A DNA stretch of 64,000 nt from the NCBI RefSeq assembly GCF_006345805.1, contig NC_043019.1, positions 4,215,360-4,279,359 on the forward strand. Reading direction: 5' to 3'. The position numbers were made by a program, and so were the translations under genes. Positions 1-64,000 of this stretch are shown piece by piece. The notes under the pieces were generated by a model, which was given only the letters and a program-made list of their open reading frames with translations, was not told the origin of the DNA and made no database searches. How positions within the stretch are numbered: position 1 is the first letter of the stretch; every line of letters begins with the position of its first letter. Source of the DNA: Octopus sinensis (taxonomy: Eukaryota).

Positions 1-842
1 AGAAAGTATGTTGTGTAAGTGAAGTGCTTCTGTTAGTGTGTGTGAAGAGACAGAGTAATGTGTGAAAGAAAGAGATAACTGAAATTTTTTACTCGGTGTA
101 TGTGTATATTACTTCAAAAGTTCCCGCAAGCCCATATGTAAAAAAAAAAAAATTTTTACGGAAATCGACGGAAAGGTCTACTAGAGACGAAAGATCGCCA
201 AAAGAAAGAAAAAAAGAAAGAAAAAAGAAATCGGCATTACAAAATTTTGATTCCCCCTACCCCACCCCACCAATTTTTTACCTTTTTAAAAAAATTGCGG
301 GGGGGGGGGGGCAAGATACGTAGTAAAAAAACGGAGACTATGATTATGAAAAAAGAAATTTGTAAAATTTCAAGTTTTCAGAAAAAAAATAAAAACTAAA
401 TAAACACCTCCTAAAATAACAGACATGGAAAGTATTCTAAACAGAAAACTCGACATGCTAAAAACAGCAGCTAAACGACGAATCACGTTTTCAAAATTTT
501 CATTTCCCCCACCCCACTTTTTTTTCCTTTACCAGAGGGGTGGAGAGGAGGAAAATAAAAATTTTGAAAACGTGTTTTGGGGGTTTTCAAAATCTGCAAT
601 TTTTAAGTACGCTCCAACCGGAAAAAGTCCGACAAGCTAGAAACAACAGCCAAATGGAAGATCCACTTTCTAAACACGAATTGCCAAAAAAGAAAAAAAT
701 TTTTAAATATCATTTTGTTGGGGAAGACTTTCTCCCCCCACCCTTATTTTCTCGCAATTTTTTTTTCCAAAAACCCCCTGGCTGCAATCTAATGACTGAA
801 ACAAAAAGATATTTCTATATATATTGACATTTCTACACAAGT

Positions 843-1010
843 AGGCGCAGGAGTGGCTGTGTGGTAAATAGCTTGCTTACCAACCACATGGTTCCGAGTT
901 CATTCCCACTGCGTGGTACCTTGGGCAAGTGTCTTCTGCTATAGCCTCGGGCCGACCAAAGTCTTGTGAGTGGATTTGGTAGATGGAAACTGAAAGAAGC
1001 CCATCGTATA

Positions 1011-1070
<60 letters not shown>

Positions 1071-1480
1071 TGAAGAAGTGGCTGTGTGGTAAGTAGCTTG
1101 CTTACCAACCACATGGTTCCGAGTTCATTCCCGCTGCGTGGTACCTTGGGCAAGTGTCTGCTACTATAGCCCTGGGCCGACCAAAATCTTGTGAGTGGAT
1201 TTGGTAGATGGAAACTGAAAGAAGCCCGTCATATATATGTATATATATATGTGTGTGTGTGTATATGTGTTTGTGTGTCTGTGTCTGTCCCCTTAACATC
1301 GCTTGACAACCGATGCTGGTGTGTTTACGTCCCCGTAACTTAATGGCTCGGCAAAAGAGACCGATAGAATAAGTACTGGGCTTACAAAGAATAAGTCCTG
1401 GGGTCGATTTGCTTGACTAAAGGTGGTGCTCCAGCATGGCCACATTCAAATGACTGAAACTAGTAAAAGAGAGTAAAGAG
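843..1480 (+). mobile_element. tRNA-derived SINE family A (CORE-like, octopus OR-type): head + (TA)n + second full copy
   Basis: A-box GTGGCTGTGTGG, B-box-like GGTTC..GTTC, CORE-like ACCTTGGGCAAGTG, internal (TA)n(TG)n, GAGTAAAA tail. Confidence 0.8.
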
Positions 1481-1654
1481 ATATGTGTCGTACATTAGCT
1501 CGTTCCATCCATTAAAGTGACATTGCCTGATTTCGTACTGTTTTGTTTAATAATTGAGCTTTGTTACATATTAATCCGCTATGAGAAAGTGTCATAGTAT
1601 CAACCGAGTTGCTAGGTCAAAGATTGTGTTGCTTGAATGATATAAGCGTTATTA

Positions 1655-2070
1655 AGGCTGCGAGCTAGCAGAATCGTTAGCACGTCGGACGAAATGCATA
1701 GCCGTATTTTGTCTGCCGTTACGTTCTCAGTTCAAATTCCGCCAAGGTCGACTTTGCCTTTCATCCTTTCGGGGTCGATAAAATAAGTACCAGTTGCGCA
1801 CTGGGGTCGATATAATCGACTTAATCCGTTTGTCTGTCCTTGTTTGTCCCCTCTGTGTTTAGCCCCTTGTGGGTAGTAAAGAAATAGGTATTTCATCTGC
1901 CGTTACGTTCTGAGTTCAAATTCCGCCAAGGTCGACTTTGCCTTTCATCCTTTCGGGGTCGATAAATTAAGTACCAATTACGCACTGGGGTCGATATAAT
2001 CGTCTTAATCAGTCTGTCTGTCCTTGTTTGTCCCCTCTCTGTGTTTAGCCCTTTGTGGGTAGTAAAGAAA
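1655..2070 (+). mobile_element. SINE family B, head-to-tail dimer
   Basis: Head AGGC(G/T)GCGAGCT(G/A)GCAG, B-box AGTTCAAATTCC, body GCCTTTCATCCTTTCGGGGTCGATAAA repeated twice. Junction near 1885. Confidence 0.8.
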
Positions 2071-2431
2071 CAGATATAAGCATTATATATCTTTCCACAA
2101 TCCAAATAATTACTGTCTATTTTGAACACTTTATGTAAACTGTTTAAACACAAAGCCTCTCTTTATCATTGTCAAAGATTCTGTTTCTTTACATTTTCTC
2201 ATCATTGTCAAAGACTATCTCACTGTATTTTAATCCATCTTTGTTAATTAATTTTTAGCCCCACAAAAGCTACACAAAGTCTTGCATTTTACTTTAGAAA
2301 ATCTTTTTTTTTTTTAATAAGTGAAACTGGTTAAGTTAATAAACATCTTTAAAAGACCCCTGCATTTTCAAATCCTCTTCACTATATTAGTAAAGTTGTT
2401 GATTATATATTATTAACGAATAACAAATAAA

Positions 2432-2662
2432 AGGCGGCGAGCTGGCAGAATCATTAGCACGCCGGGCGAAATGCTTAGCTGTATTTCGTCTGTCGCTATG
2501 TTCCGAATTCAAATTCTGCCGAGGTCGACTTTGCCTTTTATCCTTTCGGGGTCGATAAATTAAGTACCAGTTACGCACTGGGGTCGATGTAATCGACTTG
2601 ATCCCTTTGTCTGTCCTTGTCTGTCCCCTCTGTGTTCAGCCCCTTGTGGGTAGTAAAGAAAT
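2432..2662 (+). mobile_element. SINE family B
   Basis: Same head and body as 1655-2070. Confidence 0.8.
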
Positions 2663-3162
2663 ATATATATATATATTAACAAATAACTTCAGGTAAAAAA
2701 ACAGAAGGTATCCCATGGGAACTTCATGCTGAAATCCCCAAATTTCTTTAAAAATTCTGGAAGTATGGCTTAGTACTTTTTTTTCTTAAACTTATTCTAT
2801 TAGTCTCTTTTTATTGACCTGCTTTCATCTACTGTTACTGGGAAGCAAGCTACTTACCACACAGCCTCACCTGCTCCTAAAGACACCACCACCACCACCA
2901 CCTCCACAAAGAATTGATATCTTAAAACCAAGGTGCCATGTTAGAAAGCATTGGTGTGGGTGCTGGTGAACTTGTGGTGGTGCCACTCTGTAAAATGGTT
3001 GGTGTTAGGAAGGGCGTTAGGCTGTAGAGACTAAGCCAAAACAGACTATGGAACCTTGTGTGGCCCATGGCTTTGCCAGTTCCTGTCAAGCCGTCCAACC
3101 CATACCAGCATGGAAAACAGTTTTTAAAGGATGATAATGATGGTGATTCACACATACACACA

Positions 3163-3221
<59 letters not shown>

Positions 3222-3232
3222 CATATGTATAT

Positions 3233-3302
<70 letters not shown>

Positions 3303-3639
3303 TTATATATACTTATATATACCGGAGTAAACACATAAATGTGAAAGAAGGTGGAAAAAGAGTACTCAAATAGCAGTGGTAGAGTAACATGCTTTATTTA
3401 AAGCAGCGGAAAATTCAACAAAACCTGTTACTCTGAGTTTCACGAGACCTTTGGAAGTATGCTGTGTGTGAGAAAACCCGGCAGGACAAGTGAGACCATA
3501 ACCTGTGGCCTCTGCCTGGGATGTAGCCTGTCCACTTATGCATACCTTCCTTCTTGGGACACAAAACTCTGCTTGCAAAGACCTGTTGAGGCAAGTGAAA
3601 TCGAAATCGATCAAAAATCAATGGAAATTGTAGTTGTGA

Positions 3640-3855
3640 TACCAGTGCCAGCGGCACGTAAAAGAACCATCCAAATGTGGTCGTTGCCAGTGCTGCTTCG
3701 ACTGGCCTCCGTGCCAGTGGCACGTAAAAAGCACCATCCGACCCTCGCCGTTGCCAGCCTCGCCTGGCACCTAAAGCACCCACTGCACTCACAGAGTGGT
3801 TGGCATTAGGAAGGGCATCCAGCTGTAGAAACACTGCGAGATCAAGACTGGAGCC
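3640..3855 (+). mobile_element. family E retroposon fragment ((GAT)n-tailed family)
   Basis: GGCACGTAAAAAGCACC repeats and TTGGCATTAGGAAGGGCATCCAGCTGTAGAAAC, shared with other copies. Confidence 0.65.
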
Positions 3856-4121
3856 TGGTGCTAGCCACTACACATTCTTTATTTTCTCTCCTTCTTTCTT
3901 TCTGTGTTCCTTTCTGTGGAAGAGCATAGGCTCAAAGCATTAAAGACTTTTTCACTTCCTGAGCATTATACTAATACATCTGTTTGTTGTCTACACCAAC
4001 TGTCTTCGTCTTTTGTTGTTTTTTTTTTTTGTGAATTCTTCCCCTATTTATATATATGTACACACACACACATATATATGCTTGTGTTTGTATTTATAAT
4101 GTAAATTTTTCATATTTCAGT

Positions 4122-4301
4122 ATGGCAACACCATATCGATTACCGTCCAATTACATGAGACAGCAAGGCAATTCTGGCAGACACTTTGTTGGACGACATG
4201 ATGACAGGGAAAAACTGAAGATCTTGATCAAGGATGAAGATACTCAAATAATACAAATTTATGGACTGCCTTATGTTGGCAAAACAAGTCTTGTGAAAAC
4301 T
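4122..4301 (+). CDS. exon 1 (first visible coding exon): FVGR motif and Walker A
   Basis: Acceptor-like tttcag ends at 4120, ATG at 4122. Translates MATPYRLP...[12 protein letters not shown]...[18 protein letters not shown] (GxxxxGKT at 4263-4286). Donor gtaaga at 4302. Confidence 0.85.
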
Positions 4302-7300
4302 GTAAGAAATTTACTATTGTTTTCTCTTTTCTTTTTACGTTAACCTTATTGCATTTTGCCTTTCTGTAGGTTATTAGGGATCATTGAGGTTTTACAGTTA
4401 AGTTACTGACTAAAGAGAAAAGCATTTCTGGTTCAATCCCATACAATGGCAGTCACTGAAGTCTTTGTACCGTTTGGTGAGTTGGTGGTTGACCTATGAT
4501 CAAAGGTATTTCTCTTGTAACCATCCTGTCTATTTAAAGGTGTGAAAGACTACATTCTTGAATGTATCCTGTTCTATGTTATAAAAAAGAGGTGCAGTTT
4601 GAGAGAGATTTGACTGCTTTTTCTAGTAGATTGGCTTGACAGTGCAGGTTCTTGTTTGGCTGCAGGCTTGCCCTGATTGAGACTCAATGAAAGGCATTCT
4701 ATCTGTGCCTATAGATATATTATCATATCCACAGAATGTAGTAGGTGCTTTTAATGTGGGACAAGTGGGCGTTAAATGATGAAGATGACGATGAGTTAAA
4801 TAGCCAGAGAGATAAATGAAGTTATTGATGGGTAGAAGAATATATGTAGAGACTAGTTAATTGATAGACAGAGAATGAGAGAGGTAGGAGAAATAAGAGA
4901 TGGATAGTAAAAGAGATGAAGCAACTGTGTAATTAATAGAAAGATAATTAACGAGATTGAATGGCAAAGTGACAAACTGTTATCCAGAAAAATACTTAGA
5001 CAAACTGTAAGGTGAATATAAAGGAATATAAAGGATACCCTGAACTAATGCATAGATAAAAGAATAGACAAAGAGACAGTTATTGAGAGAGAATTATAAA
5101 GTCAGACAGAGAAAAAGACAAAGTGAGAGACCGATAAATTGATAAGTGAATCTATGGAAACCTTTGAACTTGTTCTAATGTTATGTTTCTAATATGACAG
5201 GTCTGTGAAGAATTGAAGGATGAAATCAACCCCGAAAGACTCCACATAAAACACATCCATATTTCTAATAATAGCAGTTGGTCTGATATTTCCAACATGT
5301 ACAATACATTCACCAATTGTTCCACTATCACCAACACGAAATGGAAAATTTGTATTTTTGATGATTTCCAGAACATTCAAGAAAGCTTCCTTCAAGGTTT
5401 CCAGGAGCTTTGTGACAATGACTTTCCACTGCACAGAAATCTAAAAATCATTCTCATATTAAGTAGTGGAGAACCATTTCAGTTTGATGGAATCAGGTTT
5501 GGAAAGTGTAAAGTGAGTCCATTGTCCATTAAAGATGCCCAGCTTCTTTTCGGTCGCTGTTCAGACATTGAGACGGATGATGAGAACAAAGAACAAATAC
5601 ACAACATCATCAGATATGCCTGTGGCCTGCCAGGACTTCTTATTTACTTTGCAGAAAAATTCTCCCAGTTTCATCATCATTTCTCTTTTGATGATATCTA
5701 CAAAATGATTTGTGATGAAACCAAGCTCAATGACTGGCTGGACGAATGTACAATTAACAGACGTAATATTAAGCAAGAAATGGACAAGTACTTTTCTCAA
5801 CTCTCTCACAAACAGCAAGAAGCTATCAAAGTGCTTTCATATTTTCCTGGAAGATTTGGTATTGAGGAAGCTGTTGAAATGACTGATTCTTCTAGTCAAC
5901 CAGCTTCAATGATACGTGTTCTGATGCCGCTTGTTGAACAAGGTTTGATCAGTTCAGATTTAGAATTACAGACTTTCCAAGTGCAACAGTTAGTACGTGT
6001 ACTTTCTATGCAACAGATAGACAATGTACACAGCAATGATTTGGTAAAGCTCAAATATACAAACATTATTGGGAAAAGTCTGATGAAGGCTCAAGATATT
6101 TATGATAAAGGCCTCATATATGAAGCGCTCGGAATAATGAACAACAACTGGGAAAATATTTCGTTTCTGATGAAGAAAGGGATTGATGCACCCTCTGATG
6201 GTAGGACATATGGAGTTTATTATGAGGTAAGATATTTTGTCCTTAACAACGTGTCTTGTATCTTGTGTTGTAAGTCAGTCTTTCATATGTCGCATTTTAG
6301 TTTAACCTGTGTTATATCTTCCCACATCTTTACCATTGGTTCTCAATTGAGGGCCATATGGCCCATGGGGGTCCATATAAGAGTCTGCTGTTGTTAAAAT
6401 ATATCAGCAAGAAATTGGTTATACTTCGACAATACACAAAATATTTCAACAATTTTTTAATACCATTCTTAATAATATTTAATTACAAAAATATATGATT
6501 CTTTTAAACATCGAATGTCTAGGATGGTCCAATAGAGTGGAATAGCAATGAAAGGGGTCTATAGGTAAAAAACGGTCGAGAAACCCTGCTGTAAGCTCGG
6601 CATAGGGTCTCTTCTGCCCCTTCTTACAAATCCTTTTTGGTTACATCTTATTCTGTCTTGTATTACTTTTATTTGGGGGTTTTTTTCTGTTACATCTTAA
6701 TCTGCACTCCGGCTACCTTGGACTAAGTGTCACTCAGAATATATTAGGTCAGACTCACTCCTAGTTCATCAAACTCAGTCTCTTAGACATTTTCAGTCTA
6801 TCCTACTTTCTGTTTCTGTCTGTTCAGATCTGAGTCTGACTCAGTATATCACGTATCAGACCTCATGTGGTTAGTTGATCCGAGACTCAGTATGATCCAA
6901 GATACACAATCCACTGTATTACATTGTACTTATCATCGCTAGTAAGACACCAAACTATGCTGTCTAGTAGTAGTAGTATTAGTTGTAGTAGCAGTGTTAA
7001 TAGTCCTGTAGTGATGGAACCACTAATTCTATTGAAGCAGGGACTAACCGAAAGACAACCTTAGAGAGTAGTATGGTATAACAGAGAGACATGGTATCAC
7101 AATAGCGTCTACTCTTTGTTTCAGTCATTTGACTGTGGCCATGCTGGAACACCGCCTTTAGTTGAGTAAATCAACCCAAGACTTAATCTTTGTAAACCTA
7201 GTATGTATTCTATCAGTCTCTTTTGCTGAACCGCTAAGTTACGGGGACGTAGACACACCATCAGTTGTCAAGCAATGTTGGGGGGACAAACACAGACACA

Positions 7301-8062
7301 CAAACATATACACACACACATATATATACATATATACGACAGGCTTTGTTCAGTTTCCATCTACCAAATCCACTCACAAAGCTTTGGTCGACCCGAGGCT
7401 ATAGTAGAAGACACTTGCCCAAGGTACCACGCAGTGGGACTGAACCCGGAACCATGTGGTTGGTAAACAAACTACTTACCACACAGCCACTCCTAAGCCT
7501 AAAGTAGTATTACAATGTGGTAATACATGGTATTACAATAAAAGTTTATGTCGCAAAGTAAGGTGATTGGAGTTCAGTTTGATAATTACCAGAATCCAGC
7601 GTCTTGTAGACATGACAAACGGAAACCATAAACATGACATTTTGGTTAATAAATTTGTGTGTAAATCAGTGAGGTCTCTAATGACATGAGGCAAAATATT
7701 AAGTCAGCTGGTTGTATTTAGTTACCTCTATGTTCTGGGTTCAATTCCAACCACTGTCAACTTTACTGTTTATCCTTCCAAGTGATGAACTCTTTTACTC
7801 ACAAGTGAGCATCAAAATGATGATGGTGACACGTAAAAGCACCATCCGTTCATGGCCGTTTGCCAGGTCCGTCTGGCACCTGTTGCGGGTGGCACGTAAA
7901 AAGCACCCACTACACTCACGGAGTGGTTGGCGTTAGGAAGGGCATTCAGCCGTAGAAACACTGCCAGATCTGACTGGGCCTGATGCGGCCTTCCGGCTTC
8001 ACAGACCCCAGTTGAACCATCCAACCCATGCTAGCATGGAAAACGGACGCTAAATGATGAAA

Positions 8063-8099
<37 letters not shown>

Positions 8100-11000
8100 G
8101 GAGGAGGAGGAGGAGGAAAATTATAATGACGATGATGAGTCAAATAGTGAGAGAGATAGAGGAAGTTATTGATGGCTAGAAGAACATGCATAGAGACCAG
8201 TTAATAGATAGGCAGAGAGTCAGAGAGCGAGAGATGAAATAAGAGATGGAGAGTAAAAGAGATAAAGAGACTGTGATTAATAGAAAGTTAAACAGCAGGA
8301 GTGGCTGTGTGGTAAGTAGTTTGTTTACCAGCCACATGGTTCCGGGTTCAGTCCCACTGCGTGGCACCTTGGGTAAGTGTCTTCTACTATAGCCTCGGAC
8401 CGACCAAAGCCTTGTGAGTGGATTTGGTAGACGGAAACTGAAAGAAGCCCATCGTATATATGTATATATGTATATGCGTGTGTGTGTTTGTGTGTCTGTG
8501 TTTGTCCCCCTAGCATTGCTTGACAACCGATGCTGGTGTGTTTATGTCCCCGTTACTTAGCGGTTCAGCAAAAGAGACCGATAGAATAAGTACTGGGCTT
8601 ACAAAGAATAAGTCCTGGGGTCGATTTGCTTGACTAAAGGCGGTGCTCCAGCATGGCCGCAGTCAAATGACTGAAACAAGTAAAAGAGAGAGAGAGAGAG
8701 ACAAATTGACAAACCTATCTTTCTAGAAAGATGCTTAGACAAATCGCTAGATGAATATAAAGGAAATTACTTAGATTGCTTAACGAATTTGTGTGTAAAT
8801 CAGTGAGGTCTGCAATGAGATGAGGCGAAATATTAAGTCAGCTGATAGTATTTAGTTACCTTTCTTTATGTTCTGGGTTCAATTCACACCACTGTCAACT
8901 TTACTGTTCATCCTTCTGGGTGAAGAACTCTTTTACTCACTGAACTCCATTCTGTCTTTTATTCTTCCTCGTCTGGCACCTGTGTCGGTGGCACATAAAA
9001 AAACACCATCCGAGCGTGGCCGTTCGCCAGCCTCGTCTGGCACCTGTGTCGGTGGCACATAAAAAACACCATCCGAGCATGGCCGTTCGCCAGCCTCGTC
9101 TGGCACCTGTGTTGGTGGCACATAAAAAACACCATCTGAGCGTGGCCGTTCGCCAGCCTTGTCTGGCACCTGTGTCGGTGGCACATAAAAAACACCATCC
9201 GAGCGTGGCTGTTCACCAGCCTCGTCTGGCACCTGTGTCGGTGGCACATAAAAAACACCATCCGAGCGTGGCCATTCGCCAGCTTTGTCTGGCACCTGTG
9301 TCGGTGGCACATAAAAAACACAATCCAAGCGTGGCCATTCGCCAGCCTCGTCTGGCACCTGTGTTGGTGGCACATAAAAAACACCATCCGAGCGTGGCCG
9401 TTCGCCAGCCTTGTCTGGCACCTGTGTCGGTGGCACATAAAAAACACCATCCGAGCGTGGCCGTTCGCCAGCCTCGTCTGGCACCTGTGTCGGTGGCACA
9501 TAAAAAACACCATCTGAGCGTGGCCGTTCGCCAGCCTCGTCTGGCACATAAAAAGCACCCACTACATTCACGGAGTGGTTGGCGTTAGGAAGGGCATCCA
9601 GCTGTAGAAACACTGCCAGATCAGACTGGGCCTGGTGCAGCCTTCTGGCTTCCCAGACCCCAGTTGAACCGTCCAACCCATGCTAGCATGGAAAGCGGAC
9701 GCTAAACGTTGATGATGATGATGATAATTCTTCCAGGAATCAGTTTAATATTCTTAGAATGTTTTGCACTATTTGTTTCCTGGCTCTTTTCATTCTTAGT
9801 TGAAATCTTCCAGAGGTCAACTTTGCTTTCCATTCTTTTGGAGCCTGATGAAATAAAGTACCAGTCAAGTACTGGGGGACTTATGATACTGACCAAACCC
9901 CTACACTCAAATTTGCTGACCTTGTGCTTAAGCCAGAAGCCGTGGTTTTTCCTACCAACTCTTTATGCTTTGAGTTCAATATTACAATCTATCCTTCCAA
10001 GTAAATTACTCATTTTAGTACTCTTTACTCCTTTTACTCTTTTACATGTTTCAGTCATTTGACTGCGGCCATGCTGGAGCACCGCCTTTAGTCGAGCAAA
10101 TCGACCCCGAGACTTATTCTTTGTAAGCCCAGTACTTATTCTATCGGCCGTCTCTTTTGCCGAACCGCTAAGTAACGGGGACATAAACACACCAGCATCG
10201 GTTGTCAAGCAATGCTAGGGGGACAAACACACACACATACATACATATACATGTATACATATATACGACAGGCTTCTTTCAGTTTCCGTCTACCAAATCC
10301 ACTCACAAGGCATTGGTCGGCCCGGGGCTATAGCAGAAGACACTTGCCCAAGATGCCACGCAGTGAGACTGAACCCGGAACCATGTGGTTGGTTAGAAAG
10401 CTACTTACCACACAGCCACTCCTGCGCCTACTTGTTACTTGTTTCTTTTTCTTTTTTTTTTTTCTTTCAGATAGCATTCAAAGCTTCCGATATGTTGATG
10501 ATATGCCACCCTAGAGATTCAAGACAGTTTTTCGAAGCCTGTCTACAAAACTCCCTGTTATTTGGCAATGAAGAAGAACAAGCTTTCATGAAGATAACAT
10601 ATGGTGTATCTTTGACAGATTTACCAGGTATGATATAATGTGGCAATCTTGGTTAGGATGAATGTTACTGTTATATAGCCCCAGGAAACATCGTCTCCAG
10701 CTGGCTATCAACATACTATCTATGTCCTTATATTTTCGAACAAGGATTTAGTGGCGCCATCTCTAGCCAAGCAGTTACTCTGTGCTGATGAAGGGAAGTA
10801 ACCCATGAACTATTGGTACCCAGATATTGCTCTGAGCTGAGTGGGGAGACTAAGCTCCCTTGTTCGAAAACATAAGGATGCAGATAGTGCATTTATAGCC
10901 AACTGGAGGCAATGTTTCCTGGGGCTAAATAACTGTAACATTGATGATGGTGAAGTTTCCTTATGCTGAATTGATGACGGTGAACTTTCCCTTCGGTGAA

Positions 11001-14000
11001 TTGATGACGATGACTTTCCCTTCAGTGAATTCATGACGGTGAATTTACCCTTCGGTGAATTGATGACGGTGAACTTTCCTTTCAGTAAATTGATGACAGT
11101 GACTTTCCCTTCAGTGAATTGATGACGGTGAATTTACCCTTCGGTGAATTGATGACGGTGAATTTACTCTTCGGTGAATTGATGACGGTGAACTTTTCCT
11201 TTCGCTGAATTGATGACGGTAACTTTCCCTTCAGTGAATTTACCCTTCGGTGAATTGATGACGGTGAACTTTCCCTTCGGTGAATTGATGACGGTAACTT
11301 TCCCTTCGGTGAATTGATGATGGTGAACTTTCCTTTCTGTAAATTGATGACAGTGACTTTCCCTTCAGTGAATTGATGACGGTGAATTTACCCTTCGGTG
11401 AATTGATGACAGTGAATTTACCCTTCGGTGAATTGATGACGGTGAATTGATGACGGTGAATTTACCCTTCGGTGAATTGATGACGGTGAATGTACCCTTC
11501 GGTGAATTGATGACGGTGAATTGATGACGGTGAATTTACCCTTCGGTGAATTGATGACAGTGAATTTACCCTTCGGTGAATTGATGACGGTGAATTTACC
11601 CTTCGGTGAATTGATGACAGTGAATTTACCCTTCGGTGAATTGATGACAGTGAATTTACCCTTCGGTGAATTGATGACAGTGAATTTACCCTTCGGTGAA
11701 TTGATGACAGTGAATTTACCCTTCGGTGAATTGATGACGGTGAACTTTCCCTTCGGTGAATTGATGACGGTGAATGTACCCTTCGGTGAATTGATGACAG
11801 TGAATTTACCCTTCGGTGAATTGATGACAGTGAATTTACCCTTCGGTGAATTGATGACGGTGAACTTTCCCTTCGGTGAATTGATGACGGTGAACTTTCC
11901 CTTCAGTGAATTGATGACAGTGAATTTACCCTTCGGTGAATTGATGACGGTGAATTTACCCTTCGGTGAATTGATGACGGTGAATTTACCCTTCGGTGAA
12001 TTGATGACGGTGAACTTTCCCTTCGGTGAATTGATGACAGTGAATTTACCCTTCGGTGAATTGATGACGGTGAATTGATGACGGTGAATTTACCCTTCGG
12101 TGAATTGATGACGGTGAATTGATGACGGTGAATTTACCCTTCGGTGAATTGATGACGGTGAATTTACTCTTCGGTGAATTGATGACGGTGAACTTTTCCT
12201 TCGCTGAATTGATGACGGTAACTTTCCCTTCAGTGAATTTACCCTTCGGTGAATTGATGACGGTGAACTTTCCCTTCGGTGAATTGATGACGGTAATTTC
12301 CCTTCGGTGAATTGATGACGGTGAACTTTCCTTTCTGTAATTGATGACAGTGACTTTCCCTTCAGTGAATTGATGACGGTGAATTTACCCTTCGGTGAAT
12401 TGATGACAGTGAATTTACCCTTCGGTGAATTGATGACGGTGAATTGATGACGTGAATTACCCTTCGGTGAATTGATGACGGTGAATGTACCCTTCGGTGA
12501 ATTGATGACGGTGATTGATGACGTGAATTCCCCTTCGGTGAATTGATGACAGTGAATTTACCCTTCGGTGAATTGATGACGGTGAATTTACCCTTCGGTG
12601 AATTGATGACAGTGAATTTACCCTTCGGTGAATTGATGACAGTGAATTTACCCTTCGGTGAATTGATGACGGTGAACTTTCCCTTCGGTGAATTGATGAC
12701 AGTGAATTTACCCTTCGGTGAATTGATGACAGTGAATTTACCCTTCGGTGAATTGATGACAGTGAATTTACCCTTCGGTGAATTGATGACAGTGAATTTA
12801 CCCTTCGGTGAATTGATGACAGTGAATTTACCCTTCGGTGAATTGATGACAGTGAATTTACCCTTCGGTGAATTGATGACGGTGAATTTACCCTTCGGTG
12901 AATTGATGACAGTGAATTTACCCTTCGGTGAATTGATGACGGTGAATTTACCCTTCGGTGAATTGATGACAGTGAATTTACCCTTCGGTGAATTGATGAC
13001 AGTGAATTTACCCTTCGGTGAATTGATGACAGTGAATTTACCCTTCGGTGAATTGATGACGGTGAATTTACCCTTCGGTGAATTATGACAGTAATTTACC
13101 CTTACCCTTCGAATTGATGACAGTGAATACCCCTTCGGTGAATTGATGACAAGTGAATTTACCCTTCGGTGAATTGATGACAGTGAATTTACCCTTCGGT
13201 GATTGAACGGTGAATTTACCCTCGGTGAATTGATGACAGTGAATTTACCCTTCGGTGAATTGATGACAGTGAACTTTCCCTTCAGTGAATTGATGACGGT
13301 GAACTTTCCTTTCAGTAAATTGATGACAGTGAACTTTCCTTTCAGTGAATTGATGACGGTGAACTTTCCTTTCAGTGAATTGATGACGGTGAACTTATTC
13401 TTCAGTGAATTGATGACGGTGAACTTTCCCTGCAGTCAATTGACGGCAGTAAACTTACTGGACATGGTTATAGACTATTTACCATTTCTGTGGTTCCTCC
13501 GTCTCCCCTTTTGATGTCCTAAGCATTTGCTTATTTTGCTTAATGGTTAATCCAACCTAATGGTTAATCTACAACTGTGCAACTATATCTGTTCTCTTGT
13601 GTTTGCAACAGATTGCTGTTTTCACTGAAATTTTCCACTAGTATATTTTGTTTTTAAATTTGTAGATACTTCCTAATTCTAGTTCTTGTGTACTTTTGGT
13701 ATAGCTGTCAGGACAATCCTTCCTCTATATAGTATTGTAAACCTTACATTGAGTTGAAGTTTTTGTGAAGGATCTTGCTGTTGTCATTGTAGATGTTACT
13801 ATTACTTTGGGCATCATTATGACACAAAATATTTTCTTGGGTTTTCCACAGGTTATGGAGGATACAAAGAAGCCATGGTGTACTACAAGAAGGCCATGGA
13901 TGTATTGAAATCTAGAAACATCCAGTACCGACAGATGCTGCTGTACAATAGCATGGCTTACAATGCCTATATGCGGGGCAATTATGTGGAAGCCTTGAAG

Positions 14001-15665
14001 TATGTTATACAAGTCATATTAATCTCCTCCGTCTTTCTCCCTCATTAGATTCTCTGTCTGTCTTTTCTTAAACTATCTCTTTATCATACCTATATATCTT
14101 ATCCTGTTTCTCAACCTCTTGTTCTCTGATTCACCATTTCTCTTTCCTTGAATTGAAATCTTCCACCAAACCTTAGTCACAATTTATGTTCTTAACACTA
14201 GCTTAACGATAACTAAGTTATTCTACAAAATTCTTTGTTATATTTAAAGTAATTGAAAGAAACACAGATCATCTCAAAATAAATACAGTAACAAAAGGGT
14301 TCAGTCAAATGTGTCTTCAATTTGCACAAGATTTGACTGCTATTTCTAACAAGTCCAAACAACTGTGTGAAACAAAATCTGCAAATTAACCCTTTTCATA
14401 CCAACCCGGCTGATACCGCTTCTGGCTCTGTTGTACAAATGTCTTGTTTTCGTAAGTTTTGAATTAAAATCTTCCACCAAACCTTAATCACAATTTATGT
14501 TCCTAACACTAGCTTAACGATAACTAAGTTATTTTACTAAATTCTTTGTTATATTTAAAGTAATTGAAAGAAACACAGAGCATCTCTGAATAAATACAGT
14601 AACGAAAGGGTTAAACAACCCTTGTTCAGTGACCTTTTGAGCAGCATAGGTTACTCGACCTGAAGAAAATTCCTACTGGGCCCCACCTGCAAGGTCATGC
14701 ACTTTTTATCTTGATATGAGATTACCATGTTGCGCACATATGGTTGTGATACATGTGTCTGGTGTACCCTTATAAGACGGGTAGTCATGCTGGGTATATT
14801 GGGCTTCTCATATTTGTACTCCAGTGATGGCATACGCTGCTCTCTCATTCAGTAATAATAATAATAATAATAATTGTGGCAATTATATTAATGACAATGC
14901 ACATAATTATGGTGTGGACAGAATTGATGGTGATGTGATGAATTGGTAGAGTACTTGAGGTATTTGCAACAAATATTGTAATAAAAGTAGTAGTAGTAGT
15001 AATGCCAATAAAACTACTAATAATAGTGATGGTGATGATGATGATGATAATGATAATAATAATAATAAAGAAGGAATATATTCACAGACATGACAGAGTT
15101 GTGACCTACATACACAGGAAGCTATGCCAACATTATGGAATAACAACAGAAAAAAGATGGTATAGGCACACACCAGAAAAGGTCACAGAAAACAGGAAAG
15201 CAACATTACTCTGGGATATGCCAATACACACAGATAGAGAAATTAAGGCCAACAGACCAGATATAGTTGTCAGAGATCATGAAGAAAATAAATGATTTCT
15301 AATTGATGTATCAATACCAGCAGACGACAACGTGTCTCTAAAAGAAATGGAGAAACTTTCAAAATACAAAGACCTGGAAATAGAGGTAACTTGAACGTGG
15401 AATCTAAAAACAGAAACAATTCCTATTATAGTAGGTGCATTAGGCATGATAAAAAAATATTCAGACAAATACATAACAAAAACACCAGGACTTACAAACA
15501 CATATAACATACAGAAAATTGCACTACTGGGCACTGCACACATCTTATGCAAAGCACTTTCAATACAATAACCATCAGAGCATTACAACAAATCACAACA
15601 CATACCCAAGGCACACAGAGCTGTGCTCGATAGTGAAGTGAAAGCACGCTATAAAAATAAAACTA

Positions 15666-15707
<42 letters not shown>

Positions 15708-17153
15708 TAGTTTTGCAGAAGCCGGTTACAACATGACTGCTGATGATGCCAACCCACAGATGGTGCTGAATGCAAGGATCACATGTGCCTCTACCATGGC
15801 CTACAACCTCTTGTTTGTTGGTAATAACTGTATTATGTCTCTCATGGTGGTGGAGGTGTGGTGGTTGTTGTTGTTGTTGTTGTTGTTATATGGTCCCGGG
15901 TCAGCCCTTGCTGAGCAGATATATGACCAAGCATATATATCAGCTGCCACTAGTCTGCCCGTTTCCCTGCGTATAAGGAAACAAGGGCTACATCGTCACC
16001 TGATGTGGCCCTTTATTTAAGTGGCTGTGATTTGAATAGGAAAGGCGTAGGAGTGGCTGTGTGGTAAGTAGCTTGCTTACCAACCACATGGTTCCAGGTT
16101 CAGTCCCACTGCATGGCACCTTGGGCAAGTCTCTTCTACTATAGCCTCGGGCCGACCAAAGCCTTGTGAGAGGATTTGGTAGACAGAAACTAAAAGAAGC
16201 CTGTTTTGTATATATATGTGTTTGTATATGCTTGTGTGTCTGTGTTTGTCCTCCCAACATCGCTTGACAACCGATGCTGGTGTGTTTACGTCCCTGTAAC
16301 TTGGTGGTTCGACAAAAGAGACCAATAGAATAAGTACTAGGCTTACAAAGTCCCGGGGTCGATATTTGCTCGACTAAAGGCGGTGCTCCAGCATGGCCGC
16401 AGTCAAATGACTGAAACAAGTAAAAGAGTATATATGTAAATGTAAAAAAAAAAAAATGAGAATAAATGCTCAACACGACATTGGTGGATGAAGGTTCTTG
16501 ATTTGTGCATTAAGACTACAATTGGTTTCATGTTAAGAAAGTATCTTAACAGTTTTTATATTATATATATATATATATATATATATTGGGTTGTCCGGAA
16601 AGTTCGTGCCGATTTTTAAAGGAAAGAAAATAGTCAATAAATACTTGCCATTACATTTTTTAATCAACCAAATATGAACCATTTTGTTGCACAATGCGTC
16701 TCCATCTTTCCTTTAACTTGAAAATACCCTCTTCCCAGAATTGAGGTGGTTTCATGGCAAAGAATTCATCAAGGTATCTTTTTACGTCATCCAAGGAATT
16801 GAAATTTTTACCATTAAGACTATTCTACAGAGACCTGAATAAGTTGAAATCTGAAGGAGCAATATCTGGTGAATATGGAGGGTGGGATAACACATCCCAG
16901 CCAAGCTCCAGCAATTTTTGTCTGGTTCCCAAAGCATCAAATGCCGAAAATGAACTTTCTTCCATTTTAAATGGTTATAGAATTAACACAGATTATAGGA
17001 GCATAAACTGTCTTCCACGAAAAGATAGCTTAAACTGTGCTCTAAATGGAGGTGTAGTCAAATCCTATTTCATGGACTCAACCATGTTCTAAAATAAGTC
17101 GAAAGGTAAGCTACTATTAATCGGCACAAACTTTCCAATCAACGCAATACATA

Positions 17154-17198
<45 letters not shown>

Positions 17199-20100
17199 CA
17201 TATATATGTATATATTATATATATATATAATTATATATATATGTTATATATATATTATTATTATTATTATTATTTTATATATATATATATATATCATTAT
17301 CATTATTATATATTTTTCTTTATTGTAGTAAAATTGACTTACAACTGTTTCCAGTAGTTGTTACAGGTTCAACCTTTGCAGTTCTCTTCAAGACTTGATC
17401 CACCAACATTATGTGGGCCAGTGGTAACAGGTAACATGTGGGGAAAATGCTTTAACATGATCCATGTGCCACATGAGTTAATTGCTCAAAGGGCTTTTTA
17501 TATATTCTTACAATGGTTATATATATATTTGTTCTTCCTCTTTGCAGGTTTTTATGACAGATGCGAGAAATTATTGATGGAAAACTTGGAGAAAGCCTCA
17601 CATCATCCCAGTCTAGCTGTTATGTTGAACACAATGGGTATTAATTATGAAAGGAGTAAGTGTGGTCCCTCTATTTAAAAAAAATTTTTTTTACTCTTTT
17701 ACTTGTATCACTCATTTGACTGTGGCCATGCTGGAGCACCACCTTGAAGGGTTATTAGTCGAAAAACTCATCCCCGGGGGCTTATTCTTTTTAAAGCGTA
17801 GTACTTATTCTGTCAATCCCTTTCTTCCAAATTTTCCAAATTGCCAAATTTATGGGAACATAAACACACCAACACCGGTTGACAAACGGTGATGAAGGAA
17901 CAAACACACACACACATACATGCACACACGCACACATTAATATATACATAATAGTGTCTTCTACTATAGCCTCGGGCCGACCATAGCCTTATGATTGGAA
18001 CTGATAGACAGGAACTGAAAGAAACTTATATATATACACTCATATACATATATATACACACATATACATATATATACACTCATATACATATATATACACA
18101 CATATACATATATATACACACATATATATATATGTATATATTTACAAATATATATACATATATTATATAGAGGGCATTATTACACATAAATGCCGCATGC
18201 TAGGAGGGACTCTTAAAGTCAAAACTACCAAAAGAAACATATCGTACCGAATGCAAGTCTGGAAGCAAGTCATTTAAAAACTGCATTCGGTACGATATGT
18301 TTATTTTGGTAGTTTTGACTTTAAGAGTCCCTCTTAGCGTGTGGAATTTGTGTAATAATGCCCTCTATATAATATAAATATATATATTCAAGTGAAAAAA
18401 TTTACTAATTTTTTCTCTTATGAGGTTTTTCACGCTAACTACTTGATAATTTCTTATGAAGATTTTATCCTATTTTTAAATTATATATATATATGTATAT
18501 ATCTGTGTGTGTGTGTGTGTTTTTTGTGTCTGTGCTTCCCCCCCCCCCCGCCTGCTCCATCACTACTTCACAACTGGTGTTGGTGTGTTTACATCCTGTA
18601 TCTTAGCTGTTCAGCAAAAGAGACTGATAGAATAAGTACTAGACTTCTCAAAGAATCAGTCCTGGTGGGTGGCGGGGTGGGGTCAATCTCTTCGACTAAA
18701 ACCCATTAAGGTAGTGTTCTAGCATGGCTGAAGTCAAATGACCGAAACACGTTAAAGGATAAAAGGGTACAAGTTGAAATATTTCAGATCAAAATTTACA
18801 GCCCAAAATAATTTAGGTTAACTCCAAGACAGCTTTTCCTTGGGGGACCAAAAACCTGCATGTGAAATGCAGCAGGAATTGGAAAGACATTGACAATGTT
18901 TGAATAGTTATTCTCAGCCCTTCCAAAGTGCCTTGGATCGCATGATGGCCTGCTGTACTTACCTTGGATCGTAGGGCGACCTGCTGTGTTTGAGGAGGAC
19001 TGTTGAGTCAAGTACATCAACATCAAAAGATCAAATGGAAATTGTAGTTGTGATACCTGTGCCGGTAGCATGTAAAAAGCACCATCCAAATGTGGCCAAT
19101 GCCAGGGCCGCCTTGACTGGCTTCCGTGCTGGTGGCATGTAAAAAGCACCAACCGATTGTGGCCGTTGCCAGCCTACCCTGGCACCTGTGCCGGTGGCAT
19201 GTAAAAAGCACCATCCGTGCGTGGCCGATGCCAGGGCCACCCTTGACTTGGTCAGATTCAAAGATCATACTATCAGCAACAGTCATGATTACAATTTCAT
19301 GGGTGTCGTTTACGTGACTCCAACAATGGCCACAACTACAATTTCACTTGGCTTGATGAGTCTTCTCCAGCACAACATATCAACCGTCCAACCCATGCTA
19401 GCATGGAAAACAGACGTTAAATGATGATGATGATGATGATGATGATGATGTTTGCATTATGTATTACATTGACCTGTATGCTGGAAAATATGTTATGACC
19501 TAATCTTTCTAACAGGCAAATCTCAAATCCTGTTGTTGTATCACCATAGAGCAGGGGTTTTCAACCATTTTTTTTATCAACGGACCCCTTTGATTACAAT
19601 TTTATTCTTGTGAATCCCCATAGCTGTTCAATGTTTAAGAACTAGTTTTATAGAAACTTCTTTCAAAATTCCTATTTTGTTTTTCACACGGTGTGGAGGC
19701 GCAATGGCCCAGTGGTTAGGGCAGCAGACTCACGGTTGGAGGATTGCGGTTTCGATTCCCAGACCAGGCATTGTGTGTGTTCATTGAGCGAAAACACCGA
19801 AAAGCTCCACGAGGCTCTGGCAGGGGGTGGTGGCAACCCCTGTTGTACTCCTTCGCCACAACTTTCTCTCACTCTCTCTTCCTGTTTGTTGAGTAACGCT
19901 GCGATGGACTGGCATCCCGTCCAGCTGGGGGGAACACATATGCCACAGAAACCGGGAAACCGGGCCCATGAGCCTGGCTAGGCTTGAAAAGGGCAACGTT
20001 TATGGTTTTTTTTCACACAGTGTAAGTTGATCTATGTAAAATGTTAGAGAAAGAAACCTAGCTGTTTCTTGCAATACATACATCTAATGCAGGGGTTCTT

Positions 20101-23100
20101 AACTATTTCTTATCTATGGACCCCTTCGATTACTCTTTTATTCTGGTGGACCCCACTAGCCATTCGATGTTTAAAAACTAGTTTTACTCTTTACTCTTTT
20201 ACTCTTTTACTTGTTTCAGTCATTTGACTGCGGCCATGCTGGAGCACCGCCTTTAGTCAAGCAAATCGACCCCGGGACTTATTCTTTGGAAGCCCAGTAC
20301 TTATTCTATCGGTCTCTTTTGCTGAACCGCTAAGTTACGGGGACATAAACACACCAGCATCGGTTGTCAAGCAATGCTAGGGGGACAAACACAGACACAC
20401 AAACATATACACACACACTTATATATATATATATATATATATATACGACAGGCTTCTTTCAGTTTCCGTCTACCAAATCCACTCACAAGGCATTGGTCGG
20501 CCCGAGGCTATAGCAGAAGACACTTGCCCAAGATGCCACGCAGTGGGACTGAACCCGAAATCATGTGGTTGGTTAGCAAGCTACTTACCACACGGCCACT
20601 CCTGCGCCTATTTTTATAGAAACTTCTTTCAAAATTCCTGTTTTATTTGTCACACATTAACCTGTGTAGGTTGAACCATGTAAAATGTTACACATGGAAA
20701 TTTAGCTGTTTCTTACAATAAATACCAATAAAATGATAAACGTCGCCCTTTTCAAGCCTAGTCAGGCTCATGGGCCCGGTTTCCAGGTTTCTGTGGCGTA
20801 TGTGTTCCCCCCAGCTGGACGGGACACCAGTCCATCGCAGCGTTACTCAAGAAACAGGAAGAGGGAGTGAGAGAAAGTTGGGGCGAAAGAGTACAACAGG
20901 GGTTGCCCCCCGACCCCCTGCCGGAGCCTCGTGGCGCTTCAGGTGTTTCCGCTCAATAAACACACTCAACACCCAGTCTGGGAATTGAAACCGCGGTCCT
21001 CTGACCACAAGTCCGCTACCCTAACTACTGGGCCATTGCGCCTCTACAATAAATACCAATACATACATCTAAAGCAAAATTTTCAGGGCCTTTAAAATAC
21101 TATTGTGGATCCCCAACTTGCTATGAGGTTGCGTGGGCCCCCAAAGTTCTTATATGGGCCCTCAGGGGTTATATCAACCCTAGTTGAGAACCACTGCCTT
21201 GGAGAATCAGAAACCATTATTAGTAGCCATAGAAACATAATTGTAAGAGGAGAGAACAGACATGTGGGCTAGAGGCTGGAATGTGCCTATTTCTGGTTGT
21301 GACCTGAGGTTTTGCAGTGCAGAGTAGTAGCACCAATCCCTATTGTGAGTCTTAGGTCATCAAGGACACACCAGTGTAAATGTACTTGGGATATATCAAC
21401 TGTGGCCTTTAATAACCAGCCACTCCTTCACTCTGCCTGTATTCTACTTTTCATGCCGAATAATATGGCATATAGTGGTTGTATACTGTCAATTCAATGT
21501 GACAGTCCCGTATGGGAATTACACCACCGCTGTTTAGCCCTAGGAAACATCGACGTCTCCTGTTGGCTTTGACGCATTTTCTGTGTCCTTATATTTGCAA
21601 AGGGGAGGCATCATCATCATTCATCATTGTTCGACCATGGTCGAGACAATGGAATTTACCATGCTACGCCAGACTTCACGGTTCATCATGGCATTACGGA
21701 GGTCCTGTTGCTTGATGCCTGTATCCCTGGAGATTACATCAGGGTAGGAGAGTGTGCGCCCTCTGGCATTGCAAGTAGATGGCTTCCAGAGGAGGAGAGT
21801 AGAAATTACCTCTTTTTCAGCTCTACAACAATGTCCAGCAAACCGGACTCTCTTACCTTTCACAAGAGATGACACAGGTGGTAGTTTCCCATATATTTGC
21901 ATTTTGGTTGGATGACGCTTCCACGAGATATTTTGAGCTCTCATAAGGAGGCGAGTGCAAGTTCCATTCAACCACCTCTCAAGCTTCTTTGATAACGTCC
22001 AGGTTTCTGAGCCATATAGTAGAATTGGTTCGATTGTAGCTTTGAAGATTTCAAGTTTGAAGTCTCTACTTAGGTTTGATGACCAGATCTTATGCATGTC
22101 ATTACATGTCATTACAAAGGGGAGGCAGTACTGTACTGTATATATCTGATTTATTATTTTTATAATTTGTGTAAATGCAAAGCAACACCATGGAGGAATC
22201 GACGTAAGCTTAAATGAAAAAGCCGCGATAAGGGAATCGAGATATGGCGAGGGATTACTGTACATACACAACGGACTTCCACACAGTTTCCACCTATCAA
22301 ATTTACTTACAAGGCATTGGTCAGTCCGGGGTTAAAATAGCCATAAAGACACATAGTGGAATAGAACCCGAAACCATGTGGTGGCTGCAAACCAAGCTTC
22401 TTAACCACACAGCCAACTCTACTTATTGATGATAAAAGATTGTTGATTAAATATCGGAAAATAAGGAGACGTCGATGTTTCCTAGGGCTAAATGTCGGTG
22501 GTGTAATTCCCTTACGGGACTGTCACATTGAGTTAACGATATACGACCACTATATCGCTCTACCACCGCTTATGTCTCTCTGAGACATTTAGAAATTCAA
22601 TATTTCTAATTTCGGTGATCAGTAAATAAATTTTACTGAAAATATGATATATTTGCAGAGAGTTTGCAGTCATCTCAGCGACCGAGGCAGACTACCCTGG
22701 ACTGACGACAAGCAATAGACTCAGAAACATATGTCTTCAGGTGCCTTGTCTCAGCTTGCGGGGGTGATTGCTTCCCCTTTGCAAATACAAGGACACAGAA
22801 AATGTGTCAAAGCCGACAGGAGACGTCGATGTTTCCTAGGGCTAAATGGCGGTGGTGTAATTCCCATACGGGACTGTCACATTGAGTTGACAGTATACGA
22901 CCACTATATCGCTCTACCACCGCTTATGTCTCTCTGAGACATTTAGAAATTCAATATTTCTAATAAATATGGCATAGTCAGAGAATTAAGTTGCACCCAT
23001 TTCTTTCTGATGTCCATATACAATGTCTAAGTCTCACCACTATACTTCATCACATGTTATGCATATATTTCCAGCAGTCAGCCCTGTACATCACCATCCT

Positions 23101-26100
23101 CATCGTTTAACATTTGTCTTCTCTGCATGCATGGGTGGGATGGCTGACAGGGGCCGGCTACTGTGTCTGTTTTGGCAGGACAGAGTTTTTATGACTGGCT
23201 GTCCTTCCAAATTCCAACCACTCTGCAGGGTCGACTGAGTGCTTTTTATGTGGCACCAGCACATGCAAGGTCAGTTTTGGCATAGTTTTTACAGCTGAAT
23301 GCCCTTCCAAATTCCAACCCTTTACAATGCTTTTTATGTGGCACCAGCACATGCAAGGTCAGTTTTGGCATAGTTTTTACAGCTGAATGCCCTTCCAAAT
23401 TCCAACCCTTTACAATGCTTTTTATGTGGCACCAGCACATGCAAGGTCAGTTTTGGCATAGTTTTTACAGCTGAATGCCCTTCCAAATTCCAACCCTTTA
23501 CAATGCTTTTTATGTGGCACCAGCACATGCAAGGTCAGTTTTGGCATAGTTTTTACAGCTGAATGCCCTTCCAATTCCAACCCTTTACAATGCTTTTTAT
23601 GTGGCACCAGCACATGCAAGGTCAGTTTTGGCATAGTTTTTACAGCTGAATGCCCTTCCAAATTCCAACCCTTTACAATGCTTTTTATGTGGCACCAGCA
23701 CATGCAAGGTCAGTTTTGGCATAGTTTTTACAGCTGAATGCCCTTCCAAATTCCAACCCTTTACAATGCTTTTTATGTGGCACCAGCACTGGCAAGGTAA
23801 CCAAGTAACTTGCAGGACAAGGAATTTTGAAATAAACCCCATTTATTACTGACACAGCAATAACTATTTAAAAATCTATAGCACATCTTTCTCAATATAT
23901 TGGTGTGGTTGATTTCTCAGAGAGGTTGCCCTCCCTGTAACATACAGGGACTTGTTTCACCTGTACAACTCATTTGTATTATTTACATAATTTCCATTTT
24001 TCTTTCAATAGATGGTGCACAAATGGAGCGAGCATTGCATTTTTATAATGCTTCCCTTGTTGAAAGACTAAAAGTTGTGACTGTAAACCCCAAGAAATCT
24101 GTGATAGCATACTGCAATGTAGCAAATGTCCTGTCTCAAAATTGTGGGAAGCACCGTACGTATACATTTTTAAGAAAAATGTAAGAAAAATCTGAAATTG
24201 ACTAAACTGTTACCTGGATGTTTCTGACTTGTTTTTTTTCCATTTTATTTGTTTTTTTTCCAGACATGGCCTTGAAACTTTTGTTCAATGCAGAGAAGAT
24301 CCAAAAAAATAACGGCTGGCTCCATATAAACACTGGTTTGGTGCTCATTCACATTGCTCAAATATATTTGAGAATGTAAGTACTTTTGGATCTTTTCGGT
24401 TTGAACGGCAGTTTTTTTCTAGCGGTGTCATATGAAATTGTCACCCATAATTATGACCCTAGTATCGATCTATTGCACTTCAATCTGTTTTAGGGTTAGG
24501 GTTGGTTAGGGTTTGGAAGGGAGGGTATCTTTTTTTCTTCACAAATGTAAATAAACCCAATCTGTTTCTTAAACGAGGGACATATTCATATGGTACAGAA
24601 TGTTTTCATCTCAATAGACGTCATTGATTAGTTGAATTTGCTGAAATTGAAGAAGAAAAAACAACAAATATCTTACAAACTATAGAATTTTCTCAATAAA
24701 GCCAAGAGAAAAAGATGTTTTATAAACACATTCTACCAGTATACGAAGTTTAAAATATTTTGGTTACCTAGAAATTATTTTTTAAAAACTGCCATTCAAA
24801 CCGAAAAGATCCGTACTTTTTTTTATTTGACCATTCACATTGGTCAAGTTTTATTTGAAAATGTTATGGGATTAGTGTTAGGATTAGTATTAGGAAAAGC
24901 TGTAGAAACCAAACCAGAACTGACTTTGGCGCTTGAAGAAGCTCACTGGATCCGTTCAGACTCTCCAATTGATGCCAGCATGGAAGGTGGTCACATGACA
25001 CCCCAAAAATAAGCTGGAGATGGGATACTGAGGAAGAGGTAAAAATACAGGGATTCGACTACAGATGTGAAGGTGCATGGCTCAGTGGTTAGAGCGTCGA
25101 GCTTACGATAGTGAGGTTGTGAGTTCGAATCCCAGACCGGGCTGCGTGTTGTGTTCTTGAGCAAGACACTTTATTTCATGTTGCTCCAGTTCACTCAACT
25201 GTAAAAAATGAGTTGTGATGTCATTGGTGCCAAGCTGTATCGACCCCGTTGCCTTTCCCTTGGATAATTCTGGTGGCATGGAGAGGGGAGGCTGGTATGC
25301 ATGGGCGACTGCTGGTCTTCCATAAAACCACCTTGCCCAGGCTTGTGACTAGGAGGGTAACTTTCTAGGTTCAATCCCATGGTCATTCATGACTGAAGGG
25401 GTTCTCTGATTTTAGCTGTGAAAAATAGCTAGGCCATGATTTCAATTCCAGACAGGGCATTGTATTCTTGAGCAAGACACTTTATTTCACATTGCTCCAG
25501 TCCACTCATCATCATCATCATCATCATCATCGTTTAACGTCCGCTTTTCATGCTAGCATGGGTTGGACGAATGACTGAGAGCTGGCGAACCAGATGGCTG
25601 CACCAGGCTTCAATCTTGATCTGGCAGAGTTTCTACAGCTGGATGCCCTTCCTAACGCCAACCACTCCAAGAGTGTAGTGGGTGCTTTTTATGTGCCACC
25701 GGCACAGGGGCCAGTCAGGCGGTACTGGCAACGACCTCGCTCAAATCTTTTACACATGCCACCGGCACAGGTCCCAGTAAGGCGACGCTGGTAACGATCA
25801 CACTCGAATGGTGCCTTTTACGTGCCACCAGCATGGAGGCCAGATAACTGCTCTGGCAACGATCATGCTCGGATGGTGCTTCTTTGCACCCTACTAGCAC
25901 GGGCCTCGAGTGCCAGTAAGGCGTCGCTGGTAATGATCACGCAAAAATAAGTTGCACCTGTAATTCAAAGAGCCATTTTTGTCACACTCTGTGTCATGCT
26001 GAATCTTCCCTAGAACAATGTTAAGAGCAAATGTGACTGTGGAGTATTCAACCATTTGCACATTTAATTCTCACAAGCAGGCTGTTCTGTTGATTGGATC

Positions 26101-27077
26101 AACTTGCACTCTCAACACTGTAACCAACTGAGTGCTATTAATTAATTAATTAATTAAATCATTAATATTCTATATATATATATAAACAAGCTTCTGCATC
26201 AGTTCAAATATATCTGGGACATATTTGAGCTATAAAAAAAGACCATTTTCAGTACAGTTTTTGTTATGGAGAAAAAAATATGTTAGCTTTAGATAAAAGG
26301 TTTAAACATGGTCACGTGTGAGCAATGAGAGAGTAAAGGAGAAAGAAGGAGAGAGAGAGAGATAAAAAGGAATTAGAGAAAGGCTGAGAGAGAAAATGAT
26401 AGGGGGAGAAAACAATATAGTGTAGAGTTGCATCAAAAAGATTAAGATAAACTTGGAAATGAATTTATGGCGTTCAATCAAATAATAATATAAATAATGT
26501 ATATAAACATATATATATATACATATATAGTTAATCCAAACAAGAAAGCACAAAAAACACAACACGAGGACATGGAACAAATATAGTATTATTGGACGCA
26601 CAGGAAAGAAGGAAAGAAGGAGGGTTTAACGTTTCGAGCAGAGCTCTTCGTCGGAAACATCCAGAGAAGGGAAGACAGAGGAAAAAAAATCGTCAACGGT
26701 ACACATGAGGTCACATTTTGATATATATATATATATATATGCATATATGGGTACAGGACGTCACCAACAGTAAACAACATGAAATATGAAAACAATGAGA
26801 GAAACAAATGGAAAACAGAACAGTGTCTGTCTGTTTGTCCCCTCTGCCATCACCTGACAACCGAGATCCTGATGTGTTTATGTCCCTGTAAGTTAGTGTT
26901 TCGGCAAAAGCGATTGATAGAATAAGTACTAAGCTTACAAAGAATAAGTCCTGGGGTCAACTTCTTCGGCTAAATCCCTTAAGGGAGTGCTCTAGCATGG
27001 CCACAGTCAAATGACGGAAACAAATAAAAGAATATAGATAAAAAAAGGAAATACTTAAACATGCATATATATGTATG

Positions 27078-27109
<32 letters not shown>

Positions 27110-27393
27110 TTATTTATATTATTTGATTGAACACCATGCATCCATTTCCAAGTAAGTTTATCTTAATCTTTATAGGTGCAGGAGCGGCTGAGTGGTAAGT
27201 AGCTTGATTATGAACCACATGGTTCTGGGTTCAGTCCCACTGCATGGCACCTTAGGCAAGTGTCTTCTACTACAGCCTTGTAGTAAAAGAGTACCATACA
27301 AACAAAACAATATGTCATCCTTTCAATGATAACTAAAGAGGATTTAGTAACATTCTATGTACACCCTCTTATTTTGTTAACATTCTGTGTATG

Positions 27394-27443
<50 letters not shown>

Positions 27444-30400
27444 TATATATATTAGAAAAAATAAGGTACTCAGAAATATCCTATATCTCTCTCCACCCCT
27501 ACACACTCAATAATCCTATAAAAAGAGATGAATCCCCTCAAAAATTTCAAATCTGAAGAATCTACTAGAGTAGATGCAAGCACTTATTTATGATTTATAT
27601 AAATATTTGACATATTAATAAAAATCTGTAAATGTACAACCATCCAGATTTCTGAGTACCTTATTTTTTCTAATATATAATACTTGTACATCACCTCCAA
27701 ACCTTCTAATATATCATCATCATCATCATCATCGTTTAGCGTCCGTTTTCCATGCTAGCATGGGTTGGACGGTTCTACTGGGGTCTGTGAAGCCAGAAGG
27801 CTTCATCAGGCCCAGTCTGATCTGGCAGTGTTTCTACGGCTGGATGCCCTTCCTAATGCCAACCACTCCGTGAGTGTAGTGGGTGCTTTTTACGTGCCAC
27901 CCGCACAGGTGCCAGACAGAGCTGGCAAACGGCCACAAACGGATGGTGCTTTTTATGTGCCACCGGCACGGGGGCGGCATTCCATTGATTACAATGACAA
28001 GTGTTCCAGTTGAACTGATCGGCGGAACAGCCTACCCATGGAATTAGCATCTAAGTGGCTGAGCATTCCACAGACAAGTGTACCCTTAATGTAGTTCTCA
28101 GAGATATCCAGCATGTCATAGAATATGACAAGGCTGACCCTTTGAATTACAGGTGTCTCTTTGGATTGGAGCAAAATGGAAAAAAAAAAAAGGGTTTTGC
28201 TCAAGCATGCAACACACTTCCAGGAATTGAACTCACAACCTTATAGCCGTGAGCCCCAAAGCCCTAACCACTAAGCCACATGTCTTATATCATTACTTTC
28301 ATCTCCCTTTTATCTCACCACGACTACTACCACCATCATCATCATCACCCCTAACACCCCCACCCCCACCACCACCACCACCACCACCATCATCATTATC
28401 ATTATCACTATCACCAATTCCACAATCACCACCAGCACCATCACCCCTACCACCACCACTACCACCATCATCATTGTCACTATCACCATTGCCACAATCA
28501 CCACCAGCACCATCACCCTACCACCACCACTACCACCATCATCATTGTCACTATCACCAATTCCACAATCACCACCAGCACCATCACCCCTACCACCACA
28601 CTACCACCATCATCATTGTCACTATCACCATTGCCACAATCAACCAGCACCATCACCCTACCACCACCACTACCACCTCATCATTGTCACTATCACCAAT
28701 TCCACAATCACCACCAGCACCATCACCTCTACCACCACACCACCATCATCATTGTCACTATCACATTGCCACAATCACCACAGCACCATCACCCATACCA
28801 CCACCACTACCACCATCATCATTGTCACTATCACCAATTCCCAATCACCACCAGCACCATCACACTCTAACCACCACACTACCACCATCATCATTGTCAC
28901 TATCACCATTCCACAATCACCACCAGCACCATCACCCCTACCACCACCACTACCACCATCATCATTGTCACTATCACCATTGCCACAATCACCACCCCAG
29001 CACCTCACCCCTACCACCACCACTACCACCATCATCATTGTCACTATCACCAATTCCACAATCACCACCAGCACCATCACCTACCACCACCACTACCACC
29101 ATCATCATTGTCACTATCACCATTGCCACAATCACCACCAGCACCATCACCCCTACCACCACCACTACCACCATCATCATGTCACTATCACCAATTCCAC
29201 AATCACCCACAGCACCATCACCTACCACCACCACTACCACCATCATCATTGTCACTATCACCATTGCCACAATCAACACCAGCACCATCACCCCTACCAC
29301 CACCACTACCACCATCATCAATTGTCACTATCACCAATTCCACAATCACCACCAGCACCATCACCTCTACCACCACCACTACCACCATCATCATTGTCAC
29401 TATCACCATTGCCACAATCACCACCAGCACCATCACCCCTACACCACCACCACTACCACCATCATCATTGTCACTATCACACAATTCACAATCACCACCA
29501 GCACCATCACCTCTACCACCACCACTACCACCATCATCATTGTCACTATCACCATTGCCACAATCACCACCAGCACCATCACCCCTACCACCACACTACC
29601 ACCATCATCATTGTCACTATCACCAATTCCACAATCACCACCAGCACCATCACCTCTACCACCACCACTACCACCATCATCATTGTCACTATCACCATTG
29701 CCACAATCACCACCAGCACCATCACCCCACCACCACCACTACCACCATCATCATTGTCACTATCACCAATTCCACAATCCACCAGCACCATCACCCCTAC
29801 ACCACCACTACCACCATCATCATTGTCACTATCACAATTCCACAATCACCCCAGCACCATCACCCCTACCACCACCACTACCACCATCATCATTGTCACT
29901 ATCACCAATTCCACAATCACCACCAGCACCATCACCCCTACCACCACCACTACCACCATCATCATTGTCACTATCACCATTCCACAATCACCACCAGCAC
30001 CATCACCCCCTACCAACCACCACTACCACCATCATCATTGTCACTATCACAAATTCACAATCACACCAGCACCATCACCTCTACCACCACCACTACCACC
30101 ATCATCATGTCACTATCACAATTCCACAATCACCACCAGCACCATCACCCCTACCACCACCACTACCACCATCATCATTGTCACTATCACCATTGCCACA
30201 ATCACCCAGCACCATCACTCACCTCTACCACACCACTACCACCATCATCATTGTCACTATCACCATTGCCACAATCACCACCAGCACCATCACCCCTACC
30301 CCCACTACCACCATCATCATTGTCACTATCACCATTGCCACAATCACCACCAGCACCATCACCCCTACCACCACCACTACCACCATCATCATTGTCACTA

Positions 30401-33400
30401 TCACCAATTCCACAATCACCACCAGCACCATCACCTCTACCACCACCACTACCACCATCATCATTGTCACTATCACCATTGCCACAATCACCACCAGCAC
30501 CATCACCCCTACCACCACCACTACCACCATCATCATTGTCACTATCACCATTGCCACAATCACCACCAGCACCATCACCCCTACCACCACCACTACCACC
30601 ATCATCATTGTCACTATCACCATTGCCACAATCACCACCAGCACCATCACCCCTACCACCACCACTACCACCATCATCATTGTCACTATCACCATTGCCA
30701 CAATCACCACCAGCACCATCACCCCTACCACCACCACTACCACCATCATCATTGTCACTATCACCATTGCCACAATCACCACCAGCACCATCACCAATAC
30801 CACCACCACTACCACCATCATCATTGTCACTATCACCATTGCCACAATCACCACCAGCACCATCACCCCTACCACCACCACTACCACCATCATCATTGTC
30901 ACTATCACCATGCCACAATCACCACCAGCACCATCACCCCTACCACCAACCACTTACCACCATCATCATTGTCACTATCACCATTGCCACAATCACCACC
31001 AGCGCACCATCACCCTACCACCACCACTACCACCATCATCATTGTCACTATCACCATGCCACAATCACCACCAGCACCATCACCTCTACCACCACAACTA
31101 CCACCATCATCATTGTCACTATCACCAATTCCACAATCACCCCAGCACCATCACCCCTACCCCACCACTACCACCCATCATCATTGTCACTATCACCATT
31201 GCCACAATCACCACCAGCACCCTCACCCCTACCACCACCACTTACCACCATCATCTTGTCACTATCACCAATTCCACAATCACCACCAGCACCATCACCT
31301 CTACCACACCACTACCACCATCATCATTGTCACTATCACCATATGCCACAATCACCACCAGCACCATCACCCTACCACCACCACTACCACCATCATCATT
31401 GTCACTATCACCATTGCCACAATCACCACCAGCACCATCACCCCTACCACCACCACGACCACCATCATCATTGTCACTATCACCATTGCCACAATCACCA
31501 CCAGCACCATCACCCCTACCACCACCACTACCACCATCATCATTGTCACTATCCACCATTGCCACAATCACCACCAGCACCATCACCCCTACCACCACCA
31601 CTACCACCATCATCATTGTCACTATCACCATTGCCACAATCACCACCAGCACCATCACCCCTACCACCATCATCATTGTCACTATCACCATTACCACAAT
31701 CACCCACCACCACCATCACCCCTACCACCACCACTACCACCATCATCATTGTCACTATCACCATTGCCACAATCACCACCAGCACCATCACCCCTACCAC
31801 CACCACTACCACCATCATCATTGTCACTATCACCATTGCCACAATCACCACCAGCACCATCACCCCTACCACCACCACTACCACCATCATCATTGTCACT
31901 ATCACCATTACCACAATCACCACCAGCACCATCACCCCTACCACCACCACTACCACCATCATCATTGTCACTATCACCAATTCCACAATCACCACCAGCA
32001 CCATCACCCCTCCACCACCACTACCACCATCATCATTGTCACTATCACCATTGCCACAATCACCACCAGCACCATCACCCCTAACACCACCACTACCACC
32101 ATCATCATTGTCACTATCACCATTGCCACAATCACCACCAGCACCATCACCCTACCACCACCACTACCACCATCATCATTGTCACTACTAGACCATTGCC
32201 ACAATCACCACCAGCACCCCCATCACCACCTACCACCATCATCATTGTCACTATCACCATTACCACAATCACCACCAGCACCATCACCCCTACCACCACC
32301 ACTACCACCATCATCATTGTCACTATCACCATTGCCACAATCACCACCAGCACCATCACCCTACCACCCACCACTACCACCATCATCATTGTCACTATCA
32401 CCATTGCCACAATCACCACCAGCACCATCACCCTACCACCACCACTACCACCATCATCATTGTCACTATCACCATTGCCACAATCACCACCAGCCACCAT
32501 CACCCCTACCACCACCACTACCACCATCATCATTGTCACTATCACCATGGCCACAATCACCACCAGCACCATCACCCCTACCACCAGACATTGTCACTAT
32601 CACCATTACCACAATCAACCACCAGCACATCACCCCTACCACCACCACTACCCACCTCATCATTGTCACTATCACCATTGCCACAATCACCACCAGCACC
32701 ATCACCCCTACCACACCACTACCACCATCATCATTGTCACTATCACCATTGCCACAATCACCACCAGCACCATCACCCCTACCACCACCACTACCACACC
32801 ATCATCATTGTCACTATCACCAGTGACCACAATCACCACCAGCACCAGCACCCCACCACCACCCACCTACCACCATCATCATTGGTCACTATCACCATTC
32901 CACAATCACCACCAGCACCATCACCTCTACCACCACCACTACCACCATCATCATTGTCACTATCACCATTGCCACAATCACCACCAGCACCATCACCCTA
33001 CCACCACCACTACCACCATCATCATTGTCACTATCACCATTGCCAAATCACCACCACCAGCACCATCACCCCTACCACCACCACTACCACCATCATCATT
33101 GTCACTATCACCATTGCCACAATCACCACCAGCACCATCACCCCTACCACCACCACTACCACCATCATCATTGTCACTATCACCATTGCCACAATCACCA
33201 ACCAGCACCATCACCCCTACCACCACCACTACCACCATCATCATGTCACTATCACCATTGCCACAATCACCACCAGCACCATCACCCCTACCACCACCAC
33301 TACCACCATCATCATTGTCACTATCACCATTGCCACAATCACCACCAGCACCATCACCCCTACCACCACCACTACACCATCATCATCATTGTCACTATCA

Positions 33401-36400
33401 CCATTACCACAATCACCACCAGCACCATCACCCCTACCACCACCACTACCACCATCATCATTGTCACTATCACCATTGCCACAACACACCACCAGCACCA
33501 TCACCCCTACCACCACCAACTACCACCATCATCATTGTCACTATCACCATTGCCACAATCACCACCAGCACCATCACCCCTACCACCACCACTACCACCA
33601 TCATCATTGTCACTATCACCAATGCCACAATCACCACCAGCACCATCACCTCTACCACCACCACTACCACCATCATCATGTGTCACTATCACCATTGCCA
33701 CAATCACCACCAGCACCATCACCCCTACCACCACCACTACCACCATCATCATTGTCACTATCACCATTGCCACAATCACCACCAGCACCATCACCCCTAC
33801 AACCACCACTACAACCATCATCTTGTCACTATCACAATTCCACACAATCACCACCAGCACCATCACCTCTACCACCCACCACTACCACCATCATCATTGT
33901 CACTATCACCATTGCCACAATCACCACCAGCACCATCACCCCTACCACCACCACTACCACCATCATCATTGTCACTATCACCATGCCACAATCACCACCA
34001 GCACCATCACCCCTACCACCACCACTACCACCATCATCATTGTCACTATCACCATTGCCACAATCACCACCAGCACCATCACCCCTACCACCACCAACTA
34101 CCACCATCATCATTGTCACTATCACAATTGCCACAATCACCACCAGCACCATCACCTCTACCACCACCACTACCACCATCATCATTGTCACTATCACCAT
34201 TGCCACAATCACCACCAGCACCATCACCCCACCACCACCACCACCACTACCACCATCATCATTGTCACTATCACCATTGCCACAATCACCACCAGCACCA
34301 TCACCCTACCACCACCACTACCACCCATCATCATTGTCACTATCACCATGCCACAATCACCACCAGCACCATCACCCCTACCACCACCACTACCACCATC
34401 ATCATTGTCACTATCACCATTACCACAATCACCACAGCACCATCACCCCTACCACCACCACTACCACCATCATCATTGTCACTATCACCATTGCCACAAT
34501 CACCACCAGCACCATCACCCCTACCACCACCACTACCACCATCATCATTGTCACTATCACCATTGCCACAATCACCACCAGCACCATCACCCCTACCACC
34601 ACCACTACCACCATCATTGTCACTATCACCATTGCCACAATCACCACCAGCACCATCACCCCTACCACCACCACTACCACCATCATCATTGTCACTATCA
34701 CCATTGCCACAATCACCACCAGCACCATCACCCCACCACCACCACTACCCAATCATCATTGTCACTATCACCATTGCCACAATCACCACCAGCACCATCA
34801 CCTCTACCACCACCACTACCACCATCATCATTGTCACTATCACCATTGCCACAATCACCACCAGCACCATCACCCCTACCACCACCACTACCACCATCAT
34901 CATTGTCACTATCACCAATTCCACAATCACCACCAGCACCATCATCACCTCTACCACCACCACTACCACCATCATCATTGTCACTATCACCATTGCCACA
35001 ATCAACACCAGCACCATCACCCTACCACCACCACCACTACCACCATCATCATTGTCACTATCACCATTCCACAATCACCACCACCAGCACCATCACCCCT
35101 ACCACCACACCACTACCACCATCATCATTGTCACTATCACCAATTCCACAATCACCACCAGCACCATCACCCCTACCACCACCACTACCACCATCATCAT
35201 TGTCACTATCACACAATTCCACAATCACCACCAGCACCATCACCCCTACCACCACCACTACCCACCATCATCATTGTCACTATCACCATTCCACAATCAC
35301 CACCAGCACCATCAACCCCTACCACCACCACTACCACCATCATCATTGTCACTATCACCAATTCCACAATCACACCACACACATCACCTCTACCACCACC
35401 ACTACCACCATCATCATTGTCACTATCACCAATTCCACAATCACCACCAGCACCATCACCCCTACCACCACCACTACCACCATCATCATTGTCACTATCA
35501 CCATTGCCACAATCACCACCAGCACCATCACCTCTACCACCACCACTACCACCATCATCATTGTCACTATCACCATTGCCACAATCACCACCAGCACCAT
35601 CACCCCTACCACCACCACTACCACCATCATCATTGTCACTATCACCATTGCCACAATCACCACCAGCACCATCACCCCTACCACCACCACTACCACCATC
35701 ATCATTGTCACTATCACCAATTCCACAATCACCACCAGCACCATCACCTCTACCACCACCACTACCACCATCATCATTGTCACTATCACCATTGCCACAA
35801 TCACCACCAGCACCATCACCCCTACCACCACCACTACCACCATCATCATTGTCACTATCACCATTGCCACAATCACCACCAGCACCATCACCCTACCACC
35901 ACCACCACCACTACCACCATCATCATTGTCACTATCACCATTGCCACAATCACCACCAGCACCATCACCCCTACCACCACCACTACCACCATCATCATTG
36001 TCACTATCACCATTGCCACAATCACCACCAGCACCATCACCCCTACCACCACCACTACCACCATCATCATTGTCACTATCACCATTGCCACAATCACCAC
36101 CAGCACCATCACCCCTACCACCACCACTACCACCATCATCATTGTCACTATCACCATTGCCACAATCACCACCAGCACCATCACCCCTACCACCACCACT
36201 ACCACCATCATCATTGTCACTATCACCATTGCCACAATCACCACCAGCACCATCACCCCTACCACCACCACTACCACCATCATCATTGTCACTATCACCA
36301 TTGCCACAATCACCACCAGCACCATCACCTCTACCACCACCACTACCACCATCATCATTGTCACTATCACCAATTCCACAATCACCACCAGCACCATCAC

Positions 36401-39400
36401 CCCTACCACCACCACTACCACCACCACACCATCATCATTGTCACTATCACCATTGCCACAATCACCACCAGCACCATCACCCCTACCACCACCACTACCA
36501 CCATCATCATTGTCACTATCACCATTGCCACAATCACCACCAGCACCATCACCCCTACCACCACCACTACCACCATCATCATTGTCACTATCACCATTGC
36601 CACAATCACCACCACACCATCACCTCTACCACCACCACTACCACCATCATCATTGTCACTATCACACAACCCAATTCACATCACCACCAGCACCATCACC
36701 CCTACCACCACCACTACCACCATCATCATTGTCACTATCACCATTGCCACAATCACCACCAGCACCACACCACCATCACCCCTACCCCACCACTACCACC
36801 ATCATCATTGTCACTATCACCATTGCCACAATCACCACCAGCACCATCACCCCACCACCACCACTACCACCATCATCATTGTCACTATCACCATTGCCAC
36901 AATCACACCACCAGCACCATCACCCCTACCACCACCAACTACCACCATCATCATTGTCACTATCACCATTGCCACAATCACCACCAGCACCATCACCCCT
37001 ACCACCACCACTACCACCATCATCATTGTCACTATCACCATTGCCACAATCACCACCAGCCGCACACCATCACCCCCCTACCAACCACCACTACCACCAT
37101 CATCATTGTCACTATCACCATTGCACAATCACCACCAGCACCATCACCCCTACCACCACCACTACCACCATCATCATTGTCACTATCACCATTGCCACAA
37201 TCACCACCAGCACCATCACCTCTACCACCACCACTACCACCATATCATCATTGTCACTATCACCAATTCCACAATCACCACCAGCACCATCACACCCATA
37301 CACCACCACTACCACCATCATCATTGTCACTATCACCATTGCCACAATCACCACCAGCACCATCACCCCTACCACCACCACTACCACCATCATCATTGTC
37401 ACTATCACCAATTCCACAATCACCACCAGCAACCATCACCTCTACCACCACCACTACCACCATCATCATTGTCACTATCACCATTGCCACAATCACCACC
37501 AGCACCATCACCCTACCACCACCCACTACCACCATCATCATTGTCACTATCACCATTGCCACAATCACCACCAGCACCATCACCCCTACCACCACCACTA
37601 CACCATCATCATTGTCACTATCCACCATTGCCACAATCACCACCAGCACCATCACCCCTACCACCACCACTACCACCATCATCATTGTCACTATCACCAT
37701 TGCCACAATCACCACCAGCACCATCACCCCTACCACCACCAATACCACCATCATCATTGTCACTATCACCATTGCCACAATCACCACCAGCACCATCACC
37801 CCTACCACCAATCATCATTGTCACTATCACCATTAACAACCACACCCAGCACCATCACCCCTACCACCACCACTACCACCATCATCATTGTCACTATCAC
37901 CATTGCCACAATCACCACCAGCACCATCACCCCTACCACCACCACTACCACCATCATCATTGTCACTATCACCATTGCCACAATCACCACCAGCACCATC
38001 ACCCCTACCAACACCACTACCACCATCATCATTGTCACTATCACCATTACCACAATCACCACCAGCACCATCACCCCTACCACCACACCACTACCACCAT
38101 CATCATTGTCACTATCACCAATTCCACAATCACCACCAGCACCATCACCTCTACCACCACCACTACCACCATCATCATTGTCACTATCACATTGCCACAA
38201 TCACCACCAGCACCATCACCCCTACCACCACCACTACCACCATATCATTGTCACTATCACCATTGCCACAATCACCACCAGCACCATCACCCCTACCACC
38301 ACCACTACCACCATCATCATTGTCACTATCACCATTGCCACAATCACCACCAGCACCATCACCCCTACCACCATCATCATTGTCACTATCACCATTACCA
38401 CAATCACCACCAGCACCATCACCCCTACCACCACCACTACCACCATCATCATTGTCACTATCACCATTGCCACAATCACCACCAGCACCATCACCCCTAC
38501 CACCACCACTACCACCATCATCATTGTCACTATCACCATTGCCACAATCACCACCAGCACCATCACCCCTACCACCACCACTACCACCATCATCATTGTC
38601 ACTATCACCATTGCCACAATCACCACCAGCACCATCACCCCTACCACCACCACTACCACCATCATCATTGTCACTATCACCATTGCCACAATCACCACCA
38701 GCACCATCACCCCTACCACACCACTACCACCATCATCATTGTCACTATCACCATTGCCACAATCACCACCAGCACCATCACATCTACCCACCACCACCAC
38801 TACCACCATCATCATTGTCACTATCACCATTGCCACAATCACCACCAGCACCATCACCCCACCACCACCACTACCACCATCATATTGTCACTATCACCAT
38901 GCCACAATCACCACCAACCAGCAACCATCACCTCTACCACCACCACTACCACCATCATCATTGTCACTCACCATTGCCACAATCACCACCAGCACCATCA
39001 CCCCTACCACCACCACTACCACCATCATCATTGTCACTATCACAATTGCCACAATCACCACCAGACACCATCACCCTACCACCACCACTACCACCATCAT
39101 CATTGTCACTATCACCATTGCCACAATCACCACCAGCACCCTCACCCCTACACCACCACTAACCACCATCAATCATTGTCACTATCACCATTGCCACAAT
39201 CACACACACCAGCACATCACCACCCACCACACTAACCAACCCATCATCATTGTCACTATCACCATTGCCACAATCACCACCAGCACCATCACACCCTACC
39301 ACCACCACTACCACCATCATCATTGTCACTATCACCATTGCCACAATCACCACCAGCACCATCACCCCTACCACAACCACTACCACCATCATCATTGTCA

Positions 39401-42400
39401 CTATCACCAATTCCACAATCACCACCAGCACATCACCTCTACCACCACCACTACCACCATCATCATTGTCACTATCACCATTGCCACAATCACAACCAGC
39501 ACCATCACCCCTACCACCACACTACCACCATCATCATTGTCACTATCACCAATTCCACAATCAACACCAGCACCATCACCTCTACCACCACCACTACCAC
39601 CATCATCATTGCACTATCACCATTGCCACAATCACCACCAGCACCATCACCCTACCACCACCACTACCACCATCATCATTGTCACTATCACCAATTCACA
39701 ATCACCACCAGCAACATCACCTCTACCACCACCACTACCACCATCATCATTGTCACTATCACCATTGCCACAATCACCACCAGCACCATCACCTCTACCA
39801 CCACCACTACCACCATCATCATTGTCACTATCACCATTGCCACAATCACCACCAGCACCATCACCCCTACCACCACCACTACCACCATCATCATTGTCAC
39901 TATCACCATTGCCACAATCACCACCAGCACCATCACCCCTACCACCACCACTACCACCATCATCATTGTCACTATCACCATTGCCACAATCACCACCAGC
40001 ACCATCACCCCTACCACCACACTACCACCATCATCATTGTCACTATCACCATTGCCACAATCACCACCAGCACCATCACCCCTACCACCACCACTACCAC
40101 CATCATCATTGTCACTATCACCATTGCCACAATCACCACCAGCACCATCACCCCCTACCCCACCACTACCACCATCATCATTGTCACTATCACCATTACC
40201 ACAATCACCACCAGCACCATCACCCCTACCACCACCACTACCACCATCATCATTGTCCTATCACCATTGCCACAATCACCCAGACCATCAACCTACCACC
40301 ACCACTACCACCATCATCATTGTCACTATCACCAATTGCCACAATCACCACCAGCACCATCACCCCCTACCACCACCACTACCACCATCATCATTGTCAC
40401 TATCACCATTGCCACAATCACCACCAGCACCATCACCCCTACCACCACCACTACCACCATCATCATTGTCCACTATCACCATTACCACAATCACCACCAG
40501 CACCATCACCCCTACCACCACCACTACCACCATCATCATTGTCACTATCACCATTGCCACAATCACCACCAGCACCATCACCCCTACCACCACCACTACC
40601 ACCATCATCATTGTCACTATCACAATTCCACAATCCCACCAGCACCATCACCCTACCACCACCCACTACCACCATCCATCATTGTCACATCACCATTGCC
40701 ACAATCACCACCAGCACATCACCCCCTACCACCACCACTACCACCATCATCATTGTCACTATCACCATTGCCACAATCACCACCAGCACCATCACTCTAC
40801 CACCACCACTACCACCATCATCATTGTCACTATCACCAATTCCACAATCACCACCAGCACCATCAACCCCTACCACCACCACTACCACCATCATCATTGT
40901 CACTATCACCATTGCCACAATCACCACCAGCACCATCACCCCTACCACCACCACTACCACCATCATCATTGTCACTATCACCAATTCACAATCACCACCA
41001 GCACCATCACCCCTACCACCACCACTACCACCATCATCATTGTCACTATCACCATTGCCACAATCACCACCAGCACCATCACCCCTACCACCACCACTAC
41101 CACCATCATCATTGTCACTATCACCATTGCCACAATCACCACCAGCACCATCACCCTACCACCCACCACTACCACCATCATCATTGTCACTATCACCATG
41201 GCCACAATCACCACCAGCACCATCACCCCTACACCACCACTACCACCATCATCATTGTCACTATCACCATTGCCACAATCACCACCAGCACCATCACCCC
41301 TACCACCACACACCACCATCATCATTGTCACTATCACCATTGCACAATCACCACACAGCACCATCACCCCTACCACACCACTACCACCATCATCATTGTC
41401 ACTATCACCATTGCCACAATCACCACCAGCACCATCACCCCTACCACCACCACTACCACCATCATCATTGTCACTATCACCAATTCCACAATCACCACCA
41501 GCACCATCACCCCTACCACCACCACTACCACCATCATCATTGTCACTATCACCAATTCCACAATCACCACCAGCACCATCACCCCTACCCACCACACTAC
41601 CACCATCATCATTTCACTATCACCATTGCAACAACAATCAACCACCCAGCAACCATCCACCCCTACCACCACCACTACCACCATCATCATTGTCACTATC
41701 ACCAATTCCACAATCACACCAGCACCATCACCCTTACCACCACCACTAACCACCCATCACATTGTCACTATCACCAATTCCACAATCACCACCAGCACCA
41801 TCACCCCTACCACACACCACTAACACCATCATCATTGTCACTATCACCAATTCCACAATCACCACCAGCACCATCACCCCTACCACCACCACTACCACCA
41901 TCATCATTGTCACTATCACCATTACCACAATCACCACCAGCAACCATCACCACTGCCTCTTCTGACTGAATTTCGCCACGGAAACACCCCCTACCATCTT
42001 CTTATTTCCAGGTGTGAAATCTCCGACTGTCTGACAACATTGCACGAGGCTTTGGCCATCTACGACCACATAGACCCAAACTACATCGGAAAGATCAAGG
42101 TCCTGCAACTGATTGCTCACTGCTATCTGCTGAACGAGGAATTTGACAATGCCAAGAAGTATTTCAAGAACATATCGGAAGTTAATAGTGACAACTTTTT
42201 GAGCAGCGTGTCAGAGGTTGAAGTCTTCTCAATGGCTTTGGAACACCTGGTTTATCTCAGTTTGGAAGATCCACAGGTATGAGTAATTAATAGCTTGTTG
42301 CTGATGTCATTGATAGAGATTAATTAGTTTGATGAAAAATAGGATTGATTGAAATATAAATGGTACATGAACATATAGGCGCAGGAGTGGCTGTGTGGTA

Positions 42401-42770
42401 AGTAGCTTGTTTACTAACCACATGGTCCCGGGTTCAGTCCCACTGCGTGGCACCTTGGGCAAGTGTCTTCTACTATAGCCTCGGGCCGACCAAAGCCTTG
42501 TGAGTGGATTTGGTAGATGGAAACCGAAAGAAGCCCGTCGTATATATGTATATATATATATATGTGTGTGTGTTTGTCTCCCTAGCATTGCTTGACAACC
42601 GATGCTGGTGTGTTTATATTCCCGTCACTTAGCGGTTCGGCAAAAGAGACCGATAGAATAAGTACTGGGCTTACAAAAATGAGTAAGTTCCGGGGTTGAG
42701 TTGCTCGATTAAAGGCGGTGCTCCAGCATGGCCACAGTCAAATGACTGAAACAAGTAAAAGAGTATATTA

Positions 42771-42801
<31 letters not shown>

Positions 42802-44705
42802 TGGTTTCAAATTCTGGTTCAAGGCCAGCAATTTTTGGAAAGTCAATTACTTTGACCCCAGTGCGCAGGACGTAGCAGGAGCCCCAACCAACATGACCAA
42901 TGTGGGTCAAAGGCAGGGTGAAAAAGAATGACACTGCCTTCACAGGACACTGGTCACGTGGTAGGGTAGAAGAAGTATATATAGAGAAAAAGAATAGGAT
43001 ATGGAGAGAGAGGAGGAAGGGGCAATCATCAGTAAATCATAAATCTCAAAGGGAAGCAGAGTAATTAGTTAAAGAGTAGCAGAGTAATTAGATAAATATG
43101 GTTATGGCTGGTCTGTGGAGTTTCCCTGGGTTTCATGTCCACAAAGTGCTTAGCTTTATGGTGTTTCTTCAGACCCTAATGACTGGTGGTCTGTAATCTC
43201 TCTGCAAAGTGGAGGGAGAAGAGACCTCATTATATATTTCTTTACTACCCACAAGGGGCTAAACATAGAGGGGACAAACAAGGACAGACAAAGAGATTAA
43301 GTCGATTACATCGACCCCAGTGCGTAACTGGTACTTAATTTATCGACCCCGAAAGGATGAAAGGCAAAGTTAACCTCGGCGGAATTTGAACTCGGAACGT
43401 AATGACAGACGAAATACGGCTACGCATTTTGCCCAGCGTGCTAACGTTTCTGCCAGCTCACCGCCATAATATGAAAGAATATGGCCAGTATGGGGCACGA
43501 AAGTGACCTCATTATAGGCCACCAACCATTAGGGTCTGAAGATATACCATATCTTTATCCAATATATATGTATATAAAATAAATAATAATGAAATTATTG
43601 TATGCAGTGCTCAGGTGCACCACAACTTGTCAGACAGTGCGTATAAAGTATGTGCAATAATGTACAAATGCTGGGAAAGCGAACAGTGTATGAGTCAGAT
43701 ACATGCTTGCGTGTGTATGGAGGGGAGAAAATCAGATGTAGTGTTGGCGAATCTCAGGAATAATAATAATGAAATTATTGTATACAGTGCTCAGGTACAC
43801 CACAACTTGTCAAAAGTGCGTATAAAGTATATGCAGTAATGTACAAATGTCTGGAAAGCGAACAGTGTATGAGTCAGATACATGCTTGCGTGTGTATGGA
43901 GGGGAGAAAGTCAGGTGTAGTGTTGGCGAATCTCAGGAATCATGGAAGTTTTGAAGGATGCAGTACTCCAACAACTAATAACCGATGCCGGCAGTTTGTT
44001 CCATGCTTCAGCAACTCTTAGCGTGGAAAAATGTTTCCGAAAGTCATGGGAGCTGTGCTGTTTTCTGACTTTGTAAACATTTCCACAGGTGTTAGATGGA
44101 GTTTGGAATGGTGCTCAGAGTTATAGTTTGTAAGATGGTTAATATATGTTTAAGTACCTGGTTTCTGTGATGTTTAAGTGACTCAGATCACAACATACCT
44201 TTTGAATGGGACATCAGTCCATTGCAGGGTTATACTTTTACAGCCACATGGACTGAGTCAACTTGGAATGAAATGTTAGACATAGCCTTGCGATTGTGAG
44301 TGGAACACCTTGACCACTAAGCCATATGTCTTAGCGCATGCACACACTGTTTAATTCTTAATTTCTTTCTTTTTTTATTTCTAGAACCAGCTGATTCATA
44401 TCGAGAATATTTTGAACCATCTAAGACAACTATATAAACGAAGTGTAAATGAGAAACAGAAGCTACGATATTTCAATGCTATTGGCAAGTACCAGTCCTT
44501 GAAAATACTCCTGGTAGATAGACTCAACCAAAATGAAGAACGGGCTGGACTCCTCATGGACTCAGTCCCGGTTCTTTGTAATTATTGTAAGACCTTCAGG
44601 CAGTATTTTAATTGCACTCAAGAGAATTATATTCATAAACTCTGCGGATTAAGATCTAATTTATTTGAAGTCGAATTTCAACAACAATTAAAGATTGTAG
44701 AATAA
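4122..44705 (+). CDS. 10-exon gene: NB-ARC-like STAND NTPase + winged helix + TPR repeats (NLR-like, ~856 aa)
   Basis: join(4122-4301,5201-6226,10471-10627,13852-13999,15711-15820,17548-17655,24012-24155,24264-24375,42012-42276,44385-44705) = 2571 nt = 857 codons with no internal stop. All introns are GT..AG with phases 0,0,1,2,1,1,1,2,0. Domain calls come from motif recognition, not an HMM search. Confidence 0.85.
5201..6226 (+). CDS. exon 2: Walker B, helical domain (GLP motif), winged helix
   Basis: Acceptor gacag at 5200. Motifs: KICIFDDF (5345-5368), [13 protein letters not shown] (RNBS-C-like), CGLPGLL (5621), [23 protein letters not shown]. Donor gtaaga at 6227. Confidence 0.92.
7110..7500 (-). 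mobile_element. SINE family A
   Basis: Reverse complement of the family A head, body and tail. Confidence 0.8.
7810..8100 (+). mobile_element. family E retroposon with (GAT)n tail
   Basis: CCAACCCATGCTAGCATGGAAAACGGACGCTAAATGATGA.. 3' end. Confidence 0.7.
8295..8688 (+). mobile_element. SINE family A
   Basis: Full head, microsatellite and tail. Confidence 0.8.
8967..9547 (+). repeat. 63-bp tandem repeat (~9 copies) inside a family E element (8967-9725)
   Basis: Unit CCTCGTCTGGCACCTGTGTCGGTGGCACATAAAAAACACCATCCGAGCGTGGCCGTTCGCCAG, with starts at 9031 and 9094. Confidence 0.9.
10018..10429 (-). mobile_element. SINE family A
   Basis: Full reverse copy ending about 40 bp upstream of the exon 3 acceptor. 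Confidence 0.8.
10471..10627 (+). CDS. exon 3: helical region leading into the TPRs
   Basis: Long polypyrimidine tract + cag at 10470. Translates [28 protein letters not shown]...TDLP. Donor gtatga at 10628. Confidence 0.85.
10941..13460. repeat. 30-bp minisatellite (~84 copies) in intron 3
   Basis: Unit GGTGAATTGATGACRGTGAATTTACCCTTC. It produces the [10 protein letters not shown] ORFs. Confidence 0.95.
13852..13999 (+). CDS. exon 4: TPR
   Basis: Acceptor ttttccacag at 13851. Translates [19 protein letters not shown]...[18 protein letters not shown] (TPR-like). Donor gtatgt at 14000. Confidence 0.85.
14148..14299. mobile_element. truncated copy of the piggyBac-like MITE
   Basis: Matches the right-hand 150 bp of 14390-14610. 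Confidence 0.65.
14390..14610. mobile_element. piggyBac-like MITE
   Basis: TTAA at 14386-14389 and 14611-14614; termini CCCTTT...AAAGGG. Confidence 0.75.
15068..15669 (+). mobile_element. 5'-truncated non-LTR retrotransposon, restriction-like endonuclease end (R4/Dong-like)
   Basis: YIHRHDRVV...[22 protein letters not shown]...*FLIDVSIP...KLSKYKDL...PIIVGALG with two in-frame stops; (TAA)n on both sides. Confidence 0.85.
15711..15820 (+). CDS. exon 5: TPR
   Basis: Only the TAG at 15708-15710 gives the required phase 2, yielding [41 protein letters not shown]. Donor gtaata at 15821. The acceptor context is unusual (TAA repeat). Confidence 0.7.
16043..16430 (+). mobile_element. SINE family A
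   Basis: Full copy. Confidence 0.8.
16586..17147 (-). mobile_element. internally deleted mariner element
   Basis: TIRs TTGGGTTGTCCGGAAAGTTCGTGCCGATT / AATCGGCACAAACTTTCCAATCAACGCAA with TA on both sides. The minus strand encodes [24 protein letters not shown]. Confidence 0.9.
17548..17655 (+). CDS. exon 6: TPR
   Basis: Acceptor tttgcag at 17547. Translates [36 protein letters not shown], matching the HPxxAxxLNxxG pattern of long TPRs. Donor gtaagt at 17656. Confidence 0.88.
17692..18025 (-). mobile_element. degraded SINE family A
   Basis: Tail and partial head recognisable; noisy. Confidence 0.6.
18170..18365. mobile_element. fold-back / MITE-like element
   Basis: ~85-bp inverted arms (18170-18255 / 18282-18365) with TA on both sides. 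Confidence 0.7.
19040..19450 (+). mobile_element. family E retroposon with (GAT)n tail
   Basis: Three internal GGCATGTAAAAAGCACC units; tail at 19423-19450. Confidence 0.7.
19695..20004 (+). mobile_element. tRNA-derived SINE family C
   Basis: Head GGAGGCGCAATGGCCCAGTGGTTAGG, B-box GGTTTCGATTCCC, GCGATGGACTGGCATCCCGTCCAG domain; ~15-bp TSD tttttcacac(g/a)gtgt. Confidence 0.8.
20184..20609 (-). mobile_element. SINE family A
   Basis: Full reverse copy inside the hAT MITE. Confidence 0.8.
20731..21046 (-). mobile_element. SINE family C
   Basis: Perfect 15-bp TSD caataaataccaata at 20716-20730 and 21047-21061. Confidence 0.85.
21611..22150 (-). mobile_element. RTE-type LINE 3' fragment
   Basis: [18 protein letters not shown]...[10 protein letters not shown]...VWRSMV followed by a (TGA)n tail. 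These are RTE-clade C-terminal motifs. Confidence 0.8.
23240..23789. repeat. 88-bp tandem repeat (6 full copies + partial), family E-derived
   Basis: Unit starts at 23240, 23328, 23416, 23504, 23591, 23679, 23767. Confidence 0.9.
24012..24155 (+). CDS. exon 7: TPR
   Basis: Acceptor tttcaatag at 24011. Translates [23 protein letters not shown]...[16 protein letters not shown]. Donor gtacgt at 24156. Confidence 0.82.
24264..24375 (+). CDS. exon 8: TPR
   Basis: Acceptor ttttttccag at 24263. Translates [37 protein letters not shown]. Donor gtaagt at 24376. Confidence 0.85.
24388..24812. mobile_element. MITE with GGATCTTT termini and 8-bp TSD
   Basis: TIRs GGATCTTTTCGGTTTGAACGGCAGTTTTT / AAAAACTGCCATTCAAACCGAAAAGATCC; TSD gtactttt at 24380-24387 and 24813-24820. 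Confidence 0.85.
25068..25410 (+). mobile_element. tRNA-derived SINE family D
   Basis: TGGCTCAGTGGTTAGAGCG A-box, GAGTTCGAATCCC B-box, TTGAGCAAGACACTT central domain. Confidence 0.7.
25506..25940 (-). mobile_element. family E retroposon
   Basis: (CAT)n followed by CGTTTAACGTCCGCTTTTCATGCTAGCATGGG. Confidence 0.7.
27452..27673 (+). mobile_element. small cassette with 26-bp inverted termini and a degenerate hammerhead core
   Basis: Perfect IR 27452-27477 / 27648-27673 in (TA)n. Core CTGAAGA-ATCTAC-TAGA-GTAGAT-GCAA at 27553-27579. Confidence 0.55.
27716..27975 (-). mobile_element. family E retroposon
   Basis: (CAT)n tail and conserved body. Confidence 0.7.
28316..41953. repeat. 72-bp CA-rich satellite (~190 copies, 13.6 kb) in intron 8
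   Basis: Unit ACCACCACCACTACCACCATCATCATTGTCACTATCACCATTGCCACAATCACCACCAGCACCATCACCCCT; period checked at 30481 and 30553. Confidence 0.97.
42012..42276 (+). CDS. exon 9: TPR
   Basis: Acceptor tatttccag at 42011. Translates [19 protein letters not shown]...[21 protein letters not shown]...EDPQ. Donor gtatga at 42277. Confidence 0.88.
42377..42764 (+). mobile_element. SINE family A
   Basis: Full copy. Confidence 0.8.
43235..43465 (-). mobile_element. SINE family B
   Basis: Full reverse copy. Confidence 0.8.
43582..44090 (-). mobile_element. CR1-type LINE 3' end with a tandemly duplicated 180-bp terminus
   Basis: Minus strand encodes [30 protein letters not shown] and ends in a (TTA)n tail. 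Repeat units start at 43582 and 43762. Confidence 0.7.
44385..44705 (+). CDS. exon 10: C-terminal helical region and stop
   Basis: Polypyrimidine tract + ctag at 44384. Translates [17 protein letters not shown]...QQQLKIVE*, in phase 0 with exon 9. Confidence 0.8.
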   Translation, partial: NQLIHIENILNHLRQLYKRSVNEKQKLRYFNAIGKYQSLKILLVDRLNQNEERAGLLMDSVPVLCNYCKTFRQYFNCTQENYIHKLCGLRSNLFEVEFQQQLKIVE

Positions 44706-44706
44706 A
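44701..44706 (+). promoter_or_regulatory. candidate polyadenylation signal AATAAA overlapping the stop codon
   Basis: gtaGAATAAAag, with a T/GT-rich stretch about 15-35 nt downstream. Confidence 0.35.
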
Positions 44707-44959
44707 AGAAGGTCTGTGATTTGACATTTTTGGTATGGTTGACTACATAAGAGCAGGGGTCAACTAGGAAACCTTGACCTGCTAGAAATGGTAGGTAAAT
44801 CTCCCTTGCACAAATAATGTTCTACGTCATTCAACGCTTAACGGAGACTCTGGAAAATGTAGTTTTAGATAAACTATCTTTTACATGTTTCGGTCATTAG
44901 ATTTTGGCCATGCTTGGACCAGTATTCCGTTTGCGATATGCTTTTGGAATGGAATTGAA

Positions 44960-45545
44960 AGCATGCTTTTTTTTAAACAACTTATGCCTGGAGATGAAAA
45001 ATGGATTGTGTATGAAAATGTAGGATGAAAAGATTCCAAAATAGCAACCAAAGACGAACATCCGTGCCAAAAAAGCTATGCTTTATGTTTGTTGGGATCA
45101 TAAAGGCATTATTTATTATGAGCCTCACCCACAAAACCAAATCATTAATTCTGATGTGTACTATCACCAGCTGGTTAATTTGAACCAATGATATCAAAGA
45201 ACTGAGGCCAGAGATTGCCAGGAGGACAAGGGTAGTGTTCCAGTAAGACTTTGGTTGACCATGTGTGTGTCTCTGGTTACCTGAACAAAGTTACGTGAAC
45301 TTGGCTGGGATCTCTTACACCATCCACCATACTCTCCTGATACCGTGCCATCCGACTACCACTTGTTTTTGTCTCTACAGAACTCATTGCAAGGAAAAAC
45401 ATTTAACAATTTAGACGGAGTCAGAATGCACCTAAAAAAACTTTGAGTCTTCAAGACCAGTCAGATTTTATGCTGATGGAATATTTAGATTGCCTGATAA
45501 TTGGGCAAAGGTCATTAATAATAATGGTAATTATTTCATTCACAA
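44960..45545 (+). mobile_element. degraded mariner transposase fragment
   Basis: GDEKWIVY at 44989, WDHKGIIYYE, HPPYSPD at 45321-45341; contains stops and frameshifts. Confidence 0.85.
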
Positions 45546-45568
45546 TGTAATATACATATATATATATA

Positions 45569-45994
45569 TGAATGAAAGAATGGAGTCGAACGAAGATGTT
45601 AACAAAATTCCTTTACTCTCGACATATGTTTCGAAGACACTCATTAACACTCGCACTCATTAACACAAGCGCACACCTGCACATCTCCATACATACAGCA
45701 AACATACTGTCCCCTACCTATTTTTACTTCCTCCTTCTAACCATTTTTGACGTCAATGCTTATAACGGATTTTTAAAAAAAAACACTCATTATCGCTGTG
45801 ATCACCATGTAGGCAATCATCAAAATTTTTGTTCATCTTGTGGTTGAGAGAGGCTCCTTATCTTTCCTGATGAGAAGATTGCATAATGCACCCTTTATTC
45901 CTTCGGAATAAAAATATGCTGTCTTCGAAAGATATGTCGAGAGTAAAGGAATTTTGTTAACATCTTCGTTCGACTCCATTCTTTCATTTATTCA
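45569..45994 (+). mobile_element. cassette with ~70-bp inverted termini (Penelope pLTR-like or MITE)
   Basis: IR 45569-45639 / 45920-45994 in (TA)n; carries a hammerhead motif. Confidence 0.6.
45855..45950 (+). ncRNA. type I hammerhead ribozyme motif
   Basis: Stem I 45855-45866 / 45939-45950; CTGATGA 45867-45873; stem II GAAGA/TCTTC; GAAA 45927-45930; short stem III with one mismatch; GTC triplet 45936-45938. Confidence 0.65.
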
Positions 45995-46254
45995 TATACA
46001 ACACACAGATTTCTACACAAGAACCCAGAGTTTCTACTCTTGACAGGTCGCTTCAACCGTGTTTTCTGACGTGAATTTGCTACCCAGATTTCGGTTGAAC
46101 GAATTTTCCATGCTGACGATAAACATAGGATAATTCATTCACCTACTTAAATATACATATATATATATATAAAGATCACAAAGAAATAAATAATTTTCTT
46201 ATGAGCTTCTTGAGTTTACTGCTGTTTCTACTGTATGATGCAATTAATGGACAG

Positions 46255-46555
46255 TGGAGGCACATGGCCTAGTGGTTAGAGCAGCAAAATCGCGGTCGAG
46301 GGATCACGGGTTCGAATCTCAGTCCGGGCGATGTGTGTGTTTATGAGCGAAACACCTAAGCTCCACGTGTCTACGGCAGAAGGTAATGGCGAACTTCTGC
46401 TGACTCTTTCGCCACAACTTTTTCTCACTCTTTCCTCCTGCATCTTGCAGCTCACCTGCGACGGACCGGTGTCCCGTCCAGGTGGGGAACCTATACGCCA
46501 AGGAAACCAGGAAACCGGCCCTTATGAGCCAGGCATGGCTCGAGAAGGAAGGAAC
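46255..46555 (+). mobile_element. SINE family C
   Basis: TGGAGGCACATGGCCTAGTGGTTAGAGC head, GGGTTCGAATCTC B-box. Confidence 0.75.
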
Positions 46556-46674
46556 ATTAATTGACTTGTACTTGAGTGCCCAAATAACACTTTATGGCCC
46601 CATCGGCGCCTTGAATATGAAGTGCAATTTATTTGGGTAAGAATTACATTTCTCCCTATATAAGGAATGGCATG

Positions 46675-46709
<35 letters not shown>

Positions 46710-46887
46710 ACACACACACACACACGCACATACACACATGAATGTAAATTTAATGTTTATTGAGTATTAAATGAAATGACTAAGTGAAAATAACAAATTT
46801 GCTATTAATAAGGTATATTAATTTGCTATTAATAAGGTATATATATGGATGTAGCTGTTCTTTCAGGAGGTTTACTCATCCTCTAAT

Positions 46888-47110
46888 CCATCATCATCAT
46901 CATCATCATATGTCCGTTTTCCATGCTAGCATGGATTGGACGGTTTGACCGGGGTCTGGGAAGCCATGAGGCTGCACCAGTCTCCAGTCTGATCTGGCAG
47001 TGTTTCTACAGCTGGATGCCCTTCCTAGCGCCAACCACTCCGTGAGTGTAGTGGTTGCTTTTTACGTGCCACCGGCATATGTGCCAGGCGAGGCTGGCAA
47101 CGGCCACGAT
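46888..47110 (-). mobile_element. family E retroposon
   Basis: (CAT)n tail and conserved body. Confidence 0.7.
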
Positions 47111-47137
47111 CAGTTGGTGCTAGTAATAAATATATAT

Positions 47138-47191
<54 letters not shown>

Positions 47192-47494
47192 GTATGTATA
47201 ACTTTGAGCCGTATAGAAGCAATGACTAGTGACCGAGACCTTTGGTGATATGCTGTGATTGTGAAGCCCTGTCAAGCCATGTGAAATTATAGTCATGGCT
47301 GATGTCACATAACTGGTGCTCATGCAGCTGCTAGCATGTACAGAGCACTGTTAGAGCATTGGACCTCACAAAGGCGAAGTGGCTGAGTTCCTTTCAAGTG
47401 TTGGGCTTTACAAAGGCAATGACGAAGACCTTTGGCACTACATTGTGCTTGAGAAGAAGACCCATCAAGCTGAGAAAAACCACAGTTGTAGTAG

Positions 47495-49270
47495 ATACCT
47501 CTTTCTTTACTACCCACAATGGGCTAAACACAGAGGAGACAAACAAGGACAGACAAACGGATTAAGTCGATTATATCGACCCCAGTGCGTAACTGGTACT
47601 TATTTAATCGACCCTGAAAGGATGAAAGGCAAGGTCGACCTCGGTGGAACTTGAACTCAGAACGTAAAGACAGACGAAATACCTCTTTCTTTACTACCCA
47701 CAAGGTGCTAAACACAGAGGGGACAAACAAGGACAGACAAACGGATTAAGTCGATTACATCAACCCCAGTGCGTAACTGGTACTTATTTAATCGACCCTG
47801 AAAGGATGAAAGGCAAGGTCGACCTCGTGGAACTTGAACTCAGAACGTAAAGACAGACGAAATACCTCTTTCTTTACTACCCACAAGGTGCTAAACACAG
47901 AGGGGACAAACAAGGACAGACAAACGGATTAAGTCGATTACATCAACCCCAGTGCGTACTGGTACTTATTTAATCGACCCTGAAAGGATGAAAGGCAAAG
48001 TCGACCTCGGTGGAACTTGAACTCAGAACGTAAAGACAGACGAAATACCTATTTCTTTACTAACCACAAGGGGCTAAACACAGAGGGGACAAACAAGGAC
48101 AGACAAACGGATTAAGTCGATTACATCAACCCCAGTGCGTAACTGGTACTTATTTAATCGACCCTGAAAGGATGAAAGGCAAGGTCGACCTCGTGGAACT
48201 TGAACTCAGAACGTAAAGACAGACGAAATACCTCTTTCTTTACTACCCACAAGGTGCTAAACACAGAGGGGACAAACAAGGACAGACAAACGGATTAAGT
48301 CGATTACATCAACCCCAGTGCGTAACTGGTACTTATTTAATCGACCCTGAAAGGATGAAAGGCAAAGTCGACCTCGGTGGAACTTGAACTCAGAACGTAA
48401 AGACAGACGAAATACCTATTTCTTTACTAACCACAAGGGGCTAAACACAGAGGGGACAAACAAGGACAGACAAACGGATTAAGTCGATTACATCAACCCC
48501 AGTGCGTAACTGGTACTTATTTAATCGACCCCAAAAGGATGAAAAGCAAAGTCGACCTCGGTGGAACTTGAACTCAGAACGTAGCGGCAGACGAAATACC
48601 TATTTCTTTACTACCACAAGGTGCTAAACACAGAGGGGACAAACAGGACAGACAAACGGATTAAGTCGATTACATCAACCCCAGTGCGTAACTGGTACTT
48701 ATTTAATCGACCCTGAAAGGATGAAAGGCAAGGTCGACCTCGGTGGAACTTGAACTCAGAACGTAAAGACAGACGAAATACCTCTTTCTTTACTACCCAC
48801 AAGGTGCTAAACACAGAGGGGACAAACAAGGACAGACAAACGGATTAAGTCGATTACATCAACCCCAGTGCGTAACTGGTACTTATTTAATCGACCCTGA
48901 AAGGATGAAAGGCAAAGTCGACCTCGGTGGAACTTGAACTCAGAACGTAAAGACAGACGAAATACCTATTTCTTTACTAACCACAAGGGGCTAAACACAG
49001 AGGGGACAAACAAGGACAGACAAACGGATTAAGTCGATTACATCAACCCCAGTGCGTAACTGGTACTTATTTAATCGACCCCAAAAGGATGAAAAGCAAA
49101 GTCGACCTCGGTGGAACTTGAACTCAGAACGTAGCGGCAGACGAAATACCTATTTCTTTACTAACCACAAGGGGCTAAACACAGATGGGACAAACAAGGA
49201 CAGACAAACGGATTAAGTCGATTATATCGACCCCAGTGCGTAACTGGTACTTAATTTATCGATCCCGAAG
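47495..49270 (-). repeat. 184-bp tandem array of head-less SINE family B bodies (9 full + 1 partial)
   Basis: Unit starts at 47495, 47679, 47862, 48045, 48228, 48412, 48596, 48778, 48962, 49146. Confidence 0.92.
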
Positions 49271-49309
49271 TAGCAAGACCTGGACTCTGGATGCAGAAAA
49301 CGTGTAGAC

Positions 49310-49680
49310 TAGAGAGAAATGAAGGTAGTATGCTCTGTTAGATGTGCAACATCGATGTATGACAAGGTTCAAATGTGTTGAGAGTAAAGTTGGGCCTAAG
49401 AGGAACCAGATGCAGCAATGCAAAAGCAAAGATTATGCTGGTTTGGACATGTGATGTATATGAATGAAGACAGCTGTATAATGAAGTGCTAGTGTCTGAG
49501 AGTGGATGGCACCTGTGGAAGAGGGAAAGCCAGGAAGACATGGGACGAAGTGGTGAGGACTGATCTCAGGATGTTGTGCGTCATGGAAGAGATGACAACG
49601 GACCGACCGAGATGTCTGGCATTATGAAAACCTTGAGAAGACCAGCCCACTTCAGCGAAACTGAGTCCTAGAAGTGCTGT
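49310..49680 (+). mobile_element. degraded RTE-type LINE 3' fragment
   Basis: WFGHVM..NEDSCI...VDGTCGRGK.RKTWDEVVR remnants; same family as 61985-62200. Confidence 0.7.
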
Positions 49681-49700
49681 GGTTTCCACCCTCTCTCTTG

Positions 49701-50103
49701 TACTCTTTTACTTGTTTCAGTCATTTGACTGCGGCCATGCTGGAGCACTGCCTTTAATCGAGCAACTCGACCCCGGGACTTATTCTTTTGTAAGCCCAGT
49801 ACTTATTCTATCGGTCTCTTTTGCCGAACTGCTAAGTAACGGGGACATAAACACACCAGCATCGGTTGTCAAGCAATGCTAGGGGGACAAACACAGACAC
49901 ACAAACACACACACGCATATATATATATATACATATATACGACGGGCTTCTTTTCAGTTTCCGTCTACCAAATCCACTCACAAGGCTTTGGTCAGCCCGA
50001 GGCTAAAGTAGAAGACACTTGCCCAAGGTGCCATGCAGTGGGACTGAACCCGGAAGCATGTGGCTGGTAAACAAGCTACTTACCACACAGCCACTCCTGC
50101 GCC
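49701..50103 (-). mobile_element. SINE family A
   Basis: Full reverse copy. Confidence 0.8.
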
Positions 50104-50351
50104 CACGTGTAACAACAATAAAACTTCTCTCACACCCTGCCCCAACAAACCAAACTCCATCTCTCCTCTTCCCTCTTCCTCACATGCCACCCCTATCCTA
50201 CCCTGCTCACTCTATCTAACTCTATCCTGTTGTCCCCTACCCCCAGTATATACCCAAATTTTACAAGTCACTACCTTTCCCCACCCCCATACTCATTACA
50301 TTCATAGGAAGTCTCTGCTCCTTACTCATGCACCTTTGGCAATACCCTACC

Positions 50352-50532
50352 TATTTCTTTATTACCCACAAGGGGCTAAACACAGAGGGGACAAACAAGG
50401 ACATCGACCCCAGTGCATAACTGGTACTTAATTTATCGACCCCGAAAGGATGAAAGGTAAAGTCGACCTTGGCGGACTTTGAACTCAGAATGTAAAGACA
50501 GACGTGCTAATGTTCCTGCCAGCTCGCCGCCT
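50352..50532 (-). mobile_element. SINE family B with internal deletions
   Basis: Reverse copy. Confidence 0.7.
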
Positions 50533-50939
50533 GTAACTTAGCAATTCAGCAAAAGAGACCGATAGAATAAGTACTAGGCTTATAAAGAATAAGTCCTGGG
50601 GTCAATTTGCTTGACTAAAGGCGGTGCTCCAGCATGGCCGCAGTCAAATGACTGAAACAAGTAAAGGAGTAAGTAATAAAAGGTACCTTGGAAAAGCAGG
50701 TAATACCCTACCATTTATATTCTGACCCCCGTCTTACCTTGAGGGTATGCCAAGGCTCTTTGCCACCATCCATCTCTCCCTTGCTCTACTCTACCATCCT
50801 ATGTATATTTTGATCCCTGTTCCTTGTGGGCATGCCCTGGCACTTCGCCATCACCTCTCTCCCACTTTCTCCCTTTCTAGCCGGATGCTCTTCCTGTCGC
50901 TTACCCTTACCTGCTTTTCCAAGGTACCTTTTTATTACT

Positions 50940-51298
50940 TACTCCTTTACTTGTTTCAGTCATATGACTGCGGCCATGCTAGAGCACCGCCTTTAGTTGA
51001 GCAAATCGACCCCGGGACTTATTCTTTGTAAGCCTAGTACTTATTCTATCGGTCTCTTTTGCCAAACCGCTAAGTGACGGGGACGTAAACACACCAGCAT
51101 CGGTTGTCAAGCGATGTTAGGGGTACAAACACACACACACGCATATCTATACATATACATAAATATGACAGGCTTCTTTCAGTTTCCGTCTACCAAATCC
51201 ACTCACAAGGCTTTGGTGGGCCCGAGTCGATAGTAGAAGACACTTGCCCAACGAACCACGCAGTGGGACTGAACCCGGAAACATGTGGCTGGTAAGCA
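50940..51298 (-). mobile_element. SINE family A
   Basis: Reverse copy, tail-to-tail with the + strand tail at 50533-50670. Confidence 0.75.
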
Positions 51299-51548
51299 AT
51301 GTCCCCCAAAATAGCAAAGCAAGTGGACGATTTGTTTATAGGGTAAAATGACAATGTCACCGCTTGTACCTGAACGAATCTTCAGAGAATCACAAATGCA
51401 AACACACCCACATATACACACAGCAAAACAGACGGCTAAACGCCAGACATACATACATCTCTCTACAAATCAATTTACGAAGGTGTCATTAATTCTGTTA
51501 TTATCCAATATAATAATTTTAAAAATAATAATAACAGAATCAATGACA

Positions 51549-51953
51549 CAGGAGTGGCTGTGTGGTAAGTAGCTTGCTAACCAACCACATGGTTCCGGGT
51601 TCAGTCCCGCTGCGTGACATCTTGGGCAAGTGTCTTCTGCTATAGCCCCGGGCCGAACAATGCCTTGTGAGTGGATTTGGTAGACGGAAACTGAAAGAAG
51701 CCTGTCGTATATATGTATATATACATATATGTATGTGTGTGTTTGTGTGTCTGTGTTTGTCCCCCTAGCATTGCTTGACAAACGATGCTGGTGTGTTTAC
51801 GTCTCCGTCACTTAACGATTCGGCAAAAGAGACCGATAGAATAAGTACTGGGCTTACAAAGAATAAGTCCCGGGGTCGATTTGCTCGACTAAAGGCGGTG
51901 CTCCAGCATGGCCGCAGTCAAATGACTGAAACAAGTAAAAGAGTAAAAGAGTA
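51549..51953 (+). mobile_element. SINE family A
   Basis: Full copy. Confidence 0.8.
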
Positions 51954-51993
51954 GGCGATAGCAGGCCAAAAAATAGCATTAAATAGCCGAGGG

Positions 51994-52283
51994 ATTAAAA
52001 TTAATCAAAGGACATACTAAGTATGTCTACCTGCTGGAAATAACAGTCAAGACTCTTATTAAATCGCCAAACAAACACTGATGAAAACTACAGAAATCAA
52101 AGGAAGGCAAAATCAGGTTAAGACAATCTACTAACATACATTTAAGTATTTGGACTCAGATTGTCTTAACCTGATTTTGCCATCGTTTGATTTCTGTAGT
52201 GTATTTTTGGCAATTTAATAAGAATTTTGACTGTTATTTCAAGCAGGTAGACATACTTAGTATGTCCTGTGATTAGATTTAAT
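51994..52283. repeat. imperfect inverted repeat (~130-bp arms)
   Basis: Arms 51994-52129 / 52158-52283. Confidence 0.75.
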
Positions 52284-52410
52284 ATATATATATTAAATAT
52301 ATATGGTTATCAGTAATAATAAAAGGTGAAATTAATTAATTAGGGATAATTATCAATTACACCAAGTAGATTTCAGCATGTAAAAGCCCCATTCGAGGAA
52401 AATTTAAGTA

Positions 52411-52647
52411 ATACTAAGTAATTAAGGGTTTAGCAACGAATTGCCTCACCAACACACCGAATTTAGAAATAGCAGTCAAAGAGATATAGCTATTCCTTCT
52501 ACTAAAAGGGGGATCTCAGTAAACAAGTGCTGTGTTTTTACTGAGATCCCCCTTTTAGTAGAAGGAATAGCTATATCTCTTTGACTGTATTTCTAATTCG
52601 GTGTGTTGGTGAGGCAATTCGTTGCTAAACCCTTAATTACTTAGTAT
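52411..52647. repeat. near-perfect palindrome (~110-bp arms, 13-nt loop)
   Basis: Arms 52411-52523 / 52537-52647. Confidence 0.85.
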
Positions 52648-52649
52648 AT

Positions 52650-52683
<34 letters not shown>

Positions 52684-52738
52684 GGTGCACCTGAGCACTG
52701 TATACAATAATTTCATTATGTTATATATATATATATAT

Positions 52739-53162
52739 AGGCGCAGGAGTGGCTGTGTGGTAAGTAGCTTATTTACCAACCACATGGTTCCGGGTTCAGT
52801 CCCACTGCGTGGCACCTTGGGCAAGTGTCTTCTGCTATAGCCTCGGGCCAACCAAAGCCTTGTGAGTGGATTTGATAGACGGAAACTGAAAGAATCCCGT
52901 CGTATATATGTATATATATATATATATATATGCGTGTGTGTGTTTGTGAGTCTGTGTTTGTCCCCCTAGCATTGCTTGACAACCGATGCTGGTGTGTTTA
53001 TGTCCCCGTTACCTAGCGGTTCGGCAAAAAGAGACCGATAGAATAAGTACTGGGCTTACAAAAGAATAATTCCCGGGGTCGAGTTGCTCGATTAAAAGTG
53101 GTGCTCCAGCATGGCCGCAGTCAAATGACTGAAACAAGTAAAAGAGTAAAAGAGTAAAGAGA
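52739..53162 (+). mobile_element. SINE family A
   Basis: Full copy. Confidence 0.8.
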
Positions 53163-53438
53163 ATATATATCTATACACACATAAGGGAGATAAATGTAAA
53201 TGTGTTCATAGTTACCTCCCTTAGCTCGATTAATCTGTTCGCGTTTTGCAATCACGTATGCATTTACACCAGTTCACACGACTAACCTCCAAAACTATCG
53301 CATTTATTTCTCCGTCAACGATTTTTCAGTCACCCTTGACTGCACGTTAAAACAATGACGACGACAAAATCACCAAATATACTTTAGGTCATTAACTATT
53401 TAGGGACCAAAATCTTCTTACAGGAGAGAAAACGATAA

Positions 53439-54043
53439 GGACCTTTACCTTTTGACCGACAGATTTAAAAAATAGTTTTTTGTAACTAAACACTTTCAAA
53501 CTTCGGACACTGGTAGAATGTGTCATATTAAACATCTTTTACTCTTAGCATTTTTGAGAAAAACTTGTATTTACGAAGTTATTTCACGTTAAGGTAGTCG
53601 TGTTTCGGTTATTTCAACCAATCAATGACGTGTATACAGCTGAATAAAATTACTGTTGTTGTTTGTTAACAACAACTATCGGCGGTGTATATTTTCGTTT
53701 TTCACGGTTATTTATGACATCGTTTGTGCATTTGTACTGGTTTTAAGGTTTTAGGGTTAGGGTTGTCATAAATAACAGTGACAAACGAAATATACACCGC
53801 TGGAAGTTCTTGTTGAGAAACAATAGCAGTAATTTTATTCAGCTGAATACACATCATTGATTGGTTGAAATTACCAAAATATGACTACTTTGACGTGAAA
53901 TTACTTCGTAAATTAAAATTATTCTCAAAAATGCTAAGAGTAAAAGATGTTTTATATGACACATTCTACCAGTGTCCGAAGTTTGAAAGTGTTTAGTTAC
54001 AAAAAATTATTTTTTAAATCTGTGGATCAAAAGGTAAAGATCC
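53439..54043. mobile_element. fold-back MITE of the GGATCTTT family (~270-bp arms)
   Basis: Termini GGACCTTTACCTTTTGA / TCAAAAGGTAAAGATCC; 8-bp TSD aacgataa / aaagataa (7 of 8); central TTAGGGTTAGGG. Confidence 0.8.
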
Positions 54044-54334
54044 AAAGATAAACAATGCTCATAAGGAAAATCCAGTTATAAAAATTCAGGCTCTACTCTT
54101 TCTCATTTGCAAAATGAGTCCCCTTTAATTTTGCTCAGCTTGCTTTCTATTTTGGTGTATTGATGCGACTCTGAATTTTGATTACAATAAACCAATTACT
54201 CCAGCCGCGTGTTTTGTTTTAATTTTTCTGTGTGTTAATATATTACATATTTTTCTGTGTTTCTGTGTGTTAGTATTTTTAAATATTGTTCATTTCATTT
54301 ATGTTATTTTTATCGTAGTTTATAAATCCATCCA

Positions 54335-54755
54335 GGATCTTTCCGGTTTGAACGGCAGTTTTTAACATAATTTCTAGGTAACTAAAAAATTTTAAACTTC
54401 GTATACTGGTAGAATGTATTTATAAAACATCTTTTTCTCTTGGCTTTATTGAGAAAATTCTATGGTTTGTAACATATTTGTTGTTTTTTTTTCTGCAATT
54501 TCAACCAATCAATGACGTCCATTGAGGTAAAAAAAACATTCTGTGCCGTATGAATATGTCCCTCGTTTAAGAAACAGATTTGGTTTATTTACATTTGTGA
54601 AGAAAAAAAGATACCCTCCCCCCCCCAAAAAAAAACCCTAACCCTAACCCTAAAACAGATTGAAGTGCAATAGATCGATACTGGGGTCATAATTATGGGT
54701 GACAATTTCATATGACACCGCTTGAAAAAAACCGCCGTTCAAATCGAAAAGATCC
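54335..54755. mobile_element. GGATCTTT-family MITE (opposite orientation to 24388-24812)
   Basis: Same TIRs and internal sequence in reverse complement. Confidence 0.85.
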
Positions 54756-55010
54756 CCAATTACTCCACCCACGTGTTTTGTTTTAATTTTTCTGTGTGTT
54801 AGTATATTACATATTTTTCTGTGCTTCTGTGTGTTAGTATTTTTAAATATTGTTCATTTTATTTATGTTATTTTTATCGTAGTTTATAAATCCAAGCATG
54901 AAAACGTTACTCAGCTTTTGAAATTTGAAGACAGACATATACACATATACACTTGTATATGAATACATACATCCACATACACTTATATATTAATGATGTA
55001 CACAAATAAG

Positions 55011-55391
55011 GCAAGCCGGACGAAATGTCTAGTGGTATTTCGTTTGCCGTTACGTTCTTGAGTTCAAATTCCACCGAGGTCGACTTTGCCTTTCATATTT
55101 TCGAGGTCGATAAATTAAGTACCAGTTACGCACTGGGTCGATATAATCTACTTAATACGTTTGTCTGTCCTTGTTTGTCCCCTCTTTGTTTAGTCCCTTG
55201 TGGGTAGTAAAGAAATAGGTATTCCGTCTGCCGTTACGTTCTGAGTTCAAATTCCGCCGAGGTCGACTTTGCCTTTTATCCTTTCGGGGTCGATAAATTC
55301 AGTACCAGTTAATCACTGGGGTCGAAGTAATCGACTTAATCTCCTTGTTTGTCCCCTCTATGTTTAGCCCTCTGTGGGTAATAAAGGAATA
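55011..55391 (+). mobile_element. SINE family B dimer
   Basis: Two bodies joined at AAAGAAATAGGTATT(C/T)CGTCTGCC. Confidence 0.75.
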
Positions 55392-55900
55392 ACCAAAATG
55401 TCCAGAAATGGGAGCTGTTCCTTGCTATATTTCATTGTAAATTGGATGTTGGGGTTTATATTGTTCAGTGTGGATTTGAAATCCAGGAGTTTATCATAGG
55501 TTTCATTCCTGATGATAAAGCAATCGTCTAGGTACCTTTTCCAGTTTTCTTTTTTGTACAGGTGGAATGGGGTTCCAAATTTTTGGAGCGAAAGTTCATA
55601 TAGGGTAGATTCAAAGACACCCATTATTAGATTCGCATGGACAGGCGCTGCTTTCGTTCCCATTGCAATACTGCATTTTTGGCGGAAGTATGTTGTATCG
55701 AATAGGAAGTAATTGTTTTGTAGGATGAACCTCAGGGATTCAATGACAAAGGTCTGGTTTATGCGGTCCGGGAGAATTTCGGGATATTTTTCTAACCAGA
55801 ATTTTATTGTCTCTATTCCGTAGTCATGTGGAATGTTAGTGTAGAGGTTGATGACATCGAAAGACACCAATAGAGCTTCTTCGTTGGTGGTTTTTGGTAG
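55392..55900 (-). mobile_element. Penelope-like element, reverse transcriptase fragment (inverted)
   Basis: SFDVINLYTNIP, Q..SIAMG, KRYLDDCF, FTM...LPFLDILV are PLE RT motifs. Confidence 0.9.
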
Positions 55901-56460
55901 ATGCTCAGGTTGTAGCCACAATTATGTGGGCCAAACGAGCCCTACTTTGAGACGTAGTGTCACGCTGCATAAAGAAATTCGTTCCCCTCAATACAGGCAG
56001 ATTGCACTGAGCGGACATATCGACAGATGCGCAAGTAATAAAACGCCGAATTTTCATGTCTTCCCATTATACCAGTGCAAAGATTCAATCTCAGTACAAG
56101 AACGCCTAAACAAGGAAAACCTGTTCGTACAGAAGTACAGACCACACCTCAATATACAAATTTGACCATTTAAAAAATTATACTTAGGAGCCAGTTGTCC
56201 CCCTTGCCACCTATTGCTTCCCTTGGTTCACTCTCTAGACTCATTCTTCATATTCTTCAAACATCCAAAATGATGCGATCCTCTGTCACGAGAACTGATT
56301 ACTGTACAATATCCCTTGAAAAGCTAATTTAAATAGCGAAAACCGGTTGGATTTCACGACATCCATATAATATGTGTATATTTATAAAAAGATATTAAAC
56401 TATATGAAACGAAGGCATTTCTCTTCCACTTTTTATATTTTCAACTCATAATTTTGTCAC
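55901..56460 (+). mobile_element. Penelope-like element, GIY-YIG endonuclease and 3' end
   Basis: CSGCSHNYVGQTSPTLRRSVTLH...ENLFVQKYRPHLN* ends at 56165; hammerhead-like motif at 56308-56354. Confidence 0.85.
56308..56354 (+). ncRNA. degenerate minimal hammerhead motif (U3-A8 core)
   Basis: TTGAAAA-GCTA-ATTTAAA-TAGC-GAAA(A)-CCGG-TT with an imperfect stem I. Confidence 0.4.
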
Positions 56461-56511
56461 GTGGTGTATACTGAATCTTCAGTATCTTTACACCTTGCAT
56501 GTTTTTATATT

Positions 56512-56590
<79 letters not shown>

Positions 56591-56676
56591 CCACAAATAG
56601 ATATATACATATACGTATATACAAATATATATATAAATACACACACACATATATATATATACAAATATATATATAT

Positions 56677-56708
<32 letters not shown>

Positions 56709-56744
56709 CCCACACACATATATGTATATATATGTATATACATG

Positions 56745-56970
56745 TTTCTTTATTACCCACAAGGGGCGAAACATAGAGGGGACAATCAAGGACAGACAAA
56801 CGAATTAAGTCAATTACATCGACCCCAGTGCGTAATTGGTACTTAATTTATCAACCCCGAAAGGATGAAAGGCAAATTCGACCTCGGCGGAATTTGAACT
56901 CAGAACGTAACGGCAAACGAAATTCGGCTACGCATTTCGCCCGGTGTGCTAACGGTTCTGCCAGCTCACC
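56745..56970 (-). mobile_element. SINE family B
   Basis: Reverse copy. Confidence 0.8.
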
Positions 56971-57072
56971 ATATACAAATGTGTAGTTAACGACCGTACG
57001 TAAAGGAGATGGTGACAGAAATATCTCCTTTTAAAAGCCGCACGGTCGCCTCACAAAGAATAAAGCCGAATA

Positions 57073-57455
57073 TCTCTCTCTATATAAACGGCAGTTTGTC
57101 TGTGCGTGTTTCTGTGTGTCTGTTTGCTTGTACCCTCACCCTGACCACGGCTTTCAACCGATTCTGATGAAACTTGACACACACATAGCCCAATGTCATA
57201 ATTCAAAACTAACGCAGCGAAAATTTTGAAAAGTTCCCCCAGTTCTGAAAAAAATCGATAAATTCGACATGGGGTCGAGAATCAGAAACACAAACCACAA
57301 ACTGTCTAGGGGACGCAACTCCACCTTTTTTAACTCTCAAAAAAATTTACCATCATTTTTTTCCATTTTTTCGCTATTTTTTGGCTATAACTCTCTAAAA
57401 ATGCTTTATAGTTATTTCCCTTACAAACCTGAGCAACGCCGGGCGATACTGCTAG
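57073..57455 (+). mobile_element. non-autonomous Helitron
   Basis: A|TC...CTAG|T junctions with no TSD; GC-rich subterminal hairpin GCAACGCCGGGCGATACTGC. Confidence 0.75.
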
Positions 57456-58688
57456 TATGGTATAAAAGAATAAGAGTGCCAGTAAAGAATAAGGAGGAAA
57501 ACACAAACGTTCTACTATTTGAGAGAAAGACTTTATTTACAGATGTGTGTACAATAATGATAAGAGTGTGTGTGAGTGCTAGCAGAGTGGAGTGTCTTAG
57601 TGCGTGCACATAGGTGTATCCGTGTGTGGCAGAGTGTTTGTCTATGAGTGCGTGCGACAAGTGTGTCTGTGTGTCCGTTGTAAGTACTAACAACGATACG
57701 TGCGACAAGTGTGTGTTATAAGAGTGAAATAACAATACAGAGCAAAGAAATGAGTCGCTCAGGATATTTCAGACAAGATGGAGTTAATTACTAGTTCAGA
57801 GTATGACACGCCATAGCAGTGGTTCTGTATCAAGGAGGTCGGTGGTCACAAGTGCATACGCCGGTTGAACACACGTCGTGTAGCGGTTGTGGCTTCGGTG
57901 CTGTGCCAAGTTACTTTGGTACGGAAGATATCGCAGGTAGAGCTGAGCTGTTAGCCTTGGTGAGTATCACAACAGCGTAAAGGTTAAACCTGAGCGACTT
58001 GCTGTGTACGTATAGGCGTTGGTGGAGACGACGTGAAGTTGAAGGGCAACGATAAGCTAAGGCGTCGATGGTGATGACGGCGTCAAGGTGAAGTCGACGA
58101 TGTTGAGGGCGACGGCGGAGAAAGGCGATGTTGAGGTGAAGGCGACAGTGGTGGAAAACGTCCTGCATGATGGTGTATGTTGGTGTCGTCGCAGGAACAT
58201 GGCTGGGTCGCAGGAACTGGCTGTCTGGTTTGTCGCTAGCTGCTGTATGGTCAATGGTAGGAAACCAAAGACAGGGATATAGCGAATGCTGGGGCCTTTT
58301 AAAGCAGAAGGTAAGGTCCAGTGAAAACCCAAAAGACTGTGTCATGGGACCTTATCCGAAGGCCGTGATTGGTTGGCTTACACACTGGCGCGAAATAAGA
58401 CTGCACCAAAACCAACCAATCAGAGTAGCGGACACAACTGATCCTAAGCAGCCGAAAGATAGCTGCTATCTAACACGACATCATTTCAATGATCTCTCTC
58501 AAACAGTGAGGATATCACCGAGCTACGCTACAAATGTATCTTCATATATACAAATGTATATATATTTATATATATACTACTAACAATATAGGATGAAGTC
58601 CCTTTCTCTACAGAAAAGGAATCCATCAGGAAGCGTGGGCAGTATATTTAAAAAAACCGTTACGGTTGAAGTATAAACATCATATAAT

Positions 58689-58999
58689 TAAGGGCTAAAG
58701 AGGGTTATTCTAAAGCCAATACACTGATTTATCCACTTATAATCCGCTTGCTACAGGAGAATTGAAACTGAAAACGGGCAACCAACCTTTAGAAAATTTA
58801 AATTTCGTTATCTCTATATTGAATCAATTTCGGAATTAATCTTATAAAAGATATATTCTTTCTTCAGTAGAGCTTTCGATGGGATATAAATAAAAAACTC
58901 ACGTATGATCATGGAAAAAGCACAAGCTAAAAACATAACTACGGATTATAAGTGGATAAATCAGTGTATTGGCTTTAGAATAACCCTCTTTAGCCCTTA
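58689..58999. mobile_element. cassette with ~58-bp inverted termini
   Basis: IR 58689-58746 / 58942-58999 in AT-rich flanks; decayed CTGAAGA...GAAA on the minus strand (58867-58828). Confidence 0.6.
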
Positions 59000-59608
59000 T
59001 TTATATATATATATATATATATATAAATATATATATATATGTTACCCAAAATCCCAAAAGAATATTTTTTCGTCCTCATGTTCTATCTTTGACCAGCCTA
59101 ATTTTGCCCCCCCCCTCTCTCTCTCTTTCTGTTTCGATAACCACTTGCTTCTCCACCACCCCACCCTATATAAACTAGCTCACTCAGATTCCGCTACTTC
59201 ATCTTAATAACACCACCACCCCCGCCCAAAGAATACAAATCCAGAAGATGTACAAATAAGAAATCTTGTTTTCCAACTTCGTACGTCTAACACTTCCCTT
59301 TTCCCGCGTAGATCACAACCCCCTTATTAGTTCTTTTCAGTATTCTATCTATTTCATTTCCTATGTAAACACAGTTTCGTCTTCCCTGAAGTTCCCTTCG
59401 CTCGATCCAATTCTCTCTCTTTCACGTGCATTTACTGTTGTCCCTTATTCATTCATTGATTTAATTTTGTCCACATCGTCCCTTATTCATTTCTCTCATT
59501 TTGTCACAGATTGGCTGACCGAAAATTTAAGATTTTCAGTTCTATTTCATTATTATCATGTTATTCCCCGACACCAGCAGCATTGCTGTTTCGTGGTAAG
59601 GGTAATAA

Positions 59609-59609
<1 letters not shown>

Positions 59610-59654
<45 letters not shown>

Positions 59655-60321
59655 ATATATATAATTATTATACCTATATATATATATATATAATATAGAT
59701 ATTATCTATATATTATATATATATACATATATAATATATATAGGTATATATATATATATATATGTATATTATCTATGTACTATATATAATATATACATAT
59801 ATATATATGTATATATATAATGTATATATATATATATACACATATATATATATATTATATATTATATATACATATATATATACATATATATATATATACA
59901 GATATACATATAGATATATATATATATATATATTACATAGATATATATACATAGATAGATATTATATATATTATACATATATATATATAATCTATATATA
60001 TACATATATATAATAATATATATATAATATATTTCATTTATATATATATATATATTCATTATATATATATATTTTTTTTATATATATAATTATATTCCTT
60101 TATATATATATATAATAATTTCATTATAGATATATATATATATTTCATTTTTGATATATTATATATAATTCATTATATATGTTATATATATATATATGTA
60201 TATATATATGTATATATTATATGATGTATTGTATATGTGGTGTATATATGTATGTAATATATATACATATATACATAATATATATATATATATATACACA
60301 CACACAACATATATATATATA

Positions 60322-60357
<36 letters not shown>

Positions 60358-60370
60358 GTAATGTATAACG
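59610..60370. repeat. degenerate (TA)n/(CA)n microsatellite field
   Basis: About 760 bp of near-pure TA repeats. Confidence 0.95.
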
Positions 60371-60449
60371 ATGAAAAGGAACACACGAGTTGATATATAT
60401 GAAAAAATAAGTCAAAATAGAAAATGCTAAAATAATTTTATAAAGAACA

Positions 60450-60493
60450 TTTCAGTACCGGTTTCAGTCATTTTGAGACCTTTTCAACTGTAA
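60450..60493 (-). ncRNA. minimal type I hammerhead motif with U3-A8 core
   Basis: Minus strand TTACAG-TTGAAAA-GGTC-TCAAAAT-GACT-GAAA-CCGG-TA-CTGAAA; GUA triplet, palindromic stem III ACCGGT. Confidence 0.55.
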
Positions 60494-60546
60494 CGATTAA
60501 ATAATTAAATTTAGATAAATTAAAAGAAATATTTTTTTAAAGGAAG

Positions 60547-60990
60547 GGAGAGTTTACGAAAAAAAGCAAAAGACGAAGACAGGTGGTGCACAAAACAAAC
60601 AGATGTATTTGTATAACGCTCAGGAATAGAGAAAGTCTTTTAGGTTTCGAGCCTACGCTCTTCTACAAAAAAAGACACAGAAAAAAAAAACAAGGAGAGA
60701 AAAAAAAGTGTGTGGTGGCTAACGATCTATCATGGCGACTCCATATATATATATATATATTATAGTATATATATATACTAGATATATATATATATATCTA
60801 TATATATATATATAAGATAGGGAGAGTTTACGAAAAAAAAAAAAAGACGAAGGACAGGTGGTGTACAAAACAAACGGATGTATTAGTATAACGCTCAGGA
60901 ATAGAAAAAGTCTTTTATGTTTTGAGCCAACGCTCTTCTACAGAAAGGGACGGAAAAAGAAATGTGTGTAGTGGCTATCGATCTATCATA
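60547..60990. repeat. two diverged copies of a ~150-170-bp repeat separated by (TA)n
   Basis: GGGAGAGTTTACGAAAAAAA...GCTCTTCTACA begins near 60547 and 60820. Confidence 0.7.
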
Positions 60991-61127
60991 TATATGACAG
61001 GTGGGGAGAAAGCAGCAATACAGTGTGCAGGGCAGTGAGTGCAGAGAAGGGAGTGAGAGACAATCATAATTTATGAAGAGGAAATGTGAGAAAGAGAAAG
61101 GTGCAGCTTAGAAGAGCTGTTACTCTC

Positions 61128-61544
61128 TCTCTTTTACTCTTTTACTTGTTTCAGTCATTTGACTGCGACCATGCTGGAGCACCGCCTTTAGTCGAGCAAA
61201 TCGACCCCGGGACTTATTCTTTGTAAGCCCAGTAGATACTATTCATCGGTCGTCTCTTTGTTGAAACCGCTAGGGACGGGAAACGTAAACACACCAGCAT
61301 CGGTTGTGTCAAGCAATGCTAGGGGACAAACACAGACACAAAACCATACACACACACACACACATATACATACATATATACGACGGGCTTCTTTCAGTTT
61401 CCGTCTACCAAATTCACTCACAAGGCATTGGTCGGCCCGAGGCTATAATAGAAGACACTTGCCCAAGGTGCCACGCAGTGGGTCTGAACCCGGAACCATG
61501 TGGTTGTTAAGCAAGCTACTTACCACACAGCCACTCCTGCGCCT
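61128..61544 (-). mobile_element. SINE family A
   Basis: Full reverse copy. Confidence 0.8.
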
Positions 61545-61746
61545 ATTGTTCAGTTTCTTAGGGTAGAGTAGGTGAAAAGTGTGTTGTTACATGTGGGTGG
61601 GACACAACACTTCTAGAACTCAGGTTCACTGACGTTAGAGGGTCTTCTCTAGAACCTCATATCGCATGATATTTTGGCCCATTCTCATTTCCTCCATGAG
61701 CCCTAGCATTTCCTCCATGAGCCCTAATACCACTTTATTCCATACC

Positions 61747-61978
61747 TATTTCTTTACTACCCACAAGGGGCTAAACACAGAGGGGACAAACAAGGACAGA
61801 CATAGGTATGAAGTCGATTACATCGACCCCAGTGCGTAACTGGTACTTAATTTATCGTCACCGAAAGGATGAAAGGCAAAGTCGACCTCAGCGGAATTTG
61901 AACTCAGAACGTAACGACAGACGAAATACGGCTACGCATTTCGCCCGGCGTGCTGACGTTTCTGCCAGCTCGCCGCCT
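61747..61978 (-). mobile_element. SINE family B
   Basis: Full reverse copy. Confidence 0.8.
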
Positions 61979-61984
61979 TCTATT

Positions 61985-62200
61985 ATTCCATACCTTCCTG
62001 AGTCTTCCTCTTCCACAGGTACCATTCACTTTCAGTGCCGGGCACTTCTCTAGACAGCTGTCTTTACTCATACGCATCACATGTCCAAACCAATATATTC
62101 TCCTCTCCTGCATGCCACATTTAATTCCTCTTCTGTCCAACTTTTCTCTCAACACAGTTTCATTTATGTAATTTATGCACACTGATGTTGTACATCCAAT
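61985..62200 (-). mobile_element. RTE-type LINE 3' fragment
   Basis: LREKLDRRGIKCGMQERRIYWFGHVMRMSKDSCLEKC...GTCGRGRLRKVW. Confidence 0.75.
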
Positions 62201-62843
62201 GGAGCATACTACCTATATGTATGTATGCATGCATGCATGTATGTATGTAGATATGTAAGTACGTACGTATGTTCCAAATCATTTTCTCTCTCCTTCACAG
62301 TTCTCTGTCTTCCACCCTCTCCCTCACTATTCCTCCTTTGCTCACGTGACCATCGGCTATTTTTCTTTCTTCTCCTAACTTGTGTTTCATTCTTTCTTCT
62401 TGTTGCAGCTGGACAAGGAAGACGTATTCTTTTCTGTCTCCTGTCCAAGCTTATTTCTTAATGCTCACCACCACAACCTCGTTTAGGCTTATCAGCCCTT
62501 CCTGTTTGTTTTCACACTCCTGTTTTTGTCACTAATTTTGACCCTCCGCAAAATTGCAAATTTTATTTCATTTGCTTTGCGGGATCAACTGTTTTATCGA
62601 AGGCGTATCTTGTCATGAATTGCTCGAAATACGGATTAGAAAAACAGCCGACAACTGATGAAGGGTCGTTCTTTGTGCTGTTTGTCTTGCTTTAAATTTG
62701 TTTCTTTTCTTGTTCGCAAAATGTCCTCGTACTTCATATCTTTTGTTGTTTATGTTTTGGGACATCCTGTGCCCACATATGCATACGTATATATGTATAC
62801 ATGTAAGTATGTATGTATACGTATGTATATATGCATATATATA

Positions 62844-63087
62844 TACTCTTTTACTTGTTTCAGTCATTTGATTGCAGCCACGCTGGAGCACCGCCTTTAG
62901 TCGAGAAAATCAACCCCTAGGACTTATTCTTTGGAAGCCTAGTACTTATTCTATTGGTCTCTTTTGCCGAACCACTAAGTTACGGGGACGTAAACACACC
63001 ACTATCAATTGTTAAGCGATGTTGGGGGGGACAGACAAACAAACACACAAACACAAACACACACACACACACAACACACACACACAC

Positions 63088-63127
<40 letters not shown>

Positions 63128-63288
63128 CATATATACGATGGGCTTCTTTCAGTTTCCGTCTACCAAACCCACTCGCAAGGCTTCCATCGACCCAAGGCTA
63201 AAGACACAAGGTGCCATGCAGTGGGAATGAACCCAGAAACCATGTGGTTGGTAAGCAAGCTTCTTACCACACAGCCACTCCTACGCCT
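62844..63288 (-). mobile_element. SINE family A
   Basis: Reverse copy with an internal deletion. Confidence 0.75.
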
Positions 63289-63457
63289 ATATATATTATT
63301 TATATTATTATCCATGTATATACATATACACACACATACATATCTATAAGCGTGTGCGTGTGTGATTCGGGTGATCAGATGATGACGTAATTTTTGTAGA
63401 CACATCCAACTAATTTTCTAGTTGACTTCCTGCTTAAACCTCCAACTTAAACTGCAT

Positions 63458-63546
<89 letters not shown>
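63458..63546. repeat. (GATA)n microsatellite
   Basis: About 22 perfect units. Confidence 0.95.
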
Positions 63547-63547
<1 letters not shown>

Positions 63548-63847
63548 TGTGTGTGTGTATGTGTTTGTGTGTCTGTGTTTGTCCCCCCAACATCGCTTGA
63601 CAACCGATGCTGGTGTGTTTACGTCCCCGTAACTTAACGGTTCGGCAAAAGAGAGCGATAGAATAAGTACTAGGCTTACAAAGAAGAAGTCCTGGGGTTG
63701 ATTTGCTCGACTAAACTGAAATTTAGCTATAGATAGCGTTTCACTTCAGCAACTATGTACATATGTAATAGAATATATATATAGACAGGCAAACAACTGT
63801 GATTTCAGGTCAGATCTGAACATTTTCGTATTTATATATTTGATACG

Positions 63848-64000
63848 TGGAGGCGCAATGGCCCAATGGTTAGGGCAGCGGACTCGCGGTCGTAGGATCG
63901 TGGTTTCGATTCCCAGACCGGGCGTTGTGAGTGTTTATTGAGCGAAAACACCTAAAAAGCTCCACAAGGCTCTGGCACGGGGTGGTGGCGATCCCTGCTG
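63848..64000 (+). mobile_element. SINE family C (runs off the window)
   Basis: TGGAGGCGCAATGGCCCAATGGTTAGG head. Confidence 0.75.

What the first reader, a model, noticed from the sequence alone, without database searches (positions are those of the whole stretch)
4122..44705. Hidden 10-exon NLR-like gene: NB-ARC-type STAND NTPase fused to TPR repeats
Seen: exons scattered over 40 kb join through canonical splice sites into one stop-free 856-aa frame; the ORF track shows only pieces of it. It carries FVGR, Walker A (GLPYVGKT), Walker B (ICIFDD), an RNBS-C-like segment, CGLPGLL, a winged helix, then several TPR-like units ([54 protein letters not shown]). Established: NB-ARC + TPR is a receptor architecture of fungal NLRs and prokaryotic STAND sensors, distinct from Apaf-1 (CARD-NB-ARC-WD40) and vertebrate NACHT-LRR NLRs. 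Inference: a candidate cephalopod intracellular sensor or oligomerising switch that I cannot assign to a named orthologue.
Basis: partly seen in the sequence, partly recalled or inferred. Interest (0 to 1): 0.85.

Follow-up and report, generated by a model that had tools for sequence, protein, structure and literature searches.

The report
Octopus NB-ARC-like TPR switch gene
This is a real 10-exon octopus gene, already listed in public annotation as an uncharacterised protein; it encodes a nucleotide-driven switch with a TPR sensor arm, belongs to a tandem array of about ten copies, and has the build of an innate-immune-type receptor, but no function has been shown.

Summary
Ten + strand exons (4122-44705) join through one unique GT-AG solution into an 856-aa frame. 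That frame is 100% identical to the NCBI protein 'uncharacterized protein LOC115223561 isoform X1' of Octopus sinensis.

Domain assignment:
- Only TPR_12 passes its Pfam cut-off. NB-ARC scores 19-22 bits against a cut-off of 23.5.
- A profile of the N-terminal 400 aa finds molluscan and hemichordate relatives (E 1e-18 to 1e-29), and several of these do pass the NB-ARC cut-off.
- A wider family profile hits plant NLRs, PH0952, AfsR and Apaf-1 in the PDB (E 1e-16 to 1e-9).
- Confident AlphaFold models (pLDDT about 85) match PH0952 over the whole length and CED-4, Apaf-1 and resistosomes for the nucleotide-binding module. No NACHT protein appears among the top matches.

Family context:
- The gene is one of about ten tandem paralogues in 455 kb, some with a disrupted exon 2.
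- The NTPase exons are nearly identical between copies, while the TPR exons have diverged.
- No effector domain is present, the MHD histidine is glutamine, and the sensor-1 arginine is missing.

Verdict: a new member of a known kind, an animal NB-ARC-like/TPR STAND protein. An immune-sensor role is plausible but untested.

The parts
4122..4301 (+). Coding exon 1 (aa 1-60). It holds a disordered 21-aa N-terminus, the hhGR motif FVGR (4185-4196) and the Walker A motif GLPYVGKT (4263-4286). An acceptor-like 'tttcag' lies directly before the ATG, which suggests a further 5' UTR exon upstream (inference).
   Evidence: pLDDT below 50 for aa 3-19
5201..6226 (+). Coding exon 2 (aa 61-402): the rest of the nucleotide-binding domain, helical domain 1, the winged helix and the start of the arm. 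Walker B ICIFDD is at 5348-5365. The beta-4 strand IILILSSG at 5447-5470 has no sensor-1 Arg. [14 protein letters not shown] is at 5510-5551, the GLPL-like CGLPGLL at 5621-5641, the winged helix at 5807-6022, and the MHD-position FQVQQLVR at 5975-5998, with Gln in place of His.
10471..10627 (+). Coding exon 3 (aa 403-454): helical arm/HD2-like region linking the NOD to the TPR array.
13852..13999 (+). Coding exon 4 (aa 455-503): first TPR-like hairpins ([10 protein letters not shown]).
15711..15820 (+). Coding exon 5 (aa 504-540): TPR-like helices.
17548..17655 (+). Coding exon 6 (aa 541-576): TPR-like helices ([12 protein letters not shown]).
24012..24155 (+). Coding exon 7 (aa 577-624): TPR-like helices ([10 protein letters not shown]).
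24264..24375 (+). Coding exon 8 (aa 625-661): TPR-like helices ([15 protein letters not shown]). The Pfam TPR_12 match (aa 651-714) starts here.
42012..42276 (+). Coding exon 9 (aa 662-750): TPR units, including the only above-threshold Pfam match (TPR_12, 44.8 bits against a cut-off of 30.1). This is the exon that differs most between paralogues.
44385..44705 (+). Coding exon 10 (aa 751-856 plus TAA): the last helical hairpin and a C-terminal tail with a conserved CxxC. It matches no known domain.
28355..41951 (+). A 13.6-kb satellite of about 189 units of 72 bp fills most of intron 8 and ends 60 bp before exon 9. It is part of the gene's anatomy but is not coding.

Best explanation
The locus is the Octopus sinensis gene LOC115223561. 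It encodes a cytosolic STAND-class P-loop NTPase whose nucleotide-binding oligomerisation module (NBD, helical domain 1, winged helix) is a strongly diverged NB-ARC-like module. A helical arm and about eight TPR-type hairpins follow. No N-terminal effector domain is present. SHOWN: the gene model, the domain order, the fold, the family relationships and the tandem array. INFERRED, from what is established for STAND proteins with TPR sensors (PH0952 and MalT, PMC6468293) and for Apaf-1, CED-4 and plant NLRs: in the resting state the protein is a monomer holding ADP, kept closed by contacts of the arm and TPR array with the NBD. A ligand, protein or peptide, binding the TPR surface releases these contacts. 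Nucleotide exchange then opens the NOD, and the open form multimerises into a hub. Because no death-fold, TIR or other effector domain is present, the output most likely runs through recruitment of partner proteins by the oligomer or by the unassigned C-terminal tail. The family shape fits a lineage-specific receptor repertoire (about ten tandem copies, some with a disrupted exon 2, near-identical NOD exons, diverged TPR exons), most plausibly for non-self or danger sensing. That last step is the weakest.
For: Gene model: a unique GT-AG solution that is 100% identical to the annotated 856-aa protein, with all junctions gap-free against a homologue encoded as one uninterrupted ORF on a transcript-like contig. 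STAND/NB-ARC side: the motif order is hhGRxxE, GxPxxGKT, hhhhDD, PL, GLPG(L), LSxFPGxF, then the MHD position. The N-terminal profile finds 1137 proteins at E<=1e-3 and 56 at E<=1e-10, aligned over positions of about 15-400. Of 52 such relatives, 36 match Pfam NB-ARC (best 7.5e-20) and 41 match TPR_12. Molluscan relatives pass the NB-ARC cut-off (43.8, 37.2, 36.1, 32.3 and 26.1 bits against 23.5). The wider family profile hits ADR2 2.3e-16, Sr35 2e-15, PH0952 4.5e-14, ZAR1 1e-12, AfsR 1.9e-11 and Apaf-1 1.6e-9 over profile positions 10-353. Fold: the full-length AF2 model has pLDDT 85.4 and pTM 0.75, and its best PDB match is PH0952 (STAND with TPR sensor, E 7e-11, 800 aligned columns), followed by NRC3, CED-4 and Apaf-1. 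The N-terminal model (pLDDT 85.9, pTM 0.81) matches CED-4 best (E 1.8e-8, TM 0.5-0.6, rmsd 4.4-5.5), then a wheat resistosome, the Apaf-1 apoptosome, ZAR1, NRC and MalT, with no NACHT protein in the top 50. Repertoire: about ten exon-2 copies lie on C23 between 3.886 and 4.340 Mb, on both strands, and four of them are split by frame breaks. Paralogue identity is 88-95% in exons 1-2 and 56-72% in exons 5-9. dS is 0.06-0.14 in exon 2 against 0.32-0.49 in exon 9, and dN/dS is about 0.4 against 0.4-0.8. The cephalopod clade is monophyletic (100/100), and the O. sinensis copies form a shallow terminal cluster.
Against: The protein itself is below every Pfam NTPase cut-off, and the cephalopod-only profile gives only insignificant RFC hits in the PDB. 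The choice between the NB-ARC and MalT-like clades of STAND is therefore not settled. No effector domain was found in this protein or in its closest relatives. The histidine of the MHD motif is Gln across the cephalopod clade, and the Arg of the TTR/TSR (sensor-1) position is absent, so the nucleotide cycle may be altered or hydrolysis lost. dN/dS stays below 1 on short exons, so positive selection on the TPRs is not shown. I have no expression, localisation, ligand or infection data, and no paper in the searched library names these loci. The frame breaks in paralogues could be long-read assembly errors.
Confidence: 0.62

Rival explanations
1. The protein is a STAND-type scaffold or regulator with a non-immune cellular role, for example a TPR adaptor in trafficking, cilia or proteostasis, as is assumed for nephrocystin-3. 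On this reading the tandem copies reflect the general habit of octopus genomes to amplify gene families, not receptor diversification.
For: No death-fold, TIR or other immune effector domain is present. One relative is auto-named 'nephrocystin-3-like', and there are weak NPHP3_N and TPR_NPHP3 hits. dN/dS is below 1 in all exons tested. The TPR part resembles general adaptors such as APPBP2, LGN, OGT and APC subunits.
Against: The NPHP3_N matches are below cut-off (15.8-19.2 bits against 24.8), and the TPR_NPHP3 matches are far below theirs (at most 61 bits against 100). The family is multi-copy and lineage-specific, with probable pseudogenes, unlike a conserved single-copy housekeeping gene. 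The NOD matches the Apaf-1/CED-4/plant-NLR/PH0952 group.
Confidence: 0.22
2. The protein is a degenerate STAND that no longer cycles nucleotide and acts only as a TPR-mediated binding protein, decoy or regulator of other family members.
For: Across the cephalopod clade the MHD position has Gln in place of His, the sensor-1 Arg of TTR/TSR is missing, and GLPL has become GLPG. The clade sits on a long stem branch (1.02 changes per site), and its NOD is too diverged for the Pfam cut-offs.
Against: Walker A GKT and Walker B DD are intact in all cephalopod members. The NOD exons are the best conserved parts among the Octopus paralogues, with dN/dS of about 0.4. The NOD is modelled with high confidence as a complete NBD-HD1-WHD unit.
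Confidence: 0.12
3. The 856-aa frame is an annotation artefact, or the gene is no longer expressed.
For: I could not inspect RNA-seq for this locus. Several neighbouring paralogues show frame breaks.
Against: The frame is 2571 nt without a stop across ten exons, with one unique canonical splice solution. It is colinear end to end with homologues from Argonauta, cuttlefish and a transcript-like contig. Purifying selection acts on the NOD exon.
Confidence: 0.04

Closest known systems
PH0952 of Pyrococcus horikoshii (PDB 6MFV) and MalT: STAND ATPases with a TPR sensor
   Same: The overall build is the same: NOD (NBD, helical domain, winged helix), then an arm, then a TPR sensor. PH0952 is the best whole-length structural match (E 7e-11 over 800 columns) and a significant profile hit (4.5e-14). 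The autoinhibition and activation scheme described for these proteins (PMC6468293) is the model I borrow.
   Different: They are archaeal and bacterial, and MalT carries a DNA-binding effector. Sequence identity is about 13-14%. The whole-chain TM-score is low (0.28-0.35, rmsd 25), so the relative placement of the domains differs or is not fixed in the model. The octopus protein has no effector domain and has Gln at the MHD position.
Apaf-1 / CED-4 (animal NB-ARC, AP-ATPase clade)
   Same: The NBD-HD1-WHD module matches best. CED-4 gives E 1.8e-8, TM 0.5-0.6 and rmsd 4.4-5.5. Apaf-1 gives 1.6e-9 with the family profile over positions 10-353. The Walker B is of the hhhhDD type, and a GLPL-like motif and a winged helix are present.
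   Different: There is no CARD, and the sensor is TPR, not WD40 (Apaf-1) or absent (CED-4). It is not an orthologue: it belongs to a mollusc-wide clade of NOD-TPR proteins and is multi-copy.
Plant NLRs (ZAR1, Sr35, NRC, ADR2, MLA13)
   Same: These are the highest-scoring PDB sequences for the family profile (2.3e-16 to 1e-12) and strong structural matches for the NOD. They share tandem arrays with a conserved NOD and variable repeat domains.
   Different: Their sensor is LRR, not TPR, and they carry CC or TIR effector domains. They keep the canonical TTR and MHD motifs.
Fungal and bacterial NB-ARC-TPR proteins (fungal NLRs; AfsR/SARP regulators)
   Same: The NOD-repeat pairing is the same: in fungi NB-ARC is preferentially followed by TPR (PMC4986451). 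AfsR is a significant hit (1.9e-11), and 7 of 52 relatives carry a BTAD domain.
   Different: Those proteins carry N-terminal effector or DNA-binding domains (HET, HeLo, patatin, prion-forming motifs, BTAD), and the octopus protein has none. Fungal TPR arrays are highly regular, recombining repeats. Here the TPR units are degenerate, and only one stretch passes Pfam.
Molluscan and hemichordate NOD-TPR proteins (Solemya, Pecten, Patella, Haliotis, Pinctada, Mercenaria 'nephrocystin-3-like', Glandiceps)
   Same: These are the true nearest relatives: same length class (about 730-900 aa, some longer), same NOD-arm-TPR order, E 1e-18 to 1e-29 with the cephalopod N-terminal profile. The clade containing Solemya, Pecten, Haliotis and Patella is sister to the cephalopod clade (100/99).
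   Different: Identity is only about 18-21%. Most keep His at the MHD position (RFDIHGILR), and several pass the Pfam NB-ARC cut-off, which the cephalopod proteins do not. None has a studied function.

Membership tests
STAND class P-loop NTPases (Leipe, Koonin and Aravind 2004) | P-loop NTPase core with Walker A GxxxxGK[ST] and Walker B hhhhD[DE] | tested here: met
   GLPYVGKT (aa 48-55) and ICIFDD (aa 110-115) are conserved across the clade. The model shows a five-strand alpha/beta core.
STAND class P-loop NTPases (Leipe, Koonin and Aravind 2004) | A helical domain and a winged-helix domain directly after the NTPase core (NBD-HD1-WHD, the NOD) | tested here: met
   In the AF2 model, helices 170-242 are followed by H263-272, H281-288, H294-306, the hairpin E310-313/E318-321 and H323-334, at pLDDT of about 84-92. 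The module superposes on CED-4, Apaf-1 and NLR NODs.
STAND class P-loop NTPases (Leipe, Koonin and Aravind 2004) | C-terminal superstructure-forming repeats that act as the sensor | tested here: met
   TPR_12 scores 44.8 bits (cut-off 30.1). The model shows about 17 paired helices between aa 455 and 798, with TPR-protein matches.
STAND class P-loop NTPases (Leipe, Koonin and Aravind 2004) | Nucleotide-dependent switch and oligomerisation | not testable with these tools
   This needs biochemistry: nucleotide binding and size-exclusion or cryo-EM with ATP analogues.
NB-ARC / AP-ATPase clade (Pfam PF00931) | Score at or above the Pfam gathering threshold (23.5 bits) | tested here: not met
   The score is 21.7 bits for exons 1-2 alone and 19.0 bits for the full length, and only profile positions 10-78 of 248 are matched. 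Other cephalopod members score 15-18 bits.
NB-ARC / AP-ATPase clade (Pfam PF00931) | Homology to bona fide NB-ARC proteins through significant intermediates | tested here: met
   The cephalopod profile reaches molluscan relatives at 1e-18 to 1e-29, and these pass the NB-ARC cut-off at up to 43.8 bits. The joint profile reaches plant NLRs, AfsR and Apaf-1 at 2e-16 to 2e-9.
NB-ARC / AP-ATPase clade (Pfam PF00931) | Motif set: hhhhDD Walker B, RNBS-B hhhTTR/TSR (sensor-1 Arg), GLPL, MHD | tested here: inconclusive
   DD is present, and GLPL is present as GLPG-L. RNBS-B is ILILSSG, without Arg. The MHD position reads VQQ (Gln for His), whereas relatives read IHG/IHE.
NB-ARC / AP-ATPase clade (Pfam PF00931) | Fold closer to NB-ARC proteins than to NACHT proteins | tested here: met
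   The top 50 Foldseek matches of the NOD model include CED-4, Apaf-1, ZAR1, Sr35, NRC, a wheat resistosome, MalT and PAB2304, and no NACHT protein. MalT-like proteins also score, so the choice between NB-ARC and the MalT clade is not resolved.
NACHT clade (Pfam PF05729) | Significant match to the NACHT profile, or NACHT-type Walker B (hhhhDGhDE) | tested here: not met
   P0001 gives no NACHT hit at E<=0.1. The Walker B is FDDF. NACHT hits occur in only 18 of 52 distant relatives and are weaker than their NB-ARC hits.
Bona fide animal NLR (NACHT + LRR; Ting et al. 2008, as used in PMC3879445) | NACHT domain plus C-terminal LRRs, usually with a death-fold effector | tested here: not met
   No NACHT, LRR, CARD, PYD, DEATH or TIR match was found. 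The protein is NLR-like in logic only.
Nephrocystin-3 (NPHP3) family | NPHP3_N P-loop domain and NPHP3-type TPR domain above cut-off, in a conserved orthologue | tested here: not met
   NPHP3_N scores 15.8-19.2 bits (cut-off 24.8), and TPR_NPHP3 is absent in P0001 and at most 61 bits (cut-off 100) in relatives. The family is a multi-copy, lineage-specific array.

The most novel reading that the evidence does not exclude
Cephalopods, which are poor in classical NACHT-LRR receptors, may use this tandem array of effector-less NB-ARC-like/TPR proteins as a lineage-specific intracellular recognition repertoire. Under this reading the NOD exons are kept uniform by gene conversion while the TPR exons diversify. 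Signalling would run through an output not yet described (the unassigned C-terminal tail, or partner recruitment by the oligomer), with a modified nucleotide latch (Gln at the MHD position, no sensor-1 Arg).
Probability: 0.25. Interest if true: 0.7.

Novelty: new member of a known kind. Interest (0 to 1): 0.42.

Why it matters
Intracellular immune sensing in cephalopods is almost unexplored, and surveys that rely on Pfam cut-offs would miss this family because its NTPase domain scores below threshold. If these proteins are receptors, three things follow:
- They would add an animal example of the NB-ARC/TPR design otherwise studied in fungi, bacteria and archaea.
- They would show how a STAND protein signals without a death-fold or TIR domain.
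- They would offer a tractable case of mosaic evolution, with a homogenised switch module next to diverging sensor exons.

If they are not receptors, the result is still useful. It gives a verified gene model, a domain assignment for a set of 'uncharacterized LOC' genes, and a profile that retrieves the family across molluscs.

Tried and rejected
- **Direct Pfam assignment.** Only TPR_12 passes its cut-off. ATPase_2, AAA_16, NB-ARC, NPHP3_N and nSTAND6 are all below theirs, so none was used as a label on its own.
- **Cephalopod-only profile against the PDB.** Nothing was significant; the best hits were RFC subunits at E 0.037. I rejected a clamp-loader reading because the match covers only the P-loop to Walker B stretch, and the wider profile and the fold point to STAND.
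- **PADLOC and NCBIfam.** These gave only weak P-loop or TPR matches far below cut-off, so no link to a named bacterial defence system was drawn.
- **C-terminal tail.** It has no Pfam match even at E 10. A zinc-binding reading of CxxC...HxxC was dropped because only the CxxC is conserved.
- **N-terminal 21 aa as a short signalling or amyloid motif.** Rejected: it is not conserved outside Octopus and is modelled as disordered.
- **Effector domains in longer relatives.** None was found.
- **Other genes or RNAs in the window.** No Rfam family, no tRNA, and no other credible coding frame were found, only repeat and transposon fragments.
- **Literature.** No paper names these loci. A search for 'nephrocystin-3' in oyster infection studies gave nothing usable.
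- **Positive selection.** dN/dS stayed below 1 on the exons tested, so I make no claim of positive selection.

Full report

Stop-to-stop frames around them and the splice-site sequences gave eight obvious coding blocks, whose phases showed that two exons were missing.

A search with the draft protein found an 856-aa NCBI protein, 'uncharacterized protein LOC115223561 isoform X1 [Octopus sinensis]' (P0001). Every residue of it maps to the window in ten blocks.

An exhaustive search of GT/GC donors and AG acceptors within 8 nt of the block ends gave exactly one solution. The exons are:

| Exon | Window coordinates |
|---|---|
| 1 | 4122-4301 |
| 2 | 5201-6226 |
| 3 | 10471-10627 |
| 4 | 13852-13999 |
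| 5 | 15711-15820 |
| 6 | 17548-17655 |
| 7 | 24012-24155 |
| 8 | 24264-24375 |
| 9 | 42012-42276 |
| 10 | 44385-44705 |

This totals 2571 nt, or 856 codons plus TAA. All donors are GT, and all acceptors follow pyrimidine tracts.

Independent support for the junctions comes from P0017, a 33-38% identical homologue. It is encoded as one uninterrupted ORF on a 2882-nt contig assembled from run SRR29271463, a size that fits an mRNA. All nine junctions lie in gap-free, conserved stretches of the alignment with it.

I could not inspect RNA-seq of this locus. The gene is not hidden from public annotation; it is annotated but unnamed.

**2. What does it encode?**

On the protein itself only TPR_12 passes its Pfam cut-off (44.8 against 30.1 bits, aa 651-714). 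ATPase_2, AAA_16, AAA_14, NB-ARC (19.0-21.7 against 23.5, covering only profile positions 10-78), NPHP3_N and nSTAND6 all stay below threshold. A profile of cephalopod N-terminal regions alone finds nothing significant in the PDB; the best hits are RFC subunits at E 0.037. By direct sequence tests, then, the NTPase is an unassigned P-loop domain.

The link to known families comes through intermediates:
- The same cephalopod profile (401 positions) scanned against 1.84 billion representative proteins gives 1137 hits at E<=1e-3 and 56 at E<=1e-10. Most align over positions of about 15-400, that is the whole module and not just the P-loop.
- The nearest non-cephalopod hits are 'uncharacterized' proteins of bivalves (Solemya, Pecten, Ylistrum, Potamilus, Mercenaria, Pinctada, Mizuhopecten, Saccostrea), gastropods (Patella, Haliotis) and a hemichordate (Glandiceps).
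- Of 52 such relatives, 36 match Pfam NB-ARC (best 7.5e-20), 41 match TPR_12, 18 match NACHT more weakly, and 7 match BTAD.
- Five of the ten closest relatives checked individually pass the NB-ARC cut-off (43.8, 37.2, 36.1, 32.3 and 26.1 bits).
- A profile joining cephalopod, molluscan and a few more distant members hits the following in the PDB: ADR2 (2.3e-16), Sr35, MLA13, PH0952 (4.5e-14), NRC1-4, ZAR1 (1e-12), Roq1, AfsR (1.9e-11) and Apaf-1 (1.6e-9, profile positions 10-353). ORC/Cdc6 proteins follow well behind, and no NACHT protein is listed.

The motif order, read from an HMM alignment, is:

| Motif | Octopus sequence | Residues |
|---|---|---|
| hhGRxxE | FVGRHDDRE | starts at aa 22 |
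| Walker A | GLPYVGKT | 48-55 |
| Walker B | ICIFDD | 110-115 |
| PL motif | [14 protein letters not shown] | 164-177 |
| GLPL-like | CGLPGLL | 201-207 |
| LSxFPGxF | LSYFPGRF | 272-279 |
| WH motif | [11 protein letters not shown] | 301-311 |
| MHD position | FQVQQLVR | 319-326 |

**3. Fold**

AlphaFold2 on a 24-sequence alignment gave a confident full-length model (mean pLDDT 85.4, pTM 0.75). It has:
- a disordered N-terminus (aa 3-19);
- a five-strand alpha/beta core;
- a helical domain;
- a winged helix (helices 263-272, 281-288 and 294-306, hairpin 310-321, helix 323-334);
- a helical arm (aa 340-452);
- about 17 paired helices up to aa 798;
- a short C-terminal tail.

Its best PDB match is 6MFV, PH0952 of Pyrococcus horikoshii, described by its authors as the first structure of a STAND with a TPR sensor (PMC6468293). 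The match has E 7e-11 over 800 columns. NRC3, CED-4 and Apaf-1 follow for the N-terminal half, and APPBP2, OGT, LGN and APC subunits for the TPR half.

A separate model of aa 1-457 (pLDDT 85.9, pTM 0.81) matches CED-4 best (E 1.8e-8, TM 0.5-0.6, rmsd 4.4-5.5). A wheat resistosome, the active Apaf-1 apoptosome, PAB2304, MalT, ZAR1, NRC and Sr35 come next. No NACHT protein is in the top 50.

Sequence transitivity and fold thus agree: this is a STAND NOD on the NB-ARC/MalT side of the class, fused to a TPR sensor. NB-ARC in the strict Pfam sense is not met by the protein itself, and NB-ARC against the MalT-like clade is not resolved.

**4. What is unusual in it?**

- There is no effector domain. 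Only 21 disordered, poorly conserved residues precede the NOD. The last 58-106 residues match no Pfam family. The closest relatives also show only NOD plus TPR.
- The whole cephalopod clade has Gln where relatives and classical NB-ARC proteins have the MHD histidine. Compare [16 protein letters not shown] and FQVQPLIR with RFDIHGILR.
- The TTR/TSR motif after beta-4 is ILILSSG, without the sensor-1 arginine.
- GLPL reads GLPG.
- Walker A and B are intact.

These changes suggest an altered nucleotide latch. I did not test this.

**5. Family and genomic setting**

The window is C23:4215360-4279359 of a 2.72-Gb assembly. Six-frame search with the protein finds exon-2 copies on C23 at about 3.908, 3.956, 3.980, 4.014, 4.047, 4.111, 4.145, 4.170, 4.220 (this gene) and 4.300 Mb. 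They lie on both strands, with matching exon-1, exon-9 and exon-10 hits.

That makes about ten genes in 455 kb. Further copies sit on three unplaced contigs, and two distant paralogues (27-28% identity) lie elsewhere. In four C23 copies exon 2 is split into pieces in different frames, which indicates either probable pseudogenes or assembly errors.

Among O. sinensis paralogues, protein identity is 88-95% in exons 1-2 but 56-72% in exons 5-9. Nei-Gojobori estimates from genomic exons are:

| Exon | dS | dN/dS |
|---|---|---|
| 2 | 0.06-0.14 | about 0.4 |
| 9 | 0.32-0.49 | 0.4-0.8 |
| 10 | 0.12-0.21 | 0.35-1.0 |

The several-fold lower dS of the NOD exon points to gene conversion or very recent exchange of that exon. 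The TPR exons are older and more diverged. Positive selection is not demonstrated.

In a maximum-likelihood tree of NOD modules, the cephalopod sequences form one clade (100/100) on a long stem. That clade is sister (100/99) to one holding Solemya, Pecten, Haliotis and Patella proteins. The O. sinensis and O. vulgaris copies form a shallow terminal cluster.

The window contains no other credible gene, Rfam family or tRNA.

**6. Mechanism**

Shown: gene model, architecture, fold, relatives, array.

Inferred from established STAND biology (PMC6468293 for TPR-sensor STANDs; Apaf-1, CED-4 and plant NLRs from my own knowledge):
- The resting form is an ADP-bound monomer closed by arm/TPR contacts with the NBD.
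- Ligand binding on the TPR array releases autoinhibition.
- Nucleotide exchange follows, and the open form oligomerises.
- With no effector domain, output must depend on partners recruited by the oligomer or by the tail.

The array structure fits a receptor repertoire, which makes a defence or non-self sensing role the most plausible. I put about 0.6 on 'functional STAND switch with a sensing role' and much less on any specific ligand or pathway.

Rivals are a non-immune TPR scaffold (0.22), a nucleotide-dead binding protein or decoy (0.12) and a non-expressed model (0.04).

**7. Novelty**

NB-ARC or NACHT domains joined to TPR repeats in invertebrates have been noted in surveys (PMC3879445, PMC9646362, PMC4986451), and the gene model is in RefSeq. 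What is new here is:
- the assignment of this set of 'uncharacterized LOC' genes to the NB-ARC-like/TPR STAND group, although they score below threshold;
- the definition of a cephalopod clade within a mollusc-wide family;
- the tandem array with a homogenised NOD exon;
- the lack of an effector domain and the altered MHD and sensor-1 positions.

This is a new member of a known kind, of moderate interest. No paper in the searched library names these loci.

Noticed in passing
window 28355-41951 (intron 8): A 13.6-kb satellite of about 189 copies of a 72-bp unit (89% matches), extremely strand-asymmetric (C 6355, A 4268, T 2459, G 515; GC skew about -0.8). It is open in all three + frames for thousands of codons (His/Pro/Thr/Ser-rich) and ends 60 bp before exon 9. 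Related arrays (about 75% identity) lie on many chromosomes, and one lies directly beside exon 9 of the paralogue at C23:3888043-3888426, so the insertion predates at least that duplication.
   Followed up: partly
window 10940-13458 (intron 3): A 30-bp minisatellite of about 85 copies in three adjoining arrays (84-89% matches). It gives long repetitive open frames on both strands that are not coding.
   Followed up: no
window 8967-9547; 23240-23798; 1704-2077; 47495-49269; 43582-43940; 59605-60357: Further tandem arrays: a 63-bp unit x9, an 88-bp unit x6.4 (99% matches), a 184-bp unit x2 and x9.7 (possibly the same family upstream and downstream of the gene), a 179-bp unit x2, and a 750-bp (AT)n tract.
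   Followed up: no
window 893-928, 1118-1153, 7415-7450, 8341-8376, 10344-10379, 16093-16128, 20524-20559, 42427-42462, 50019-50054, 52789-52824, 61459-61494: Eleven copies, on both strands, of one interspersed repeat recognisable by the pseudo-translation [12 protein letters not shown](TMWLV...). It is probably a SINE. ARAGORN and Rfam call no tRNA in the window.
   Followed up: partly
window 45285-45443 (+), 55367-55921 (-), 21627-22331 (-), 14942-15292 (+): Transposon debris: a mariner-type transposase C-terminal fragment (HPPYSPD..PSDYHLF) just downstream of the gene, and reverse-transcriptase or LINE fragments in introns and downstream.
   Followed up: no
G000:C23 3.886-4.340 Mb (loci L001-L039): Among the tandem paralogues, synonymous divergence of the NOD exon (dS 0.06-0.14) is several-fold lower than that of the TPR exon 9 (0.32-0.49). 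This suggests gene conversion confined to exons 1-2. Four copies have frame breaks in exon 2.
   Followed up: partly
P0005 (O. vulgaris model, 837 aa), N-terminal 94 aa: One public gene model of a paralogue carries a reverse-transcriptase-like N-terminal extension and lacks exons 4-5. It looks like an annotation fusion with a neighbouring retroelement, not a real domain.
   Followed up: no
window 4115-4121: An acceptor-like 'catatttcag' sits one base before the start codon, which suggests an unannotated or unseen 5' UTR exon upstream of 4122.
   Followed up: no
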